A DNA stretch of 64,000 nucleotides from a virus. Taxonomy: Duplodnaviria > Heunggongvirae > Uroviricota > Caudoviricetes. Shown here one piece after another: positions 1 to 64,000 of the stretch; position 1 is the first letter of the stretch; the number at the start of each line of letters is the position of its first letter. The position numbers and the translations under genes were made by a program. The notes beneath the pieces are model-generated. The model was not told the DNA's origin. It did no database searches and saw only the letters and a list, made by a program, of their open reading frames with translations. The stretch lies in the IMG/VR virus record IMGVR_UViG_3300028048_001599. One strand, written 5' to 3'.

Positions 1-66
1 GGTAAGTAATGAAACGCCTTTACATTTAGTTAAGGTGGATATATCTAAGCGAAAGGACGGTTAATA

Positions 67-1206
67 ATGACAACAGCGAACGTGACAATTCTTGTAGACT
101 TGGGTAACTCTGAGACAAGGGCAGAGTTAGTCTACATGGGAAAAAGTGTAACAATTTCAGTTCCTAATAGGTTTTATGAACTGAAACCTAACTATTTAAT
201 TCCTGAGGAATACCGTAACAGTGATTCGACTGTATTCTGTAATGACGGTATCTACCTAGCTAACGGTGAGCTAGTAGCTATAGAGTTTCCAAAGAGGGGT
301 CTTGCTCCGATTGGCTTTAGCGACAAGTCATCGCAGATTACATCAAAGTATAGTATTATACTTCTTATGATTAAGGCAATAAATAAAATCAGTGGTGACA
401 TTGGTGCTAAAGCATCAGATATAAACTGGGTGTTTAATATTGCAGTTTTACTTCCACCGTTTGAACAGGACAAACGAACAAATGACCAACCGAGCGGTAA
501 AGAAGCTATGATTGACCTTATTCGTTCCATTACACAGATTAATAGTGTATCACCCGTAAAATACAGTGTTCCTATTGCGATTAAGGAAATCAAAGTATTA
601 CCTGAAGGTGTTGTAGCATTTACAGCGGCTATGTTTAAGCTTGAAGACGGAAAGATAAACATAAATACTGATAATCAGAAGTACAAGCAGGGGTACTGTA
701 TAGTACTCGATATTGGTGCAGGGACAACCGATATGGTAGTTGTCCGTGACGGTAAGTTTATTATGTCTACAAAGGAGACTTTTAGAAAAGGCGGAAATCT
801 TGTGGAGTCCACTTGTAGAACATTGATTAGACGTAAGTATAATGTATCTCCCTCAGATATGAAAGAAATAATAGAAACAGGGGTATACCATCACGCTAAT
901 GATACTCTAATTGTTGATGACCTGTTGGATGAGGCTAAAAAAGACTACGCTGAAAATGTACTTCAGGATATTATAGCTTACCTCGGTGAGAAAGATATAC
1001 CTGTTCAGGAATTGAGGGGTGTTCTTACTGTAGGTGGTGGTTCACTTCCTACAATGCGAAATGGTGTAGTAGTTAGTGAGCCTATGTCAGCACCTCTTGT
1101 AGCTCTACTTAAACAGTTTTCACCGTCAATTGAACAGATAAAGTTGGACTCTAATCCACGTTATGCAAATCTTGACGGGTTGCATATAATGTCTACAGCA
1201 TGGTAA
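67..1206 (+). CDS. parM: ParM/StbA-family actin-like ATPase (plasmid segregation)
   Basis: Actin-fold motifs: phosphate-1 VDLGNSETR, connect-1 LPEGVVA, phosphate-2 VLDIGAGTTD, adenosine VGGGS, C-terminal NPRYANLDG; RBS AAAGGA upstream. Confidence 0.85.
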   Translation: MTTANVTILVDLGNSETRAELVYMGKSVTISVPNRFYELKPNYLIPEEYRNSDSTVFCNDGIYLANGELVAIEFPKRGLAPIGFSDKSSQITSKYSIILLMIKAINKISGDIGAKASDINWVFNIAVLLPPFEQDKRTNDQPSGKEAMIDLIRSITQINSVSPVKYSVPIAIKEIKVLPEGVVAFTAAMFKLEDGKININTDNQKYKQGYCIVLDIGAGTTDMVVVRDGKFIMSTKETFRKGGNLVESTCRTLIRRKYNVSPSDMKEIIETGVYHHANDTLIVDDLLDEAKKDYAENVLQDIIAYLGEKDIPVQELRGVLTVGGGSLPTMRNGVVVSEPMSAPLVALLKQFSPSIEQIKLDSNPRYANLDGLHIMSTAW

Positions 1207-1218
1207 GGGGGTAGTGAT

Positions 1219-2754
1219 ATGATAATCATTATAGGTAGTTCAATATCTGAGGATAAATTGCCAACATTTTCAGAGTTCAAAATTATTGAAGGTGCAGCAG
1301 AAGCAAAGATGACGCTCAGACTCACAAATAATCCTACTGCAGTTTTTGTTCATGAATCACTTGCAAAAGATTTGAATACACCGCTTGTATCAAAGGCAAT
1401 TCGTGATAATTTTGTTTACTTCTCAAATGATAATGACCTCTTAAAGAAGATTTCTGGTATCTCAGATGAAGATAATAGTAATAATGAGGCTAAACAGGAT
1501 ACAGTTAAGGAAACTCCAGCTAAACCTGTGGAAGTTCCGAAGAAACAGGATAAACCGACTGTAATCGTACCTCCTGCGTCTACTCCTGCACCTGCTACCG
1601 CTGTCGTTAGTGAACCGGCAAAACCAGTTCCGGCAGATGTCAAGAAGGAAACAGGGGTAAAACCGGGGGTTACTTCACAGGAGAACAAACCAGTAGTGAC
1701 TAATGTAAGTACTCCTGAAACAAAACCTGTTGTTTCAACATCGATTGACGATGGTATAACTGAGATAGATGAAACTGACGATGATGTTTTCTCAAACACA
1801 TTTAAGATTCCTATGTCAATCAACGGCAGTTATGATGCTATGGCTGCTAAATTAAAAGCTAAGGAAGAACAGTTATCACAGTTCCAGCAGATGTTTACAT
1901 CTAAGTGCGAAGAATATGACACGATGATTCGTGAACAGGACGAAAGCACAGCACAGATAATCAAGACTTATGAGAACAAGTTGAAGGAAGCTTCTACTGC
2001 ATTTAATAAGTTGAAGAACGATTATTCAAAAGCAATGTCAACCACTGGTAAATATCATGTATATGCTGAAAAGACAAAAGGTGTTCTAAAAGAGGGGTTT
2101 GCACCTGCTGAGAAGGAAGCTATTCAGAGTCTTGGTCTTGACCTTTGTATCATGTGTACTGCAGGTGATGTTACGGATATGCATTTTATGATGCAACAGA
2201 ATATTGAAACATTTAAGGAAGATTATGTATTCATCGATTTTACAGGTACACATTTCTTTGATACTATGTATCAGACTAATTTAAGTGGTGCACTCCGTCT
2301 GTTTAATTTTGTATCACAGGATGAGCTTACATCTCTTAAGAATAGTTTCTACCATAAGGAAAAGGCTGATATAATCGCAGAATATAATTTCCATGATATT
2401 ACATTCCTCGATAGTGATTGGGTAACATTCTTTAAGAACCTTAAAATAATGTTCCCTGACCGTAAGATAATACTTCTATTCAATAGTATTTCAAGTTTTT
2501 CGGTTCTTTACACACTCTCAAAGTTGGCTACAATATTTAAGGCTTATGTGCATCTGCGTTGTTCGTATTTTTCAATTCAGAATACATATACAAGACTTCG
2601 TCTTGTACCAGCAAGTAGGGGTATCAAACTTGTTGCTACTTACTACTTCGATGACGTTAAGGATATTATTACAGAAGTAGGTAAAAAGTATGAGATAAAG
2701 ACAAGTACTGATATATTGTCACTGTCTACCATAGAAAATAGACTTAATAAGTAA
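1219..2754 (+). CDS. Hypothetical protein: Pro/Thr-rich linker, coiled coil and possible degenerate MinD/ParA-like C-terminal domain
   Basis: 511 aa ORF 12 nt after parM; heptad region ~aa 205-275; YVFIDF strand but no intact Walker A. Confidence 0.6.
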   Translation: MIIIIGSSISEDKLPTFSEFKIIEGAAEAKMTLRLTNNPTAVFVHESLAKDLNTPLVSKAIRDNFVYFSNDNDLLKKISGISDEDNSNNEAKQDTVKETPAKPVEVPKKQDKPTVIVPPASTPAPATAVVSEPAKPVPADVKKETGVKPGVTSQENKPVVTNVSTPETKPVVSTSIDDGITEIDETDDDVFSNTFKIPMSINGSYDAMAAKLKAKEEQLSQFQQMFTSKCEEYDTMIREQDESTAQIIKTYENKLKEASTAFNKLKNDYSKAMSTTGKYHVYAEKTKGVLKEGFAPAEKEAIQSLGLDLCIMCTAGDVTDMHFMMQQNIETFKEDYVFIDFTGTHFFDTMYQTNLSGALRLFNFVSQDELTSLKNSFYHKEKADIIAEYNFHDITFLDSDWVTFFKNLKIMFPDRKIILLFNSISSFSVLYTLSKLATIFKAYVHLRCSYFSIQNTYTRLRLVPASRGIKLVATYYFDDVKDIITEVGKKYEIKTSTDILSLSTIENRLNK

Positions 2755-2766
2755 GTTTAAGGAGGG

Positions 2767-3630
2767 TTGACAGTGGGTGAAATAAAGCGGGTGAGTGTTA
2801 GTCTTAAAGTTGATTCAAGTGATGAACTTTATTGGTCTTTAATACAACCACTGCAACAAAACCGTCAGTTAGCAAGTTTTCTTGTAACTTTACTTCAGGC
2901 TTACAAAGATGACGGTGATGTTCATGATTTAGTAGACACATTCGCTAATGAAAATAGTGGTGTAGCAAAATTAAGGGGTCACTTGGAAAACCTTATTGAC
3001 TTACAGGCTAAGGCTACAAGATTTGCGGAGGACGTTAATGATTCACTCGGTGGGGGTAATAACGAAAGTACTATTGAGAATTTTTTTGATACCGAGGATG
3101 TTGAGGATGATTCTATTAGTGCTGAACAAGGGGTTCAGGACAGTCAAACAGGTCAAGTTGTTGTTAAGCCTGCAGGTGTTGTAAATAGACCAGTTGATGC
3201 TTCTAAAAAGACTAAGAGTAATAGTTCTGCACTTGCAAAACCTGGTGAATACATTCCAAGTCAGAGCATAATCAAAGCGGTATTGAAACGTCTTGATGAT
3301 GTAGAGGACACTTTGAAAGTAATAAAATCTGTTGTACATGTCCAAGATACAGAGGTAAGCAGAGCTGTTGAAAACTCTGTTGAAAATGTTGAAAATATGT
3401 CAGAAGTTGATGATATTAAGGATACAGGCAAAGAACCTGTAATATCTGAAGTACCTGATGAAGTCATGGAGTTGTCCGATAAGAAAACAGAGGTATCCGA
3501 GGTTTCCGAAGTACCTGAGATCGACAATAATCAGTCTGCAATAGCTAAACAGACAACTGTAGTTGAGGACGATTCACAGAAGTACCTTAAAAGTATGATG
3601 GACGACATATTTAAAGATAGTGGTTTATAA
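2767..3630 (+). CDS. Putative ParR-like adaptor (N-terminal ribbon-helix-helix-like region, acidic disordered tail)
   Basis: RBS AAGGAGG before TTG; N-terminus KRVSVSLKV then two helices (ELYWSLIQPL, QLASFLVTLLQAY); lies in the parM operon. Confidence 0.45.
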   Translation: MTVGEIKRVSVSLKVDSSDELYWSLIQPLQQNRQLASFLVTLLQAYKDDGDVHDLVDTFANENSGVAKLRGHLENLIDLQAKATRFAEDVNDSLGGGNNESTIENFFDTEDVEDDSISAEQGVQDSQTGQVVVKPAGVVNRPVDASKKTKSNSSALAKPGEYIPSQSIIKAVLKRLDDVEDTLKVIKSVVHVQDTEVSRAVENSVENVENMSEVDDIKDTGKEPVISEVPDEVMELSDKKTEVSEVSEVPEIDNNQSAIAKQTTVVEDDSQKYLKSMMDDIFKDSGL

Positions 3631-3653
3631 TAAAAGAAAGTTGGTTACAAATT

Positions 3654-4610
3654 ATGAGTACAAATGGACAGCGTTATATTTTAATTGACTATAATCATAT
3701 GGCTTATAAGTTTTTCTATGGGGCACAGCCTTTAAGTTCCGTAGTAAATATAAACGGTGTTGATACGATTGTAGACACCACAATAGCTTACGGTACTATC
3801 AGAGCCTTGAATAATTATGGTCAAAGGGGTAAATACTATATCGGTATTTGTTACGAGGGTGGCTCAAAGTTTCGTAAAGAATATTTTAGTGGTTCAACAA
3901 CCGAGGGTTATAAAGGAACACGTAAGTCGATGGATAATAAAATGAAGGCAGCTATTGACGTTTCAATTGATTTACTTGCTAAGTGTGGTGCCGCGCAGTA
4001 TCGTTGTTTGGGTTACGAGGCTGATGATATGATTTATTCTATTGTAAAGCGTATCAAGGCAGTTGATAAAACAACACCGATTGATATTATCACAGGTGAT
4101 GGGGATATGTTACCACTTGTAGATGAACAGGTGTCTGTATTTATGAAAGGTACTCGCACTTTTGCTTTTCCGGGTGCAAACGAATACAGGGGGTATTATC
4201 AGGTAACTCCTGAGAGCTGGGAACAATATCTCAAAAATACTTCTGCTTATAAGGATTATCTCATTCCGTATAATTCAATGTTACTTTTTAAGCTTATGAA
4301 GGGTGATAAGGCAGATAATATACCTGCAGTTACACGAGGATACGGTGGTAAAGGTTACTCAGCACTTATGCAGAAAATGCTTAATGACGGTATTGATTTT
4401 TCCGAAGTATTCCGGTATGGCGTAGACTTCGATGAAACAATACGTCCTGTGTTAAAGTACTATTTTGATACAGATACAATTGATAAGATGAAATGGATAT
4501 ACGGGGGTATGAACCTTAGAAATTTCGAGGGTGACATTGCTCCTCTGAAGCAACTTCCAATAGATAAAGTTCACGTTGTATATTCATCGATAGGTATTAA
4601 TAAAATTTAA
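3654..4610 (+). CDS. Stand-alone 5'-3' exonuclease / flap endonuclease (PolA N-terminal domain family)
   Basis: Motifs ILIDYN, FRKE..YKGTR, YEADD, IITGDGDM, GDKADNIPAV.GYG (helix-3-turn-helix). Confidence 0.9.
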   Translation: MSTNGQRYILIDYNHMAYKFFYGAQPLSSVVNINGVDTIVDTTIAYGTIRALNNYGQRGKYYIGICYEGGSKFRKEYFSGSTTEGYKGTRKSMDNKMKAAIDVSIDLLAKCGAAQYRCLGYEADDMIYSIVKRIKAVDKTTPIDIITGDGDMLPLVDEQVSVFMKGTRTFAFPGANEYRGYYQVTPESWEQYLKNTSAYKDYLIPYNSMLLFKLMKGDKADNIPAVTRGYGGKGYSALMQKMLNDGIDFSEVFRYGVDFDETIRPVLKYYFDTDTIDKMKWIYGGMNLRNFEGDIAPLKQLPIDKVHVVYSSIGINKI

Positions 4611-5042
4611 GCATTTAAGCGAGGTAAATTAATTTATGTTAATTTACAAATATATCAAGGAATGTAATAAATTTAAGGCACTAATAAAAGTAGAAGAATA
4701 TATAGGGTTTAGTGTTTAACCCTATCAAAGTAAGTGTGTAAAGCTGATTGACAAAGTTTTAATGAAGTTATTTATTATATTTTAATAGTCTTTATTAAAA
4801 ACAAAACATAATATTTTCAAGACATAAAGTTTTTAAAGTTATGTTTAGTATACGCGGGTTCTGAAGGTCAGAATTTATTAGTAACAATTTTTGACTATGA
4901 TACGAATTTTTTAACAGGTTATGTTAAAGAACATTCATTAAACAAGTCTGTAAAAACTGTAAGTAATAAAAAGGTTGATAAGTATGTTAGTGTTGGTTGG
5001 AAAGTTGATTTCAATGAATATTATACAAATCAATCTGGTAAA

Positions 5043-8000
5043 GTGTATATAGACCAACAAGGGGGAGAATTTTACGATATATTCCCTGAAGGTGCAACAT
5101 TAGATATTTCATCGTTGAAAGTATATGTAGATAATAAAATGGTTAATGAGGCTGACTATACTTATTCGATCGATGAGAATTTTAATAACAGTAACAAAAT
5201 AATGTTGGCAATAAAGATTAATAAAGAAGCGAAAAATGGTTATACAGTTTATTATAATACTATTCACTCATGGGAAAATATAAATGACTTTGGTGATAAA
5301 GCATTAAATTCGGTAATGTATAAGTCTTGTAATGAAACTTTTAGTACAGGTAAAAAACTAAATCAAGGTGATATATATTATTCTGATTTGTTTGAAAATT
5401 TAAGTTACGATGACGTTAGTAGCGAAGATAGAGATAAAAGATTATTTGCGTTTAGTGAACATAGTTATATTATAGATGTACCAATAGCTGTTTCTGCCGG
5501 ACTTAAAAAATCTGTTAAAGCAGGGGATTCTTTGGTATATAGTTCATCAGAAACGATAAGGGGTAAAGTTCCTTATACTTATAATATTAGATATGCTACA
5601 GATTCAGAGACTAGGGCTAAAAATATAGTTATATTTGATAACTTAGATAATTATGTAGAAAACCATACACGAGGAGTACTAACAAGTATAGATGTAAGTG
5701 AACTAAAAAAGTTGGGAGCAAACCCGAAAATATATTGTTCGGAACAAGATATTGATTTTAGTATTGAGGCTAATAGGAGTTTAAGTAATAATAATTGGAG
5801 TAGTTACGAAAATTCTAACTTATCAAAAGTAAAGTCTATAGCTATAGATGTTTCTAAGGATAGTAAAGGTAATGATTTTGTTCTGGATTATAATAAGGCT
5901 ATACATATCTATATTAAAATGTATGTTAATGAGTTGTCAGAAGACGTAGAAAAGAATAAAATATATAATGGGGTACATTCTGTAAGTGACTTTTTAATAG
6001 AAAATAATGTTAGTAACAGATATGTACAATGGGGTTATACTGTATTAGATTGTAGGTCAGCGGCACAGTTTTCTATTAAGAAGGTTGATGAAGCTGATTC
6101 TTCAAAAGCATTGTCAAATGTAAGATTTATATTGACTGGTGTTTCTGATTATAGTGGTGATGTTTATAAGTTGAAAACAACTAATAATAATGGTATCATA
6201 GACTTTGGTATGCTAGAAAAAGGTAATTATTCACTTTATGAATATGATTATGCTAATCCTGATTATTTTGTGAATAGTTTAGTTTTTGATATAGTTGTTG
6301 ATGCTAATAACAATATAAAAGTAAACGGAAATAGTATTAATTTACCTTATGTTATAGGTGACACAAGAAGAATACATAATGATATACAATTTAACAAGAG
6401 GGACTTGGTGAATAAGAGTGTAGCTCTGGAAAATGTTAAGTTTGTATTAACAGGTACTTCTGACTACAGTACTAAGGTTTTTGAATATGCTTCATCTGAT
6501 AGTGATGGTATAGTTAAATTTGAAAACATAGAAAAAGGTACTTATGCACTTAAGGAAGTTAAAACAAAAACAGGTTATGTAATTAATACTGCTGAATATA
6601 AAGTCACTATAGATGATAATGCACAAGTTAATATTATGAAGGACGGAAATAATTTAAATATAGACTCTAATGGGTTACTGACAGTTTATAATGAACCTCA
6701 GCATAGATTGGTAATACATAAAGTAGGAACTATACAAAATGCTGGTGGAGATGTTGATGATGTAGCAGGAGCAAAGATAAACTTGTTAGGTGGTACTGTT
6801 GATGGTGATTCTGTTGATATAACTTTAACTACTGATAGTAACGGTTTAGCTATATTTAATGGTTTACATTCTGGTTCATATAATTTAGTAGAAGTAGAAG
6901 CACCAGAGGGGTATACTGTTAATTCAAATATTTATACGGTTACTATAAAGCCTGAAGGGATTACTGTTGATGGACTTGAACAAGATGCACAAGGTAATTA
7001 TTTATTAGTAGATAAAGAAGCAGGAACTTTGGAAATACATAAGAAATGGATAGATAGTTCTACAAATAACCGTGAAGAACCTGTTATACATGTAACTACT
7101 AGTATGCCATCATGGAGTGTACAGTTTGATAAAAGTAAATTAAAGCGTGAGACATATGCTACAGCGAGTGGAAATGTTTCATGGACTGATATTACTGGGT
7201 TTGAATATACTTCATTATCAGATAGAGATAATCAGATTTTAGCTGATTTAAGAATGTTAGTAAGAACAAATCCTCCTAACGTATATACTGTGGATGATTA
7301 TACATTGTATAGAGTGGATGACGGTGCTACACAGTTTGTATTATATGCTTATGTAGGTTCTGATAAAAAATTGTACTGGTGGACAAATGCAAGGGATGTC
7401 TATATGTGTTCTGATTGTAGTCATTTATTTGACGGAACAAAAATAGAGTCTTTTGATATACAGTATACGAATGTAAATAATAAGTCTGGTGCAAATATAA
7501 AATTTAATAAAACATTAGACTTATCTTATATGTTTGCAAATTCAGAGCTAAAAACAATGTGTTCTTATTTAGCTGCTGATAATGTAATAACTGCTAAAGG
7601 TATGTTTGCAGGTTGTCAGGATTTAGCATTTACTGATACTACTGCTATTGAATGTCAGCGGTGGAAACAAAAAGAAGATGATTGGGTTCGTGAGGATGTT
7701 ACTTTATATAGTTATAAATTTTCATTAGGTGATTCTAGTAACTTAGAGGATATATCTTCTATGTTTGAGGGAACGGAGTTAAAGTATGGACCTCGTGGGT
7801 TTGAATGTGAAGCGTTAGATTTGAACGAGTTAAATGTTTCTGCTGTACAAAATATGAGTAGGATGTTTAAAGATTCTAACGTAAAACCAGCTTTTAAAAG
7901 TTGGGAAAATACTGTAGTTAATGACATGACTGAAATGTTTTATAATAATACTACTATAGAGGTAGTAGAATTACCTCATGTTGTTAGTAGTATTGATTAT

Positions 8001-11000
8001 ATGGCAAAGATGTTTTATAGTTGTCAAGCTTTAAAGTTTGTAGACATTAGTGGTTTAGAAACTTCAAATGTTCAAGATATGTCATATTTATTCTATCTTT
8101 GTCATCGTTTAACTTCTTTAAATTTAAGTACTTTAAGCACAGATAGTGCAACAACTATGAAATCTATGTTCCAGGATTGTCATCGTATGGGTACTTTGAA
8201 TTTAAGTGGATTTACGAATACATCAAATGTTACAGATATGTCGTACATGTTTGACCATTGTGGGTATACTCCAAGGTTAAGTGAGAATTATTCTGATTCT
8301 CCTACTGATAAAGGTTATGGCTTAATTGAGGGCAGACCGCAAGATATGTACTTTAAAGGTTCATTCAATATAATTGGTATAAATAATTTTGATACATCTA
8401 GTGTAACTACAATGAACCATATGTTTGCAACTGCTGGACCTGTACTTGGAGTTTCACTTTCTGTTACTATTCATAATTCTGAAGATACGGGTAAACCTCA
8501 TCAGTTTACATTTGATTCTAATTATGCAGAGGGTGAAGAGTTAGTTGAATTATATGCACCATATTATATCAGGTATTATGATGGGGTAATGGACACTAAG
8601 CAAATGAGTATTATTGCTACAGGGCTGGATGAAGAGACTTATATGGTTCAGACTGGTGCTAATATTGCACATGTTGAAAATGGTATTGGTGTCGATGAGT
8701 ATATGGAACTTGTACCTATTGAAAAATGTACTAATTCTTTTTACTGGTCGATGGATTTATCAGGTTGGAATACTTCTAATGTAACTGATATGGAAATGAT
8801 GTTTTATAATGCACAGTTTTTAAGAGATTTGAACATTTCTAATTTTGATACAACTAGAGTAACTAAGATGTGTTTTGTACCTGAGCCTGATGGTGTTTTC
8901 ACTGATTTTAGTCCTTACACTAAAGGTATGTTTGAAGATTGTTTTTCATTACGGTCTTTAGATTTAAGTGGATTTAATACATTGTCTATAACGAATGCGA
9001 GTTTATCCAGAATATTTAAAGATTGTATGGAGTTAACAAGTATTAGTTTTGGTTCTAACTTTTTCACTTCAAATATAACTTATGCTGGGGATATGTTTAT
9101 TAATTGTAAAAATCTATTATCTATAGATGCATCGCATTTTGATTTTTCAAATATAAAAAATATGAATGGACTGTGTGCTTATTGTTTTAAATTGCAGAAT
9201 TTTGATTTAGGTACAGGATATTCGATTGAGAATTGTAATTATGCCCGTTGTTTATTCTTAAATTGTTATGACTTGGTGACATTAGATTTGATGGGTGATT
9301 TTGATACTTCTGCAAATGCAGGGGATTATGCTACACCTAATATGGATTATGCATTTTATAATTGTGAGAGTATTGTTTCATTAGATTTTGGTGATAATTT
9401 TTATTACAAGGGTAATGGAGACAAGATGTTCTATAATTGTAAGGATTTAATATACTTATATTTAGGGGATTGTTGTACACCTAATTCAATTAAAGAAATG
9501 TTTAGTGGTTGTGAAAGTTTGCGAGAATTAACATGGTATACATCTTTTAATGGTACTTATTATAATAATAATAACTCATCTGAATTTAAAGGATATTCAG
9601 ATGTAGAGGGGTTATTTAAAAATTGTAGATCTTTATACTATTTGGATATTAGTGAATTACCACTTGATGAGCCGACTTCCACAAAGGAAATGTTTTATAA
9701 TTGTAGTTCATTAGATACATTAATGTGGAATGGTCCTGATACATCTAGTGTAAAGGATATGTCTTACATGTTCTGTAATTGTTCTGCTGAAATCACCTTT
9801 GATTTAGATACTTCCAGTGTAACGGATATGACCAGTATGTTTGATAAATATGGATATACAGGTGAATTACATGTAGATAATTTTGATACATCATCAGTTG
9901 AGAATATGTCGTATATGTTTAGGGGTTGTAAAGCAGAAGTAATAGGTTTGGATAACTTTGATACTTCAGCGGTGACCGATTTTTCATTTATGTTTTCTGA
10001 GTATGAAAATGATTTACAATTAGACATGAATACCTCTGGTGGTAATATAAAGAGGATGTTTTATAAATTTAAGGGTGAAACTTTGGAAGTAGATAATCTT
10101 AGTGCTGCTAATGTTACAGACATTTCATATTTATTTGCTGAGTCATCTGTAAAGAATTTGACAGTTGGTATTATAGGTTCTAATAATGTTAGAAACATGT
10201 CGTACTTGTTTAGTAACTGTAAGCATATGGAGTCGTTAACAATAACGAGTATAGATACTACTAAAGTTACTAACATGACTGCAATGTTCAGTTCATGTAA
10301 AAAGATTACTGAATTGGACTTAACAAAGTTTAATACTGCCAGAGTTACTAATATGACTAACATGTTTGTAAATAGTAATTTATTGGAGACTATTAAAATA
10401 TCTTCTTTATGGGATGTTACTAGAGCTACAAGAAGTGCATCGATGTTTGATAATTGTACAAGTATTAGGGGTAGTAATGGTACTACTTATAATAGTTCTT
10501 ATACGGATAAAACTTATGCAAGAGCTGATACAGCGGCTAATCCTGGTTATATGACTTTGGTAATGTCTACAGGGAGTGGTGCATCAGCAGTAACAATTAA
10601 GACAACATCATCTTCTGCAAGTGGTGAATCATACTGTACTGCCACAGATGCACATGAATTTCATGTAGATGGACCGGATGACCAAACATATGTATTTGAT
10701 GGTTTAAAACAAAATCAGGTATATTATGTATGGGAAGAGCCAATGGAACATTATAATACGGATCATGGTTATGATAATCCTTTGATTTTATATAACGAAT
10801 CTGGAACAATTACAAATACAGAAGATATCAAAACATATGATATAACACTTCAGAAAGAGTTGTATAATAAAGCAGGAGATTATAGTGGACTTATAGAAGA
10901 AGACTATCGTAAAACTTTTGAAGTAAAGGTAACATTTGGTACTGGGGTAAAGAAAGAAACTACTGAACTCGGACCTGCTGGTTTATTACTTAGTCCTGTA

Positions 11001-12767
11001 AGTGGTACATATTATGTTGACCATATATTAAGAGATAATACAGTAATTACACAAAAAATCAGTTTTGTGGGTGGTTCATATACTTTCTCACTTAAAATTG
11101 GTGAAAAGTATATAATAAAGAATGTACCAGAGAGTAGATATTTTAGTGTACAAGAGATATTATCAGGTACGGATAAAAATAAATACTCAGTAAATTTTGA
11201 AAGAGATGGTACGCAGATATCCAAGGTTATTGCTACTAATGCATATCCAGACACTAATGTATCTTATGCTCAAACATCTAAGAATGGTAACGATGTTGAT
11301 ATTACAATAATTAATACTAAGAAATATGCTTATGATTATAATTCGAGTGTGGATGTAAAGATAAAGAAGGAAGTCATAGGTAATGTAATTGATGCATCAG
11401 AGGAATTTAAGTTTGGTATGTATTTAACAGATTTAATACCTTATCAAGAGTATAGACTTGTTAGTGATATAGTAGGTAAGGCAGATGTAGTAATAACAGC
11501 CGACGATAAAGGGGTAGCGTTTATTGATTTTTCAATGGTTAAAGATGAAACTGTTTCAATTAATCTACTTGTCGGTAGTAAGTACAGAATTGTAGAAGAA
11601 GGCGGAGATTATAGGTCTTATTATAATATTGTAGATGCTAATAATGGAAATAATATAAAGAGTACATCAGGAGCTGTTTGGACAAATAATAAGTCCTTGG
11701 TAACGGATGAAGAAATAGTAGATAGTAATGAGGAAGTTACTATAACATATACTAACTATAAGTATGTTACACAAAACATTTCTATCAGAAAAGAAACTAC
11801 TTTAAGTTCTGAAAATAATCAAGATAAGTTTTCATTTAATGTAAATCTATATGGGTTAGACGCAGATTCAAGTATAGATTCGAACGTGGGTAGTTTTAGA
11901 GTTGATGGCGATGGCAACTTGGATATTGATATTATAATGAATAGTCAAGATGAAATAATTTTATATAATATACCAGTAGGTGTAGAATATAAAGTAAAGG
12001 AGCGAGAATCTGCGTATAAAGCATCTTATACTGTTATGCATGGTGATAGTGTAGTAGAGTCTAACAGTAATAATACCACATATACACCTTTGGAAACCAC
12101 ATTAAGGACTATAGAGGCTTATAAAGATGTTGTAGTGACTTTTGTAAATAGTCGAGAAGGATGCGATGTTACAATAACAAAGAATGTTGATATGACATAT
12201 GGATTATTAACTAAGCCCGAATACTATGAAAAGGAATTTAGTTATCATATTGTATTAAGCAATCTTACTGGTACATTGCATGACTTGGAGACTGAATTTG
12301 CATATTTAAATACTACAGGTGGCGAAGATATAAAGCCCTTAAATGAACTTATAGGTGAACCAGAGGATAGTGTAATGTCAGAGGTTGAATTTGATATAAC
12401 CTTAAAGAATAAAGGGGTATTTAAGATACGATATTTACCTGTAGGTGCTAATATAAGTATAACGGAACAAGCTGATAATTTCTATGTTATTTCGTGTAGT
12501 GTTAGTGCTAACGACGGTGCTGTATTACAAGCAAGTGATGTACAAAATATAGATTATGAGATGCCATTAACTGTTTCTGAAACTATAGATAGCACGGATT
12601 CTGATATATACTTTGATTTCTTAAATACATATAAATTTAATTCATATATACTGCCAGCAGCAGGTATGAACAATTACTGGTACGTGCTATATGGGGTAGC
12701 ATTTATAATGTTAATATTGACTCTTGCTTATACTTACAGTAGTTATAAGAGAAGACAGGAGATATAG
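5043..12767 (+). CDS. Giant cell-surface protein: SpaA/Cna-B-like Ig repeats, BspA/DUF285-type repeats, C-terminal Ig-like repeats and sortase-type anchor; true 5' end uncertain
   Basis: SpaA-like YxLxExxAPxGY units; many xDTSxVTxMxxMF repeats; C-terminal LPAAG + hydrophobic helix + KRR; reading frame is open from 4812 with no ATG/GTG/TTG before 5043. Confidence 0.8.
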   Translation: MYIDQQGGEFYDIFPEGATLDISSLKVYVDNKMVNEADYTYSIDENFNNSNKIMLAIKINKEAKNGYTVYYNTIHSWENINDFGDKALNSVMYKSCNETFSTGKKLNQGDIYYSDLFENLSYDDVSSEDRDKRLFAFSEHSYIIDVPIAVSAGLKKSVKAGDSLVYSSSETIRGKVPYTYNIRYATDSETRAKNIVIFDNLDNYVENHTRGVLTSIDVSELKKLGANPKIYCSEQDIDFSIEANRSLSNNNWSSYENSNLSKVKSIAIDVSKDSKGNDFVLDYNKAIHIYIKMYVNELSEDVEKNKIYNGVHSVSDFLIENNVSNRYVQWGYTVLDCRSAAQFSIKKVDEADSSKALSNVRFILTGVSDYSGDVYKLKTTNNNGIIDFGMLEKGNYSLYEYDYANPDYFVNSLVFDIVVDANNNIKVNGNSINLPYVIGDTRRIHNDIQFNKRDLVNKSVALENVKFVLTGTSDYSTKVFEYASSDSDGIVKFENIEKGTYALKEVKTKTGYVINTAEYKVTIDDNAQVNIMKDGNNLNIDSNGLLTVYNEPQHRLVIHKVGTIQNAGGDVDDVAGAKINLLGGTVDGDSVDITLTTDSNGLAIFNGLHSGSYNLVEVEAPEGYTVNSNIYTVTIKPEGITVDGLEQDAQGNYLLVDKEAGTLEIHKKWIDSSTNNREEPVIHVTTSMPSWSVQFDKSKLKRETYATASGNVSWTDITGFEYTSLSDRDNQILADLRMLVRTNPPNVYTVDDYTLYRVDDGATQFVLYAYVGSDKKLYWWTNARDVYMCSDCSHLFDGTKIESFDIQYTNVNNKSGANIKFNKTLDLSYMFANSELKTMCSYLAADNVITAKGMFAGCQDLAFTDTTAIECQRWKQKEDDWVREDVTLYSYKFSLGDSSNLEDISSMFEGTELKYGPRGFECEALDLNELNVSAVQNMSRMFKDSNVKPAFKSWENTVVNDMTEMFYNNTTIEVVELPHVVSSIDYMAKMFYSCQALKFVDISGLETSNVQDMSYLFYLCHRLTSLNLSTLSTDSATTMKSMFQDCHRMGTLNLSGFTNTSNVTDMSYMFDHCGYTPRLSENYSDSPTDKGYGLIEGRPQDMYFKGSFNIIGINNFDTSSVTTMNHMFATAGPVLGVSLSVTIHNSEDTGKPHQFTFDSNYAEGEELVELYAPYYIRYYDGVMDTKQMSIIATGLDEETYMVQTGANIAHVENGIGVDEYMELVPIEKCTNSFYWSMDLSGWNTSNVTDMEMMFYNAQFLRDLNISNFDTTRVTKMCFVPEPDGVFTDFSPYTKGMFEDCFSLRSLDLSGFNTLSITNASLSRIFKDCMELTSISFGSNFFTSNITYAGDMFINCKNLLSIDASHFDFSNIKNMNGLCAYCFKLQNFDLGTGYSIENCNYARCLFLNCYDLVTLDLMGDFDTSANAGDYATPNMDYAFYNCESIVSLDFGDNFYYKGNGDKMFYNCKDLIYLYLGDCCTPNSIKEMFSGCESLRELTWYTSFNGTYYNNNNSSEFKGYSDVEGLFKNCRSLYYLDISELPLDEPTSTKEMFYNCSSLDTLMWNGPDTSSVKDMSYMFCNCSAEITFDLDTSSVTDMTSMFDKYGYTGELHVDNFDTSSVENMSYMFRGCKAEVIGLDNFDTSAVTDFSFMFSEYENDLQLDMNTSGGNIKRMFYKFKGETLEVDNLSAANVTDISYLFAESSVKNLTVGIIGSNNVRNMSYLFSNCKHMESLTITSIDTTKVTNMTAMFSSCKKITELDLTKFNTARVTNMTNMFVNSNLLETIKISSLWDVTRATRSASMFDNCTSIRGSNGTTYNSSYTDKTYARADTAANPGYMTLVMSTGSGASAVTIKTTSSSASGESYCTATDAHEFHVDGPDDQTYVFDGLKQNQVYYVWEEPMEHYNTDHGYDNPLILYNESGTITNTEDIKTYDITLQKELYNKAGDYSGLIEEDYRKTFEVKVTFGTGVKKETTELGPAGLLLSPVSGTYYVDHILRDNTVITQKISFVGGSYTFSLKIGEKYIIKNVPESRYFSVQEILSGTDKNKYSVNFERDGTQISKVIATNAYPDTNVSYAQTSKNGNDVDITIINTKKYAYDYNSSVDVKIKKEVIGNVIDASEEFKFGMYLTDLIPYQEYRLVSDIVGKADVVITADDKGVAFIDFSMVKDETVSINLLVGSKYRIVEEGGDYRSYYNIVDANNGNNIKSTSGAVWTNNKSLVTDEEIVDSNEEVTITYTNYKYVTQNISIRKETTLSSENNQDKFSFNVNLYGLDADSSIDSNVGSFRVDGDGNLDIDIIMNSQDEIILYNIPVGVEYKVKERESAYKASYTVMHGDSVVESNSNNTTYTPLETTLRTIEAYKDVVVTFVNSREGCDVTITKNVDMTYGLLTKPEYYEKEFSYHIVLSNLTGTLHDLETEFAYLNTTGGEDIKPLNELIGEPEDSVMSEVEFDITLKNKGVFKIRYLPVGANISITEQADNFYVISCSVSANDGAVLQASDVQNIDYEMPLTVSETIDSTDSDIYFDFLNTYKFNSYILPAAGMNNYWYVLYGVAFIMLILTLAYTYSSYKRRQEI

Positions 12768-12771
12768 TGTG

Positions 12772-12805
12772 AAATAGCACCGTGTAAAAAGCGGTGCTAT
12801 TTTTT
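12772..12805 (+). terminator. Rho-independent terminator
   Basis: AATAGCACCG-loop-CGGTGCTATT followed by a T-run, just after the 12767 stop. Confidence 0.85.
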
Positions 12806-13064
12806 ATATTTATTTCATACATATTTTTATAATATAGTATTATCATTATTTTATTTCATTGTTTATCAAATTAAACCAAAAAATCCGTAAATTTTTAAGT
12901 ACTTATGTAATTTTCGATAGAACAATGATTAAATCGGTATAGCAACAAGTATAAAAAGTCATAAACTTTTATAGATTATAAGTGAGTAACAAAATATGAC
13001 ATTTTTAATGAATTTCAATACATCAGTTTTTGAAAATTTCTAATATTACCATACATAAAAAATA

Positions 13065-13097
13065 AATGACCGATAGATTCATTGTCTATCGGTCATT
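13065..13097 (-). terminator. Rho-independent terminator for the minus-strand ORF 13111-13530
   Basis: Perfect 13-bp stem AATGACCGATAGA/TCTATCGGTCATT with an A-run on its left. Confidence 0.75.
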
Positions 13098-13110
13098 CTT
13101 ATATGACTTA

Positions 13111-13530
13111 TTAGATTACAATAACAAATTCTCTGGTATTGACATTATACCCTAATTTGTAGTCTGTATTGTGGTCGGAGTTGTACTTGTCGAGTAACTC
13201 AAAGATTGGGTGAATTTTAGCTGTACTGGTATTTGATTTCTGTGTTGATAAAATAATCGTTTCAATAACAGGGGTATCTACGTCGTTTATAACCCATGTT
13301 CTATCAAGACATACGATATTTAATACTTCCTGTCCATCTTCAACAATTGTCTGAATTGGGAGGACATTGCACTTAGTCGTTGCTACTTTTTTATCCTGTA
13401 GCACATTGTAAAGTTTTGCTCTGTTAATAAGATAGTTGTCGATGTTATTGTCATACTCGTTTTCGTGACAAATAACAAAGATATTAGGCTCAGTAAGGGG
13501 GTATAGACTTTTGTTCTTAGTGTTTGACAT
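13111..13530 (-). CDS. Hypothetical protein
   Basis: 139 aa ORF, RBS AAAGGAG on minus strand, terminator downstream. Confidence 0.7.
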   Translation of the reverse strand: MSNTKNKSLYPLTEPNIFVICHENEYDNNIDNYLINRAKLYNVLQDKKVATTKCNVLPIQTIVEDGQEVLNIVCLDRTWVINDVDTPVIETIILSTQKSNTSTAKIHPIFELLDKYNSDHNTDYKLGYNVNTREFVIVI

Positions 13531-13630
13531 TTGAAAAACTCCTTTGTTTTAAGATTGTAAGTATAGTATACCGTAGGTTTATCATTTTGTAAATAAATTT
13601 TTAAAAAATAATTTCAAAAATATTTTTAAA

Positions 13631-13666
13631 CATGGTATTGACAAATTCTGAAATTTATGTTATAAT
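13631..13666 (+). promoter_or_regulatory. Consensus sigma-A promoter (element-wide promoter family)
   Basis: CATGGTA-TTGACA-17 nt-TATAAT with extended -10 TG. Confidence 0.8.
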
Positions 13667-13901
13667 ATAGAAAATGTAACTATTGTGCCTGGTGTTTATA
13701 ATTTTGATACATTGACTTATAATTGTTCACTTGAATATTTATATGACACTTTTGACTTTCTATTTTCTGAAACTTGTATTTTCAACAAATTGTAGGTTTC
13801 ATTTTTGTTATAGTTGTATATTGATTTTTATAATAGAATAGAATAAAATAGAATAAGGTAATTGATTAATGGTATCAATAAATACATAGGTGGGGTAATA
13901 A

Positions 13902-14108
13902 ATGCAAACAAAATTCTTTTACTATCGTAAGGTTCGTTATAACATGACTTTAAAAGAGGTGTCAAATAGGACAGGTATACCTTTAGCATCAATAATAAAG
14001 TATGATAATGGTGAAGTACCAATGGAGAACGCATCTTACAAGCGTGTGAAACTTTTGTCACAATTGTTTAATTGTAGCACAGATGATTTAATAGGTTATA
14101 TAGAATAG
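13902..14108 (+). CDS. Xre/Cro-type HTH transcriptional regulator
   Basis: YYRKVRYNMTLKEVSNRTGIPLASIIKYDNG...LSQLFNCSTDDL pattern. Confidence 0.85.
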   Translation: MQTKFFYYRKVRYNMTLKEVSNRTGIPLASIIKYDNGEVPMENASYKRVKLLSQLFNCSTDDLIGYIE

Positions 14109-14201
14109 GGATAACAAAAGTTCTGACCAGGCTACAAGTTGTTCTGTAGCTTGACACTATGGACGTGTTCAAAGACATTCAGTGAATTGGAGGACTTAAA
14201 A

Positions 14202-14957
14202 ATGATATTTATAACAGGTGATTGTCACGGTGAGTTCAAGAAATTCTCAACAAGTAAATTTCCAGAGCAAAAAGAGCTTACACGTGATGATATAGTAATA
14301 GTGTGTGGTGACTTCGGTATCTGGCATGACATACCAACAGAAAGATATTGGTTCAACTGGTTATCTGAAAAACCATTTACAATTGTATTTGTAGATGGTA
14401 ACCATGAGAACTTTGACCGGTTGTACTCAGATGAATTTCCTGTAGTTGATTTTTATGGTGCTAAGGCACAGAAAATCAGAGACAATATATTTCACCTAAT
14501 AAGAGGTAACATCTATGAATTTGAAGGTAAGACGTTTTATGCTTTTGGTGGTGCAGCTTGCCATGATATACAAGATGGGGTATTAAATCCTGCTGACTTT
14601 AAAACAAAATCGGAACTTAATGATTTAGCTAATAAGTGGTATAGACAAGGTAAGATGTTCAGAATAAAAGGTATATCTTGGTGGGAACGTGAGTTACCAA
14701 CACAAGAGGAGATAGACACAGGTATTAAAAATCTTAAAACGGTTAATAATTCGGTAGATTACATAATATCTCATTGTCTACCATTAGAGATAGAAGTAGC
14801 AGTAACAGGGGTAGATGAACCAAACATTCTGACGAATTACTTTGACGATGTAGCAAATAATGTAAGCTTTAAGAAATGGTTTTGTGGTCACTATCATGTA
14901 AATATATGTGTCGATGACAAATACTGGGTACTTTATGAGAAGATTATAAAACTCTAA
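14202..14957 (+). CDS. Calcineurin-like metallophosphoesterase
   Basis: GDCHG, CGDFG, DGNHE, ISH, CGHYH motifs; start moved to the ATG after RBS GGAGG. Confidence 0.9.
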   Translation: MIFITGDCHGEFKKFSTSKFPEQKELTRDDIVIVCGDFGIWHDIPTERYWFNWLSEKPFTIVFVDGNHENFDRLYSDEFPVVDFYGAKAQKIRDNIFHLIRGNIYEFEGKTFYAFGGAACHDIQDGVLNPADFKTKSELNDLANKWYRQGKMFRIKGISWWERELPTQEEIDTGIKNLKTVNNSVDYIISHCLPLEIEVAVTGVDEPNILTNYFDDVANNVSFKKWFCGHYHVNICVDDKYWVLYEKIIKL

Positions 14958-14971
14958 GGAGGGGAATAAAT

Positions 14972-15388
14972 ATGATAATTGTTAATAGTGACTGGGCTAA
15001 AAGAATAGAATGTCCATGTTCTTTTAGAACATGTTATATGTACCATAACGGGGTTTGCATCGGTGAAATAACAGAGGAAACAAATGATGCATTAGAGACA
15101 GATTATGTATTTAAAATATACTGGGATAAATGGGAGAGCGTCGGAGAACCAGATATAGAGGGATTAGATACTGATTTAAGACTTAAAGAATATGTCAGAA
15201 GTGGAATAATACCTCAGTTTATCTCAATAAGAGTTCCACCAGATGGTCGTGAGGATATACCTGATAGGATGCAAAGAACTGGTATGACAGGTGAATGGGA
15301 CTTTTGGGAGTACATGATTCGTAATAATGGTAGATGTTCATCAAGTGTAATTTTAGTAGGAAGAACACCTTATGAAAATATACAGTAA
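14972..15388 (+). CDS. Hypothetical protein, possibly HipA N-terminal-subdomain-like
   Basis: YHNGVCIGEI...IPQFISIRVPPDGREDI...NNGR recalls HipA-N-like proteins; RBS AAGGAGG. Confidence 0.5.
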   Translation: MIIVNSDWAKRIECPCSFRTCYMYHNGVCIGEITEETNDALETDYVFKIYWDKWESVGEPDIEGLDTDLRLKEYVRSGIIPQFISIRVPPDGREDIPDRMQRTGMTGEWDFWEYMIRNNGRCSSSVILVGRTPYENIQ

Positions 15389-15399
15389 GGAGTGATAAT

Positions 15400-15669
15400 A
15401 TGCATTGGTACAATCCTGTAAAAATAGATGATAGTTCATACTTTAGACAGGCGAAAAAGAATAATTGTAGGGCGAAAATATACTATGACAGAGGTGTATT
15501 TTGTTTTGTAATCAATGATATACTGACATCGCAGGTATTTCATAGTAGAAAAGAGGGGTATACATTCAGCACATTTGAAGAATGTGCGAAGGCTTGTGAA
15601 AATCAACTTGACAACATTATAGCTAATAGGTACATGAACAAATTGAAAAAAGAACGTTATTTTGTATGA
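15400..15669 (+). CDS. Hypothetical protein
   Basis: 89 aa ORF with RBS AAGGAG, continuing the operon. Confidence 0.7.
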   Translation: MHWYNPVKIDDSSYFRQAKKNNCRAKIYYDRGVFCFVINDILTSQVFHSRKEGYTFSTFEECAKACENQLDNIIANRYMNKLKKERYFV

Positions 15670-15899
15670 ATATTGTATGGGGGTTAAAATGAAGTTAAGC
15701 AAAGAGGTATACGGTAGTTTGGTCATCACAACTACAAAAAGAGGTATAGCAGATAATGGTGTAAATGGTAGACGTTTTATAGACGTTGAGGGCGCTTTTA
15801 ATACTTTTGTAGAGTGGGGCTGGTAATACGTGTTGAAAAATGTAAGTTAATTTAAAGTTGTTATGTTGTAACATAAATAGTTTTAATGCATAAGAAGGA

Positions 15900-16898
15900 G
15901 TGATAAATATGTTTTGTCCGAATTGTGGGAGCGAGTATTCAGTTGAGAACAAATTTTGTACTATGTGTGGTTTTAAATTTAAAAACTCTGTAAATGATAC
16001 TACTTCATTAGAAAAAGATACACTTGCTAAGAAAAACATTGGAATAGTCATCGGATTAATTGTTGGTGGGGTTGTTACTGTAGCTGTGATAATACTTGTA
16101 TTGTTCTTTTTTATTTTCAAAGGTGAAAATTTTTCAAAAGATTTCATTGTAGGCACATGGGTTTCAACAGAAAATAGTGGTCATAGTATAATTTTTGAAA
16201 ATGATGGAACAGGTACTTTTGATTCAGATGATGGATTGCATATAAATTTTGAATATGGGGTAACTGATGATAATGATTTAATAATAAAGGAAATGTCAAT
16301 GTTGGGTTCGTCTTTTGGTCATCCTATATCTTGCAAACTTGATGCATCTGCAAAAACATTTAGCACAGGTATTTTTTCTGCATCTTCAAGTTTTTGGAGT
16401 AGCACATGGTATATAGATGGTGACAATCTTTATCTGGACGGCGAGATTCTTACCAAAAAAGGTTTGTCTAATGAGATTTCTTCAGATTCAGAGTACACTA
16501 TTGAACATGGACAGAGTAAAGTTACAATACCAAAGATTATTTGGGGAGAGAGTGAAGCTGAGGCTTTGAACAGTGCTTGTAAGACGGTTTATATAGGAGT
16601 TAAGGATGGAACTATTAATAAAGGTGCTGTTGGTTGTTCAAGTTATTACTGGGCACCGTCTGCCGATGCATCCAGGTATGAAAGAAGTTCTACCGCTGAA
16701 GGTTTGACAGTTGACAATGCTATGAGTTATAATGGTCTGCACACAGACCTTTCTATGATGGTGTATGTTATATCTGATAATTCAAGTTATTCTATGGGTA
16801 CTATTCTTTATAAGTATGACCCCGTGATATCTCAGGATAGTCTTGACGTTGAATCTTTAACATCAGATATAACACTTGGAACACTTTATAAGAATTGA
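15900..16898 (+). CDS. Zinc-ribbon membrane protein
   Basis: N-terminal CPNCG...FCTMCG, one TM helix, extracellular beta domain; likely start ATG 15909. Confidence 0.8.
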   Translation: MINMFCPNCGSEYSVENKFCTMCGFKFKNSVNDTTSLEKDTLAKKNIGIVIGLIVGGVVTVAVIILVLFFFIFKGENFSKDFIVGTWVSTENSGHSIIFENDGTGTFDSDDGLHINFEYGVTDDNDLIIKEMSMLGSSFGHPISCKLDASAKTFSTGIFSASSSFWSSTWYIDGDNLYLDGEILTKKGLSNEISSDSEYTIEHGQSKVTIPKIIWGESEAEALNSACKTVYIGVKDGTINKGAVGCSSYYWAPSADASRYERSSTAEGLTVDNAMSYNGLHTDLSMMVYVISDNSSYSMGTILYKYDPVISQDSLDVESLTSDITLGTLYKN

Positions 16899-17112
16899 TA
16901 CATAAAGTATAGTCACATGGTGCATATTTTAATACTGAGAGTGTTTGTACCTATGGGTTTTGTAAAGGAAGTATTGATTAAGTTTATATTTTTCACATCG
17001 TCATAAATAGGTCTACGGCTCGATTTAAGGCATTTTTAGTTGTCGTGTCAAGTTCCTCATTTAAGGGCGAAAAATGGTTCAGAAAGGTTTACAGCGAAGG
17101 AGAGAGTGGTTT

Positions 17113-18126
17113 ATGAATTATATGGATAAAATCAGCGGTCAGGAATATAATTTTCTTAGAGAGAATAAACATTTAGGTGATAGAATCGGGATGTTGTGTG
17201 TTTCAGGTAGTTACGGTTATGGTACAAACATAGATGGTTCAGACTTAGATTTGAGGGGTTTCGCACTTCCAACCGAACGTGACATCATTCTTGGTAACGA
17301 CTTTGGTCAGGTAGAGGATAGGACTACTGACACAGTAATTTACTCATTCGATAAAATAGTTCACTTATTATCCGAATGTAACCCAAATGTCATTGAGTTA
17401 CTTGGTTTACCTCCAGCGAACTACCTCATTTGTAATAAAATAGGTATGATGTTAAATGCTCACAGCAGCATGTTCCTATCAAAACTTGCAGTGAACACAT
17501 TTGGTGGTTATGCAAACCAACAACTTCGTAGGATTCAGAACAAGTCTGCAAAGAAGATAACACAGGAGGATTTTGAGAATTACATCTTGCAAACAATAAG
17601 ACATTCAGAGTTTAATTACAAGGAGAAGTACGGTATAGACCTTGTAAACAAAATCAAGGTTTACATTGACAAATCTAAAAAAGAGAATTTAGACGTGGAG
17701 TTATTTTTAGATTTTGACATAGAGCACATGCCATTACGTGACGTCACTTCTTTTGTTTCAGATATGAACAACATAATCAAAATGTATAACAAAACAGGCG
17801 GACGTAATAACAATGCTATAGTGCACGATAAATTAGGTAAGCACATGATGCATCTTGTTCGTTTGTATTATACTTGCTTTGATATACTTGAAAAAGGTAA
17901 AATAATAACATACAGACCCGAACGTGAAGAATTATTAAAAATAAGGAACGGGTTATATTTAGACGGTGACACTCCAAAGCCCGAATTTACCGAATTTGTA
18001 AATAAACTAGAAGCACGCCTCACTTATGCTAAGGAAAACACAGATTTACCCGATAAACCTGACATGAATAAAATTAATGACTTTAAGTATTCAGTATACA
18101 AGCAAATAATAAACGATATAGGCTAA
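17113..18126 (+). CDS. Predicted nucleotidyltransferase (Pol-beta superfamily, YcgL/RlaP-like)
   Basis: GSYGYGT..GSDLDLRG motif, CNPNVIELL, KHMMHLVRL, LPDKPD; the ORF-track extension from 17074 is part of an intergenic repeat. Confidence 0.85.
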   Translation: MNYMDKISGQEYNFLRENKHLGDRIGMLCVSGSYGYGTNIDGSDLDLRGFALPTERDIILGNDFGQVEDRTTDTVIYSFDKIVHLLSECNPNVIELLGLPPANYLICNKIGMMLNAHSSMFLSKLAVNTFGGYANQQLRRIQNKSAKKITQEDFENYILQTIRHSEFNYKEKYGIDLVNKIKVYIDKSKKENLDVELFLDFDIEHMPLRDVTSFVSDMNNIIKMYNKTGGRNNNAIVHDKLGKHMMHLVRLYYTCFDILEKGKIITYRPEREELLKIRNGLYLDGDTPKPEFTEFVNKLEARLTYAKENTDLPDKPDMNKINDFKYSVYKQIINDIG

Positions 18127-18444
18127 GGGGTACTTTCAGAATCCGAAATAGCACATGCTCATTCAGATTTAGACATTAAGAACAAGCAAATTTGGTGTTA
18201 TCAAGAATATGCGGACAAGCCTATTGTTGTTTACATATTAGATAGTGGATTTGAGACGTTTATAGTTGATGCAAAGACCGGCAAGACTGTTAATAGTTGG
18301 TCTAACATAATGACAGAGAATTGATAGTAGTAATAAGCGGATTTTTATAATCACTTTCATAACTTATGTTACGTTATATACTGGTTTCACTTAAAAACCA
18401 AAAAATCGCACCATATTGGATAATAGGAAAAAGGGAGTGATATT

Positions 18445-19314
18445 ATGGCAAAACAACCTAACAAGTTATTCGTTCAAGAATTTAAGCAAATGATGACGGA
18501 CAGGTTCAATATGTACGGCACAGACAAAAGGTTTCTTATAAACAATCTTCCGTTACCGCATATAGCAAGTTTGAAACTTGATAAAGAAAATGGTGCTTAT
18601 GTAAAGGGTATATCTGAGCCTTACTTTGATAAATTGAATAAGACTGTTGTAAATGTTGAAAAAAGACAGGCTTGGACTAAAAAGGAGTACGATCAGTATG
18701 GTAAAGTACTTATGCGTAACGGTAAACCTGTCTTAAAGGATATTACAATTCCTATGGATAGTATTGTGGTTTCAACGACAGTCAATATAGAGTTGCCAAA
18801 TGTTAAGACTATTGGTGTGTCTAAACGTAAATATGTACCATCTGATGGTTATTTATATGTAGATTATGAAATCAAAAATGGGGTAAAAGTGTTCTATTAT
18901 GCTATTCCGAAGGTTTACGTATATAAGTTAAATTTGTGTGCATTAATTTTAACGAAAAACACGTATCGAAGAGCATATAAGGGGTATAAAATAGCTCTAC
19001 AGAATGGTTCTTATATCTACATTTATGTAATTCCATATAACCCAAATAGGGCTGTATCTTACCGATTATTAGGTATCAAAGCAAGTCCAAATTTCAACAA
19101 TGAAATAAAAACCATTGTTCAGTGGTGGCAGCGTCAGAACGTAACATTTAATTATGACTTATGTATGGTTGAAAACAATAACATAGCATATTCGTTCATA
19201 GATGGGGTAGTAAACGTTGACGACTATAAGCCTTATGGGGACTCAATGGGTGTTATATCTACAAACAATGAAGATAATGGTATACTAAATTCATTGGCTG
19301 AAAATGTTGGATAA
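18445..19314 (+). CDS. Hypothetical protein
   Basis: 289 aa ORF with RBS GGGAG. Confidence 0.75.
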   Translation: MAKQPNKLFVQEFKQMMTDRFNMYGTDKRFLINNLPLPHIASLKLDKENGAYVKGISEPYFDKLNKTVVNVEKRQAWTKKEYDQYGKVLMRNGKPVLKDITIPMDSIVVSTTVNIELPNVKTIGVSKRKYVPSDGYLYVDYEIKNGVKVFYYAIPKVYVYKLNLCALILTKNTYRRAYKGYKIALQNGSYIYIYVIPYNPNRAVSYRLLGIKASPNFNNEIKTIVQWWQRQNVTFNYDLCMVENNNIAYSFIDGVVNVDDYKPYGDSMGVISTNNEDNGILNSLAENVG

Positions 19315-19446
19315 ATATGTGTTTGTAGTTAGGGATTTTGTGCAAAACTTGCATCGTTGATGTAAATGGACTTAAAATCAATTACATCAATATGAATGAG
19401 TTTTTATTAAACCCTAATAATTATTTATAACAAAGGAGAAAGTGGT

Positions 19447-19857
19447 ATGCAAACTTATTTGTTGTCAGAGGGCATGTCATATAGGACATTGGTCTACAAT
19501 GGTGTTTCTATCCAATTTTCTATTATTGGTAAGGCACTTGTAATGAAGAAATATGACATAACGAGACCGCATAGTGGTTCTTTAAGTACGGTAAATGTGG
19601 TTTCATTACTAGAAGAACAGGGTGTAAACGAGGCTGAGGTAGCCGTATGTTTCGATAATTTTGAAGTTATCGGAAATGTAAAAGGTGAAGAACTTAGCAA
19701 GTTAAGAGATATTTTAGATTCTACTAAGGCTTGTTTCTTTGTGGGAAGACTTAATTCAAAAGTAAAGGACATTAACTATAAACAAACATTTTATATATTC
19801 AGACAAAATCAATTCAACAAAGATGACTTTAATAAATTAATGAGTGTAGGTGAATGA
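19447..19857 (+). CDS. Hypothetical protein
   Basis: 136 aa ORF with RBS AAAGGAG; overlaps the next gene's start. Confidence 0.7.
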   Translation: MQTYLLSEGMSYRTLVYNGVSIQFSIIGKALVMKKYDITRPHSGSLSTVNVVSLLEEQGVNEAEVAVCFDNFEVIGNVKGEELSKLRDILDSTKACFFVGRLNSKVKDINYKQTFYIFRQNQFNKDDFNKLMSVGE

Positions 19858-20920
19858 GATGGAAACATATTTACAGCATTTGAGAGGTTTAGCAAGTCGT
19901 AATGTACTTATAACAAATAGATATCCAGCTATGAAGGCTGAAAAACTGGATGACTTGTTCAAAAAATCAGTTCATCAAACAATGATAAAAGCAAGTTTGG
20001 GAGTTGACGAAACGAAGGACTTTGGTGGTGACTTGTATCTTGGGGGTAATACATTTAATGATAGTATGGTAAAACAATATATCAAGGAAATTCTTGATGA
20101 CTGTTATAGCTATCTTCAGGACATAAATGGTAAAGTTCTTTGGGACATGCCTCATATCTTTATAGCATCTTATGCACTTCAGTATAAATATGCAAGATTT
20201 CATGATAGCACTAAAGTATTAGCCGCTGGTCTTTTATTAAATTCTAAAGATATAGTTCCAACAATAGCTGCACTTTTGAAGAATAGGGGTAAGCGTATCA
20301 AACTCGGTTTTAATTACAGCACTTATGACTGTAAGAAATGCGATTATTCTAAAAAGTACATGATGTATTTAACGATTCCGAATGGTTATAATTGTTATTT
20401 ATATGAACCGCACAATATAGCACAGATTGCTTTTCTGATGACATTAGGAATGAATGTTAATGACGTTGGCAATTATATTGGTTCAAATAAAAATGGGTTA
20501 TTAATTGGTTCTATACCGCAATCTGTAGAGACATCGGTTAGTGATACGATTTTCAGAAATAGGGTATTAAAACTTGACGGTTTCTTCGGTAATCAGTTTT
20601 TAGACAGATATACTCAGGCTATTCGTAATAAGAATTTTATAGTCGAAGGGTACAATCCGTCGTTTTATTACTATGAATCAATTATCCCTACAATGTGTAA
20701 ATTGATGGATAGTGCATTCTATCAGGGGTATTTACATGATATAAACAGCAATTTAGACCTAACTGAAGAAGAATGTTTTATTAATTATATTACACCAACT
20801 TGTGTATCAGTATGTATAAGAAAAGACCTCGATGTAAACTATGTTTTACCGTCAGTCGTGAATAAATTAAGTATTGTAAATCCTGTAGTGGACTTTACAA
20901 ATGTATTGAATTACTGTTAA
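19850..20920 (+). CDS. Hypothetical protein, possibly a degenerate family A DNA polymerase-like fold
   Basis: 356 aa ORF coupled to the upstream gene; weak PolA-like motif order without catalytic Asp residues (see findings). Confidence 0.55.
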   Translation: MNEMETYLQHLRGLASRNVLITNRYPAMKAEKLDDLFKKSVHQTMIKASLGVDETKDFGGDLYLGGNTFNDSMVKQYIKEILDDCYSYLQDINGKVLWDMPHIFIASYALQYKYARFHDSTKVLAAGLLLNSKDIVPTIAALLKNRGKRIKLGFNYSTYDCKKCDYSKKYMMYLTIPNGYNCYLYEPHNIAQIAFLMTLGMNVNDVGNYIGSNKNGLLIGSIPQSVETSVSDTIFRNRVLKLDGFFGNQFLDRYTQAIRNKNFIVEGYNPSFYYYESIIPTMCKLMDSAFYQGYLHDINSNLDLTEEECFINYITPTCVSVCIRKDLDVNYVLPSVVNKLSIVNPVVDFTNVLNYC

Positions 20921-20936
20921 AGGAGGGGGCGATGGT

Positions 20937-21356
20937 GTGATAGATAAAATCAAGTTTAAAATAGATAAACAAGGAACGGCAGGGGTAAAATTAAGTACCA
21001 ACGTTCGTAGACATCATGACGGAAGTTTGCGAATTGAAACATTGGTTTTTCTCAGTTCTAACGGTATGTTACAACCTATGAAAACTCATAATAACATATT
21101 TGTTCCGACAAATGACTTGACAAAACAGGTATATTTTCAGTTTGAACAAGTGAGTTTTATAGGTAAAGCCATTATAAATATAGGTACTAATGATGAATAT
21201 TTATCTATGGCTATATCTCAGGCTAACTACCAAAATTCGGCTATATCACCTAAAGGAAATAATGACGGTGATATTCTTATAACGTGGCAACCTATTCAGG
21301 TAACAGAACAAATTGAACAATTGGTTAAGCAGTTCTGTAAAACTTTTATATATTAA
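20937..21356 (+). CDS. Hypothetical protein
   Basis: 139 aa ORF with RBS AAGGAGG. Confidence 0.7.
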   Translation: MIDKIKFKIDKQGTAGVKLSTNVRRHHDGSLRIETLVFLSSNGMLQPMKTHNNIFVPTNDLTKQVYFQFEQVSFIGKAIINIGTNDEYLSMAISQANYQNSAISPKGNNDGDILITWQPIQVTEQIEQLVKQFCKTFIY

Positions 21357-21377
21357 ACTATAGAAAGATGGGGTATT

Positions 21378-23549
21378 ATGAATTTAAAAGATTTTGCACG
21401 TATATCTGTAAGTAAAGCACAGAATAAGGGTCAGAAGACATCGGTAAATGTAAAGGCGTTTGCATTTTATGGTGCTATGGCTGTAGGTTTCGCAGGAATA
21501 TTAGGGGGTATCGTATCGGGGTGTTCTCCAGCGGTAAACCCATCAAATGTAACTAATGACAATAATGCTAATTCTTCAAAACCTGCAACATCAGCTAATC
21601 AAACAGCTAATACTGAGGATTCTAAGGCATGGGATGAATTTGATAAATATGATGAGACTGCATATAGGGAATATATTACCAATCTTATCAAGTCTTACGA
21701 TAAGGATGCATCAGCACTTGAAGTGCAGGATGTTGTTAATTTTGCTGTGCAGCTTAATTTATTTACAACTCACGCTAATGCAGATTTACAATCTAAGTCT
21801 AATTTTGATGCTGATAAGGATTTATTGATACTTTCAAACAAAGCCGAGTCAATTATGCAAAAAGGTAATTCAGACGTTAAGAAAACTATTAGTGATAAGA
21901 ATATAACAGATAACTTGATGTCATTGAGTGAACAAATGAAAGTATGTAAGGTACTCACAGCTTCTCCGATTGAACTTGTAGAGGGTGCAACTGCTACAGT
22001 TTCAGTAAAAGCTCAACCTGCTAATGCGGAGCTTAACTTGGTATATTCTGTGAATAACTCAAGTGTAGCAACGGTGTCAGATAAGGGGGTAGTCAAAGGT
22101 GTAGCAAAGGGTTCAGCAGTACTAACAATCATTGATAAGAATACCGAAGTTTCAACACAGGTCAACATTAATGTTAAGGCTAAGACAGTTAAGGTTGACT
22201 CGGAAAAGAAAACAAATGATAATACGGAAAAGAAAACAAATGATAATACGGAAAAGAAAACAAATGATAATACGGAAAAGAAAACAAATGATGCATCAAC
22301 TAAGGAATCGGTTGACACATCAAATAAATCGGAGTCAAAACCTGCGTCTAAACCGAACACTACAACTCAAACTAAACCTACGACAACAAAAACAGAAACA
22401 AAACAAGCTCCCAAAATCACAGCCACCTCAGTAACGCTTGACATCAACAATCTCAACCTCACAGCAGGTGGTAGTAGAGAGCTTAACGCTTATGTTCACT
22501 ACAGTGACGGTTCTTCAAATTACTCTGGTATCACATGGTCATCTTCAAACTCAGGTGTAGCCACAGTAGACAGTTATGGTAACGTATATGCTCATTCAGC
22601 TGGTACAGCACAGATAACAGCGTCATACGGTAGTTTCAAAGCCTCATGTTCAATCACAGTAAAAGCAGCACAGCAATCGAAACCGCAGACTCAGTACACG
22701 TCTAACAACAATAACTCTGGCGGTAACTCAGGCGGTTCAAGCAGTAACAGTAGCAATAACGGTTCATCCAACAATGGTGGTTCAAGCAACAACAGTAACA
22801 ACAACGGTGGTTCATCCAACAATGGGGGTTCTAGCAACAATGGTGGTAGCACAACTAAGAAGCAGACCAACAACTCCGGTGGCAACTCAGGCGGAAGCTC
22901 AACCACCAAGAAGCAAACCAACAACGGCGGTAATAGTGGTGGCAACACCCAAACCAAGAAACAGCAGACAACATCGAAGAAATCAAACGACAACAGTCCA
23001 GTAGTAACAGAGGAATGGTTAAAAGCCAACTGTACAGCGGTCAAGACAAAGTTTGGAATAACAGTCTACGAAATACCACAGTTAGTCAACTATGTAAACG
23101 AGGAGCGAGTAAAGAACGGGGTAAACACCGTAACCTGGCGTCCCGATGTAAACAGAAACTATAATGATTTTATAAATTTTTTGAAACAAGAGAAGGCAGA
23201 CGCAGGTAATCCAGCTTTTTATCCTTATCTACAGCAAAATTACCCAGGTGCTTTTGATGATAATGGTAATATAATTTTAACAGAAGAAACATTTAACAAG
23301 AAGTTCAAACGAACAACAAATGAATTAGCAAACGAAACAGCCTACATTGCCACTCACGGCATCGGTCATGAATACGGTCGTGCTACGGTAAATGCTTCTT
23401 ATAATGAGGAAACAACCGTTAGGGAACTTGTAACTATATTGAAAGAGAGTGAAGCCCATTATTGGTGTTTGTGTGAGTCCACATCAATAGATCAATTATA
23501 TGCATGTATAGTAGATTATGGTGGTACATTATTTCTATCAGTGATATAA
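21378..23549 (+). CDS. Surface lipoprotein with two Ig-like (Big_2-type) domains, low-complexity linkers and a divergent CAP/SCP-like C-terminus
   Basis: Hydrophobic segment ending VSGC; WSSSNSGVATVDSYGNV..SAGTAQITA Ig motif; VNEERVKNG..W and SEAHY CAP-like motifs. Confidence 0.75.
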   Translation: MNLKDFARISVSKAQNKGQKTSVNVKAFAFYGAMAVGFAGILGGIVSGCSPAVNPSNVTNDNNANSSKPATSANQTANTEDSKAWDEFDKYDETAYREYITNLIKSYDKDASALEVQDVVNFAVQLNLFTTHANADLQSKSNFDADKDLLILSNKAESIMQKGNSDVKKTISDKNITDNLMSLSEQMKVCKVLTASPIELVEGATATVSVKAQPANAELNLVYSVNNSSVATVSDKGVVKGVAKGSAVLTIIDKNTEVSTQVNINVKAKTVKVDSEKKTNDNTEKKTNDNTEKKTNDNTEKKTNDASTKESVDTSNKSESKPASKPNTTTQTKPTTTKTETKQAPKITATSVTLDINNLNLTAGGSRELNAYVHYSDGSSNYSGITWSSSNSGVATVDSYGNVYAHSAGTAQITASYGSFKASCSITVKAAQQSKPQTQYTSNNNNSGGNSGGSSSNSSNNGSSNNGGSSNNSNNNGGSSNNGGSSNNGGSTTKKQTNNSGGNSGGSSTTKKQTNNGGNSGGNTQTKKQQTTSKKSNDNSPVVTEEWLKANCTAVKTKFGITVYEIPQLVNYVNEERVKNGVNTVTWRPDVNRNYNDFINFLKQEKADAGNPAFYPYLQQNYPGAFDDNGNIILTEETFNKKFKRTTNELANETAYIATHGIGHEYGRATVNASYNEETTVRELVTILKESEAHYWCLCESTSIDQLYACIVDYGGTLFLSVI
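22201..22292 (+). repeat. 24-bp coding tandem repeat, ~3.8 copies (EKKTNDNT)
   Basis: CGGAAAAGAAAACAAATGATAATA at 22201, 22225, 22249 and partial at 22273. Confidence 0.95.
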
Positions 23550-23788
23550 AACTTTGGGGTATTTTCTATAGCTTTATAATCAAGATATGATGTTCAAGTT
23601 TTTTATTGGGATGAAATTTCAGAATAAAGAATATGATTATCGAAGCTGTGCTATTTTTATTGGTACAGCTTCTTAATTTTTTGTACTTTTTTATATAATA
23701 GATATAAGGAAAGTCCATATCAAGAGGGGTAATCCGTCCTTGATATAGGCTTTTTGAAAGAAAGTACTGACAATTAATCATTATGTGT

Positions 23789-23820
23789 GCAGTCTAAGCT
23801 GCAGTAACAGTTTAGACTGC
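23789..23820. terminator. Stem-loop, probable terminator between convergent units
   Basis: GCAGTCTAAGCTG/CAGTTTAGACTGC inverted repeat just past the 23827 stop. Confidence 0.55.
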
Positions 23821-23826
23821 GATTGA

Positions 23827-24054
23827 TTAAAGTTGCAAAACAGCTACTACAGATAAAATAAGAGCATACAAAATACATAAGCCAATTTTTACTTTGAGTC
23901 TTTTGTATACACTGCACCATTCACCTGTAAGTTCAGCTACCTGCATTTCATCATGTGTATCTCTTGCATCAGCTAATTTAAGGGACGTGCATATTAGCGA
24001 CACAAGCACATAAATCATTCCGATCAATGCACCACATAATAGGTTATAAAACAT
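23827..24054 (-). CDS. Small two-TM membrane protein
   Basis: RBS AAAGGAG before MFYNLL; two hydrophobic helices; promoter upstream. Confidence 0.7.
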   Translation of the reverse strand: MFYNLLCGALIGMIYVLVSLICTSLKLADARDTHDEMQVAELTGEWCSVYKRLKVKIGLCILYALILSVVAVLQL

Positions 24055-24075
24055 GGTCAGCACTCCTTTCTTTAG

Positions 24076-24135
24076 AATACACCTGCTGCAAACAAGTGTA
24101 TTTTTATTATAATATATTTTACTTATTTCGTCAAA
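24076..24135 (-). promoter_or_regulatory. Promoter plus leader hairpin, copy 1
   Basis: Minus strand TTGACG-17-TATAAT, then hairpin AATACACTTG-TTTGCAG-CAGGTGTATT; second copy at 26989-27046. Confidence 0.7.
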
Positions 24136-24192
24136 TTTCATTAGGCAAAAGCGCACGAGAAATTTCGTGCGCATGTTTACATTTTAATATCT

Positions 24193-24287
24193 AAATATGT
24201 TTCAAAACCAGTATCAAAACTTCCTATTACATAGAAAAATAAAACAGTACATTGAATTATAATATTTATAAAAGGTAGTTATACAGA
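24193..24287 (+). repeat. 95-bp direct repeat, copy 1
   Basis: About 91/95 identical to 28774-28868 by manual alignment. Confidence 0.9.
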
Positions 24288-24363
24288 GGTGATAATAAAA
24301 TTGAGTGGTTTATCAAAATATGATGATACTGTATTACTTGATATAGTAAATTTTGGTGCAGAA

Positions 24364-24597
24364 TTAGAAAGGATAAAATATGATGAGTATAAATATATAG
24401 ATTATTAGGGCTATTATACTTATGACTATGCGTTTTTTGTAAATCTTCTCAAAGGACTCTATATCAAGTGATTTTGTTGATTTCTTTATCATATAGATAC
24501 TTTTGATTATAAAAGCAATAGTTATGACAATTAAAGGTATCATTAGTAAAGATAATATTCCTGTAAAAATATTTATTACAAATGAAGGTATATACAT
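24364..24597 (-). CDS. Small two-TM membrane protein
   Basis: RBS AAGGAG; two hydrophobic helices with a basic linker. Confidence 0.7.
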   Translation of the reverse strand: MYIPSFVINIFTGILSLLMIPLIVITIAFIIKSIYMIKKSTKSLDIESFEKIYKKRIVISIIALIIYIFILIIFYPF

Positions 24598-24624
24598 AAA
24601 AATTCTCCTTGCGTATATAATAGG

Positions 24625-24876
24625 GTGGTGACAGTTATGTTAAAAAAGATGATACAATCAGACAAATTATTTAACAAATTAGTAAGGTATATAACAATAT
24701 TTTTAATACCACTATATTTGGTATTATTTATAACTGGTATTGTAGCTTTATACTATTGTAGAACTATAAATGAATATTTATTTTTCATATTACCATTATT
24801 TGTTGTAACATTGAGTATGATAGGATTACTTATATACAATAGAAAGTATAGCATAAATAAATATAAAAAGCAATAA
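24625..24876 (+). CDS. Small two-TM membrane protein
   Basis: Two hydrophobic helices; likely start ATG 24637. Confidence 0.6.
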   Translation: MVTVMLKKMIQSDKLFNKLVRYITIFLIPLYLVLFITGIVALYYCRTINEYLFFILPLFVVTLSMIGLLIYNRKYSINKYKKQ

Positions 24877-24995
24877 ATTTAGAAACTAATACATTTGTAG
24901 TTCGCATAAAAGGGGTATTATGGCCTTAGCATTATTGATTACATTATTGATAGTATTAATACATAGAATAAAAAAGAGCTATTTTTAACCTAAAT

Positions 24996-26318
24996 GGGCA
25001 AGAAGTCCTCCACCTCTTAGGTGGAGGGATGAGTTGCTCGTCAGCCGCAAGGCTGACTTTTAGTTGACTTATGATTCCGTTTATGTTATCTTTGAGATAA
25101 AGAGGTGAGAGCAACATGAACAAAGCCTACAAATTCAGGATATACCCTAATGAAGAACAAAGAATACTGATAGCAAAGACATTTGGTTGTGTCAGATTTA
25201 TCTACAATAAGATGTTGGGTGACAAGATAGAATACTATCATCAGACACAGAAAAAACTGAATAATACTCCTGCACAGTATAAAACCGAATTTGAGTGGCT
25301 GAAAGAAGTAGATAGTCTTGCCCTTGCCAATGCGCAGATGAATTTGCAGGATGCATATAATAACTTTTTCCGAGATAAGAAAGTGGGTTTCCCTAAGTTC
25401 AAATCAAAAAAAGGCAGTAAAAGAAGTTATACAACTAATTGGGTAAATGGTAATATCATTGTTCGGGATGGTATGATAAGACTTCCGAAATTAGGTTTTG
25501 TCAAAATGAAACAACACAGAAACATACCCGATGATTACAAACTGAAATCTGTTACTGTAAGTCAGAACGCAGGCGGTAAATATTTCGCAAGTATTCTTTT
25601 TGAGTATGAAGAAGAAATCACAGAGAAAAAACTTGAAAGTTTTATCGGTCTGGATTTTTCTATGCACGAATTGTATGTTGACAGCAACGGTAATTGTCCA
25701 CAGTTTCCGAGATATTACAGATTATCCGAAAAGAAACTCAAAAAAGAACAAAGAAAGCTGTCGAAAATGGTGAAAGGTTCAAGAAACAGAGAAAAACAGC
25801 GTATCAAAGTTGCTAAACTGCATGAAAAGGTTGCCAACCAAAGAAAGGATTTTCTGCACAAGCAGTCAAGACAGATAGCCAATGTTTATGATTGTGTGTA
25901 TATTGAAAATCTGAATATGCGGGCTATGGCACAGTCACTGAATTTCGGTAAATCCGTTTCGGACAACGGTTGGGGAATGTTTACGGCATTTCTGAAATAC
26001 AAGTTAGAGGAACTCGGAAAAAGACTTGTAAAAATAGATAAGTTTTTTGCAAGTTCACAGATTTGCAGCGTATGCGGATATCAAAATCCCGATACAAAAA
26101 ATTTGTCTGTCAGAGAATGGATTTGTCCTTACTGTCAAACAAATCATAACAGAGATATAAACGCTGCTATAAACATACGAAATGAAGGTATGAGAATAGT
26201 ATTAGCGTAAAAAACAAAACAAGAACCGTGGGACACACGGGGTTAGCTCGTTGATACTGTATGGGTTACCATACTTGAGCGAGAAGCCCACACCTCTATA
26301 GGTGGGGGAGTATGTCAC
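24996..26318 (+). mobile_element. Non-autonomous IS200/IS605-family element (tnpB only, IS1341-like)
   Basis: Left-end hairpin CCTCCACCT-CTT-AGGTGGAGG (25007-25027); related right-end hairpin CACCT-CTAT-AGGTG followed by ...GTATGTCAC (ends 26318); internal promoter TTGACT-17-TATCTT; no tnpA; left boundary after TAAAT is inferred. Confidence 0.85.
25116..26210 (+). CDS. tnpB: RNA-guided endonuclease TnpB (IS200/IS605 family)
   Basis: MNKAYKFRIYP N-terminus; RuvC GLDFS / IENL / NRDINAAINI; CxxC..CxxC zinc finger. Confidence 0.95.
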   Translation: MNKAYKFRIYPNEEQRILIAKTFGCVRFIYNKMLGDKIEYYHQTQKKLNNTPAQYKTEFEWLKEVDSLALANAQMNLQDAYNNFFRDKKVGFPKFKSKKGSKRSYTTNWVNGNIIVRDGMIRLPKLGFVKMKQHRNIPDDYKLKSVTVSQNAGGKYFASILFEYEEEITEKKLESFIGLDFSMHELYVDSNGNCPQFPRYYRLSEKKLKKEQRKLSKMVKGSRNREKQRIKVAKLHEKVANQRKDFLHKQSRQIANVYDCVYIENLNMRAMAQSLNFGKSVSDNGWGMFTAFLKYKLEELGKRLVKIDKFFASSQICSVCGYQNPDTKNLSVREWICPYCQTNHNRDINAAINIRNEGMRIVLA

Positions 26319-26338
26319 TTCAAATGACATCGACAGAT
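26211..26338 (+). ncRNA. TnpB omegaRNA (reRNA): scaffold to 26318 plus flanking guide
   Basis: ACCGTGGGACACACGG stem, GCTCG..CGAG pairing, terminal hairpin and TCAC end; predicted guide TTCAAATGACATCGACAGAT. Confidence 0.7.
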
Positions 26339-26543
26339 CAACTCCTTAGGTGGCGATATTATGTTTATTAGAAGGTTTAGAGATTGGATAAAAGTTCAGA
26401 AGGTAAGAAAGCGCCATTATCATTAAGAATAATAGGTACAATTTTATGTATAATACAGTGATGTAAGTAGTTTGAGGGCATTCTTTTCTAAGTAATTTTC
26501 ATAAATCATGATTATCAGTATATATTTCATTGGGGGTGTAATA

Positions 26544-26867
26544 ATGAAGGAGTTTATAATGAAGCATTTAAATAGTATAGCAGACAAACTTATATTATTT
26601 TGTGAACATTGTGAATCAAGAGATAAAGCAAGGTCAGAATCCAAAACAAGAGCATGGTGTAGACAGCATAGAATTGGGGTAGTTATTGCATTACAATTGT
26701 TTAAACTCTGCATACTTATAAGCTGCATAGACATATTATTTTTACCGATTTCTTTTAGTATAAGACTTATAATATTATCATTTTACGGAATACTGGGAAT
26801 ATATGCAGCATACAGAGCAGAGAATGTAATAAACGATGTGAAAAACATAAAAACGAATAGGAAATAA
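26544..26867 (+). CDS. Small two-TM membrane protein
   Basis: RBS GGGGG before MKEFIMK; two C-terminal hydrophobic helices. Confidence 0.6.
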   Translation: MKEFIMKHLNSIADKLILFCEHCESRDKARSESKTRAWCRQHRIGVVIALQLFKLCILISCIDILFLPISFSIRLIILSFYGILGIYAAYRAENVINDVKNIKTNRK

Positions 26868-26892
26868 AGTCAAGAATTGAGGTGAATTAGGT

Positions 26893-27033
26893 ATGATAAG
26901 GAAGCTATTAAAAAGCATTATTGGTTTACTTACGCCATTTACATTATTACTTGTATCATTTATAGGGCTGAGAGTAGTATATAATAAAAATACTCCTGCT
27001 GCATACAGGTGTATTTATTATACTAGATTTTAA
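26893..27033 (+). CDS. 46-aa single-TM peptide (not in the ORF track)
   Basis: RBS GAGGTG; MIRKLLKSIIGLLTPFTLLLVSFIGLRVVYNKNTPAAYRCIYYTRF; overlaps an antisense promoter. Confidence 0.4.
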   Translation: MIRKLLKSIIGLLTPFTLLLVSFIGLRVVYNKNTPAAYRCIYYTRF

Positions 27034-27046
27034 TGATTTTGTCAAA
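26989..27046 (-). promoter_or_regulatory. Promoter plus leader hairpin, copy 2
   Basis: Minus strand TTGACA-17-TATAAT, then AATACACCTG-TATGCAG-CAGGAGTATT and a T-run. Confidence 0.7.
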
Positions 27047-27061
27047 AGAGGTGTATAAATA

Positions 27062-28405
27062 ATGAAAAAGAACAACTTAATCGGGGTACTGACGATAGGT
27101 ATACTTGTAGTGGGTATAGCAGCCTGTGCTATTAGCAACCCCCCCTCAACTCCTAATGAAACTGACTCATCAATTTCATTAAGCAAAGACGAGGATGTCA
27201 GTGACACTGACACCAAAAGTTCCGAGGTTGACAAAGATATTGTTATAGAACAGCCAAAATCTAAAGAGTCATCAAAACAAGAATCATCGTCTAAGGAAGA
27301 ATCGAAACAAGAATCGTCTAAGGAAGAATCGTCTAAGGAAGAATCGAAACAAGAGTCATCTAAGCAAGAGTCTAAGACAGAGGTTAAAGAATATAAAACA
27401 TATAGTTATGATACTCTTGCACGTAACCCTGATAAATACAGCGGGGAGCATATCAAGTTATATGGTGAAGTAATTCAAGTACAGGAATCGGATTCTTGGT
27501 TCAGTGATGACACAAGTGTAGAATTACGTGTTGATATGACACCTACAAAGAGTAGCTATGCAAAAAGTGGGTTCAATTGGGATGACACTGTATATGTAAA
27601 ATATACTTATAAATCTGACGAGGATAAGATACTTGAAGACGACATAGTAGAAATTAGGGGTACTATATATGGTTCCTACTCATACACATCAGTATTAGGT
27701 AATTCAATAACACTACCACGTATTGATGCTGACTCCGTAAGAGTAATAACTGACTATTCAAATATTCCATTTACAACAAGTAATGGTGAAACCGTAAAAG
27801 AGTCAGATGTAAAATATGAAATAATTGACCAATATTTTAACACATATAATAGTTCTTACAGTGACTCATTATATTATTCAGGGTGGGTAGCCATTAAGAA
27901 TACTGGTAAAGTTGATATTTACATAGATGATTGCACATTTGACATTGAGGACACTAATGGTAGTCTGATTTTAAATGATTCTTATACTCGCAAGTGTCCT
28001 AATGTAATAAAAGCAGGGCAAGTAGGTTACTGTTATAGTTATAATGACTTACCCGAAGAAGCCAAAGGTAAATCATTATGGTTAAACCCTAACGTGAAAG
28101 TTGAGCTAATAACAAAGGATGTTAAATATCATACTGTTTCAGATGAAAAGATAACAAGTAGTACTTACAGCAGAGAAATAGTTGGAAGAGTGACGAATAG
28201 TTCTTCTGAAGAGGAAGACATTTACATAGACTATCAGCTATTTGATACAAATGGTAGATTTTTGTGGGGTGGTCAGGTGTCTGTTTATGACGTAGCTGCA
28301 AATAACACACAAAGTTTTTCAGAGAGGATATCCTTGCCTGCTGATTTAGATAAAAAGCAAATAGGTTCGTTTAAGTGTATAGCGATGACCAACTATTACC
28401 AGTGA
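27062..28405 (+). CDS. Lipoprotein with SKEES repeats, OB-fold-like domain and C-terminal FxLYD-like domain
   Basis: Signal peptide ending IAAC; LARNPDKYSG..GEVIQVQ OB-like segment; GRVTN...YQLFDTNG. Confidence 0.75.
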   Translation: MKKNNLIGVLTIGILVVGIAACAISNPPSTPNETDSSISLSKDEDVSDTDTKSSEVDKDIVIEQPKSKESSKQESSSKEESKQESSKEESSKEESKQESSKQESKTEVKEYKTYSYDTLARNPDKYSGEHIKLYGEVIQVQESDSWFSDDTSVELRVDMTPTKSSYAKSGFNWDDTVYVKYTYKSDEDKILEDDIVEIRGTIYGSYSYTSVLGNSITLPRIDADSVRVITDYSNIPFTTSNGETVKESDVKYEIIDQYFNTYNSSYSDSLYYSGWVAIKNTGKVDIYIDDCTFDIEDTNGSLILNDSYTRKCPNVIKAGQVGYCYSYNDLPEEAKGKSLWLNPNVKVELITKDVKYHTVSDEKITSSTYSREIVGRVTNSSSEEEDIYIDYQLFDTNGRFLWGGQVSVYDVAANNTQSFSERISLPADLDKKQIGSFKCIAMTNYYQ

Positions 28406-28470
28406 TTAGTAAACTTATTTTTATGTATGTATGCATAGAGATAATCAATCCTTTCTGGAGGTGAATAATA

Positions 28471-28719
28471 ATGCTATTAAATAAAATATTAAACGACAGT
28501 AAGCATATGGCAGGTAAAAAAGTACCCTTGTTATGTAGGATATTTTCATTACTTGTTCTATTATTAGAATCTTTTGATTTACTTTGCTATATGATTAATG
28601 TTAGATTTATATGGATGGCTGAAATGCAAAACATTAGTATTGCGATTTTTATATATTTGATGTTAGTATATTCTACATTTGTTTTCATATTTATACCATT
28701 GCCGAAGTATAATTGTTAG
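28471..28719 (+). CDS. Small two-TM membrane protein
   Basis: RBS GGAGGTG; two hydrophobic helices. Confidence 0.65.
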   Translation: MLLNKILNDSKHMAGKKVPLLCRIFSLLVLLLESFDLLCYMINVRFIWMAEMQNISIAIFIYLMLVYSTFVFIFIPLPKYNC

Positions 28720-28773
28720 TTATAATGTGAGTTTTTTTATATATATTATTACAGAGAATAAATAAGGCTACTA

Positions 28774-28868
28774 AAATATGTTTCAAAACCAGTATCAAAA
28801 CTTCCTATTACATATAAAAATAAAACAATACATTGAATTATAATATTTATAAAATGTAGTAATACAGA
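28774..28868 (+). repeat. 95-bp direct repeat, copy 2
   Basis: Near-identical to 24193-24287. Confidence 0.9.
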
Positions 28869-29305
28869 AGTTAAAATTATAAATTAAATAAGACTATAAT
28901 AGATGCTATGTATAATAAAATACATATTGAGCAAGTAATTAACCTTCGTTTATAAAATTGTCTATCTTCATTTGAGAATACTGTTATATAAGATTTAAGA
29001 TTTTTTATAAATATTACTATACTTAATGTACTGGTGATTTATTTGTAGTATTACCATTAATAGTAATAACATATGGGGTAGTAGGCTTATTATATTATAG
29101 TAGACATAAAACATATGGGGATAAAAAATAACTACTTTGAGGTGATATTTATGAATGTAAGAAAAGCGATAGATATAGTCAAGGCATTATACAAGTTCGG
29201 GGTAATACCGATGACATTGTTTATATTAGGGATATCACCATTTTCCGATTGTAGCATTGTTTAATTGTAGTATTGAGGACTTAATAGGGGAAATGAGGTA
29301 ATACT

Positions 29306-29569
29306 ATGAAACATAAAGAAAACATAGATTTAGTATTGCAGACTGTAGCTAATGATATGACATGTGAGTTAATTAATGATATACTAAATTATTACAATTG
29401 TACATTTGATGATGTTGATAGACTTTTCAGGAAAATGGACTACTGGAAGGTTATAAATGATGATAAAGTTATGTGTGTTATGGCACACGACTATAATTTT
29501 GAAAGATTTAGGAAGGACTTGGAAAGGATAGGTGCTATAAATGAACTTATATCACGGGACAATCTATAA
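29306..29569 (+). CDS. DUF3791-like small helical protein (putative antitoxin partner)
   Basis: RBS GAGG; helical pattern ending AHDYNFERFRKDL; overlaps a DUF3990-like gene. Confidence 0.5.
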   Translation: MKHKENIDLVLQTVANDMTCELINDILNYYNCTFDDVDRLFRKMDYWKVINDDKVMCVMAHDYNFERFRKDLERIGAINELISRDNL

Positions 29570-29696
29570 ATTCAAACAGTTTGACATAGGGTTCGCAGAG
29601 GAATACAAGGATTTTGGGCTTGGTATGTATTTAGCTACTCAGTTAGGACATGCTAGGTGGTATGCGAATCGCATGGGAGTTACGTTTGGAATATGA
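29541..29696 (+). pseudogene. Truncated DUF3990-like (ADP-ribosyltransferase-fold) gene
   Basis: Translates as MNLYHGT...KDFGLGMYLAT...HARWYA and stops after 51 aa; LYHG..DFG.G.Y is the DUF3990 N-terminal signature. Confidence 0.6.
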
Positions 29697-29917
29697 CCAT
29701 AGCCCTAAGTGGTTCATGTCGCCGTTTGATATGTAATCACTGCATAACCAATCAAACAAATCAAAGAACGAGCCATCAACAATAACATTGGTGGCTCTTC
29801 TTTATTACATCAAAATCAAATCAGGTACTATGTTCTATAATATATAAATGAATAATGGGATAATTTTGTCATCGTATAGCATTATTCATAAATTGAAACA
29901 AAGAAAGGGGCAACAAA

Positions 29918-31768
29918 ATGATAAAGTTAAAACAGACAATCACAGCTTGTCTACTATCGGCAATATTGGTATCTGCTATTGCCCTACCTGCATTTGCAGT
30001 GGACGAATCAGTAGACCAAACTCCGGTGGTAGTTGACGAGCAAGTAGAGAAAAACAGTGATACAGGGGGTACACAGGACAGTGAGGTTCCTGTTGATACA
30101 CCCGCAGACGAACCGGTAGATACGCCTGCTGACGAACCCACAGACGAGCCAACAGATAAATCTGTTGACGAATCTTCACAAACATCAGAAAAATCAGAAA
30201 TATCTGTAGTTTCCGATACACCTACAGATGAATCTGAAGACACATCGTCAACACCCGAATCAAAGCAGGAATCACAGGAAGAGGACAGCAAGGAAGAATC
30301 TGAGGTTTCAGAGGAATCCTCAAAACAAGAGATAAATACAGGTGAACAACTAATCTATTTTTACATAGATTTAGGCGGTGAATACGGAAAATGTTCATGG
30401 AGTAAGGATTTAGGTTATTTAACTTTTGCAAATGTGAAATGTACAGTATATAAGTCTGATGGTAAGACACAAATAGCTTCATTCAAGCTTGAAGATAGGT
30501 TATTTGACAGTACAGTAGACAATCGTTATACAATATCACGAAGCGTAAAGGTTCCTGAATGGAAAAAAGGTACTTATTATATTTTAAGATTTGAGAATCT
30601 ACCTTCGATTTATCCAAGTTCCACACAGGAGATTAAGTTGGTATATAAATCCGATGAAGTAGGTATGCCTTTAGGTACTTCTGAAGAAGATAGTATGTTA
30701 TTAAAGTTGATACCAAATAATTTCAACTCTTTGTTTTATGTATACGATAAAAATGGTACGCCTATTTATAATGCAAAGGTTGATGTCAAGGGTTATGATG
30801 ATGATGGTAATTTAGTTTACTCGAAGTCAACGACATCTAAAAAAGACGGGGTAGCATCTTTATTTATAAATAATTCTGATGTTGGTATCTTAAAAATTTC
30901 TGTACCTTCAATATTAAACAAGTCCGTTGTAACTGGTACAGTTCAAGGATTTTTTAATTTTGCAGCAAATACTTCTGAATATCCTAGTGTTACGGTTTTA
31001 AAGGCTGATGCTAATTATGATGGAAAAATAAGAACTGCTGATGGTACAGTAGTTCAAGAAGGCTGTTCAGTACCATTCACAGTTGAATACAAGTCAGCGA
31101 ATGATATGCTTCTATTTAAGCATACAACAGTAAACGTAAGTCTATATGACAGAACTTCCGCATTTAACAGTATTGTTTTATCACCTGAAAATAAGACAGA
31201 GGAATTTTCCTTAGCCGAGGGTTCAAAATATACTGTAAAGGCACTGAATATTCCTGATTATTCATTGTCAGTTTCACCTACAACATTGACAGTTTCAAAG
31301 AGTGCAAAAGTAACTGTAACAGCAACACCTCAAATGTCATTAAAAGTAATAAATGAAAGGAATGGGGTAAAGAACAATGCACATTTTGAAATTTTAGGTT
31401 ATGGTAAACAATTTAATGAGCAAGCACATGTTTTTTCAGTTAATTATGACCAGGGTTTATCAATTAAAAACCTTGATAACGGTGAAGTATTTGAATTATT
31501 TATAGGTGCATATAAAGAAACAGTACTTAACATAGCTGATTGGACAGTACAGCAAAATGGTTTCATTAAAATAGATTATTCCGAAGACACTCCAAACACA
31601 TCGTCATCTGCTGGTTACACAGATTCAAATGTAATCACAACGGTGCCGAAGACAGGTGATACAATCTTGGGGGTAGGTTTAGCTCTATGTGGTTTAACTA
31701 TTTTGTCTTTCACAGGTTATCAATACTATAAGAGAAAGGGGAAAAAGTACAATGAGAGTAAGAAATAA
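29918..31768 (+). CDS. Sortase-anchored surface protein
   Basis: Signal peptide (…LPAFA), acidic PxD repeats, C-terminal VPKTG + TM helix + KRKGKK. Confidence 0.85.
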   Translation: MIKLKQTITACLLSAILVSAIALPAFAVDESVDQTPVVVDEQVEKNSDTGGTQDSEVPVDTPADEPVDTPADEPTDEPTDKSVDESSQTSEKSEISVVSDTPTDESEDTSSTPESKQESQEEDSKEESEVSEESSKQEINTGEQLIYFYIDLGGEYGKCSWSKDLGYLTFANVKCTVYKSDGKTQIASFKLEDRLFDSTVDNRYTISRSVKVPEWKKGTYYILRFENLPSIYPSSTQEIKLVYKSDEVGMPLGTSEEDSMLLKLIPNNFNSLFYVYDKNGTPIYNAKVDVKGYDDDGNLVYSKSTTSKKDGVASLFINNSDVGILKISVPSILNKSVVTGTVQGFFNFAANTSEYPSVTVLKADANYDGKIRTADGTVVQEGCSVPFTVEYKSANDMLLFKHTTVNVSLYDRTSAFNSIVLSPENKTEEFSLAEGSKYTVKALNIPDYSLSVSPTTLTVSKSAKVTVTATPQMSLKVINERNGVKNNAHFEILGYGKQFNEQAHVFSVNYDQGLSIKNLDNGEVFELFIGAYKETVLNIADWTVQQNGFIKIDYSEDTPNTSSSAGYTDSNVITTVPKTGDTILGVGLALCGLTILSFTGYQYYKRKGKKYNESKK

Positions 31769-34700
31769 CATTTTCAAAAGGGTACTTTCATCTATTCTTG
31801 CACTAACAATGATAGTTGCAATAGCACCTATAGACTTGACAGTACTTGCTGCGTCAGGTGGTTCAGGTAATGCAGGATCAAGTTCTGGTGGTGCAGGTAA
31901 ATATTGGTTACAAGATGGTTATGACATAATAAAAATTTCTGTTTCAAAAATAGATGATGATTCATCAATTAAGAATATGACAAGTCTAAACTATAGATAC
32001 GGTAGTAATACTTTAAGAGGTTATCCAATATACATGCAAACAGGAGGTAATTGTGGGCATAGTACGGCATATTCTTGTGCTGGTTTCAGTAATACTGAAA
32101 AGGCTAAAAATATAGGTTATTTGAAGGCTGAAGCTAAAAACCAGAAGGACAAAAATAAGTATGTACGTTCGATGCAATACGAGATGCTTGATGGTTCTAC
32201 TGTGGTAAAGTATAGCCCGGGTGGTGGTAAAAGTAGTACAATTTATTTGGAGGATTGTTTATCACAAGTTGTATCAGAGTTAGATTCCGGTGCATTAACT
32301 CAATTTGATGCTATAGCCTTTTGGTATTTTTATACAAGAATGGCATTAGGTGTTGCGAGAGATAAAGTAAACTTAGGTGGTACAAGTACTGGTAATAGTG
32401 ATTTGGGTGATGCAATGAATGATGTAATAACAAATGGATATAAAAACCAAAACCATGGTTATCAGGGAGACCAACTAAAACATGAAAAAATGTTACAACA
32501 TGGTTATGTCGTAGCTTTGGCATGCATATATGGTCATAAATCTGTACCTGTAAAAAGTATTACAGGTTCAGAATTTAAGAAAGTAAGTAATTATTCTGAT
32601 TTGGACATATCCTGGAAGGACGACCTCACTTCTATAGTCATTGATCGTATGGAAGGTTTATGTATAGATTATAAAATTAAAGAAAATGGCATGAATAAAA
32701 CAACTTCGGGGTATGTTGCATTTACAGTGCAAGATTTTTTGGCATTGTATCAGAAAGTAGAAACCTTATTAGATAATGATAACACGGCTAAAGAATATAT
32801 GACTTCTACGGTTAAGCATATAAACTTAACTAGTGGAAATAGCGGTTCGTTAGGTTGGGTAGCCGGTAAGTCAAAAGATAGAGGAAATAATATGGGTCTT
32901 GTACGTATGATAGACTATATATACCCTGTTAGAACTAATGGCAATCAGATAAAAGAACATGCTAAAAGGTTGAATAATGACGGTAGTTACACAGAAGGCG
33001 ATTACCGAGTATTCGGAGGCTGGGGTTACTACCCATTTAAAGCAGAACCTGAGGAAGAAAAATACAAACAAATAAGTGTTGCTGCACCAGATAAAACACA
33101 GATAGCCACGGAAATTACTTATAATGCTTATTTAAGTGACTCAGATAAGTTTGATGCAGGTAACACATCAACATCTAACTCATTGGCAGAACGTGAAAGT
33201 ATGGGTGCTAACTCACACGTAATGACTGACACAGTATACATGTCTGATGTTGTTGACTTATATAAAATTCTTGGCAATGATATAGACATTAATAAAAACA
33301 AGGCATACCTACTAACTATAGTTAATAAGTCAATAAAATTATCTGCGCCCACAAAAAACACTACTTACAACTTAGCAAGATTACAATACCAGATTACAAG
33401 TGCAAACGGTGAGTATTCATCAACAGGTATGGGTACTGACAAGAGTAGTACTAGAACATTAATGCCAAAAAATGCTCCCTATACTGCGAATGACACACAG
33501 CTACGTAATGGTAGTATTGCAGTAAAAGGTTCAGACATACTTTACGCACTCGGTCGAGGTAATGAAGTTAGTTCAGATTACGCAGAACACTGGGTAAATG
33601 GTTTATGGCATCCGGCTGAGTTTAGACTTCGTAAGCGTATAAATAAAACAAATGATGGACTTAAAGAAGGTTATTATAACGTAGCAAAAGGTAAGACTTA
33701 TTATACTGCTAAAAAAAGTTCAGATGGTTCTGCACAGATTGTATCACATACAGCTACCAAGGATGACCAGAAGGTTTATTACCAAATTGCATATTATTCC
33801 AATGGAAAATTCTACTTATATCCAAATAATACTAATAATAACAATGTAAAAAATTCAGGATATAAGGGTGGTAAAACAACTGATGATGCATTGTACACTA
33901 CAGCTAACAGTACTAATTGGGCAAAAGATAACGGACATTGGGGTACTTTTAATGTTGATGATACTTCTATTTATTCCGAGAATGTTGGTTATGTTCTTAT
34001 AAACGGAAAATGGGAGCCATTTGTGTTTGAAAAGGATGGTAGTACTGTAAAATGTTATTATTGCCCTGTTGTGTGCTGCACTAACTTGTTAGTTCAAATC
34101 AAAGCAGATTACTTAGCAACATTTGCAGAAAAACTAAGTAATGGTAATGATAATCCAAATTATAAAAATACTTTCCAATCAGTGCCTATAAAGTCTTATT
34201 TACTGGCACAAAATCATAATACTGATAACTTTGTTCAAAATGGTAAAACATTATATTCTATGTTAGACTTGTATTGTAACAATACTTGGGGTACATTGGT
34301 TTCACGTAACTTCTCTATTCAAAATAATTCAGGTTCTATTGTAAAATTACCTGACAATTCATCGGAAAACTCAGTAGAAAGGTATGAAACAGGTAAGGGT
34401 GCATATAAAGACTGGTTAGCACATAAAACTAGCGATAATACATGGGTAACTGCTTCTACGAATAATTTACTTGGCTCAGATTTGTTAAAATTAAGTTATG
34501 TTTCTGCTATAGATAAGACAAGACCTATTTATGCTGAGACAACTGCTGGTTGTTCTACCTATGTAAATACACAGTTAGCTACAAAAATGAGGATTTATAA
34601 TGCATCTAACGTTAAACAAGGTAGTGACAAAACTGTTTATAAGACTTCTAATTTGTTGTGGACAAAGCAAAATGCAGCATCCACGAGTGATGAAAACCGT

Positions 34701-36902
34701 TTTGACTCTATACTGTGGGCGGCTAACGACGAAATAGCACCTGCGGAAGGTGCTATGTATATGGGTGGTAAAGTAAACTATGCAAACTTAACGTCTAATG
34801 CTAGTGATACTGGTATAATTTATACTAGCGACATATCTGCTGATGTACCCAGGTATTTTGGTTTAGAAAATCGGTATATAGAAAACTACTTTACAAAGAT
34901 GTTAGTTCACTATAATGCTATAGTCTACCAATCAAAAGCAGGTACTTCTGCAGCTCCTGTATTAGCATTATGGGTTGGTTCATCAAAAGCTGGTTTTACA
35001 AGTAGTTATTTACCAAACTCCAGTAAGATGACTAGTACTGGTAACACACCAGTGAATAAGGGCTTTGTTCGTTTTGGTGAGGTTGGTATAAAAAGTATCA
35101 ATGGTACATCAAATATTGAATATAATAAGTATCATTATAAATCACTTGTAAATAATAGAGGGACAAATGGTGTATCTATAGAAAACATTGAGTCAAATAC
35201 AAATGTTTCTAAGTCAGTACTTGGTAGTGGTTTTGACGGTAGAGATTACACATTTGCAGAACCTGTAACACAAAGTGGTTACGACGTTCCACTGAAGTTA
35301 GACTTGAATGTATATAGTACAATAGACAAGGGCAAAGCATCCTACGATACTACATATACCTATGATAGTTCTAATAAGGTTATAACACAGACATATCAGT
35401 ATAAGAATACCACAACTGGTATAGCTTCTGGAGACTTACAAAGAGATAGCAATAATAACGTATATTTAGGGCTTTATCCTGAAGTTGTTATGTGGTCAGA
35501 GAATGATAGAAGTAACGGTGCATCTCTTGCATACACTTCTTCAATAGCTGTTGGTGAAGAAAAACGTTACATTCCTGCAATGACATATACTAAGGCAGAG
35601 TTTAATGAAGGTTCAATCACCGCAAGAGTAACAGGTACAGCTGTAGCTTTTGACACAAGAGCGAAAGCACTTGCAGCACGTTTAGGTTCAGCATCAGCAA
35701 ACACTCAGGTACTCTACAGTGGTTCAGCATTAAAGATGGCTTTCAAAGCAGATACAGCAGGTAAATTAACTGCTTACTCACTTAAATTCAACGGTCGTGT
35801 ATCTAACACGATAGTAGACGATTGGGGTAACTCAGCATACAGTGCAAGTCTTGCAGCTACCGCAGCTATGTCAAAATTGGCAGGCAACCTTGAGGGTTCA
35901 ATTAACAAGAAATTAGGTATTTATAATGGTTCTGCCCTCAAAGTAATAAATATGAATAGTTCAAGTTCCGCAAAAGCACTTACAGTATCATCACCAACAT
36001 ATACGAGTAATTATTACAATTTAATAATTCGTAATGGTCAGGTAACTGAGGTACAGCAACGCAAGTCATTAAGTGATGGTAATTATAGTGAACAAGGTAC
36101 ATACACTATATCACACAACAGAACCAATGCAGCTGGTAACTTAAGTTATGAGAATACTCAGGGTATAACTCGTATAACACTTACTCATAATAATACATCA
36201 TTCTATCTAAACTTCGACTCAAATGGTGCATTTGTAAATAATGCACATTTATCATACCCGTTAAATGACACAACTAAGGATAAAATCAATAAGATATTAA
36301 AAGTTTATGAAATACTCTCAGGTATGCGTTTATTAACTGTGGATGAACGAGAAGTATCAGAATCCAAGCGTTCTGTATTAAATGCTTGTTTTAACAATGG
36401 TGCAGAGAGTGCAGGTGTTACTACAAATACTGCTGAAAAATTACCTGATAATAATGCTTTCCAAACATGGATAAATGGACATAATGCCACATACAATAAT
36501 CGTTATACTAAGAGTGGTAACTCATACTTTGAGGATACATCCGTACTTCAGGTTATAGAGTACACTGCTGACCTTTCTATCAAGGATAGCAGCACAGCAA
36601 CAGAACAACTACCACTCACACTTGGACCTGAAACACCTAGTGATAAGAACAAATACTTCTCTAATGGTTACAAAGGTTTCGTAATGGCATCTCTTGAAAT
36701 CAAAGGTAAGAGCACAGCACCCGCAAGTATTAAAGACAAAGTTGTAGCTAAGGCATCAACAAAGCATACAGATAAAAATAATTCAAGTACAAAGTATGAC
36801 TTGACCTCAGGTACTCAGGCACAAAAGAACTCTTGGGCTTCAAGTGCAATCCCAGACTTCATCATAGCTGACGTAACAATAAACGAGGCAACAACATACT
36901 AA
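31752..36902 (+). CDS. Very large secreted protein (1716 aa)
   Basis: Signal peptide (KRVLSSILALTMIVAIAP..VLA), Gly-rich N-terminus; overlaps the upstream gene. Confidence 0.8.
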   Translation: MRVRNNIFKRVLSSILALTMIVAIAPIDLTVLAASGGSGNAGSSSGGAGKYWLQDGYDIIKISVSKIDDDSSIKNMTSLNYRYGSNTLRGYPIYMQTGGNCGHSTAYSCAGFSNTEKAKNIGYLKAEAKNQKDKNKYVRSMQYEMLDGSTVVKYSPGGGKSSTIYLEDCLSQVVSELDSGALTQFDAIAFWYFYTRMALGVARDKVNLGGTSTGNSDLGDAMNDVITNGYKNQNHGYQGDQLKHEKMLQHGYVVALACIYGHKSVPVKSITGSEFKKVSNYSDLDISWKDDLTSIVIDRMEGLCIDYKIKENGMNKTTSGYVAFTVQDFLALYQKVETLLDNDNTAKEYMTSTVKHINLTSGNSGSLGWVAGKSKDRGNNMGLVRMIDYIYPVRTNGNQIKEHAKRLNNDGSYTEGDYRVFGGWGYYPFKAEPEEEKYKQISVAAPDKTQIATEITYNAYLSDSDKFDAGNTSTSNSLAERESMGANSHVMTDTVYMSDVVDLYKILGNDIDINKNKAYLLTIVNKSIKLSAPTKNTTYNLARLQYQITSANGEYSSTGMGTDKSSTRTLMPKNAPYTANDTQLRNGSIAVKGSDILYALGRGNEVSSDYAEHWVNGLWHPAEFRLRKRINKTNDGLKEGYYNVAKGKTYYTAKKSSDGSAQIVSHTATKDDQKVYYQIAYYSNGKFYLYPNNTNNNNVKNSGYKGGKTTDDALYTTANSTNWAKDNGHWGTFNVDDTSIYSENVGYVLINGKWEPFVFEKDGSTVKCYYCPVVCCTNLLVQIKADYLATFAEKLSNGNDNPNYKNTFQSVPIKSYLLAQNHNTDNFVQNGKTLYSMLDLYCNNTWGTLVSRNFSIQNNSGSIVKLPDNSSENSVERYETGKGAYKDWLAHKTSDNTWVTASTNNLLGSDLLKLSYVSAIDKTRPIYAETTAGCSTYVNTQLATKMRIYNASNVKQGSDKTVYKTSNLLWTKQNAASTSDENRFDSILWAANDEIAPAEGAMYMGGKVNYANLTSNASDTGIIYTSDISADVPRYFGLENRYIENYFTKMLVHYNAIVYQSKAGTSAAPVLALWVGSSKAGFTSSYLPNSSKMTSTGNTPVNKGFVRFGEVGIKSINGTSNIEYNKYHYKSLVNNRGTNGVSIENIESNTNVSKSVLGSGFDGRDYTFAEPVTQSGYDVPLKLDLNVYSTIDKGKASYDTTYTYDSSNKVITQTYQYKNTTTGIASGDLQRDSNNNVYLGLYPEVVMWSENDRSNGASLAYTSSIAVGEEKRYIPAMTYTKAEFNEGSITARVTGTAVAFDTRAKALAARLGSASANTQVLYSGSALKMAFKADTAGKLTAYSLKFNGRVSNTIVDDWGNSAYSASLAATAAMSKLAGNLEGSINKKLGIYNGSALKVINMNSSSSAKALTVSSPTYTSNYYNLIIRNGQVTEVQQRKSLSDGNYSEQGTYTISHNRTNAAGNLSYENTQGITRITLTHNNTSFYLNFDSNGAFVNNAHLSYPLNDTTKDKINKILKVYEILSGMRLLTVDEREVSESKRSVLNACFNNGAESAGVTTNTAEKLPDNNAFQTWINGHNATYNNRYTKSGNSYFEDTSVLQVIEYTADLSIKDSSTATEQLPLTLGPETPSDKNKYFSNGYKGFVMASLEIKGKSTAPASIKDKVVAKASTKHTDKNNSSTKYDLTSGTQAQKNSWASSAIPDFIIADVTINEATTY

Positions 36903-36925
36903 CGAAATGCATCACATTTCATTAA

Positions 36926-36963
36926 AGGTAGCACCCTACATTGTAGGGTGCTCCTTAATTTTT
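36926..36963 (+). terminator. Rho-independent terminator
   Basis: AGCACCCTACA-T-TGTAGGGTGCT stem followed by a T-rich tract. Confidence 0.75.
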
Positions 36964-36995
36964 ACATAAACCACTGTAGTTTATAATAAGTAGAG

Positions 36996-37211
36996 GTGAT
37001 AAAGATGTTTCATCTATTAGAAATAGCAATAGGGGTAGCCACATGTTTGATAATAGTAGTACTAGTATCGTTCATTTCAGTGCTATGTATAAAGCGTATT
37101 GACAACAAACTTGGTGACAACTTCATTCAGCAAAACCAAAGCGATAATGGTGTGCCTATTGACACAAAGTATTTAAAAATAACAAACAGTAAAGAGGATG
37201 ATAAATTATAG
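36996..37211 (+). CDS. Small single-TM protein
   Basis: RBS GAGGTG; N-terminal hydrophobic helix. Confidence 0.6.
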   Translation: MIKMFHLLEIAIGVATCLIIVVLVSFISVLCIKRIDNKLGDNFIQQNQSDNGVPIDTKYLKITNSKEDDKL

Positions 37212-37421
37212 GTAGTAATAATATCACCTATGAACTTATTGAAATACAAGAAGTCTGGTGAAAAAGTAGTCAATGCAGTTGTTGCAAACAATGGGACTGG
37301 CTATATTATACGTTCAACTTCCACCAGACCCTTCAGAACAATTTAGCTATATGTAATAAATTTTCAACACTTTATCAGATAATTCAAAGATATGAAAAAT
37401 CTGTAGATAAGGAGTGTTAAA

Positions 37422-39221
37422 ATGCAGTGGTGGAAAGACTTAATAAAGTGGTGTAAAGAGCACTGGAAGTTAGTGTTAATAACAACAATAGGGGTAGTCG
37501 CAGCCTATCTTGTCATATTCTTTTGTTTCTTTTACGATAGCACAGAGATTAAGGAAGTGTCATACAATCAGTTTTTAGATTATGTAGAAACTGGAGCTGT
37601 TGACACAGTCTATTATAATAAGAACGTGGAGTATATAACCTTTACAATGTATAATGACGATACAAGGGGGTTATCCAAAGAGGAACGAAAGGATTATAAT
37701 TACAAAAATGAGGATAAGCGTAAGGTATTAAATCCCAACAAAGACACGTTCCGTGAGGACATGCTGTTAAAGGATGTAAACATTGTGAAGACCGATGACA
37801 ACAAGGAACTCATTTCAGCAATTCTGAGTCTTATAACGACAATTGCTATATACATTATAATAATCAAATTAATGATGAGCATAATGGTACCAGGTAGCAA
37901 CATTAATGAAAAAGACATGATACAGAAAACCGATGTCACCTTTGATGATATCATAGGACATGATGAAATCATAAATGACGTCAAATTTATCACGGAATTA
38001 ATCAAGCACCCTGAGAAGGGTGAGAAAATAGGTGCTAAATTGCCACACGGTATCTTATTAGAAGGACCTCCTGGTACTGGTAAGACACTAATAGCAAAAG
38101 CAATTGCACATGAGGCTGATGTACCGTTCATAAATCAAAATGCATCTGGGTTCATTGAGATGTATGTAGGTCTTGGTGCAAAACGTGTAAGGAGTTTGTT
38201 TAAACTTGCAAAGAAAAAAGCACCATGTATCATATTCATCGATGAAATCGATGCAATAGGGGTAGCCCGTGACTCAAAGAATAGTCACAGTGAAAATGAG
38301 CAAACGATAAACGCACTGCTTCAAGAAATGGACGGTTTTGGAACTGCCGATAACATATTTGTAATCGCAGCTACAAATAGAGCTGACGCACTGGATAAAG
38401 CACTTGTTAGGTCAGGTAGATTTGACCGAAGGATAGTTGTTAATCCACCGAGGGATTGGACAGTAAGACGTGACTTGTTTAATCATTACCTTGATAAATA
38501 TAAGGTTGCCGATGATTTGGATATTGATACATTGGCAAAGCAAACATCAGGGTTCACAGGTGCTGATATAGCGATGGTATGTAACGAGGCAAGTATAATA
38601 GCTGTAATGGCAGATAGTGAGGTCATCAATAAGGACGACTTAGAGAGTGCTATTGATAGGAAGATATTCAGGGGTAACCGTTCAAAGGCTGAGACAGACA
38701 CGTCAGATAGGCAAATAGTAGCATATCATGAGGCTGGTCACGCAGTAATGACATGGTTACTTGGTAGACCAATAGCACGTGCAAGTATTCAATCAACAAC
38801 AAGTGGGGTAGGCGGAGCTGTATTCAGAGAAGACACGACATCGAAGTTTACTTCTAATAAAGACTTGAGAGAACTGGTAATGATAGCTTACGCAGGTAGA
38901 GCTTCCGAGGACATCAAGTTCAAATCTCTGTCTGACGGTGCAAGTAATGATATTACAAAGGCAACTGAGATGATGACAGAGTATATTGAGCGTCTTGGGT
39001 TTGATGATGATTTTGGTCTACTGGACATGGGGGTACTCAGCAGAGAACACTTGTTAGACAGCAAAGACATAACTAAAAAATTATCACAGATGTCTAAGGA
39101 ATTGTACACTGAGTGTAAGCAAAAGCTAAACGATAACTATGGTAAGGTCGAGACATTGGCTCAAAGTTTACTTGATTGTAACACATTAAGTGGTGACGAA
39201 ATAGATAAATTACTACAATAA
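37422..39221 (+). CDS. ftsH: ATP-dependent zinc metalloprotease FtsH
   Basis: Two TM helices, Walker A GPPGTGKT, pore motif FIEMYVG, Walker B IFIDEID, SRH ATNR..LDKALVRSGRFDR, HEAGH zinc motif, GASND. Confidence 0.95.
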   Translation: MQWWKDLIKWCKEHWKLVLITTIGVVAAYLVIFFCFFYDSTEIKEVSYNQFLDYVETGAVDTVYYNKNVEYITFTMYNDDTRGLSKEERKDYNYKNEDKRKVLNPNKDTFREDMLLKDVNIVKTDDNKELISAILSLITTIAIYIIIIKLMMSIMVPGSNINEKDMIQKTDVTFDDIIGHDEIINDVKFITELIKHPEKGEKIGAKLPHGILLEGPPGTGKTLIAKAIAHEADVPFINQNASGFIEMYVGLGAKRVRSLFKLAKKKAPCIIFIDEIDAIGVARDSKNSHSENEQTINALLQEMDGFGTADNIFVIAATNRADALDKALVRSGRFDRRIVVNPPRDWTVRRDLFNHYLDKYKVADDLDIDTLAKQTSGFTGADIAMVCNEASIIAVMADSEVINKDDLESAIDRKIFRGNRSKAETDTSDRQIVAYHEAGHAVMTWLLGRPIARASIQSTTSGVGGAVFREDTTSKFTSNKDLRELVMIAYAGRASEDIKFKSLSDGASNDITKATEMMTEYIERLGFDDDFGLLDMGVLSREHLLDSKDITKKLSQMSKELYTECKQKLNDNYGKVETLAQSLLDCNTLSGDEIDKLLQ

Positions 39222-39232
39222 TCATCAGTAAT

Positions 39233-39263
39233 AGACCGTCCTTAAATATTTAAGGACGGTTTT
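39233..39263 (+). terminator. Rho-independent terminator after ftsH
   Basis: ACCGTCCTTAAA-TA-TTTAAGGACGGT followed by TTT. Confidence 0.8.
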
Positions 39264-39275
39264 AAATTTAGTTAG

Positions 39276-39313
39276 CACATGGTATTGACATTTTAAGAAA
39301 AATATGGTATAAT
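39276..39313 (+). promoter_or_regulatory. Consensus sigma-A promoter (element-wide promoter family)
   Basis: CACATGGTA-TTGACA-17-TATAAT with extended -10 TG. Confidence 0.85.
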
Positions 39314-39329
39314 TATATGTAATAATGGG

Positions 39330-39450
39330 TAAAATAGAGGGGTATAGCTCGATTTTACGCCTGTGAAGTTAATAGGTTACGAGAACGATGACGTAGGAAG
39401 TTCATTGGCTTTAGACAATGTGTAGTTCACATAGTAGCTATTGTGAGCGT
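39330..39450 (+). ncRNA. Orphan IS200/IS605-type omegaRNA-like scaffold with putative guide; no adjacent tnpB
   Basis: Order TTTACGCCTGTG...GGTTACGAG..CGATGA.GTAGGAAG..CATTGGCTTTAGACAATG.GTAGTTCAC matches the recalled IS605 right-end/omegaRNA pattern; lies directly behind a promoter. Confidence 0.6.
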
Positions 39451-39480
39451 TATAATCAAAATCAAAGAAGGTGATACATA

Positions 39481-41271
39481 ATGTTATCCTATAACAATCT
39501 AAAGAAAATCAATTTACTCAACAAAGAAAACAAAGTACCCTCATGGAGGGTGTCATCATATGGTGTTTCTTTGAGTGTATACTCTGAGTTTTGTTGTATA
39601 ACACGTGGTTCATCTGTGGAACGTATTAAAATCCAGAAATTAATACAAGCTGTGGAGCAAAATAAGATTCATATTCAAAATATAAGTATTCTTAGGAATT
39701 GGATAAATAGTAGAGATGGTCAGGATTCACCTGTTGACAGTGTATCTGTTTACACAGGAAATACTCTTAAAACTCTTGTGGATAACGACTTAAATGATAT
39801 CACGGCAGAACGTGACTTCGTTTCAAGTATATACAAGTATGTAACAAGTAATAGAAATGAAGTTATGGGGGTACATGGACTCCGTGGTGTTGGAAAATCT
39901 ATAGGTCTTATGCAAGTCATAAGGTTGTTAAATGACTTTGATAATACGGTTTACCTTGTAGTAAATCCTGAACAATCATTAGATTACAGCGACTTTTATA
40001 AGTTATTATTTTCAGTTACAAAATATCGAAAATATATTTTTATTGATGAAATCACTTATGTATCAAATTTTATAAATAAGTCAGCAAATCTATATGAAGC
40101 ATTAGTTTTAATGGGTAAACGTGTAGTAATTTGTGGCACTAATTCATTAGCTTTGGTATCTTCTAAATCAGCAGCATTGTACCATAGAATAGGGATATTA
40201 CCTGTTTCTTTTATGTCTTACTTTGAAGCAAAGCGAACTGCTCACATTTCAAATTTTATTGAATATTTGGAGATGGGTGGACTTTATGATAAAGATAGAC
40301 TTGGTAGCTTTTCAGATTTGGAAAATTATATAGATACTTCAGTGGTTGATAATATTGTAGGCACTCTCAGTAAGAACATGGTAACAAGTCATTTGGCGGC
40401 ATTGTATAATTTGTCAATCACTTCTAAAAACATCGGATTAGTCAAGCAGCGAATGAAAACAATTATTTTTAAGATACTATTTGATATTATATTTTCACTC
40501 AGTAAATCCGATATAAAAATAGATATGAATATACTACCGTATTTATTTAATTCATACAGTAGTAGTTCAGACATATATGACACAATAGGGATTGAAAATA
40601 GCTCAATAGGGGTATATGAAACAAGGGTTGTTTTAAAGGCACTTTATGAAATTGGTCTATTAAATAAGGTCGAGAATATAGCAAAATGTGGTGAGTTTAA
40701 GTATTATATTACAAACCAATCTGTTTATAATCAGATGTTATGTCAAATAGTAAACATACCATTTAGAGATGGTTACAGCTTAAACGAGTTTCGTGGTGTT
40801 AAAAGTCGATTGGGTCTACTAATGGAAAGTGCAGTAATAAACCACACGTATGAGATAGTCAGAAAAATGAAGGATATCTCGATATATTATTATCGTGACG
40901 GTAATAAGGAAATTGACTTAATAATTCGTAGACATGTTTATGATTTAGATGACTTAGATAATTATGATAAATACCTATATTATGAAATAAAAATATCATC
41001 AGATACGGCTTATGCATCTATAAAGGCTCAATGGATAACTGATAAATCAATAGGGTCACCTGAAAAGGTTGTAGGTAGGGCAGTAATTTATAACGGTATT
41101 ACAACAGTATATGATGGGGTAACAAAGCCGAAGAAATCAATACCTAATATGTCAACCGAAAAACAAACTCAAATAATGCAAAGAAACAAAGGTTTACAGT
41201 TTATAAATGTCGAGGATTACCTAAGAAATTTACCGTCTTACATTGATGATTTAATGAACGCAAAGTTCTAA
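39481..41271 (+). CDS. AAA+ ATPase (AAA_14-like) with C-terminal DUF4143-like PD-(D/E)XK domain
   Basis: Walker A GLRGVGKS, Walker B IFIDEI, GTNS, YLEMGG, C-terminal YYRD..EIDLII..YEIK. Confidence 0.8.
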   Translation: MLSYNNLKKINLLNKENKVPSWRVSSYGVSLSVYSEFCCITRGSSVERIKIQKLIQAVEQNKIHIQNISILRNWINSRDGQDSPVDSVSVYTGNTLKTLVDNDLNDITAERDFVSSIYKYVTSNRNEVMGVHGLRGVGKSIGLMQVIRLLNDFDNTVYLVVNPEQSLDYSDFYKLLFSVTKYRKYIFIDEITYVSNFINKSANLYEALVLMGKRVVICGTNSLALVSSKSAALYHRIGILPVSFMSYFEAKRTAHISNFIEYLEMGGLYDKDRLGSFSDLENYIDTSVVDNIVGTLSKNMVTSHLAALYNLSITSKNIGLVKQRMKTIIFKILFDIIFSLSKSDIKIDMNILPYLFNSYSSSSDIYDTIGIENSSIGVYETRVVLKALYEIGLLNKVENIAKCGEFKYYITNQSVYNQMLCQIVNIPFRDGYSLNEFRGVKSRLGLLMESAVINHTYEIVRKMKDISIYYYRDGNKEIDLIIRRHVYDLDDLDNYDKYLYYEIKISSDTAYASIKAQWITDKSIGSPEKVVGRAVIYNGITTVYDGVTKPKKSIPNMSTEKQTQIMQRNKGLQFINVEDYLRNLPSYIDDLMNAKF

Positions 41272-41298
41272 TATAGTAAACAAAAAGAAGGAATAAAA

Positions 41299-42177
41299 AT
41301 GACAGAACAGGATGTTAAAACATTAAGGGACACGGTGTTACTGTTAAAAAGTCATTCAGTCACATCGGTTCTGAAATACCTATTAAGTGATATGTGTACA
41401 AACTCAAAGTGTGACCATTGTTATTTTGAGGACGATTGTGATAGTGTAGTTGGGGTATTTGACAAAACAACAAAAATCATGAGTAATTTAGATATGAAGT
41501 TTACATCTGGGGTGTTGTGTCATTCACCCACAGACTTGATAGACTACCCATCAAAGTATAACGCACTTTTAGGAACTACTGTTCAATATATGTGTCAACT
41601 TTATCATTACCAAACAACTAAGGAAATAATTTTTAATGACCTTTTGGCACATGTACCAAGTAAGGTAGATACTCAAGCTGTTATTGAAGCTCTTAGTCAT
41701 GTTACCAACGATATAAACGATTACAGTTCTGTTCGTTGTTTGTTTAAGGCGAGTAGTTTAATACATAGTTTTGATGTTGACAAAATTCCAAATAGTATAA
41801 TATGGGTGGCAATTGAATTAACTAAGCGTTGTGCATCATTCTTAATGTCAAAAGGTTCAATGTACTTTAATAAGCATTTGTTTACCAATTGTAACTATAT
41901 TAATAGTGGGGTAGTTGATTTCAACGGTGATAATGTAGTAATAGACATGAAATGTACCAAATATGAACCTACACTACAAGATAAATGGCAAATCTTAATA
42001 TACGCTGGTATACTTAAGGCATATTATAAGTTTGATATCACTACGGCTTACTTTGTAAATCCTGTTCTTAACAAGTATTATTATTTTGAATGTGAAAAGT
42101 TAAATCATACGGAGGCTATAAAAATTCTTGAAGCATTAACCTTAAACACTGCTGAAAATATTATAGTAAACAGATAA
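41299..42177 (+). CDS. PD-(D/E)XK (RecB/Cas4-like) nuclease domain protein
   Basis: GVVD...VIDMK...QILIYA motifs; N-terminal Cys cluster. Confidence 0.65.
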   Translation: MTEQDVKTLRDTVLLLKSHSVTSVLKYLLSDMCTNSKCDHCYFEDDCDSVVGVFDKTTKIMSNLDMKFTSGVLCHSPTDLIDYPSKYNALLGTTVQYMCQLYHYQTTKEIIFNDLLAHVPSKVDTQAVIEALSHVTNDINDYSSVRCLFKASSLIHSFDVDKIPNSIIWVAIELTKRCASFLMSKGSMYFNKHLFTNCNYINSGVVDFNGDNVVIDMKCTKYEPTLQDKWQILIYAGILKAYYKFDITTAYFVNPVLNKYYYFECEKLNHTEAIKILEALTLNTAENIIVNR

Positions 42178-42186
42178 ATTTTTTAT

Positions 42187-42224
42187 CACATGCTATTGAC
42201 AAAATACGACAAATATGTTATAAT
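42187..42224 (+). promoter_or_regulatory. Consensus sigma-A promoter (element-wide promoter family)
   Basis: CACATGCTA-TTGACA-17-TATAAT with extended -10 TG. Confidence 0.85.
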
Positions 42225-42258
42225 GGTAATATAAAAATTCAAAGAGGGGATTGATAAA

Positions 42259-43653
42259 ATGGATTGGCAAGTAATAAACAAGGATTTATGTTGTATAGAC
42301 AATGTATATAATGACATTGAGGACTTAACCTACTTTCCGGTTGTAAAGAATGGTGAGTTAGAGATGAAGGGTTTGGCACTACAAATCAGTGACCTTGCCG
42401 TTTCTGAGATGCGTAGGTATTACCCAAATGCTACCGTTGCATGGTCATACCTAATGTTTCTACTCAAGACATCAATGTGTTATGTCGAATATACGGGGTA
42501 TAATGGACAACTCCGAAAAATGATTCTTTGTTCTAATATGAACATTCTTAGAGAATGTAAGGACTTCAATGTGGCGAACCTTAATTATCACGTAACCGAT
42601 GCAACTAACCTAAATAAATATAATGGTACTCACTTGAACGGTGGTATGAATACTGAATTAAAAGCTGTAAAGATAAATAAGAAACTCATTACTGAGTTGA
42701 AAACACCAATACTGCTCAAGGGTACGACAATACGTGTAGCACCCCTATGCTTGATGCTAAGAAACGCAGCGATTGTACTTAGTAGAGATGGTATAACTCG
42801 ATATAATTATTATAAAGATAATGGTTCTCTCCGTTCTCTCGTATCAACGAAAGACAGGGGTATTTTAATAAAGCACTATACATCTGAAAAGGCATCTGAA
42901 ATGCTCGATGGTGCATCACTTACTCTTGATACACTATTTAATCGTGGATATATCCGAATTGTGGAACTTGGGGCTTCAAAATATGATTCTGGTGTTCGTG
43001 CTATCAACGTTGCTAAAATTAAATCTGCGGAGGAAATTTCTGATGATGAGGTTGACTACAGGTTTGTTGATGTAGAGTTCGATACAATAGTAGATACATT
43101 TAAGTATCATCTCGAACGTCAGTCGGATATTGAGTTACTTAATAAAATCAATAGTGATTTTAATGAAAATGCTGAACATTCAGAGAGTAAACCTTATATT
43201 CTTAATGAAATATTCAAAAAGGTTGACAGTAATGTGACTTATGGGTCTACACAGTACCTCAGACAGCTTTACTTGTATATGGCAGACAGACCTGAGATAT
43301 TCGGTGCATCCGTAGCACCGACTTTTGATATTAATATGGGGGTATCGGACATCAACATATCTGATGGTGGTACATTCACCTTTGAGGACATGGCAGATTT
43401 AGGTGTTTTGGAGAACACTGAGATTGTCGGTGGCACTGTGGGCACTGAGGTTGTTAGTGACACCATGGACACTGAGTTTGTTAGTGACGCCGTGGACACT
43501 GAGGTTGTTGGGGACTCATTCAATCTTGACATATCAGACCTTGGTGTAAATATGGGTGTATCCGAATCAGGTTCAGGTGAAAAATGGGTTAGCAAAGCCA
43601 CAGCAGTAGATACTGAAGAACTTCCGGCAAAGAAGAAATTCGTATTTGAATGA
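42259..43653 (+). CDS. Hypothetical protein with WYL-like/SH3 beta-barrel (DUF2693-like) repeats; paralog of 46602-48545
   Basis: YVEYTGYNGQLRKM and YNYYKDNGSLRSLVST motifs; acidic repetitive tail. Confidence 0.6.
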   Translation: MDWQVINKDLCCIDNVYNDIEDLTYFPVVKNGELEMKGLALQISDLAVSEMRRYYPNATVAWSYLMFLLKTSMCYVEYTGYNGQLRKMILCSNMNILRECKDFNVANLNYHVTDATNLNKYNGTHLNGGMNTELKAVKINKKLITELKTPILLKGTTIRVAPLCLMLRNAAIVLSRDGITRYNYYKDNGSLRSLVSTKDRGILIKHYTSEKASEMLDGASLTLDTLFNRGYIRIVELGASKYDSGVRAINVAKIKSAEEISDDEVDYRFVDVEFDTIVDTFKYHLERQSDIELLNKINSDFNENAEHSESKPYILNEIFKKVDSNVTYGSTQYLRQLYLYMADRPEIFGASVAPTFDINMGVSDINISDGGTFTFEDMADLGVLENTEIVGGTVGTEVVSDTMDTEFVSDAVDTEVVGDSFNLDISDLGVNMGVSESGSGEKWVSKATAVDTEELPAKKKFVFE

Positions 43654-43673
43654 TTATAATGACTCTGATTTGA

Positions 43674-44531
43674 ATGGTAGGTGTACTTATGGATATTGAT
43701 AAAATCATTAGAGACGCTGAGCGACATGAAAAAGAAAAACCGCATTACACTCTTTTCACTACCACAATTCCTACTTCAAAAATCCTTTTAGGTGATTTTT
43801 TGAAAATTTCTGGCACTTATAAGGAAAAATCTGAAGTAGTTTTAGGTTATCATTTCGATTTTGCAAAAGGCATTGTAAAATCAAGTTTTTCAAGTAGTAC
43901 AAGTATGATAGTCATAGGTAAATCAAGAAATAGTGTGAACAACGTTCTATATAACATACTGACACAAATAGTTGGTGAATCGACTCCAATAGATACAAAA
44001 CTTACAGTGCTTGCCAAGGATTATGACAATGTGTTATTGACATCTGAATATGTTGAACGTTGTCATGATGGTAAATATGTATCAGAGGTACTTGACAGTA
44101 TTGAAAACATCATAGAATCTCGTATTAAGTTCCTGAATAAAGAGGGGTACCTAAATGCTGAAAGTTATATAAAGGCTGGTAATCAACTTTGTAAATCTTA
44201 CATTATACTTGATAGCCTTAATGACCTATTAAGAAATATGGATTATAATGTAGTTATTGGCATAAGGGAAAAATTAATATCGTTTTTAAAGAGGGGTAGA
44301 CGAGCAGGTGTTTATTTTATAACAACTTACATCGATTCTGACCTACGTTTTGTTGCAGAGGATACACTTGTTCAGAGGTTCAGTGTGAAATTAGTTACAG
44401 TACCATCATATAATCTGATTATTGATGTTGACATTATTCATGACTTCTGCAAAAAGTCTGTATATTTACCTATAACTAACTCAAACACCGAAAAAGAATT
44501 GCTACTTAAATATCTCAAAGTAAAAATCTGA
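43674..44531 (+). CDS. Degenerate FtsK/SpoIIIE-like ATPase domain protein
   Basis: KRGRRAGVYFITT arginine-finger motif and IESR helix retained; Walker A (VIGKSRNSVN) and Walker B (IILDSL) degenerate. Confidence 0.6.
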   Translation: MVGVLMDIDKIIRDAERHEKEKPHYTLFTTTIPTSKILLGDFLKISGTYKEKSEVVLGYHFDFAKGIVKSSFSSSTSMIVIGKSRNSVNNVLYNILTQIVGESTPIDTKLTVLAKDYDNVLLTSEYVERCHDGKYVSEVLDSIENIIESRIKFLNKEGYLNAESYIKAGNQLCKSYIILDSLNDLLRNMDYNVVIGIREKLISFLKRGRRAGVYFITTYIDSDLRFVAEDTLVQRFSVKLVTVPSYNLIIDVDIIHDFCKKSVYLPITNSNTEKELLLKYLKVKI

Positions 44532-44542
44532 CACGTTGTTAT

Positions 44543-44577
44543 GACTCACGGTACATTATACCGTGAGTCTTAATTTA
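44543..44577 (+). terminator. Rho-independent terminator
   Basis: GACTCACGGTA-CATTA-TACCGTGAGTC followed by a T-rich tract. Confidence 0.75.
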
Positions 44578-44685
44578 TATGACAAATTCAGAATATTTTG
44601 TAAATATTGTATAACTTCACTATGAAATTTTTGGTCAAAAAGGAAAATCTCGGAAATTTTCAGAATTTTTTAAAAAATTTTTATA

Positions 44686-44721
44686 CTTGGTATTGACAAA
44701 GTTTGCATTTTATGATATAAT
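44686..44721 (+). promoter_or_regulatory. Consensus sigma-A promoter (element-wide promoter family)
   Basis: CTTGGTA-TTGACA-17-TATAAT with extended -10 TG. Confidence 0.8.
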
Positions 44722-44779
44722 TGTTATAGTCCAGATTAAGGACGTAAAAAACAAGAATTTAAAAAGTGAGGAACGAAAA

Positions 44780-45232
44780 ATGAATAAGAAAAGACTTGTA
44801 GACATCATCACAACAAGTATTTTGTCGGCTATTGTAGCAATTAGAGGTGGGCTATACGGTACCTCAATATGGCACACAGGTGTGGAAACATGGGGTAAAT
44901 TGTTTATCTCTTTAATAACCTTTGGTGGTGCTTTAGCTTTTGTATACGCTATTCTTCACATCGGTGTATTTGAAAGCTTCGGTACTAAAGTATCAACAAG
45001 ACAGGATTTTATAGGGGTAATGAGGTATTTATCTCTTGGTTTCACAGTAATATTGATGGTACTTGCTCCGATTTATTTCTACAACAGTTTTGTTGAACCG
45101 ATAAAAATGCTTAGTTTCACAACTATTCCTTGTATAGTTGCTTCTCTTGCCGTATACTTTGTATACAGAGTTGTGGAGAATTATGAATATAAGGAACTGG
45201 AGGAAGGAGTTGAATTACATGAAGAAGCATAA
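44780..45232 (+). CDS. Four-TM membrane protein
   Basis: Four hydrophobic helices; start moved to the ATG downstream of the promoter and RBS GAGG. Confidence 0.75.
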   Translation: MNKKRLVDIITTSILSAIVAIRGGLYGTSIWHTGVETWGKLFISLITFGGALAFVYAILHIGVFESFGTKVSTRQDFIGVMRYLSLGFTVILMVLAPIYFYNSFVEPIKMLSFTTIPCIVASLAVYFVYRVVENYEYKELEEGVELHEEA

Positions 45233-45797
45233 GAAACTATCTGTGTTAATTTTAACATTGTTTTTATTAGGTTGTGGTGCAGGTTGTCAACAAGCACCAC
45301 AACCTCTTTCCAATGTACCGGATTACGCAGATAACTGGAAGGGTTCATCTTTATCGTTTGATAAATACTCTGTCGATATGCCAGCATACGATGAAGAGAA
45401 TTATGATTACCTTACTAAGTATACATGTACTTATAAGGGTAACGAGTGTAATGTGTATCAGTTCACCTTGACGCCCTATGCATACTCAGGGGGTATAGTA
45501 GACAGTGATATGAGTGTAGCCTCTGCTTATGATGCCATAGAAAAATCCGAATGGCTAATAAATGCATGGTGGGGTAAGGCAGACACTAAAACAGTAAATT
45601 TTAAACTTTCAAACACTGATGATAAACTCGTTGATACAGTTTACACTGCAAAAGTTTCAGCACAGGTAAATGATGCTGAATACACCGGGTTTTGGGTTGA
45701 AAAGTCAAAGCAAGAATCGCACTTGTGGATTACAGAGAAAGATAGTGGTGGAGAATTAATTCAGCAGATTTATGATAGTTTATATGTGGAGAAATAG
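45219..45797 (+). CDS. Lipoprotein
   Basis: MKKHKK + hydrophobic stretch + LLGC/GAGC; RBS AAGGAG. Confidence 0.75.
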   Translation: MKKHKKLSVLILTLFLLGCGAGCQQAPQPLSNVPDYADNWKGSSLSFDKYSVDMPAYDEENYDYLTKYTCTYKGNECNVYQFTLTPYAYSGGIVDSDMSVASAYDAIEKSEWLINAWWGKADTKTVNFKLSNTDDKLVDTVYTAKVSAQVNDAEYTGFWVEKSKQESHLWITEKDSGGELIQQIYDSLYVEK

Positions 45798-45811
45798 TTA
45801 TTGTAGTCGTA

Positions 45812-45908
45812 GAATTGCCCAGAATCGTTTCTAAGGCGATTTTAGGGTCAGAGGGGAGTAGTTTCATAGGTTAGTAAAAAGTGGCTCAGAAAGGCTCTCA
45901 GGCAATTT
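45812..45908 (+). repeat. Imperfect-palindromic intergenic element, related copy at ~17015-17095
   Basis: Shared TAAGGC.(A/T)TTTTAG and AAAA.TGG.TCAGAAAGG.T blocks at 49-50 nt spacing; AATTGCC...GGCAATT terminal arms. Confidence 0.55.
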
Positions 45909-45949
45909 TACGAATATTGAAAAAATTTCACAAAAAGGAGTATTATATT

Positions 45950-46483
45950 ATGATTAAAGAATTTTATGATAGGATAGCGGTTAATGGGAGTGTACCTGTA
46001 GAAACTCTCGTAGAAATGACACAAAATGGGGTACTTCAAATAAGAAAAGCTGAAGACGCAGTATTTACTATTGCGGAGGTTGCAAAGATATTTGATAAGG
46101 ATTCTCGTACTGTTGCTCGTTGGGTTGAAGAAGGAAAAATAAAAGCAATAAATGGGGTAACAAGTAAAGTAATACCTGCAAAAGAACTTGAGCGTTTTTA
46201 TGAAACAATGGCAGTTTCAAAGAGTAAGACTTGTATTTATGTTCAGGCTGATACTGTTTCTGAAGTCAATGAAAATGTGAATAGAATAGTTGAAAAAATA
46301 GGGGTAAATAAATACCGCTGTAATATATTTGCTGACATTGACGGTAATGATGGTTTTGAAGCACTTTTAAAGTTCCTTATAAAGTATAAAGGTATCGTAT
46401 ACACTAATGTTTCTCTTGTAGACAAGGGTGAATATATAGGTTTAATTTTATCTGTAACAAATACCACAGTTCAGTTGATATAA
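45950..46483 (+). CDS. MerR/excisionase-type HTH fused to a degenerate serine-resolvase fold (IS607 TnpA-like, catalytically dead)
   Basis: FTIAEVAKIFDKDSRTVARWVEEGKIKA HTH; IYVQAD in place of IYARVS; IFADI and GFEALL at the expected positions; RBS AAGGAG. Confidence 0.65.
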   Translation: MIKEFYDRIAVNGSVPVETLVEMTQNGVLQIRKAEDAVFTIAEVAKIFDKDSRTVARWVEEGKIKAINGVTSKVIPAKELERFYETMAVSKSKTCIYVQADTVSEVNENVNRIVEKIGVNKYRCNIFADIDGNDGFEALLKFLIKYKGIVYTNVSLVDKGEYIGLILSVTNTTVQLI

Positions 46484-46601
46484 TGTCTAATAAGTAAAGA
46501 ACAAAAATGGGGTATTTTGACTTAAATATTTTGTTTTAACATGTTATTTTGTTTTATACTTGAAGTAATAATTAATAAATAAATTTTTGGAGTTGATTCA
46601 A

Positions 46602-48545
46602 ATGCTAACAAAGCAAAAATTAAAGCAGTTAACATTGTGTTCTATGACTTCTGAGATTATCAATGATTACAAGCGTGCCGCTATGGAGTTGATTGTAAAT
46701 TGTACTGGCGACCTATCCTTATTTGATTTTTATGGTATGGAAGGTTCTCAAGGTACTATTGCTCAGATGTTAGCAAATTATGGGGCGCAGAGCTTATCTG
46801 CTATGGTAAATCAGAGTGGGTCAGATTTTGTAGTTCAAGGTAGTTCTCAGGCACTTACGGCTCTCGGTGCATTAAACAGTATTGCTGTAGTGTACTATCC
46901 CGATGAAAAGGACATGACAAAGATTAATACTGCTTTATGTACTGCAAACTGTAATTTATTCTCGACACTTACAGGTATGGGTGCAATTCAAGGGGTAACA
47001 AAAGGTGCTGAAGATAGAAAGCTTAATACAACAATAAGTAGGCTTTCAATACCTACGATGAAATCGGTATCAGGAACAAAGGCAAATGTTTTTAAAGATA
47101 TTTTATACGGAAACAAGAATAAACAGTTGGTTTATTCTGGACCTCTGCTCAAGTTTGGTGATGTCGATTCTAACGTTATTGAGTTTTCATACACAAACTG
47201 TAATGGTATTCCGATTGAATCTGCATTGTTTGTACCGTTGGTATTCTACTTTATTCTTGAAGATATTTTCTTTGATGTGTTTACTACCGATGGGCATAAA
47301 GGTATGACTTCAGCTGCCATTGCTACTTCTGTTGAGAAGTCGAAGAAGTTATTGAAGTTGCTTGCAGATGATAAACGAACAACTAATGGGGTATGGAAAT
47401 CACTTCCAGTTGCTCGTGACCGCTCAATAACTCTTTCAGAAAATGTTCTGCGTAAAGTTTATGGTAAGGAAACCGATGAACTTGTTCAGAAGATTAATAG
47501 AATCAAGCCACAACTTGGTTTTACTTTATCTCTGTTGAAGTTCTCATTCTATGATTTGCGTGGTGCTTATGACTCTTATGAGCCACAACGGATTGATCCA
47601 TTAACATTTAGATGTTTATCCGACTATTCAAAGAAACAGTTTACTGAGGATGTTGGCGTAATACGTTCAACATCGAAATATCCGAAGTTTGTTCTTGTAA
47701 GTATATACCGTGAAAGCGTAGATAATTTAATGACAAAGAAGATTGATGCACCTTCATTCTGGCAGACATTACACATCCCTGAAGATGTACTTGCAAATGC
47801 GAAATTTGGAGATGAGCATAAAAAATATGTTTATGGTGCATTTAAGTTCACTTCTTCCGATTTATATATGTTGATGTCAAAGAACGCTGCAATATTTGGT
47901 GATATTGATGGTCGTGCAAAACAGCGTTTAGCACAATTTAATATGAGCAACTTTAAAAGAGTAAAGATATCACTTTCAGAAGATTGTACTAAGCGTCTTG
48001 TAGAAGTAAAGAAGGCTCTTAACGCAGGCGTATGTTTTGTAGATTATCAAAACAAAAAAGGTGGGGTAAATAGACATACTCTCACCACCAATGAAACAAT
48101 CATTAAAAAGATATACGGTGATGACTATGTAGGAAAATACGGTTCATTGAAGAAACGTATTGAAACTATGCGTTACGGTATTGAAAATGCAAAATCTCTC
48201 GCAGATATCAACTACTATATCAATAAAACAGGCATAATGGATTTAGCAGGTATTGAGGTTAAAGATAAGTACGGTAAAGTAATCGGAACTAATCCGAATT
48301 TCCCAGTGATATCTGAGGATTTTGAAGCATACAAACGTGAGTTGAATAGTTACCTTGATAATCTTTGTGGTCAATCAGGGGTATCTCGTTCAAAACCTGA
48401 TGATATTCCACCTGAAAAACAAACAGTATTCGGGGTATCTCTTGCTGCAACACCTAAAAACAAATCCGCCGACATCGAGGGTAGTAAGGATTTTTATTCG
48501 TTCCTTGAAATCGGAGGCATAGTTGGTTTGTATGTATTACGTTAA
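46602..48545 (+). CDS. Hypothetical protein with WYL-like/SH3 beta-barrel segments; paralog of 42259-43653
   Basis: FVDYQNKKGGVNRHTLTTN motif; LYMLMSKNAAIFG resembles LYLYMADRPEIFG. Confidence 0.6.
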   Translation: MLTKQKLKQLTLCSMTSEIINDYKRAAMELIVNCTGDLSLFDFYGMEGSQGTIAQMLANYGAQSLSAMVNQSGSDFVVQGSSQALTALGALNSIAVVYYPDEKDMTKINTALCTANCNLFSTLTGMGAIQGVTKGAEDRKLNTTISRLSIPTMKSVSGTKANVFKDILYGNKNKQLVYSGPLLKFGDVDSNVIEFSYTNCNGIPIESALFVPLVFYFILEDIFFDVFTTDGHKGMTSAAIATSVEKSKKLLKLLADDKRTTNGVWKSLPVARDRSITLSENVLRKVYGKETDELVQKINRIKPQLGFTLSLLKFSFYDLRGAYDSYEPQRIDPLTFRCLSDYSKKQFTEDVGVIRSTSKYPKFVLVSIYRESVDNLMTKKIDAPSFWQTLHIPEDVLANAKFGDEHKKYVYGAFKFTSSDLYMLMSKNAAIFGDIDGRAKQRLAQFNMSNFKRVKISLSEDCTKRLVEVKKALNAGVCFVDYQNKKGGVNRHTLTTNETIIKKIYGDDYVGKYGSLKKRIETMRYGIENAKSLADINYYINKTGIMDLAGIEVKDKYGKVIGTNPNFPVISEDFEAYKRELNSYLDNLCGQSGVSRSKPDDIPPEKQTVFGVSLAATPKNKSADIEGSKDFYSFLEIGGIVGLYVLR

Positions 48546-48579
48546 GTATAAGGACTTTCATTTGTGTCTTTCTCCTTTC

Positions 48580-48618
48580 TGGGCTTACCTTGTGATTTGG
48601 TAAGCCCATTTGTTTTTT
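48580..48618 (+). terminator. Rho-independent terminator
   Basis: TGGGCTTACC/GGTAAGCCCA stem followed by a T-run. Confidence 0.75.
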
Positions 48619-48690
48619 ATTTTATAGAAATATTAAAAAAATATATAACTTATTGTTATAATATAGTAATAATGAAAGGTGGTAAAACCA

Positions 48691-50448
48691 ATGAAAAAAT
48701 TTATAAGTTCAGCACTCGCAATATCAATGTTACTTGGGGTAGTTTCATTGACAGGTTGTCAAAAAGAACCTGACCCATTGGAGCCTGTTAAGTATAAGAC
48801 TGTTCCAATGAAATACAGTAATGAAATTGCTCAAAAATCAAGCGTGGATACTGTTGTACGTTATTTCTATCTTATAAACAACGGTAAATTTGAGGAAGCA
48901 AATAAAATGATTGATAGGACAGATTTGTCTATATGCACTCCTGAAATTCTTGAATCACTTTATTCAAGAGTTGAAAATTATCAGCTTGGTGATTATAACC
49001 GAATTGTAGATGTAACCGTTGATGAAAATGTTGCTCATGTTACATTTATAAATCAAACTGATGACGACCATTCATTTGATGTATCATATGAGGAAGAAGA
49101 AATACCCGTATGGCTTGGTTCAACTACACCGTATGTTTCGGATGTGGGGTATGCATCGACTTACGAGATATCTGATTTGAATGAAGATGGGATAATTGAT
49201 GAAACCGATATGATGTGGGAAGATAACCCAGAGTTAAATCCTGATTATGAACCGCCTGAGTCTGTTGAATCATCATTATCAAGTGGACAAACAACATCTT
49301 CTGGGGCAAGAGTACCTTATTACTCTACAGGTATTGTTGAAGCACAACCCATGGCTATTGATATAGAAGATATTAAGAAAACGAGTAACTCTGAAACTTC
49401 GGGTGACAAAAAATCAAGTGAGAGTTCTACGGGTGATAAAAAGGGTGAAAAATCTGAAGTTTCCAAAAACTCAGAGGGGTCTAATGTATCAAAAGATAGA
49501 AAGACAAGTAAGACATCTAATGATAAAAATTCAAGTCAAGCATCGAATGATGAGGACTCAAAAAATTCATCTGTTTCAACTGCGGATAGTGAAGTAACTT
49601 CAAATGTAGAGCCATCAGAGGACGAAAATGGGCTTATTGATGGTATGCCCGCAGACATTTTTAAAGAAGAAACATTAACGGGGTATAAGACTTATACTAT
49701 GGATATTAACATTAATGTTGTTGATAACAATTATAAAGTAAAATTACCAGAATCAATGACAACTGACACTCGTTTAATGATAAAAGTTCCCGAAGATATG
49801 TACATCAAAGTAGGTGATCTTGAGTTAGATAAAACAATGATGAACCTTGAGGACTTTTATGTAATCAATAAGTTACCAAAGGTTGAAAAATTTGATTTAA
49901 CACTTGAAAACCTTATTTTGGGTTCTTCTAAGAAAACAATAGACTTGACAGAGCGTGTATATTACATATATTCAAACCTTGTTCCTACAAGAGAAATGAA
50001 AGACGCAGTATTGGGGTATATAAAACCTGCGATGCAATCTTTATATAATAATATGCTAAAAGGTACTGACTTTTCAAGTTCTTCATTTGCAAAAGATTAC
50101 GTATCAAACAATGGTAATATAAAGGGCATTAAGTTATATTACGATATGTATATAAATAGTAATATTAACTCAACAGTAAATAAGTCATACGAGGTAATAA
50201 GTGCAAAATTTCCACCTACTGATGATGAAGAAAAAGACAATTATGAAGTAAAGGCTGACCAATTTAGAGTAACTTCATACTATTATGTCGATGTTCCTGT
50301 TATTCTTCAAGTTCGTTCTAATACAGAGGATGCTGGTGATAAAGAAATAACAATGACAGAGATTTGTGGTATGGTTAGGCTTACAAAGCAGGATGGTAAA
50401 TGGTACATATGGGATATTTCTAAAGAACTAATGTTGTCAGATTATTAA
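48691..50448 (+). CDS. Lipoprotein with low-complexity insert and an EF-hand/dockerin-like motif
   Basis: MKKF..SLTGC lipobox; DLNEDGIIDETD Ca-binding-like loop; C-terminal LTKQDGKWYI. Confidence 0.75.
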   Translation: MKKFISSALAISMLLGVVSLTGCQKEPDPLEPVKYKTVPMKYSNEIAQKSSVDTVVRYFYLINNGKFEEANKMIDRTDLSICTPEILESLYSRVENYQLGDYNRIVDVTVDENVAHVTFINQTDDDHSFDVSYEEEEIPVWLGSTTPYVSDVGYASTYEISDLNEDGIIDETDMMWEDNPELNPDYEPPESVESSLSSGQTTSSGARVPYYSTGIVEAQPMAIDIEDIKKTSNSETSGDKKSSESSTGDKKGEKSEVSKNSEGSNVSKDRKTSKTSNDKNSSQASNDEDSKNSSVSTADSEVTSNVEPSEDENGLIDGMPADIFKEETLTGYKTYTMDININVVDNNYKVKLPESMTTDTRLMIKVPEDMYIKVGDLELDKTMMNLEDFYVINKLPKVEKFDLTLENLILGSSKKTIDLTERVYYIYSNLVPTREMKDAVLGYIKPAMQSLYNNMLKGTDFSSSSFAKDYVSNNGNIKGIKLYYDMYINSNINSTVNKSYEVISAKFPPTDDEEKDNYEVKADQFRVTSYYYVDVPVILQVRSNTEDAGDKEITMTEICGMVRLTKQDGKWYIWDISKELMLSDY

Positions 50449-50469
50449 TAAATAAGGAGGCAGGTATCG

Positions 50470-51855
50470 GTGGAGAAAGACTATGTTAATTTCTTGGAGA
50501 GTTGTTTAAACAAGTATGATACCGACTCTTGGAATGGTGATGGACTTACAATATTAGATACTTTAGGTTCTTTATCAGAACCAGTTCGTAAAGGTAATAT
50601 TCAAGTTTTTCGTAATCAATCAATTGATATATTTGGTAATGACCGTTTAGTAGCAACACCCGACTCATTGGGGGTATCTGAAGAAGAATATGAATCACTA
50701 AAACAAAGTATGTCATTTTTAATGGGATATGACCCCTGTTGTGGAGATGATACAAAATTAGAAATTGCTGACACTTCACAGTTTGATTCTTACTCAGAAA
50801 GAGACCTTGAGGAAGAACCATATACAATTGAAGAAATGATGGAAGATGAATCTGAGTTTCCAAATACATATGAGGAATATGACGAGGACGATGAAGATGA
50901 TGAAGATAGAGAAGAGTCCGATTATAACTTTTCTAATGATGAGGACGATGAAGATGATATTGTCGATGATGAAGACTTTTTAGATGTTGAAAGTACAGAT
51001 GATGATTTTCCAGACAACTATGAGGAACTCGATGACGATGACTTTGATGATTCTGATGATGACATCTCTGAGGATGAGGACTTTTTAGATGTTGAAGACA
51101 CTGACGATGATTTTTCAGATAACTATGAGGAAATTGATGACGACAGTGAGGAATCTGAGGATAGTGAAGAATACGATGATACTGATGAATTTCCTGACAA
51201 CTATGAGGAAATAGACGAAGACGAGGAAGATGAAGATGACTTCGACTTCCCAGATGAGGACTACGAGGAATCCGATGATGAGGACTCGGAGGAAGATGAA
51301 GATGACTTCGACTTCCCAGATGAGGACTACGAGGAATCCGATGATGAGGAGGAAGAATTTGACGACTTTGATTTTCCAGATGAATACGAGGAGTTAGACG
51401 AAGAAGATGAGGAAGAGGACGATGACTTTAAGTCACCAGATGAGGACTATGAGGAATTGGATGATTTTGAGGATGAAGAGGATGAGGACTTTGATTTTCC
51501 TGACGAGGACTACGAGGAGTCTGATGATGACGAGGAGTCTGAGGAGGATGACGAGTTCAGGTCACCTGATGAAGACTTGGATGATTTTGAGGACGAAGAT
51601 GACGAGGACGATATTCCTCGAAATCAACATTCCAGTGACTTAGGCGAATTTGATGGACGTCCACAAAATAATATTAATACAAACGGTTTAAATAGGAATA
51701 CGGGTGGTATAAATTTATCACCATCTCCTATAATTAATAAAGAAAGTAGTTCAGATAAATTAGCAAATAGTCTTGTAAAGGTTCTGAAAGTACCTGGGGC
51801 AACCAAAAGTTTCTTTGGTAGGTTTATTATTTCGGACGATGATACAGAAGATTGA
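50470..51855 (+). CDS. Extremely acidic (Asp/Glu-rich) repeat protein
   Basis: About 270 aa of DDFDFPDEDYEESDD-type repeats; RBS AAGGAGG. Confidence 0.8.
   Translation: MEKDYVNFLESCLNKYDTDSWNGDGLTILDTLGSLSEPVRKGNIQVFRNQSIDIFGNDRLVATPDSLGVSEEEYESLKQSMSFLMGYDPCCGDDTKLEIADTSQFDSYSERDLEEEPYTIEEMMEDESEFPNTYEEYDEDDEDDEDREESDYNFSNDEDDEDDIVDDEDFLDVESTDDDFPDNYEELDDDDFDDSDDDISEDEDFLDVEDTDDDFSDNYEEIDDDSEESEDSEEYDDTDEFPDNYEEIDEDEEDEDDFDFPDEDYEESDDEDSEEDEDDFDFPDEDYEESDDEEEEFDDFDFPDEYEELDEEDEEEDDDFKSPDEDYEELDDFEDEEDEDFDFPDEDYEESDDDEESEEDDEFRSPDEDLDDFEDEDDEDDIPRNQHSSDLGEFDGRPQNNINTNGLNRNTGGINLSPSPIINKESSSDKLANSLVKVLKVPGATKSFFGRFIISDDDTED
51223..51350 (+). repeat. 66-bp-period coding duplication in the acidic protein
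   Basis: GAGGAAGATGAAGATGACTTCGACTTCCCAGATGAGGACTACGAGGAATCCGATGATGAGGA at 51223 and 51289. Confidence 0.9.
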
Positions 51856-51916
51856 TAACTACATTCTTGGTACATAAACCAACAAAAAATAAATAAAAAG
51901 TAAAGGTGGATAACAA

Positions 51917-52909
51917 ATGTTTACAGCAAAAGAAATGTTCGGGGTAACTGTTAAGGGTGCCCTCGAAAAGCGTGTTCAGACAATTGACTTTAATGGTGCA
52001 GACGCTGACGGTGTTGTTGAGAAAACAAACGCTGTTATAGGTGAAAGTAGACTTATGGCAGATGTTCCGGATTACCTTTCTGTAATCACACTTCATTATG
52101 ATACAGATGGTACTTCTGTTGATTCTGTTAAGCTTACTCTCAAAACTCGTGTAAGAGATGCAATTAATGACGACAATCTTAAGATTTCTACAATTATTCC
52201 TTATAATGATAGTTATAAGGAGACACTTGTTAACTTTGTCGCAAGATGGGTTGACGGTTACTTTGTAGCATTTAAGGCTCAGTCTAATGCTGAAGCACTT
52301 AATGAAGTTATTGCTCCGCTTTGTGGAGAAATTAAGGTATCTTTCGCATACAGTGACCTTGTAATTGTTTCTATGACAAACGATTCTGTAGTTCTCGGTC
52401 TTTCCGCTGAGGCACTTGCATACGCTACTGAACTTGATATTTTTAGTTCTATTGCATATGTAAGTTCTAAGGCACGTGAGGTTCTTGGTGCTTCACTTCA
52501 GACTCTCACAACTCCGTATGAGGTACTTACAACAAAGAATCGTATTCTTAAACAGCTTGGTGTATATACAAGAGTTGGGGTATCAAAACTCCTTAAGAAA
52601 ACATATAAGAAGAATATCAGCACAGCTGCAGCAGCACTTGAAGCACTCAATGCTAAGAGGGCTAAGGAGTTCCCGAATACCGACCCGATTGTTGAGTCAC
52701 CTGTTAGTAGATTTGAGTACACAGATGAAGCAGGTTCATTCTTTGGTCTTGTTAAGTGTGTCAAGTCTGAGGCAGTAAAGGAAGGTACACCTGTTGCACT
52801 TGACAAGGATGGTTACTCATATATAATTATTCTGTCACCGTTCGATAAGAAGATGCAGGTTCTTTCTGATGAGGACACAGCAGTTCTTCTTGAGTCACAG
52901 ATTGCATAA
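51917..52909 (+). CDS. Hypothetical protein
   Basis: 330 aa ORF with RBS AAAGGTGG and strong codon bias (CTT, GCT, AAG). Confidence 0.8.
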   Translation: MFTAKEMFGVTVKGALEKRVQTIDFNGADADGVVEKTNAVIGESRLMADVPDYLSVITLHYDTDGTSVDSVKLTLKTRVRDAINDDNLKISTIIPYNDSYKETLVNFVARWVDGYFVAFKAQSNAEALNEVIAPLCGEIKVSFAYSDLVIVSMTNDSVVLGLSAEALAYATELDIFSSIAYVSSKAREVLGASLQTLTTPYEVLTTKNRILKQLGVYTRVGVSKLLKKTYKKNISTAAAALEALNAKRAKEFPNTDPIVESPVSRFEYTDEAGSFFGLVKCVKSEAVKEGTPVALDKDGYSYIIILSPFDKKMQVLSDEDTAVLLESQIA

Positions 52910-52937
52910 AAATAAAATTCCTCATAAGTGGGGTATC

Positions 52938-52965
52938 AAGCACCACCTTTATTGGTGGTGCTTTT
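52938..52965 (+). terminator. Rho-independent terminator
   Basis: AAGCACCACC/GGTGGTGCTT followed by TT. Confidence 0.75.
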
Positions 52966-52992
52966 ATTAGGTATAAGGTGGTGTTATAAAAA

Positions 52993-54855
52993 ATGGCTAT
53001 TGATACTAATATTGATTTTGATTTTGTTGATACTGAATATTCAGAAAAATCAAGTGTTTCAAATAATTGTTCTTATTACACAGTAAGGAGTGATAGAACT
53101 CATTCAATAGAAATGTATAAATCCATGAGTAATATACTTGTATATAAAATACCATACGAAGTAATTAAAAATAAAACAATGGAATTAAAGATAGAGAATA
53201 GATTTATTGTTTACATTTTATATGGAGAGAACAACTCAGGTAAACCTGTAATATATGTAGGAAAATCCAAGAATGGGGTATCAAATAGACCACAATCTCA
53301 TGAAGATAAGTATAGTAATTGGTCAGTTTGTTACATTTTAACTTCTCAAGAATTACGTTCATTTTTTAATGATGGAACAATTCATTATATTGAGGATAAA
53401 GTAAAGATGAAAGTTACCGAAACAAATCGGTTTATAAATACAACAGAAAAAACAACAAAAGGAACAGCAAATCGTAGAGATATGTTTAATTGCGATGAAT
53501 ACTTAAGAGAAGTATATGATATGTTATATATTTTAGGGCTTGATTTAATTACAGTCGATAGTCTATCTGATACAAATGTATCATTTAAAAAAGATTCTTT
53601 GTATGATGAGATTTTAACTAGTATTATGAACTATAATCAGGACTTTGTATCTATGAAGAAGCAAAAAGATAATATATCATATCATCTAATTTACTTTAAT
53701 AAGAAAATTGTTTGTAAATTAGTTCAATACGATATTGATATTAGGGTTTATTTTACGATTGATAATAATGAATATTTTATTCCCATAAATGAAAATGTTA
53801 ATGTACTTGAAAATAAAACAAAGTTTAACATAGAATTAGTATTAAATAATGAAGTCGATGTTGATTCACTTTATCATTTAATAGATACAGTAGTGTTGAT
53901 AATTCAGGGTAAAACTGTAGATTTAGATTCATTATTACTATCGAAAAATAATAAACAATCGAGTGTTTCAGATTCTACAGTGGGATGTTTATCTGAATAT
54001 TTAGTTGAAGCTACTACTAACGATTCAATTGAAGCCAAATCAGGTAAATTGAAAACAATAGAACAAGGTTCAATTTTAAAAGTACCTGATAAAATAAAAA
54101 GTGTTTATAATATGGTTATAGCTTACTTGTATAATTTTCAACCTAATTTTGTATTTGTTGAGCGTTCTACTTTTGTAATTGTATACTACAAAGATTCAAA
54201 GTTATGTATAATAACTCCACGCTCGGATAAAATAAAGTTTAATTTTTACATACAAGAATCAGACATTGATGATAGATTCATGGATAGAATTAAGTTCATA
54301 TTATTTGATGGTCGAAATACTGCGGAAATAAACGTGAAATCCATGGTAGATTTACCACTACTTGATTATTGTTTACAAGTTACCGCAAGATTAGAGAACT
54401 TTATACAGCATAGTGGTATCGCTGATGGTAAACCGACATTTGTTTCCAATGTATTATTTGATAGGTCTGGGTCAAAATTTGAGTCGGTACCTGAGCACAA
54501 GCGTATGGCAATAAGAGATGGCGTAAAAGAACTTTATGATTTTGTTGTAACCTACATTATGGAATTATCAAGTAGTATAATGAAGGTCGAAAAACAAGTT
54601 TCAACCAATTTTTACTATGACAAAATAAGCGTATGTTGTATTATAGCACAGTCAACACGTTTAAAAATGTACTTTGATATAAAATATTCAGATGTTCCTG
54701 AATCATTACTTACTGATAGCATCAAAGACGTAGTTGGTATAGGTCATAACGGCACAGGTGATGTCATGCTAACCGTGGAAACGATGACAGATTTACCTGT
54801 GTTAAATGATTTATTAAAGATAAGTATAAGCAAGAATTGTGGGGTAGTACTTTAA
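52993..54855 (+). CDS. GIY-YIG nuclease-domain protein with about three DUF5655-like C-terminal repeats
   Basis: VYILYG...IYVGKS..NR..SH..K and YIE motifs; C-terminal DVVGIGHNGTGDVMLTV; two earlier similar beta-rich units. Confidence 0.7.
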   Translation: MAIDTNIDFDFVDTEYSEKSSVSNNCSYYTVRSDRTHSIEMYKSMSNILVYKIPYEVIKNKTMELKIENRFIVYILYGENNSGKPVIYVGKSKNGVSNRPQSHEDKYSNWSVCYILTSQELRSFFNDGTIHYIEDKVKMKVTETNRFINTTEKTTKGTANRRDMFNCDEYLREVYDMLYILGLDLITVDSLSDTNVSFKKDSLYDEILTSIMNYNQDFVSMKKQKDNISYHLIYFNKKIVCKLVQYDIDIRVYFTIDNNEYFIPINENVNVLENKTKFNIELVLNNEVDVDSLYHLIDTVVLIIQGKTVDLDSLLLSKNNKQSSVSDSTVGCLSEYLVEATTNDSIEAKSGKLKTIEQGSILKVPDKIKSVYNMVIAYLYNFQPNFVFVERSTFVIVYYKDSKLCIITPRSDKIKFNFYIQESDIDDRFMDRIKFILFDGRNTAEINVKSMVDLPLLDYCLQVTARLENFIQHSGIADGKPTFVSNVLFDRSGSKFESVPEHKRMAIRDGVKELYDFVVTYIMELSSSIMKVEKQVSTNFYYDKISVCCIIAQSTRLKMYFDIKYSDVPESLLTDSIKDVVGIGHNGTGDVMLTVETMTDLPVLNDLLKISISKNCGVVL

Positions 54856-55181
54856 TTATCATTTATGAAATATTATAAATTTGGTCACATTTAGTTTTCA
54901 ATTTACTTAATTTATTTTATTGGAATTATTATGTGAAAATGACTACATTTAAATTCTGTAAAGGATGGTCTTTATGTACATCAGAGCAATTCAGGGGGAC
55001 GACTTCCGTTACCCTTGAAATACTCAGGTAGTTTTCGACACAGGTAATAAAGCCATTGTTTGTGGTGTTAGTTCAGCTGCAAGTTCTACCGAAAAAAGAG
55101 TTGGTAATGAATTGTATGCTGAACGTACAATAGTATTAATAACTGATTGATAAATGATACTTGTTTATGTACTTAAAGATT

Positions 55182-55213
55182 ATATCCCGATATGAAAATA
55201 TCGGGATATTTTT
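55182..55213 (+). terminator. Rho-independent terminator
   Basis: ATATCCCGATAT/ATATCGGGATAT followed by a T-run. Confidence 0.7.
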
Positions 55214-55254
55214 ATTTATAATAGAAGTTAGACAATTCAGAGGTGTTCAAAGAC

Positions 55255-58200
55255 ATGAGTAAATTAATTAAGGACTTTATGGAAAAGTGGTCTACACGTG
55301 GTAGTGAAAAATCAGAGTCACAATCGTATTGGATTGAGTTATTACAAACATTGGGGGTACAGAAACCCACTAACTTTATTCAATTTGAGAAGACTGTTAA
55401 GGATGGTAGGAACACAATTTATATTGATGGTTATATTCCAAAAACGAAGGTTCTAATTGAAATGAAGTCATCAACAATAAATCTTGACGATAAACTTGTA
55501 CAGTCTAATGGGGACAAACTCACTCCATTTGAACAAGCACAGAAGTATATTGTGCATCTTCCTCGTTCAGAGCATCCACGTTATGTTGTAACATGTAATT
55601 TTAAGGAAATTCGTGTATATGACATGGAGAATCCTAATAATGCACCAGTAAGTATATTTATCAACGAGTTGAATACACAGTCTTACCGTCTTTCATTTTT
55701 AATCAAAGAGGACAATGTACACCTTGAGCGTCAGGTCAAGGTATCAAAGGAGGCTGTTCAGCTTATTTCTAAATTATACGATGCATTTTCGAAGCAATAT
55801 AAGACGATTAACGAGGAGACATCAAGAAATCTCAATATTCTTTGTGTACGTATAGTATTTTGTTTATTTGCAGACGACAGTGGATTGTTTGAAAAGAACC
55901 AGTTCATCAACTTTATTCAAAATAGCAACGTAGGTCTTGCGCGTCAAAACCTTATAAACTTATTTAAGGTACTTGATACAGATGAAAAAGACCGTGACCC
56001 GTATGACACATCAGGTATAAATAGTTTTCCATACGTAAATGGTGGACTTTTCAAAGAAGTTATAACAATACCAACTATTACCGAGGACATGTTAGAAACC
56101 CTTGTCACAGTAGCTGAGTTTGACTGGTCACAGATTAGTCCTACGATATTCGGTTCTATTTTTGAGAGTACATTGTCTGCAAAGCGTAGACACGAAAATG
56201 GTATGCACTACACGTCGGTAGTCAACATTCATAAGGTAATTGACAATTTGTTCCTTGACGAGTTCTACGCTGAGTTTGACCGAATAAGGGGTATAGAGCG
56301 TAAGACACTTCGTAGTTTGGAGTTAAGGAAATTTCAGATGAAGCTTGCTACATACAAGTTTCTTGACCCTGCCTGTGGTTCAGGTAACTTCTTGACTGAA
56401 ACTTATACATGTATTCGTAGACTTGAAAATGAAATTATACGTGAAATCCGTAAGTGTGACACATCACTTTTTCCATCCACCGAGTCACCTATTAAGGTCA
56501 ACATTCATCAATTCTATGGTATCGAGATAGATGATTTTGCAGTATCCGTAGCAAGAACAGCACTATGGATAGCTGAGGCACAAATGTTTGAAGAAACAAA
56601 GGACATTGGTTTTGATATTGACTTTTTCCCACTGAAGTCAAACAATAACATTGTAGAAGGTAACGCACTGCGTATTGATTGGGCGGAAGTCGTAGGAGGG
56701 GTAGACACATTAAATTACATTATAGGTAACCCACCGTTCTTAGGTTCTAAGAAAATGTCAAAAGAGCAGCATAGTGAAGTTAATTCTATTTTTGATAAAA
56801 AAGAATGGAGCAGATCGGGAAATTTTGATTATGTACTTTGTTGGTTTAAGAAAGCTGTCGATATGATGTTAAAGAATAATAAGATAAAGGCGGCACTTGT
56901 AGCAACTAATTCAATATGTCAAGGTGAGCCAGTAGGGACTTTTTGGAAAAGGGCAATAGGTTTAGGTATTAATATCAATTTTGCATATACATCATTTTTG
57001 TGGGATAACGGGGCAGATTTGGAGGCGTCAGTTTTTGTTGTTATTGTAGGGTTTGATACTAATAATGAAAGTAACAAATATATAATAGACAGTAATGGTT
57101 TTGTTTCAGAAGCTAACAACATAAGTCCATATTTAATAGATGCTGACGATGCAATAGTTGAAACTACAAATGTTCCATTATGTAATGTACCTAAGATGTC
57201 GTTTGGTTGTATGGCTTATGACGATGGATATTTGTCAAAAATCAGTGTAGAAGATAAAAAGGATATATGTAATAAATATCCTGAGTCAGAGAAATATTTT
57301 AGACGTATATTAAGTGGTTTAGAATATTTGCATAATAAGGAAAGATGGTGTTTATGGTTAGAAGATGTGGAAATTGATGAATTAAAAGGTATACCTCCCA
57401 TATATGAGCGTGTGGAGAGTGTTAGAAGTTATAGATTAAGTAGTAAAAGCAAAGCAACATTTGAAGCAGCTCATACACCTACGTTATTTTTAATACGTAA
57501 GCAGCCAAGGAGTAATTATTTAGCTGTTCCTATGGTGTCATCTGAGAAAAGAAAATATATACCAGTAGAGTATATGACAAATGATGAAATTGTATTAAAT
57601 ACGATTTATTATATTGAGGATGCACCAAAATGGTTATTTAGTATAATGACAGCTGACTTACATACAATTTGGGTTCACTTGGTATGTGCAAGGATGAAAA
57701 AAGATATTCATTATTCAAGCACAATATGTTATAATGCATTTCCATTTATCACACCAACACCTGAAGAAGAAAACAAACTTACAGAACTTGCAAATAACAT
57801 ATTACAAGCTCGTGCAAATCATCCTAATAAATCACTTGCAGACTTGTACGACCCTGAAAATATGCCTGACGACTTGCGTAAAGCACATAAAGAAAATGAT
57901 ATCTACGTGCGTAGTCTGTATGGTTTTAAACCCGACGATACAAAGGAGCACATTCTTGCAGGACTTCTCACTTGTTATAAAGCACTGTCTACAGGTCAAA
58001 TTCCCGAAGGTTGGATAAATGTTAAGAAAACAAACTTTGTCAATAAGGAACTTGAGAAACCTGTGACACGTGCAATTAGTATAATAAGTAAGGCTAAATC
58101 TATTGTAGACCATAGAATATCTGAACTAAAACCTACAGATAATACATATGGTATGTTATCTTTTATATCGAATAAACTTAAAAACTTTTACAGTATTCTC

Positions 58201-58806
58201 ACAACTGTAGATTTCACTCCGAAAAATATGAGGAAAATAGTAACAGGGGTAGAAAAGATAGTATCACTTGCTGTTCCATCTAACTCAAAGTCACTTCAGG
58301 ATACTGCTAAGTCCTTTGAAGACATCTTGAATAATTATGAAGCCGACATTGATTATGATTACAGTACTCGTCTACTTAAACTTGTGTCTATGTTGGACTC
58401 ACTTGTTCAGATAGATACACCTGTATCGATGTCTGACTTGCGTTCAATATTAGGTATCGAATCGGAGGATGGTATAACAAATAAGTACTTCCTTAGTGAC
58501 GGGGTATCGGGTTTATTACTTGAAGATATTCAGACAGACCTTAACACTATAACACTTACCGTATCTGATGGTAGTCCTGTTCATGATTATTTATCACAGT
58601 TAATTCAAGGTAAAGCTCTTAATATGTCAACATCAACTATTTTATATGTAGCTCAGGACACCGGTTCTCTTGATTGCTTAGCTTCAAAATACGGGGTAAC
58701 AATAGTTATAACCGAAGAAAAAGGCAATAAAATCACAGCAACTATAGTAATAAATGGCAAAATCAGTGATGTATTGTTTTACTTAGACAATAATAAAGAA
58801 ATGTAA
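55255..58806 (+). CDS. MmeI-like Type IIL restriction-modification enzyme (m6A MTase + nuclease) with extra C-terminal domain
   Basis: SEKSESQSYW, IDGY..VLIEMKS nuclease motif, FPYVNGGLF, GMHYTS, motif I FLDPACGSGNFL, motif IV GNPPF, SLADLYDP..MP.DLRKAH. Confidence 0.9.
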   Translation: MSKLIKDFMEKWSTRGSEKSESQSYWIELLQTLGVQKPTNFIQFEKTVKDGRNTIYIDGYIPKTKVLIEMKSSTINLDDKLVQSNGDKLTPFEQAQKYIVHLPRSEHPRYVVTCNFKEIRVYDMENPNNAPVSIFINELNTQSYRLSFLIKEDNVHLERQVKVSKEAVQLISKLYDAFSKQYKTINEETSRNLNILCVRIVFCLFADDSGLFEKNQFINFIQNSNVGLARQNLINLFKVLDTDEKDRDPYDTSGINSFPYVNGGLFKEVITIPTITEDMLETLVTVAEFDWSQISPTIFGSIFESTLSAKRRHENGMHYTSVVNIHKVIDNLFLDEFYAEFDRIRGIERKTLRSLELRKFQMKLATYKFLDPACGSGNFLTETYTCIRRLENEIIREIRKCDTSLFPSTESPIKVNIHQFYGIEIDDFAVSVARTALWIAEAQMFEETKDIGFDIDFFPLKSNNNIVEGNALRIDWAEVVGGVDTLNYIIGNPPFLGSKKMSKEQHSEVNSIFDKKEWSRSGNFDYVLCWFKKAVDMMLKNNKIKAALVATNSICQGEPVGTFWKRAIGLGININFAYTSFLWDNGADLEASVFVVIVGFDTNNESNKYIIDSNGFVSEANNISPYLIDADDAIVETTNVPLCNVPKMSFGCMAYDDGYLSKISVEDKKDICNKYPESEKYFRRILSGLEYLHNKERWCLWLEDVEIDELKGIPPIYERVESVRSYRLSSKSKATFEAAHTPTLFLIRKQPRSNYLAVPMVSSEKRKYIPVEYMTNDEIVLNTIYYIEDAPKWLFSIMTADLHTIWVHLVCARMKKDIHYSSTICYNAFPFITPTPEEENKLTELANNILQARANHPNKSLADLYDPENMPDDLRKAHKENDIYVRSLYGFKPDDTKEHILAGLLTCYKALSTGQIPEGWINVKKTNFVNKELEKPVTRAISIISKAKSIVDHRISELKPTDNTYGMLSFISNKLKNFYSILTTVDFTPKNMRKIVTGVEKIVSLAVPSNSKSLQDTAKSFEDILNNYEADIDYDYSTRLLKLVSMLDSLVQIDTPVSMSDLRSILGIESEDGITNKYFLSDGVSGLLLEDIQTDLNTITLTVSDGSPVHDYLSQLIQGKALNMSTSTILYVAQDTGSLDCLASKYGVTIVITEEKGNKITATIVINGKISDVLFYLDNNKEM

Positions 58807-58815
58807 TATCAATAG

Positions 58816-58849
58816 AAGGTATATTTGACTTGTTCAGGTATACCTTTTT
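58816..58849 (+). terminator. Terminator-like palindrome; related copy at 58961-58989
   Basis: AAGGTATATTTGA-CTTGT-TCAGGTATACCTT followed by TTT. Confidence 0.65.
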
Positions 58850-58861
58850 AAACTGATAAAT

Positions 58862-58909
58862 CTCAAACACTCAAACACTCAAACATTCAAGCACTCAAAC
58901 ATTCAAGCA
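58862..58909 (+). repeat. Non-coding 8-bp tandem array (YTCAARCA x6)
   Basis: CTCAAACA CTCAAACA CTCAAACA TTCAAGCA CTCAAACA TTCAAGCA. Confidence 0.9.
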
Positions 58910-59064
58910 CTGTGCCAAATTCTCAGGTATGTTTATATAAGTGAAGAAAAAGAAATAAATGGGTATACTTGATAAATTCAGGTATACCTCTATTCATTTT
59001 TCAACATGAGTTATTTTGTCATCACTCACGTTCATAATTAACAATAATTTCAAGGAGTGATAAT

Positions 59065-59373
59065 ATGAATTACTTATCTCCAATAATAGGATTGAACAGA
59101 AATCAGATATCAGCACTAAATCCTAATGATTGGTGTATATTTCAAGATTTAAGTTTCAACGGTTACAGTTATCTTTATCTTATGGTTTGTGCTCCAACAC
59201 TTCAAGGTTTTAAATCGAGACGTGAAGCTTTGGCAGTACTTACAAAGTATGGCGTTCGTAACACACGTGAGAACTCACAGCAAGTAAGAGTTGGTGTATT
59301 TACAATAAGAGAAGTAGCGAACATGTTCATGAATAAGGCATACCAAGTAGTTGGGGTTGATTTGCAGATTTAG
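59065..59373 (+). CDS. Hypothetical protein
   Basis: 102 aa ORF with RBS AAGGAG. Confidence 0.7.
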   Translation: MNYLSPIIGLNRNQISALNPNDWCIFQDLSFNGYSYLYLMVCAPTLQGFKSRREALAVLTKYGVRNTRENSQQVRVGVFTIREVANMFMNKAYQVVGVDLQI

Positions 59374-59486
59374 GATTCTGAAAATACTTGAAAGGTGTTT
59401 ACAGAATTTTCAATTTTAGGTTTTTACGTTGTCGAAACTAACAAAATTTTGTATGTCAATTTGTTGCTATTTTTATTATTTAACTG

Positions 59487-59515
59487 TTGATTTTTTCTAT
59501 TTTTTGTTGTATAAT
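59487..59515 (+). promoter_or_regulatory. Sigma-A promoter of the HTH-tnpB unit
   Basis: TTGATT-17-TATAAT. Confidence 0.6.
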
Positions 59516-59547
59516 AGAATAAATTGAAAGAAAGTGGTGAGTGGTTT

Positions 59548-59817
59548 ATGAAAAAACCTACAAAATTGCAATACTATAGGAAATTTGTGAATGGGTTTAC
59601 AGTAAACGAATTATCAGCTATAACAGGTATAACAGTAAGTTCAATAAATAAGTACGAAACAGGGGTAATGGATTTGAATAATGCATCTATTACTATTGTT
59701 AAAAGACTTGCAAGAGCATTAAATTGTACAACAGATGATTTAACAGACTCACTTGATGACATAGACAAGGGGTTGAATAGTTATGATAAGAACAGTAACA
59801 ATAAGGTTAAGACCTGA
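59548..59817 (+). CDS. Xre/Cro-type HTH regulator, paralog of 13902-14108
   Basis: YYRK..FTVNELSAITGITVSSINKYETG..NAS..VKRLARALNCTTDDL; 3' end overlaps the tnpB start. Confidence 0.85.
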   Translation: MKKPTKLQYYRKFVNGFTVNELSAITGITVSSINKYETGVMDLNNASITIVKRLARALNCTTDDLTDSLDDIDKGLNSYDKNSNNKVKT

Positions 59818-60898
59818 TAAACTACAAAGTAATAAAATGATGCGAATAGCTGGTTGTAGTAGGTTTTGTTATAATGAACTCCTTAAATATTGGGATTCAT
59901 ATTATACTGAAGTAGATTGTAGTCCATCTGTATATGAATTGCGCGATTATGTAACAATGTTAAAACAACAATACGTGTGGTTAAATGAGTTACCATATCA
60001 CACGATGAATGGAGTAATAAAGAACTTACAGACTGCATTTAGTAAATTCTTCAAAAATAAAATTGACCATCCTTCTATACATAAGAGGAATAGTAACCAT
60101 ATATCCTTTCCCATTAGGACAGATAGGATAAAATTTTGTGGTAATGTTATAGTAATTCCGAGCATAGGAAGAATGAGATTCAAGAACATATCTAAGTATG
60201 AATTAAATGGTATAAAAACCGCGTCACTTGTGTATGATGGTTTATGTTGGTACTTAAAAATAGCAACATGTGTATATACTAACACATGTTGTCAAAAACA
60301 AGGTAAGATAGGTATAGACTTGGGGTATCGAACACTTGCAAGTGCCTACGATGGAACTGATACTTACACCTATGAAAACATAATGAATGAAGATGAGACT
60401 GAGGGTTCTGACCATATACAAAAGTTAGAAAAAAGACTACAAGTCATAGATAAAATAATCTCAGATAAAAAGAAACTCAATAAAACATCAAATAACATAA
60501 ATAAGTTATATTATAAACGTGCGAAACTAAAAAGACGTATGGCAAATATACAAAGAACATATCAGCATATTATATCAAAGTATATTATAAGTAGACGACC
60601 TATGAAGATTATATTTGAAACATTAGATATATCAGAACAAAAAGCAAAGGATAATATACTACCCAATAGATATAAATTGACTGCATTGTACCAATTCTAC
60701 ACATTTATAATATACAAGGCTGAGGAATTAGGTATACAGATTATTCGTGTTGATAAATATTATCCATCAACAAAGCGATGTTGTAAATGTGGTGCAATAA
60801 ATGAAGTTGGTGTAAGTAAGGTATATACATGTAAAAATTGTAATCTGAAGATAGATAGGGATATAAATGCTTCAATAAACTTATATAATTATGTTTAA
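59783..60898 (+). CDS. tnpB: Divergent TnpB/Cas12f-like RNA-guided endonuclease (IS607-type), no cognate transposase
   Basis: MIRTVTIRLRP..AGCSRFCYN N-terminus; RuvC GIDLG / IFETL / DRDINASINL intact; YPSTKRC..C..C..C zinc finger. Confidence 0.85.
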   Translation: MIRTVTIRLRPDKLQSNKMMRIAGCSRFCYNELLKYWDSYYTEVDCSPSVYELRDYVTMLKQQYVWLNELPYHTMNGVIKNLQTAFSKFFKNKIDHPSIHKRNSNHISFPIRTDRIKFCGNVIVIPSIGRMRFKNISKYELNGIKTASLVYDGLCWYLKIATCVYTNTCCQKQGKIGIDLGYRTLASAYDGTDTYTYENIMNEDETEGSDHIQKLEKRLQVIDKIISDKKKLNKTSNNINKLYYKRAKLKRRMANIQRTYQHIISKYIISRRPMKIIFETLDISEQKAKDNILPNRYKLTALYQFYTFIIYKAEELGIQIIRVDKYYPSTKRCCKCGAINEVGVSKVYTCKNCNLKIDRDINASINLYNYV

Positions 60899-61015
60899 TG
60901 TCTAAATAACACAGATAATAGCAATAAACAGTCGTTTCCGTAACACGACTGTATAAATTAGCCTATAACATAGGTAGGTTGCTTTCACGCAACGGTAAAG
61001 TTGATTTTTCAATAT
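60899..61015 (+). ncRNA. Putative compact omegaRNA of the second TnpB
   Basis: Three hairpins (ACAGTCGT/ACGACTGT, CCTAT/ATAGG, GTTGC/GCAAC) ending GCAACGG at 60995, resembling IS607 right ends; putative guide 60996-61015. Confidence 0.5.
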
Positions 61016-61042
61016 TTTCAATTTTATTTTACGGTGATTTAG

Positions 61043-61384
61043 ATGGATATTAAGACTGAAGTTAGAAAAAATATCGTCATAACCAATAAGTTATCTACAC
61101 ACCTTATGAAATTGTACGGTAGAGAACTACCAAACGGTACTACGGAATATTACTACATAGATCGAAAATGGTACTATCACAAGTTAGTTATTGTATCATC
61201 AACAATCAAAGAAAATGGGGTAAATAGACACTACATCATGGATATAAAATGTAATAATGCAGTAGGTTTCGCCGAAATGTCAGGTGAAATATATTACGGT
61301 ATTGAAAGAATAGCAACATTAAGTAATTGTATTCAATACTTAAGAATGAATTACGGAAAACTAGTCAAAAAGGAAACAATATAA
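61043..61384 (+). CDS. Hypothetical protein
   Basis: 113 aa ORF. Confidence 0.65.
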   Translation: MDIKTEVRKNIVITNKLSTHLMKLYGRELPNGTTEYYYIDRKWYYHKLVIVSSTIKENGVNRHYIMDIKCNNAVGFAEMSGEIYYGIERIATLSNCIQYLRMNYGKLVKKETI

Positions 61385-61388
61385 AGGA

Positions 61389-61853
61389 GTGAAAACAATG
61401 ACAAAGGAAGAACGTATAAGTTTAGCATGTAACATAATAAATAAAAACGAGAGTGTTGGCAAATCTACGATACTGAATTATAAGTTCACTAATTCAAAGT
61501 CCCATGGATTACCTGTATGTACATTAAGACTCGGAGATTCTTGGGTTGTGACCCATAGTGGTACAGGTTGTGACTTGTTAGGTGGTTGTCTTGGTGATAT
61601 AATTGCGGAGTTAGGACGTAAACAACTTAAGGCTATAGCGATTAAAAATGGTACTTACGGTTATGGCTCAGTAAACGGGGTATATGGTCTGTCATACTAC
61701 AATGATAAAGTCGAAATAAACGGTCGAGCAGGGGTATCTGTCGTTGCAAATATAGCATCTCTTATCGGTTACACGATAGATATTAATAATTTCACTTCTA
61801 ACGGAAGACCAATAAAAAATGGTGGTATGATTCGCATTAAAAAGCAAGGTTAA
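61389..61853 (+). CDS. Hypothetical protein
   Basis: RBS AAAGGAG; likely start ATG 61398. Confidence 0.7.
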   Translation: MKTMTKEERISLACNIINKNESVGKSTILNYKFTNSKSHGLPVCTLRLGDSWVVTHSGTGCDLLGGCLGDIIAELGRKQLKAIAIKNGTYGYGSVNGVYGLSYYNDKVEINGRAGVSVVANIASLIGYTIDINNFTSNGRPIKNGGMIRIKKQG

Positions 61854-62027
61854 TTTTTCAAAAGTTTTCTTAACTTCTGAAAAATCAGATTACATGAAGA
61901 ATTTACAAGTTTAAAAACCTATCAACTTTTATAGTTTAAACTATTGTAACTTTTTCTAATTTTAACCTCGTTCGTCTGATGTTGAATTGATGGTATCAAA
62001 TAATTTACAGTAGAATTATTTTAATAA

Positions 62028-62417
62028 TTGTTATTTTTCAAACTACATGGGGAGATGATTATTTTGGACATTAAGATTGTAGAAGTAACCACAAAAAGAG
62101 ACTTGGACAGTTTATATGACGACTGGGCTCTAACACTTGAAGGTTTGGATTTAGCAAGTATCCCCGAATTTGTAAACTGGGTCATGCAATATACAACATT
62201 TAAAAGTGCTACAGTTAGAGTATATGTAACAAGAGGTGCTACAATGAATAAGTATTATGGTTTAAGTGGTAACAATCGTTATCCCGATGATTTAAACATA
62301 GTTTCAATCAAGAACTCATCAATGGTCAACAGTAATGCTGTTGCTATACCCAGATTTCAAGTAGGAGGACGTTGGTTCACGGATATAGTTGATAATAACG
62401 CAGTTCGCAATAATTAA
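62028..62417 (+). CDS. Hypothetical protein
   Basis: ORF of ~115-129 aa, start uncertain; C-terminal GGRWFTDIVDNN. Confidence 0.65.
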   Translation: MLFFKLHGEMIILDIKIVEVTTKRDLDSLYDDWALTLEGLDLASIPEFVNWVMQYTTFKSATVRVYVTRGATMNKYYGLSGNNRYPDDLNIVSIKNSSMVNSNAVAIPRFQVGGRWFTDIVDNNAVRNN

Positions 62418-62470
62418 TACGTTATCTTATTATAATAAAAAGGTTTTTTCCAAATAATTTTAAGAAAGGG

Positions 62471-63409
62471 ATGTTTTATATGACTAAAATGAAATCAAGA
62501 ATCTGTGCAGGGTTACTGGCAGTATTAACTCTTGTAGGTACATCAGCAGCATTAGGGGTAGTACCTGGTATTACTACAGAAAACAGTTTATCAATCACAG
62601 CTGATGCAGCCACAGTGCTTCCTACAAAGAAACTTACGAACAATGCATATCTTGCTATTTATGACACAAATACATCGAATGTTCTTAGGGGGTACATTGA
62701 TGGAAAGTTCACACTCAAATCTGTAACTGGTGCAACGAGTATAATTAAAAGCAAACAGATTAAGTACGACTCAAAAACCAACAGAACAAATGTCACTGTT
62801 ACTTTAAATGTAAAACCTTATAATAATTACAAGGCTTATTTTAATGGAACAGTAACAAAAGGTGGTAAGACATCTAATATGAAGTTTATTGTAGAGAACC
62901 ATCTTCATTGGACTGATAATGTAGTGCAATATTACGGGGTAGGTTATAAAAATGGTAAACCTGAATCTCAGTTTATACCTGAAGGTATTTGCGATTACCC
63001 ATCAGAAATATCACCGTTAAAATCATCAGTTGTTAGGTTATGCACAATGACGGACAGTAAAGGTAAAATAACTGACGTTAGTGTAACTGCACTCAAGGCT
63101 GGAACAGTAAACATTAATAAGGTATATTCAAGTGCAGGGGTACTTTATACACAAACTATAAAGGTTGTTTCAGGCAAAGTTTACAAGTCAAACAAAACCT
63201 TAAACGTAAAGAAATCTTGGACAAACAAGGCTAGTATGGATATTAGGAGCATTAAAGTTTCCAATAAACACGTATTTGCAGTTCAGGACTTCGACTTTAG
63301 TAAAGACTTGAAAACTTACATAGTAAGGGGAGTATCAAAAGGTACTGCAAAGGTAACTGTATGGTATATGAACGGTAGTAGGTCTGAAATAACTGTCACT
63401 GTTAAATAA
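62471..63409 (+). CDS. Secreted protein with Ig-like beta domains
   Basis: Signal peptide and SITADAA processing-like site; ALKAGTVNI and GVSKGTAKVTV Ig-like motifs. Confidence 0.75.
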   Translation: MFYMTKMKSRICAGLLAVLTLVGTSAALGVVPGITTENSLSITADAATVLPTKKLTNNAYLAIYDTNTSNVLRGYIDGKFTLKSVTGATSIIKSKQIKYDSKTNRTNVTVTLNVKPYNNYKAYFNGTVTKGGKTSNMKFIVENHLHWTDNVVQYYGVGYKNGKPESQFIPEGICDYPSEISPLKSSVVRLCTMTDSKGKITDVSVTALKAGTVNINKVYSSAGVLYTQTIKVVSGKVYKSNKTLNVKKSWTNKASMDIRSIKVSNKHVFAVQDFDFSKDLKTYIVRGVSKGTAKVTVWYMNGSRSEITVTVK

Positions 63410-63431
63410 CAAATAATTACACGTATAGTAT

Positions 63432-63467
63432 CAAGAAAACCAACGAGATAACTCGTTGGTTTTCTTG
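63432..63467 (+). terminator. Rho-independent (bidirectional) terminator
   Basis: CAAGAAAACCAACGAG-ATAA-CTCGTTGGTTTTCTTG perfect 16-bp stem. Confidence 0.8.
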
Positions 63468-63490
63468 GGGTATGACTGGAGGTGTTATCT

Positions 63491-64000
63491 ATGTACTTTA
63501 TTGTGGGAAAGAACATAGACTCGCATGGTGATTTACTTTCATATATTGTATCAGACGGTAATAATATAGCTATTGCACATATTAACGAAATATGTTCTCA
63601 ATTCAAATGTGGTAATTTACCTATGGTTGATAGTATAGATATGTATACAGGTGAAGTACATTTTAAAAACATAGATAACAAATTGTTGCCAACATATGAC
63701 TATGATAAATTGACCACAAATACATTGTCTGTACTAAAAATATACCATATGGGAGAAAAGCAAATAGGAGTAAAAATCTTAACACCTAAGTTGACTTTAT
63801 CAAACATTCGCATATTCGTATTAAAACGATTATTAGACACTCATAATATCAAGCTATTCAATGTAAAGATAGTGGACGGGGTAGTAATTCCTAAATTCGG
63901 TAAACTACCAGTTGAGGACGTGCTAAAATTACCTGAATGTATTACCTTTGAGTTTCATGAAATAACAGATGAAATAGTTACGGTGAAAGTAAACTCAGAA
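63491..64000 (+). CDS. Hypothetical protein, runs off the window end
   Basis: RBS GGAGGTG, ATG at 63491, frame open to 64000 (MYFIVGKNIDSHG...). Confidence 0.65.
   Translation, partial: MYFIVGKNIDSHGDLLSYIVSDGNNIAIAHINEICSQFKCGNLPMVDSIDMYTGEVHFKNIDNKLLPTYDYDKLTTNTLSVLKIYHMGEKQIGVKILTPKLTLSNIRIFVLKRLLDTHNIKLFNVKIVDGVVIPKFGKLPVEDVLKLPECITFEFHEITDEIVTVKVNSE

Follow-up and report, generated by a model that had tools for sequence, protein, structure and literature searches.

A strand-bound GGGGTA hexamer on a giant rumen plasmid related to pXO16, a candidate dispersed priming signal

Among the giant conjugative plasmids of Gram-positive bacteria, the pXO16 lineage carries the hexamer GGGGTA as an element-specific, strand-bound signal. 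This was established by following up a 64,000-nt stretch of DNA (the window), in which the word is selected, confined to one strand and evenly spaced, and by comparing it with pXO16, other relatives, phages and host-like genomes. The explanation that we favor, at a probability of roughly 0.35, is that a DnaG-type primase of the element itself may read GGGGTA as a priming signal dispersed along the lagging or displaced strand.

The window is part of an element on a 323,685-bp contig, which was found in gut samples of cattle and sheep. This element is a distant collinear relative of pXO16 and a giant rumen plasmid of roughly 324 kb. It has the collinear backbone homologues, the one-way genes and the size of several hundred kb that mark the pXO16 type. 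Actin-like protein, FEN, adhesin and the protein w18445 lie in the same order on both (tblastn), and a UvrD-like helicase is present in both at a position consistent with collinearity. In addition to the FEN, the element encodes a RecJ-like DHH protein; enzymes of the FEN type remove Okazaki primers. Most proteins of the element and of pXO16 are of unknown function. What the element has beyond pXO16 is a Tad-type pilus ATPase cluster together with an enzyme of the MmeI family. The features concerned are as follows.

67..1206, + strand: actin-like (ParM/MreB-like) segregation protein, 27% identity (E 5e-24) to pXO16rc 35.5 kb, collinear
3654..4610, + strand: 5'-3' exonuclease (FEN-like), 36% identity (E 6e-47) to pXO16rc 53.4 kb, collinear
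55243..58806, + strand: MmeI-family type IIL restriction-modification enzyme of 1187 aa, containing 6 GGGGTA, a normal density

GGGGTA occurs 110 times on the + strand of the full window, first at 690 and last at 63878, which makes exact the 100–110 copies counted by hand in the preliminary description. The − strand has none over the same length; the absence of TACCCC claimed there thus stands, but it is weak evidence by itself, because C is scarce on the + strand (8 occurrences of CCCC), so that only about 2.5 TACCCC are expected. Dinucleotide shuffles yielded 17.0 ± 4.2 copies on both strands, with a maximum of 26. The excess also survived the codon-shuffled null that had been proposed as a check: the + genes hold 95 copies versus 21.4 ± 3.8 when synonymous codons were shuffled within genes (z 19), and versus 12.8 ± 3.4 under codon permutation. 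Gly-Val dipeptides were spelled GGG-GTA in 60 of 117 cases, for an expectation of 8.3. The one-mismatch neighbors have 1–30 copies apiece versus 110, and the excess of 7- and 8-mers is explained by the 6-mer alone; the word is exactly six letters, each position being specific. Its flanks carry ≤0.15 bit with no consensus context, and its context has no dyad symmetry. As described earlier, the word falls in all codon phases (60/21/14) and in intergenic DNA (11 copies), with a density of 1.70/kb in + genes and 1.63/kb between genes. GGGGTA is therefore under selection as a DNA word. The window does have a strong G>C skew and genes laid out one way, and these account for the rarity of TACCCC. The view that the word itself stems from GC skew or from the usage of codons or dicodons is refuted by the synonymous shuffle and by a contrast at the same skew within the record G007, in which a 32-kb part with a skew of +0.2 has 2 copies and the adjoining 44 kb has 102; the neighbors without enrichment also speak against it, and its probability is negligible.

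The relation of the word to transcripts was evaluated at two features.

13111..13530, − strand: reverse-strand gene of 139 aa, with its own RBS and a terminator-like hairpin downstream, the sole well-supported − gene
1208..1213, + strand: GGGGTA doubling as a Shine-Dalgarno (SD)-like sequence, 5 nt upstream of the ATG at 1219

Inside the reverse-strand gene, GGGGTA lies on the + DNA strand at 13271 and 13498, which reads TACCCC in the mRNA, so that the earlier observation of the word staying on + within a minus-strand gene was reproduced. Homologues of this gene were found in 13 clusters (83–100% identity), and in those of the loci L138–L141 both TACCCC persist, one at nt 28 and the other at nt 255. 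Two such copies have a P of about 2e-5 at the rate of sense-strand TACCCC in pXO16. On pXO16, 8 copies lie in a 4.4-kb stretch without ORFs. Since the density is alike in genes, spacers and the conserved reverse-strand gene, GGGGTA is tied to the DNA strand and not to the mRNA. An RNA-level signal, either an internal SD-like word that binds ribosomes or stabilizes mRNA or a non-template-strand signal for elongating RNA polymerase, is accordingly close to refuted and very improbable, even though nearly every gene lies on the strand of GGGGTA and GGGGU can, by inspection of base-pairing, pair with the anti-SD. Further copies in SD position were found at 13892 (ahead of 13902) and 21370 (ahead of 21378), and this position holds 5 of the 110 copies in the window (about 5%) and 100 of the 658 in pXO16 (15%), so an SD-like role is a minority use. 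The RBSs of the window are of the ordinary GGAGG type, the two antisense copies are retained in 4/4 loci examined, and no NusG-like gene was found in pXO16, G007 or the phage G006 described below, each of which counts against an RNA-level role.

The distribution of the copies along the DNA was characterized by three further features.

690..63883, + strand: dispersed GGGGTA array, 110 copies, mean spacing 580 bp, CV 0.72, largest gap 1885 bp
24912..26676, + strand: GGGGTA-free gap of 1.76 kb spanning an IS605-type tnpB (25116–26210), a recent insertion
45809..52911, + strand: site-conservation block, 16/16 GGGGTA at the same positions in the relative L080

A CV as low as that of the window was obtained in 5e-5 of random placements, and a largest gap as small in 0.004. 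On pXO16, the CV is 0.71 and the largest gap is 2071 bp among 658 sites; 0/5000 random sets were as regular. The spacing is thus more even than chance, which is a constraint on coverage. The tnpB in the 1.76-kb gap encodes a protein that shares 96% identity with copies from rumen Ruminococcus MAGs. The word had been described as absent from the IS605 insertion, which holds for the tnpB gene and the gap, while a copy at 24912 lies shortly before tnpB; the copy reported inside the second tnpB was located at 60322. The comparison with L080 was made at 86% nt identity, at which 44% of hexamers in general are conserved. In a block at 55043–57245, 3/3 copies were also kept, and overall GGGGTA was retained 19/19 at 86–91% nt identity, and 5/13 at 65% identity versus 10% for any hexamer. 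These comparisons show purifying selection on the sites, with slow turnover.

The same hexamer was found on pXO16 of B. thuringiensis sv. israelensis (pBTHD789-1, NC_018516), with 658 copies versus 5 on the other strand, 13–26 in every 10 kb and no polarity flip on the 350-kb circle. The ratio is 172:1 without reversal over 95.9 kb of the element, and 23:0, 42:1 and 86:2 on the relatives L081–L083, whose marker protein is 41–53% identical. An identical word is therefore shared by a Bacillus plasmid and rumen Clostridia elements whose marker proteins are 41–86% related; no mention of it was found in the pXO16 literature searched. In the five MAGs with the closest IS copies, GGGGTA is rarer than its control word. 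Its density is 0.13–0.17/kb, with no polarity, in the Listeria chromosome, B. thuringiensis BTB_502p and Butyrivibrio pCY360, and its ratio to the reversed control word is 0.3–1.7 in 121 genomes of the phylum. The host-like set (the 121 genomes, the 5 IS-sharing MAGs and the Listeria chromosome) spans 0.08–1.07/kb, both strands together. No enrichment was found in the host-like genomes (the true host is not proven), in other Bacillota replicons or in the 121 genomes of the phylum, which argues against a host Chi or KOPS. Because the word is present on distant relatives and pXO16 and lacking in host-like DNA, these sequences point to a reader that moves together with the element. The proposal of an element-specific architecture motif thereby held up, as it survived the codon-preserving null, strand retention in the reverse gene and the host comparison.

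KOPS and SRS are 8-mers that lie many kb apart and flip at dif. A polarity flip at origin and terminus had been proposed as a check in the preliminary description; reversal was seen neither on the pXO16 circle (658:5) nor over the 95.9 kb (172:1), so the word does not behave like KOPS or Chi on a chromosome that replicates bidirectionally. GGGGTA is also exactly 6 nt with uninformative flanks, in place of an 8-bp duplex motif for an FtsK gamma domain. A KOPS/SRS-like guide that orients a DNA translocase, here an FtsK-like ATPase acting as coupling protein in transfer, is thus quite unlikely: a 6-mer each 0.25–0.6 kb that never flips on a circle does not resemble these sites. pXO16 does encode an FtsK/SpoIIIE-family ATPase, has no identified relaxase or oriT (PMC9673590) and transfers fast (PMC6199540), all of which would suit such a guide. 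However, it is reported to transfer single-stranded DNA (PMC6199540), a single strand has polarity without any sequence, and pXO16 mobilizes plasmids without any such signal (PMC9673590).

The main rival of priming is a Chi-like signal that tames a helicase-nuclease, either host AddAB/RecBCD or element-encoded, entering at broken forks or DNA ends. The enzyme would be switched from degradation to recombinational repair, resembling Chi-saturated phages without a recombination module. The raw density of GGGGTA in host genomes (about 0.15/kb) is not below that of Chi in E. coli. The word also resembles chromosomal Chi in being short and rich in G and in lying on one strand, in the direction in which replication presumably runs, and dense Chi is documented in phages without Rec modules (PMC12315714). 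The 25-kb phage G006 carries the word 57:0, and no recognizable replication or recombination gene was found in it; therefore, a host factor reads GGGGTA or the phage borrows the reader, the former of which fits a host-encoded Chi enzyme. Nevertheless, we regard this rival as doubtful. GGGGTA is over-represented and strand-skewed in no host-like genome tested, and it is identical on Bacilli and Clostridia elements, although Chi is species-specific (PMC4614115), e.g., AGCGG in B. subtilis, and particular to the enzyme of the host species. If the element replicates by strand displacement and the + strand is the displaced one, the orientation of the word would moreover be unreadable for a nuclease entering the tail.

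Less likely again is a polar site for another element-encoded protein, such as a contra-helicase ensuring one-way forks, a condensin or segregation loader, or a site-specific nickase. The reader seems to move with the element, pXO16 and the element encode mostly proteins of unknown function, and genes, skew and word follow a strict one-way layout, which would all agree with such a site. However, no candidate protein common to the giant elements and the phage G006 was found at BLAST level, the sequence indicates no specific protein, and the sites are without flanking context or dyad symmetry. Restriction was weighed as well, as an orientation bias, for instance one that evades a Type III-like enzyme requiring head-to-head sites, or as a target of a single-strand methylase or MmeI-family self-marking. 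The window encodes an MmeI-family enzyme, and a one-orientation arrangement is known for the EcoP15I sites in T7. However, avoidance predicts the loss of one orientation, not a 5- to 10-fold, evenly spaced gain of the other, and we give this possibility hardly any credence. The MmeI-family enzyme itself was rejected as the reader, as it has no pXO16 counterpart (tblastn) and does not appear among the genes called in L081–L083. Sites of this family carry A as the penultimate base, unlike GGGGTA and TACCCC.

In the priming explanation, the element appears to be copied in one direction: at the contig end lie a repeat array and an AT-rich tract, adjoining a UvrD/PcrA-like helicase, and genes, G>C skew and GGGGTA are all oriented away from them. 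GGGGTA is on the G-rich strand, and 172 of 173 copies (95.9 kb) are directed away from this candidate origin; the direction that we infer rests on skew and layout, each confounded with gene orientation. One-way copying would place GGGGTA on the template for discontinuous synthesis, i.e., the lagging-strand template or a displaced or transferred single strand, where it could be the initiation site of an element-encoded DnaG-type primase. Read 3'→5', the 3' A of 5'-GGGGTA-3' would be cryptic, the T would pair with the initiating ATP, and copying of the four G would add CCCC to yield the primer pppACCCC. A chance GGGGTA would occur only about every 6 kb in DNA of 33% G+C, so selection would be needed to keep one each 0.25–0.6 kb and to bar gaps above about 2 kb, the scale of Okazaki fragments. 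Firmicute host DnaG prefers CTA/TTA over GTA, so the element's own enzyme would be required. On pXO16, there are genes for a stand-alone DnaG CHC2 zinc ribbon (190 aa, 44 bits) and a DnaB-like helicase, as well as for a Toprim_2 protein and a FEN. Primases that have been studied have a cryptic 3' nucleotide in their site (PMC5737085), following the base that templates the initiating NTP, and by inspection GGGGTA is compatible with this anatomy, in the sense of compatibility only. The zinc-binding domain fixes the template specificity of primases and can act in trans, and class-specific trinucleotide recognition by DnaG has been characterized (PMC2978363). Several observations weigh against priming. 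The pentamers of T7 primase, the best-known precedent, are neither polarized nor enriched in the T7 genome (39:55, 79:62 and 43:42). The 96 kb read of the 324-kb element showed no gene for a primase, and no DnaG-type zinc ribbon was found in G006 or G007; the phage G006, which carries the word and has no recognizable replication gene, also counts against priming. Among the four functions offered in the preliminary description, the primase is now the leading candidate, and the translocase, host-Chi and methylase options are weakened.

One further possibility, which we put forward tentatively as somewhat doubtful, is that GGGGTA acts as a private replication password: the primase-helicase of the giant plasmids would start complementary-strand synthesis only at this word, and small phages of the G006 kind would parasitize the plasmid replisome. 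DNA to be copied or established by the plasmid machinery would then need GGGGTA about every 0.5 kb, and small phages without replication genes, like the 25-kb G006, would have written it in to exploit that replisome. The word would then encode the identity of a replicon in sequence, in a form that unrelated mobile elements share and can exploit. The reader could be sought in pXO16, which is a culturable system.

Among the closest known systems, pXO16 resembles the element in having the same word at 1.9/kb versus 1.7/kb, similar spacing statistics, a G+C of 33%, skew, one-way gene layout, and a size of 350 versus about 324 kb; the two differ in host class (Bacilli versus rumen Clostridia) and have protein identities of only 25–36%. 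The KOPS/SRS sites of FtsK/SpoIIIE are likewise polar, G-rich and replicon-wide, whereas GGGGTA does not switch on a complete circle, is 10- to 40-fold denser and is absent from chromosomes. The Chi-saturated phages LLS and P1 (Zheng et al. 2025, PMC12315714) share a short G-rich word in one reading orientation, selected far above chance on a mobile element and tolerated in coding sequence. Chi is, however, the word of the host enzyme and enriched on the host chromosome, whereas GGGGTA is unenriched in the host-like genomes tested, the same across bacterial classes, about 99% polar and evenly spaced with a 2-kb ceiling. The reading of GGGGTA proposed above parallels that of T7 primase at 5'-GGGTC-3'. 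Primase sites in general (5'-GGGTC/TGGTC/GTGTC-3' for T7 gp4, trinucleotides for bacterial DnaG and 5'-(G/C)GGA-3' for AtTwinkle, PMC5737085) are read on the single-stranded template of the discontinuous strand and share with GGGGTA a 3' cryptic base, a pyrimidine templating the initiating purine and a G run templating C. pXO16 resembles these systems in having the DnaG-type zinc ribbon, a specificity-setting domain (PMC2978363). Known sites, in contrast, are 3–5 nt and under no visible selection in their genomes, so a six-letter primase site enforced over a replicon of 324–350 kb would be new. The sso of rolling-circle plasmids is similar to the role proposed for GGGGTA in being a strand-specific signal at which synthesis of the complementary strand begins on DNA that has been displaced or transferred, but it is a single structured region of 100–300 nt read by host RNA polymerase or primosome, whereas GGGGTA is a bare hexamer repeated hundreds of times.

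The exact count over the 64-kb window gave 110 copies of GGGGTA on the + strand and none of TACCCC, against a both-strand expectation of 17.0 ± 4.2 copies obtained from dinucleotide-preserving shuffles of the window. This bears out the preliminary description, in which the word was held to be enriched on the + strand only across the whole window. GGGGTA ranked first at k = 6 both by strand skew and under a maximal-order Markov model. The 7- and 8-mers containing it occurred as often as predicted from the hexamer itself, its flanks carried ≤0.15 bit of information, and its 18 one-mismatch neighbours had 1–30 copies each compared with 110. The signal is the hexamer GGGGTA itself. The window has a G+C content of 33% and a G>C skew of constant sign throughout (+0.07 to +0.31), and nearly all of its long ORFs lie on the + strand. 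The expectation for TACCCC was only approximately 2.5, so that its absence, correctly reported earlier, is mostly due to the C-poor + strand; the polarity as such is therefore weaker evidence than the enrichment.

Within genes, 95 copies were observed, whereas 21.4 ± 3.8 were obtained after within-gene shuffling of synonymous codons (z = 19), which preserves the proteins and a codon usage that already contains the contribution of GGGGTA itself; a codon permutation null gave 12.8. The enrichment hence persists under the codon-preserving null that had been proposed as a check. The spelling GGG-GTA was used for 60 of the 117 Gly-Val dipeptides (expected 8.3), and A followed GGGGT in 110 of 134 cases. 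The other two codon phases hold 21 and 14 copies and intergenic DNA 11, as had been described, with densities of 1.70/kb in genes and 1.63/kb in intergenic DNA. An independent control was provided by the viral-contig record G007, where a 44-kb stretch holds 102 copies but the neighbouring 32 kb, equal in skew (+0.2), only 2. Composition or coding as the cause of the excess was ruled out by the codon-preserving shuffles together with this control.

Whether the word belongs to the DNA strand or to the transcript was evaluated from two features, one in the window and one in pXO16 (pBTHD789-1), a giant conjugative plasmid of B. thuringiensis sv. israelensis:

13111-13530, − strand: the only convincing reverse-strand gene, with its own RBS and a terminator-like hairpin downstream
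L084:40088-44524, pXO16: a 4.4-kb ORF-free stretch (no ORF ≥100 aa) adjoining a Toprim_2 gene, with normal word density

The reverse gene has 13 homologue clusters (83–100% identity), and its homologue was the sole gene opposing its neighbours in all four loci examined, including two relatives at 83–84% amino-acid identity. Sense-strand TACCCC, which is GGGGTA on the polar strand, was found at nt 28 and 255 of the gene in 4 of 4 loci; two such words in 420 nt have P ~2 × 10⁻⁵ at the pXO16 rate of sense-strand TACCCC. The earlier observation that the word stays on + inside a minus-strand gene thus extends to both sites in four loci. The ORF-free stretch of pXO16 contains 8 copies, exhibited no Rfam or tRNA match, and may be a replication or control region. 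The Shine-Dalgarno position was occupied by 5 of the 110 copies in the window, whose RBSs are ordinary, and by 100 of the 658 copies in pXO16 (3–7 nt before start codons), which we read as convenient placement. From the reverse gene, the ORF-free stretch, and this minority, we conclude that GGGGTA belongs to the DNA strand. A Shine-Dalgarno-like reading was rejected as a minority use contradicted by the reverse gene, and a reading like that of NusG/RfaH at ops was rejected since no NusG-like gene was found in pXO16, the phage record G006, or G007.

The spacing of GGGGTA in the window is more even than random, with a CV of 0.72 and a largest gap of 1885 bp, which random sets reached with frequencies of 5 × 10⁻⁵ and 0.004, respectively. 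The largest word-free gaps are located at a repetitive adhesin gene, the RlaP gene, and the IS605 insertion noted before as lacking the word; rumen Ruminococcus MAGs contain tnpB copies with 96% identity to its own, which indicates that the insertion is recent. Two blocks were compared with a relative of 86% nt identity (L080): 16 of 16 sites in the first (7.1 kb) and 3 of 3 in the other were at identical positions, against a background conservation of any hexamer of 44% and 74%, respectively. Three additional sites in L080 were derived from near-words. In a comparison at 65% identity, 5 of 13 sites were common versus 10% for any hexamer, and the density held up even where site positions differed. 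As judged from these alignments, the pattern is one of purifying selection with slow turnover, as for a distributed signal.

The same pattern was observed all round pXO16 (NC_018516), a circle of 349,599 bp with a G+C content of 33% and a skew of +0.20 throughout, in which the word has 658 copies in one orientation and 5 in the opposite one, with 13–26 in every 10 kb. Its spacing has a CV of 0.71 and a largest gap of 2071 bp, and 0 of 5000 random sets were as regular. The actin-like protein, FEN-type exonuclease, adhesin, and orphan protein of the window have matches in pXO16 in the same order. This plasmid has a one-way gene layout, mostly orphan genes, and no identified relaxase or oriT, and its transfer is reported to be single-stranded (PMC6199540, PMC9673590). 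The window DNA is also present on a 323,685-bp ENA contig (ena:ERZ27252073:k141_446481), of which 95.9 kb was read in all after stitching 31.9 kb upstream of the window through an 11.2-kb overlap of 100% identity; the count over this length was 172:1. The polarity flip that the preliminary description had suggested looking for was seen neither on the pXO16 circle nor over these 95.9 kb.

At the contig end, approximately 31.9 kb upstream of window position 1 (L145:1-770), at least two direct repeats of 55 bp precede a non-coding, AT-rich tract of approximately 650 bp and a promoter-like region. The third gene after this tract encodes a UvrD/PcrA-like helicase, and all genes and GGGGTA words are directed away from the repeat-bearing end, which is a candidate origin, or else an assembly break of a circle or a linear end. 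The element was found in cattle and sheep gut runs from 14 studies, and metatranscriptomes among them cover up to 72% of a 10-kb stretch. By gene content and order, it is evidently a giant plasmid of the pXO16 kind from the rumen.

The lineage was followed by one protein of the window:

48679-50448: marker lipoprotein of a 550–610-aa family, with a lipobox ...SGC at residue ~27

This protein had no Pfam or PHROG match. In every relative it is embedded among syntenic orphan genes, and it is a useful lineage marker. Its relatives reach down to 41% identity, and contigs around four of them showed GGGGTA:TACCCC ratios of 35:0, 23:0, 42:1, and 86:2 (the last almost 4/kb). No tblastn match to it was detected in plasmids and no relative in JGI metagenome contigs; neither the phage collection, the plasmid collection, nor the viral contigs held a near match of the window, and a protein atlas search with the 1716-aa orphan protein gave nothing. 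Other genes of the element include a complete and unusually long MmeI-family type IIL restriction-modification enzyme (55243-58806, 1187 aa), conserved in L080 at 91–96% nt identity, and three TnpB-family genes (25116-26210, 59783-60898, and one in an IS607-type unit with a serine resolvase at L143:4073-5901, ~14.6–12.8 kb upstream of the window). Early genes at L144:7066-7884 and L144:4661-5101 encode a PARG-like protein, of the poly-ADP-ribose glycohydrolase family, and one resembling dUTPase/dCTP deaminase.

A decamer-based pattern search of viral contigs identified three records. G006 is a 25.4-kb phage (57:0) encoding terminase, portal, tape measure, and tail proteins, an endolysin, about ten small orphans, and one HTH protein; its gene annotation showed no recognisable replication, recombination, or integration gene, and BLASTP detected no protein in common with the giant elements. 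G007 is a 76-kb record (102:0, all within 44 kb), whose word-bearing part begins at an integrase and includes two pXO16 homologues, and whose remainder, lacking the word, is a phage-like module with distant homology to G006. The structural module meets the 44-kb pXO16-like stretch at the tyrosine integrase gene, near 32 kb in reverse-complement coordinates, and the word is often present in this stretch as CAGGGGTAGT. This arrangement suggests a prophage that has integrated into a giant element or become fused with one. In G008, nine copies lie within 4 kb (~48–52 kb, reverse-complement) of an otherwise word-poor 57.8-kb contig, which may be a local array and not genome-wide saturation.

The main rival is a Chi-like signal, which easily accounts for G006. 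No enrichment was found in 79 loci around the closest IS605 copies, and five whole MAGs with those copies have 0.12–0.18/kb on both strands, below the reversed control word. Unpolarised densities of 0.13–0.17/kb were found on a Listeria chromosome, on BTB_502p, a megaplasmid of B. thuringiensis, and on Butyrivibrio pCY360, and the ratio of GGGGTA to the control word was 0.3–1.7 in 121 genomes across the phylum. Nothing suggests that any Bacillota chromosome uses GGGGTA as Chi or KOPS, though the exact host is not proven. Chi is species-specific (PMC4614115); in contrast, GGGGTA is identical across bacterial classes. A Chi-like reading leaves both the absence of a chromosomal signal and the constancy of the word across hosts unexplained, and we consider it unlikely. 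Translocase guidance, a polar protein-binding site, an RNA-level role, restriction-related bias, and composition rank lower still.

We favour instead a signal for priming that is dispersed along the lagging, displaced, or transferred strand, for which pXO16 encodes the following candidates:

L091:3139-3711, − strand: stand-alone DnaG CHC2 zinc-ribbon protein of 190 aa
L091:11072-15615, − strand: DnaB-like helicase and adjoining GyrA/ParC-like protein, ~7 kb from the zinc-ribbon gene

About ten paralogous orphan genes (190–230 aa) lie between the two, and close relatives of the zinc-ribbon protein occur on B. toyonensis and B. cereus contigs of 111–360 kb. pXO16 encodes a replisome of its own, to which the Toprim_2 protein, a FEN, a UvrD-like helicase, and an FtsK-like ATPase also belong; Pol III alpha was not found in the plasmid. 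The reader of a strictly one-stranded word must either act on single-stranded DNA or be a machine that tracks along DNA. Template specificity in primases is set by the zinc-binding domain, which can also function in trans to a catalytic domain on its own (PMC2978363). All characterised primases use a site whose 3′ base is cryptic and whose penultimate base is the template for the first nucleotide of the primer; in T7, for example, 5′-GTC-3′ gives pppAC (PMC5737085). The sequence 5′-GGGGTA-3′ is compatible with this anatomy, the 2-kb gap ceiling matches the scale of Okazaki fragments, and a hexamer rare by chance in AT-rich DNA would need upkeep by selection. Priming is proposed on account of the gap ceiling, the site anatomy, and the pXO16 replisome, and its reader is a candidate. 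We assign this reading a tentative probability of only about 0.35, because T7 primase sites exhibited no polarity and no excess in T7 when used as a calibration, no primase was seen in the 96 kb read of the window's element, and G006 has no primase. The word in G006 would be read by a host factor, unless the phage borrows a reader. The pentamers with the strongest strand skew in T7, GCTGG, CTGGT, and TGGTG, all occur within the E. coli Chi octamer; this is probably a codon-usage effect.

In the literature covered, which excludes the 2015 pXO16 sequence paper, GGGGTA was not found reported for plasmids or phages. New here are the comparison of the reverse gene among relatives, the test of conservation at each single site, the survey of the phylum and the calibration on T7 (both with negative outcome), the finding of a primase zinc ribbon and a helicase in pXO16, the size of the element (324 kb), and the candidate origin with all copies directed away. 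The word combines almost absolute polarity with a spacing rule and shapes the coding of hundreds of genes, including half of the Gly-Val pairs. Since pXO16 can be grown in culture and transferred, it offers a direct route to the reader. It also serves as a practical marker that separates native from recently acquired DNA, such as the IS605 insertion and the prophage-like module that lack it, and flags contigs of the lineage in metagenomes. Few genome-wide signals have a reading machinery that is understood; the polar words Chi and KOPS are two of them and are signals of host chromosomes, whereas GGGGTA is private to a lineage of mobile elements.

Follow-up and report, generated by a model that had tools for sequence, protein, structure and literature searches.

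Between an ftsH-like gene and an ATPase gene in 64,000 nt of viral DNA (the window) lies a block, 39326-39430, that looks like the guide-RNA scaffold of a TnpB nuclease, stands directly behind a strong promoter and has no tnpB beside it. The locus raises the question of whether the block is a guide-RNA gene in its own right, as the original prediction held, or a remnant of an insertion sequence (IS). Our analysis indicates that it is probably a 5′-truncated solo right-end relic of an IS605-family IS, most likely transcribed as a leader, and not a designed guide-RNA gene.

Layout of the locus

The intergenic region that holds the block spans 39222-39480. Upstream is a gene for an ftsH-like AAA protease (37422-39221, + strand; Pfam AAA, Peptidase_M41 and FtsH_ext), which is followed by an inverted repeat and T-run at 39234-39264 (+), a likely terminator. 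This 26-nt self-complementary match was recognized by reading the sequence and is missing from the terminator-scan list; it is kept at loci L143, L149, L151 and L153-L156. Between it and the ATPase gene, the predicted TTGACA-17-TATAAT promoter is indeed present: a sigma-70 promoter at 39285-39313 (+) that matches the consensus at 12 of 12 positions and carries an extended TG. The motif GGGGTAT at 39339-39345 (+) is a haplotype junction between promoter-proximal sequence of the L153 type and the relic of the L149 type. The block itself, on the + strand, was delimited using a covariance model (R2, below), collinearity with tnpB-linked right ends, and an audit of helices and invariant sites. The flank that adjoins its right end, 39431-39450 (+), would be the guide if a TnpB used the RNA.

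Downstream, the original prediction of an ATPase-nuclease pair was borne out. The first gene (39481-41271, +), whose leader contains the relic, encodes an AAA_14/DUF4143 ATPase that resembles PADLOC PDC-S01; after a gap of 27 nt, the second (41299-42177, +) encodes a Cas4/PD-(D/E)xK-like nuclease (PADLOC RTasPDDEXK, PDC-S61 and Cas4). By its sequence, TTCACA-19-TATAAT at 39426-39456 (+; TATAAT at 39451-39456) is a candidate for a weaker ATPase promoter. Its 19-nt spacer falls outside the range of 16-18 used in the promoter scan. This candidate could serve the ATPase gene in haplotypes in which the strong promoter is far off.

Only the promoter part of the locus has paralogues in the window, at 13630 and 42187, as judged by blastn and alignment. 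An extended promoter sequence of ~50 nt (CACATGNTATTGACA...TATGNTATAAT) is common to three promoters (13614-13700, 39260-39345 and 42171-42262), and this sequence is apparently the element's own strong promoter type.

Family of the block and its missing partners

Searches of Rfam at gathering and permissive thresholds found nothing in the block, but they are uninformative, as they also missed a genuine right end, that of tnpB-1. The window holds two tnpB genes, TnpB-1 at 25116-26210 and TnpB-2 at 59783-60898. A covariance model built from 12 right ends of TnpB-1 relatives (R1) gave 104 bits to the right end of TnpB-1 itself and 47-63 bits to relatives outside its training set. The possibility that the block is the omegaRNA of the resident TnpB-1 element was rejected using this model, which gave -1.0 bits even when the search was confined to the 110 nt. 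A relation to the right ends of either resident tnpB was likewise discarded, as blastn and direct alignment revealed zero similarity.

A second model, R2, was built from 29 diverse tnpB-linked right ends of a single IS605-family IS (tnpA+tnpB) that is common in gut phage contigs. Using R2 to search the 64 kb on both strands with filters off, we obtained a match over the full model span at 39326-39430 (77.6 bits, E ~ 1e-15); the next-best match in the window was the TnpB-1 right end at 17.7 bits. For reference, tnpB-linked members of the family score 65-121 bits and their 46-nt mini-copies, in which the left end (LE) joins the right end (RE), score 24-40 bits. The helices of R2, namely P1, P2/P2b and P3, are paired in 96.4% of cells and have a covariation score of 0.40, versus 0.19 in shuffled alignments and at most 0.09 with the pairs slid. 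The original reading of the ~110 nt, which begin at about 39336, as an IS200/IS605 right-end/omegaRNA scaffold is thus correct. Specifically, the CATTG/CAATG hairpin is helix P3 of the family, the tentative CCTG/TAGG pairing is helix P2, and the TCAC end (39427-39430) is part of the family's TTCAC terminus. Clear homology to the family runs from about 39346, in the 3′ half of P1, to that terminus at 39430.

Sequence searches pointed to the same family. Phage record MT838469.1, the sole blastn match among phage records, contains a tnpB and then a right end, the last 36 nt of which are 92% identical to the 3′ part of the block. Exact copies of the 21-nt terminus are present at 44 sites in IMG/VR; tnpB lies directly upstream at no fewer than 14 of them, and the right ends at those tnpB-linked loci are collinear with the block over the last 80-90 nt. 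Full elements of the block's family carry both a Y1 tnpA and a tnpB. Plasmid sequences gave no match to the block using blastn, and an exact 20-nt pattern that includes the block-specific TT was absent from viral contigs. Judged from sequence and modelled structure, the block is homologous to an IS200/IS605 right end/TnpB omegaRNA scaffold.

Compared with the IS605-family right ends of human-gut phage contigs (MT838469.1; IMG/VR L191-L270), the block has the same order of P2, P2b and P3 and the same TTCAC terminus followed by unrelated flank, with roughly 85% identity over the last ~85 nt. It differs from them in that tnpB, tnpA and the left end are missing, the 5′ half of P1 is replaced, and 6-7 invariant positions are changed. 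The setting also differs: in those elements tnpB lies immediately upstream, its 3′ end overlapping the RNA, whereas the block lies between a promoter and an ATPase gene.

The cognate TnpB of the family (L197/L190-type) is 49% identical to TnpB-1 and 27% identical to TnpB-2. Using tblastn, the window yielded no trace of tnpB or tnpA besides TnpB-1 (25116, 47%) and TnpB-2 (59783, 27%). No tnpA, tnpB or left end of the family was found in the window or the sister haplotypes, no left-end motif or TAM-LE junction occurs upstream of the block in the window or in any haplotype locus, and R2 detected no LE-RE mini-copies in the window. The claim that no tnpB remnant or left end is adjacent can thus be widened, for the block's family, to the whole window. 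The family's target motif is TTGAA, which precedes 21 of 26 distinct left ends.

Several related elements were observed along the way. In the TnpB-1 element, hairpins of the left end lie at about 24990-25060 and the right end (104 bits using R1) at 26225-26318; there is no adjacent tnpA. The 46-nt mini-element, which is protein-less and joins the left-end start to the right-end terminus through a shared hairpin, is present in ~20 copies at IMG/VR loci L273-L312 (e.g., L279:854-899 and L292:10197-10242). It nearly always follows TTGAA and once, in L303, directly follows the TTCAC end of another copy. Finally, a full-length scaffold of the same family at L283:2903-3026 (-), which scores 90 bits, is an apparent orphan in that no tnpB was detected within 1.5 kb upstream; its middle part is the closest sequence to the block.

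Condition of the scaffold and its flank

We evaluated how much of the family structure the block retains. P2/P2b has 9 of its 9 pairs and P3 has 7 of 8 in the window and 8 of 8 in haplotype B, with G-U wobbles making up part of the pairing. P1, which covaries in the family, has lost its 5′ half, replaced at the GGGGTAT junction; 4 of 6 or 5 of 6 pairs can be formed, only under a gapped model alignment. The changes in P1 are G13A and C25T in the window copy, and a deleted G18 and C25T in haplotype B. At positions that are invariant in the training set, the block is changed at 6-7 of 37, versus 0-4, and mostly 0-1, in 16 other members. Four changes (A29T, G48A, A68C and C70T) are unique to the block, and A29T, G48A and A68C lie in the single-stranded core; three unique changes fall at positions that are invariant in 45 other members.

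An invariant GAAUU at positions 27-31 is complementary to an invariant AGUUC just before the terminus, and this pairing is formed in 98% of the family. This near-invariant, putative pseudoknot is the likely counterpart of the one needed by ISDra2 TnpB. A29-U104, the central pair of this putative pseudoknot, is found unchanged in 29 of 29 members; in the block, A29T breaks it. The RNA of the block is nevertheless not heavily decayed: P2/P2b and P3 are still paired, and some divergent tnpB-linked members (65.6-79.6 bits) score in the same range. ISDra2 TnpB requires only a 116-nt 3′ omegaRNA scaffold (PMC10097598), so the missing 5′ sequence would not by itself be disqualifying.

The ISDra2 omegaRNA (Nakagawa et al., PMC10097598) resembles the block in having a 3′ scaffold of ~100-116 nt with stems, a pseudoknot that uses the last pre-guide nucleotides, and a guide supplied by the flanking DNA. 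It belongs to a different sequence family, however, and the corresponding pseudoknot of the block, GAAUU with AGUUC, is putative and mismatched.

The flank at 39431-39450 has three variable sites among haplotypes. An excess of variation in this would-be guide was considered and rejected, as two 20-nt bins inside the ATPase gene have as many variable sites. Overall, the haplotypes vary at ~2% of sites with no special pattern in scaffold or guide, and are too similar to show either selection or its absence. The original prediction also proposed that the guide folds back on the scaffold end and might act as a switch. The pairing exists in the window haplotype, at -8.6 kcal/mol, but it is not conserved: single-nucleotide differences break it in the haplotype B variants, which reach -4.1 and -2.4 kcal/mol. 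Among 47 right-end-plus-flank segments of the family, the fold-back averages -3.2 kcal/mol and is at -6 or lower in about 11%.

Origin of the arrangement and competing readings

The window belongs to a metagenomic element of ~324 kb, near-identical copies of which occur on other contigs. The stretch from ftsH to the gene for a 292-aa nuclease (39222-42258; L140-L159) is a mosaic hotspot of cassettes with at least six haplotypes. Its cargo is defence-like and includes DUF4869 with a PtuA-like AAA_23 protein, a PDC-M03A-like protein, AAA_22 and the PDC-S01-like AAA_14 ATPase, the last of which some haplotypes lack. The same terminator-promoter module stands behind ftsH wherever a haplotype includes the region. 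In haplotype B, this module drives three genes, for a 77-aa product, a DUF4869 protein and an AAA_23 protein, and the relic lies ~1.9 kb downstream, behind these genes and a 31-codon ORF. In L153, the same promoter and leader reach the ribosome-binding site of a 271-aa PDC-M03A-like gene, and L155-L157 have neither the ATPase gene nor the relic. The module drives other cassettes as well, so the promoter is not dedicated to the block, and the claim that the element placed an omegaRNA under a promoter of its own by design is not supported.

The window arrangement combines a left part shared with L153 and a right part shared with haplotype B, which meet in a recombinant junction at GGGGTAT (39339-39345). 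The juxtaposition of promoter and relic occurs in the window's haplotype only, and the layout of the haplotypes suggests that the fusion is accidental there. Haplotypes A and B both retain the relic immediately before the ATPase gene, and in L144 it stands behind a different upstream gene. Haplotype C (L140 and L159) has the ATPase gene but no relic; its point of divergence is exactly TTCAC|ATAG (39430|39431), and it has TTGGA before the shared flank. The right boundary of the relic is thus exactly the terminus of the IS.

Based on these comparisons, a sequence of events can be proposed. An IS of this family would have inserted upstream of the ATPase gene at a haplotype-C-like site; the TTGGA before the shared flank fits such an old insertion, given the family target TTGAA, with haplotype C read as the presumed empty site. 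Later recombination in the hotspot would have stripped away tnpA and tnpB along with the left end and the 5′ half of P1, leaving the last ~85-105 nt of the right end, which encode the 3′ scaffold of a TnpB omegaRNA. An additional exchange, in the window haplotype, would have used the abundant GGGGTA(T) motif to fuse the relic to the resident promoter. With no terminator in the way, RNA polymerase that initiates near 39320 would then transcribe the relic, its flank and the ATPase and nuclease genes beyond, and the relic would accordingly exist as RNA only within the 5′ leader. From its position, transcription as the leader of the ATPase-nuclease genes is thus the most likely fate of the relic, and without a cognate TnpB it would only add structure to that leader.

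The strongest competitor to this account is a working orphan omegaRNA. Here, a cognate TnpB encoded on an unsampled part of the element, the host chromosome or a co-resident phage would take up the processed transcript in trans; the complex would cut relic-less, haplotype-C-like alleles, and homologous repair would favour this haplotype. The abundance of the family IS in gut phage contigs makes a cognate TnpB in the same cells plausible, P2, P2b, P3 and the terminus are intact, and the promoter is strong. Moreover, palindrome-associated transposable elements (PATEs) have been proposed as sources of omegaRNAs that act in trans (PMC10055086), and for another TnpB an omegaRNA on a separate plasmid works in trans (10.1101/2023.11.20.567912). 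Over positions 1-13, the target in haplotype C is identical to the flank of haplotype B, and the TTGGA in front of it departs from the inferred TAM at a single position. Nevertheless, we consider this reading unlikely: a cognate TnpB was not found in the window, P1 is lost and the putative pseudoknot mismatched, the three unique changes touch otherwise invariant positions, the promoter is juxtaposed in one haplotype only, and the TAM of haplotype C is imperfect. Use of the block in trans by a TnpB encoded elsewhere, one of the two roles originally proposed, is rather unlikely on the sequence evidence. Equally improbable is the more specific scenario in which a recombination accident made the orphan scaffold a strongly expressed guide that is loaded by the TnpB of a phage- or host-borne IS and targets relic-less rival alleles (TTGGA or TTGAA, then ATAGTAG...). 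If true, it would constitute a nuclease-free, 'guide-only' drive for the ATPase-nuclease cassette of the 324-kb element.

In a broader form of the other role originally proposed, the relic would be an exapted cis-regulatory leader whose RNA structure, alone or bound by a protein such as TnpB or a nuclease-dead derivative, tunes the stability or translation of the ATPase-nuclease mRNA. The predicted 164-nt leader (start near 39320) is more stable than shuffled sequences (z = -2.64), and the retention of the relic next to the ATPase gene in haplotypes A and B fits such a role. This reading is quite unlikely, as the relic is absent beside the same ATPase in haplotype C, the fold-back hairpin lacks conservation, and the plausible ATPase promoter downstream of the relic means that the mRNA of haplotype B need not contain it. 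In addition, genome, viral and metagenome collections contain more distant homologues of the ATPase, but these lack synteny, and their 40-70-nt spacers hold no such leader. The block could also be a still-mobile miniature element, or PATE, of the IS605 family, and the 46-nt mini-copies of the family are frequent in phage contigs. With no left end or TAM-LE junction upstream in any haplotype, and with the DNA hairpin recognized by TnpA weakened by a CC-to-TT change, this is highly improbable.

The preferred reading, a transcribed relic, can be set against two known kinds of detached guide. PATEs are elements of the IS200/IS605 group with omegaRNA-encoding ends from which the protein genes are absent (Meers et al., PMC10055086). 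The block is similar in being a tnpB-less, omegaRNA-encoding right end that could be served only in trans; unlike PATEs, which have both ends and can be mobilized, it consists of a truncated right end only. The guide RNAs of TldRs, nuclease-dead repressors derived from TnpB (PMC10705468), are likewise TnpB-type guide RNAs detached from transposition and near a promoter. At TldR loci, however, the protein is encoded beside the guide and other promoters are targeted, whereas no such protein lies near the block and its 'guide' is its own flank, without a TAM.

Orphan right ends and PATEs are already known, and the decay of an IS in a recombination hotspot fits the locus better than a designed guide gene. 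The case documents a TnpB guide scaffold that lies stranded downstream of a strong promoter, and it warns that such relics escape Rfam and models made for the wrong TnpB subfamily. Were the block used by a cognate TnpB present in the same cells, it would be a natural guide-only locus that exploits the nucleases of other elements, which would bear on the domestication of TnpB guides. As protein-less omegaRNA ends served in trans have already been discussed for PATEs (PMC10055086), an active block would represent a variant of a known idea.

The hotspot yielded some further observations. GGGGTA occurs 110 times on the + strand of the window and its reverse complement 0 times, against about 11 expected. 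Several hotspot breakpoints fall exactly on GGGGTAT(A)/GGTATA (39339-39345, L149:1973-1980, L155:3066-3073 and L153:3507-3514), which suggests that this polar motif may mark or promote recombination. The idea that haplotype E arose by deletion between the GGGGTA copies at 39339 and 41116 was rejected, as the sequences differ. Finally, the short 31-codon ORF, which has its own ribosome-binding site and begins M-R/T-Y-Y-I-M-N-K-D, is found at L149:1889-1984, L144:479-574 and L155:2981-3160. It ends in GGGGTATAG just before the relic and, in haplotypes without the ATPase gene, runs on as an ORF of 59 aa, overlapping the nuclease gene at its start.

Follow-up and report, generated by a model that had tools for sequence, protein, structure and literature searches.

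The 1678-bp stretch at positions 59357–61034 of the window (that is, the whole 64,000-nt stretch of viral DNA analysed here, of which position 1 is the first base) is an insertion that is polymorphic, was mobile recently and has kept its genes intact, and it is not domesticated; its sequence features match those of a non-autonomous IS607/IStron-type (OMEGA) element that carries a small Xre-family HTH gene in place of the transposase. The features to which the discussion refers are these:

59353–59356, + strand: GGGG flank (TAM-like motif) abutting the left end; GGGG precedes all 7 left junctions of the clade
59357–61034, + strand: whole inserted element, 1678 bp; empty site in L010/L011
59357–59547, + strand: non-coding left end, 191 nt, with the promoter and one TTTTCAAT repeat and without a ribozyme
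59548–59817, + strand: Xre-family HTH gene, 89 aa (Pfam HTH_3, 2.6e-10)
59783–60898, + strand: tnpB, 371 aa, RuvC D-E-D triad and zinc ribbon intact (Pfam, clade alignment, NCBIfam guided_TnpB)
60928–61034, + strand: omegaRNA scaffold (covariation, fold z-score −3.5, conservation up to ACGG)
60928–60952, + strand: SL1 (nexus), loop CCGUAA at 60938–60943
60962–60974, + strand: SL2
60978–60993, + strand: SL3
61029–61034, + strand: pseudoknot partner UUACGG, the last 6 bases of the element
61035–61054, + strand: predicted guide/target TGATTTAGATGGATATTAAG, the first flank bases past the right end

Boundaries of the insertion and evidence for mobility

Two scaffolds from a sister replicon (L010 and L011), reached via a homologue of the downstream gene at 61043–61384, carry the site in its empty form, ...GTTGGGG/TGATTTAGATGG... 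(a slash here marks each junction), with flanks 95–98% identical to those in the window; thus 58959–59363 corresponds to L010 5595–5998 at 98%, and 61033–62203 to L010 5991–7161 at 95%. In both scaffolds a 99-aa gene ends flush with the ATG of a 113-aa gene (...ACCAAGTAGTTGGGG/TGATTTAGATGGATATTAAG...), and in L010 the GGGG directly adjoins the target. The occupied allele in the window reads ...GTAGTTGGGG/TTGATTTGCAG ... ATTTTACGG/TGATTTAGATGG..., and comparing the empty junction GTTGGGG/TGATTT with the occupied arrangement GGGG/TTGA...ACGG/TGATTT therefore fixes the insertion as 59357–61034, ambiguous by a 3-nt microhomology (GGT) and without target duplication. The right end is ...UUUUACGG at 61034; the earlier note on this DNA had taken GCAACGG (60995) as the right end, which is wrong by 39 nt. 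As to the effects on the neighbouring genes, the C-terminus of the upstream protein changes from VI (stop) to VDLQI (stop), and the GGGGTGAT ribosome-binding site is parted from the ATG at 61043, leaving ACGGTGAT.

Promoter, HTH gene and tnpB all fall within the insertion. According to the earlier note, an ordinary insertion would have been recognised by empty-site alleles in relatives together with a left end inside the HTH gene; the empty alleles do exist, while the left end lies 191 nt upstream of that gene, so that the mobile element carries the HTH as cargo.

Further copies exist at other sites. A second, 97% identical, occurs elsewhere in L010 following GAGGGG, and a third-site copy, 93% identical, occurs in L002 following ATGGGG; in four more relatives (L003, L004, L007 and L008) the left end again starts right after GGGG. 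The right ends of relatives, where present, read (U/C)UUACGG and then pass into unrelated sequence. The combination of a GG core, a G-rich adjacent motif, a CGG right end and no target duplication is thus seen here and at six further junctions. In a more distant relative, L012 (480–640; downstream gene 61% identical), an 82-nt intergenic spacer with a hairpin lies at the junction; relative to the predicted target the site there has five mismatches and no GGGG, so it is probably not cleavable.

Given an empty site in so close a relative, the element is a piece of selfish DNA that has been mobile recently, not a tool tamed by the host. This bears directly on the interpretation favoured in the earlier note, which called the unit “domesticated” and “long-resident” and expected to find neither empty-site alleles nor extra copies, when in fact both exist. 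On such an interpretation the HTH, TnpB and omegaRNA would form a fixed, immobile operon acting as a programmable weapon or regulator, and one can see why it was tempting: the transposase is absent from both element and window, the composition is that of the host replicon (including two host-type GGGGTA words within the element), and both genes are under purifying selection. Against it stand not only the empty allele with its 95–98% identical flanks and the near-identical copies at two other loci, but also the occurrence of the element at seven loci in seven different gene contexts, a predicted guide that is simply its own flank, as in a selfish element, with no host or rival gene matched elsewhere, and a RuvC domain that is intact, unlike that of domesticated TldR proteins. 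We therefore correct the domestication reading, which we regard as very improbable indeed.

The HTH and tnpB genes

Most of what the earlier note had described of the coding part of the unit holds good. The Xre HTH gene does overlap tnpB, by 35 nt (59783–59817), its start at ATG 59548 being fixed by the MKKPTKL start of its homologues, and it does occupy the usual position of tnpA in IS607 elements as part of the unit, since an HTH of 74–89 aa lies directly upstream of tnpB in every member of the clade. These HTH proteins align over their full length with 18 invariant residues, and dN/dS values of 0.04–0.09 indicate purifying selection. One further observation concerns synonymous divergence, which between the window (59548–59781) and L002 (785–1018) is 1.24 in the HTH gene as against only 0.17 in tnpB of the same pair; this mismatch suggests recombination between element lineages.

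TnpB has three recognisable Pfam domains, namely an N-terminal HTH_OrfB_IS605, the RuvC-containing OrfB_IS605 (where the match, at 25.1 bits, is under its cut-off of 30.5) and a Cas12f1-like TNB corresponding to the zinc ribbon. It passes the NCBIfam model guided_TnpB (180 bits, cut-off 100) and matches PHROG 506 at 1e-71; the two more specific NCBIfam models, IS607_TnpB (80.9 bits, cut-off 350) and IS200_TnpB (169 bits, cut-off 425), are not reached. The nearest solved structures are the TnpB chains 8iaz and 8h1j/8exa. All three RuvC acidic residues said earlier to be retained (D179, E279 and D360) are invariant in the clade alignment, as are the zinc-finger cysteines C333, C336, C350 and C353, and a dN/dS of about 0.27 again indicates purifying selection. 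The protein looks catalytically competent. The element is AT-rich like the adjoining DNA, as had been stated (GC 0.30), and GGGGTA occurs within it at 59662 and 60322.

The left end, the promoter and the end repeats

A promoter scan places a sigma70-like promoter, TTGATT-17-TATAAT, at 59487–59515, in agreement with the earlier proposal of a promoter ahead of the HTH gene; such sites are no more numerous in the region than in shuffled sequence, and the support comes from its position and from its conservation in L002, L003 and L004. Dyads nearby could be due to chance in such AT-rich DNA, and are at most a candidate operator. Searches of Rfam yielded no family for the left end, and Intron_gpI gave no match in 58000–62000 or 58800–59600 even with lax filters.

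The repeat TTTTCAAT is found once in the left end (59407–59414) and as a tandem pair (61006 and 61015) in the A/U spacer of the right end, out of six copies in all on the + strand of the 64-kb window. One might imagine from this that the HTH is itself part of the mobility machinery, binding repeats of this type at both ends and bringing about excision and insertion with TnpB or a host recombinase, without TnpA. It would fit such a role that the HTH replaces TnpA in every clade member, that three of the six repeat copies fall within the element ends, and that new GGGG sites have been reached with no transposase in view. However, a catalytic domain is lacking from this 89-aa Xre HTH, there is no co-variation across subfamilies between the end repeats and its recognition helix, and non-autonomous IS607 elements and IStrons without ORF A are common and are accounted for by supply in trans (PMC4227781; 10.1101/2023.11.20.567912). 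The idea thus seems to us decidedly improbable.

The omegaRNA and the predicted guide

The three hairpins that the earlier note saw downstream of tnpB are confirmed by covariation: 98% of cells pair, and both sides change in 10 of the 24 pairs, whereas controls with slid partners give only 29–53% pairing. In addition, the SL1 loop CCGUAA is the exact complement of the terminal UUACGG, giving 6 bp of which both strands are invariant, and a pseudoknot between the nexus loop and the 3′ end is already known from TnpB omegaRNAs (bioRxiv 10.1101/2023.11.20.567912). Conservation of the scaffold stops at ACGG in all loci. As a pseudoknot partner the GCAACGG at 60995 is weaker (4 bp), besides lying inside the insertion.

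Between SL3 and the pseudoknot partner there is an A/U spacer of 33 nt, which holds the two tandem TTTTCAAT repeats. Directly 3′ of SL3, where the earlier note had put the right end, is an invariant CGGUAAA (60993–60999 in the window, and at the equivalent position in all relatives), which may represent a second scaffold end or a weaker partner for the nexus loop, competing with the terminal UUACGG. This motif and the length of the spacer count against a model in which the scaffold ends at the terminal UUACGG.

With the right end at 61034 and the UUACGG pseudoknot there, the predicted guide is therefore 61035–61054, which spans the stop codon of the neighbouring gene and the ATG at 61043. It matches the empty alleles in L010 and L011 at 20 of 20 positions, beside GGGG, and has no other match with three or fewer mismatches in the window. 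The guide proposed earlier, 60996–61015, is to be rejected, as it lies inside the element rather than in the flank, shows partial conservation from one locus to another and matches no target in the window.

No Rfam family, RAGATH-18 included, matches the omegaRNA, and a scan with the scaffold pattern gave no match in viral contigs; the sole match in JGI metagenomes (L016) lacks a complementary stem and was set aside as due to chance. Two orphan guide-RNA relics in the window, at 4683–4835 and 39276–39450, are unrelated to the HTH-TnpB element by BLAST.

The HTH-TnpB clade and its intron-bearing members

Relatives were searched for among 5.8 billion proteins, where five close clusters appear at 48–91% identity before a fall to 33%; in a library of 1.84 billion representatives the clade falls into one 50% cluster at 423 bits, and the best match after it has 164 bits. 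From IMG/VR came a single distant TnpB and, for the flanking genes, no relatives; the phage collection gave no DNA match. Synteny of the gene pair, which the earlier note had suggested checking, is kept at all seven loci of the clade and the surrounding genes are different at each; the HTH and TnpB genes thus form a stable module of two genes that move together. The closest outgroup TnpBs (30–35% identity) have no HTH upstream. The module defines a small, well separated clade, and in the TnpB tree, another of the checks suggested earlier, it is monophyletic (100/99).

Not all members of the clade have the same left end. Directly upstream of the HTH there are matches to group I introns in L007 (43.3 bits), L008 (39.4) and L004 (24), all below the Rfam gathering score of 50 (E-values 6e-8 to 7e-4) and all at the same position; the window element and those in L002, L010 and L003 have no ribozyme. 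The ribozyme-bearing elements extend over L004 3953–6280, L007 4139–6278 and L008 4161–6295. The L007 element interrupts, near codon 205, a gene for a FEN-like exonuclease, the homologue of which in the window (3654–4610, 318 aa) is unbroken. In the same three members about 50 nt of the 5′ part are complementary to the A/U spacer close to the 3′ end, with pairing energies of −33 to −36 kcal/mol as against −16 to −21 for shuffled sequences; in the window the corresponding pairing is weak (−17.8 against −13 ± 2.6). The gene downstream of the L004 element has the GGGG site as its ribosome-binding site, which splicing would restore.

These observations raise the possibility that the window element is a decayed IStron, whose ancestral left-end group I ribozyme was lost in this lineage after landing between genes; the A/U-rich end repeats would then be what is left of a long-range pairing that brought the 3′ splice site to the ribozyme, rather than protein-binding sites. 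The introns upstream of the HTH in L007, L008 and L004, the splitting by the L007 element of a gene that is whole in the window, and the strong end complementarity in all three all speak for such a history. On the other hand, the left end of the window element has no significant similarity to the intron-bearing left ends, its end pairing is weak, and the intron-bearing trio form a nested clade (96/96) with intron-less members on both basal branches, so that acquiring the ribozyme once is more parsimonious than losing it twice. The tree thus slightly favours a single gain, and we consider the decay of an IStron unlikely, although still deserving some weight.

Relationship to known systems

Of the nearest annotated TnpBs, at about 31% identity, some adjoin IS607 transposases and others come from C. 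botulinum plasmids and phages in which IS607-type IStrons reside; the IS607 relatives L013–L015 carry RAGATH-18 (65–70 bits). No serine recombinase TnpA is present in the element, nor any transposase in the 64-kb window, so the earlier description of the unit as transposase-free stands. An ORF at 45881–46483 (200 aa, HTH_17/MerR-like) is weakly similar to the HTH part of IS607 transposases; it scores 22 bits with the IS607 model, for which the cut-off is 110, and has no resolvase domain.

The closest parallel is with the group B IStrons, which target GG, are often devoid of ORF A and end in AT-rich stretches complementary to each other (PMC4227781), and in particular with CboIStron of C. botulinum, for which a TAM of 5′-TGGG-3′, a scaffold end UCGG, and three stem-loops with a nexus pseudoknot are described (bioRxiv 10.1101/2023.11.20.567912). 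Shared with these, and with the TnpA-less copy on p1BKT015925, are a G-rich adjacent motif ending in GG, a scaffold ending in CGG, the three stem-loops and the pseudoknot between nexus loop and 3′ end, the use of the flank as guide, the lack of target-site duplication, frequent loss of tnpA and (in the relatives of the window element) AT-rich complementary ends; three members of the clade also have a group I ribozyme, one of them splitting a gene. The differences are that an Xre HTH occupies the tnpA position in all clade members, that the window copy has no ribozyme, that TnpB is only about 31% identical and the omegaRNA does not match RAGATH-18, that the motif is GGGG rather than TGGG, and that the pseudoknot partner comes after an additional A/U spacer containing tandem repeats.

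Small DNA-binding accessory proteins are not without precedent in such elements. In IS605 elements, Arc is a transposon-encoded repressor that binds the promoter of these elements, has a gene overlapping tnpA, and restrains expression of tnpA and tnpB (Moon et al. 2026 preprint, 10.64898/2026.09.24.754181). It resembles the present HTH in the placement of its gene, which lies at the 5′ end of a TnpB element, follows a strong promoter belonging to that element and overlaps the next gene; however, Arc is a ribbon-helix-helix protein in an IS605 element and accompanies TnpA, whereas the HTH (Pfam HTH_3) belongs to an IS607-like element and replaces TnpA, so that the likeness is one of functional analogy only. 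Some serine-recombinase-linked TnpB transposons (e.g. branch Ser-3) occasionally carry an extra HTH protein (Altae-Tran et al. 2023, PMC10691335); there it is rare, uncharacterised and beside the recombinase, while here it is constant across the clade and there is no recombinase. Lastly, TldR and other domesticated TnpBs also combine a TnpB homologue and omegaRNA with an adjoining regulator-type gene and no transposase. Those proteins are nuclease-dead and fixed beside host genes, with guides against host promoters, in contrast to the intact RuvC, polymorphic locus and own-flank guide found here.

What has been found, then, is a naturally occurring TnpB element with a small Xre regulator as the stable replacement for its transposase, some members of the clade being IStrons and others not. 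With a 371-aa nuclease, a scaffold of about 107 nt and a GGGG motif, it is also a candidate compact editor.

A proposed mechanism

The model that we regard as probable, with reasonable confidence, is that of a non-autonomous IS607-type element in which an HTH has taken the place of the transposase and represses, flank-guided TnpB carries out homing, and mobilisation occurs in trans. The HTH, tnpB and the omegaRNA would be transcribed together from the single internal promoter, and TnpB would bind the 3′ scaffold, guided by the first 20 or so bases of the flank (61035–61054). In a co-resident relative, the empty allele (GGGG followed by TGATTTAGATGG...) would, going by the IS605/IS607 literature, be cut by the TnpB complex, and recombinational repair would then copy the element into the cut allele; we infer, in other words, homing, a kind of gene drive. 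The locus that already carries the element should escape, since ACGG and not GGGG adjoins the target there. The earlier suggestion of a use against competing elements would be compatible with such homing.

By analogy with Arc, the most likely role of the HTH is to repress the promoter of the element that encodes it, which would extend the finding of an own repressor in IS605 elements to the IS607/IStron side, while new GGGG sites are most likely reached by means of an IS607 serine transposase supplied in trans, as has been proposed for the many TnpA-less IS607 elements and IStrons (PMC4227781; 10.1101/2023.11.20.567912). With an occupied allele, an empty allele, and both the adjacent motif and the guide predicted, homing, self-immunity and regulation by the HTH are all open to direct tests.

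Replicon context

The element lies in an AT-rich replicon with all genes on the + strand and a pronounced strand bias of G-runs: within 1–64000, GGGGTA occurs 110 times on the + strand and not at all on the − strand, and GGGG runs number 191 and 8 respectively. The GGGGTA bias is present also in the host DNA of L002, L003, L007, L008 and L010, is weaker in L004 (6 forward, 1 reverse) and is absent around the outgroup TnpBs. The landing motif is therefore both abundant and one-sided, which explains why every copy is co-directional with the host genes.

It is tempting to go further, and to suppose that the clade has specialised on a family of GGGGTA-writing replicons; GGGG being the core of GGGGTA, which recurs every 500 bp or so, a same-strand landing site would be available every few hundred bases. 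The HTH would on that view have taken over the end-binding of TnpA, and spread between co-resident replicons would rely on TnpB cutting and recombination, with no dedicated transposase. We think this rather improbable, and prefer the model of HTH repression and mobilisation in trans given above.

Some other features of the region may be recorded here. A second TnpB gene, at 25116–26210, is intact (364 aa) and passes NCBIfam IS200_TnpB (430.6 bits, cut-off 425); being only 24% identical to the TnpB described above, it belongs to a different element. It has no adjoining tnpA and, as the earlier note had remarked in setting the two apart, contains no GGGGTA, unlike the present element. At 55243–58806 there is an MmeI-type restriction-modification fusion of 1187 aa, with a C-terminal extension of about 270 aa past MmeI_C; in L010, the sister scaffold, other genes are found here. 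Positions 58840–58915, between this MmeI-like gene and a 102-aa ORF, consist of CTCAAACA/TTCAAGCA-like heptamer and octamer repeats, followed by a 12-bp hairpin (58961–58989), at which the homology to L010 starts.
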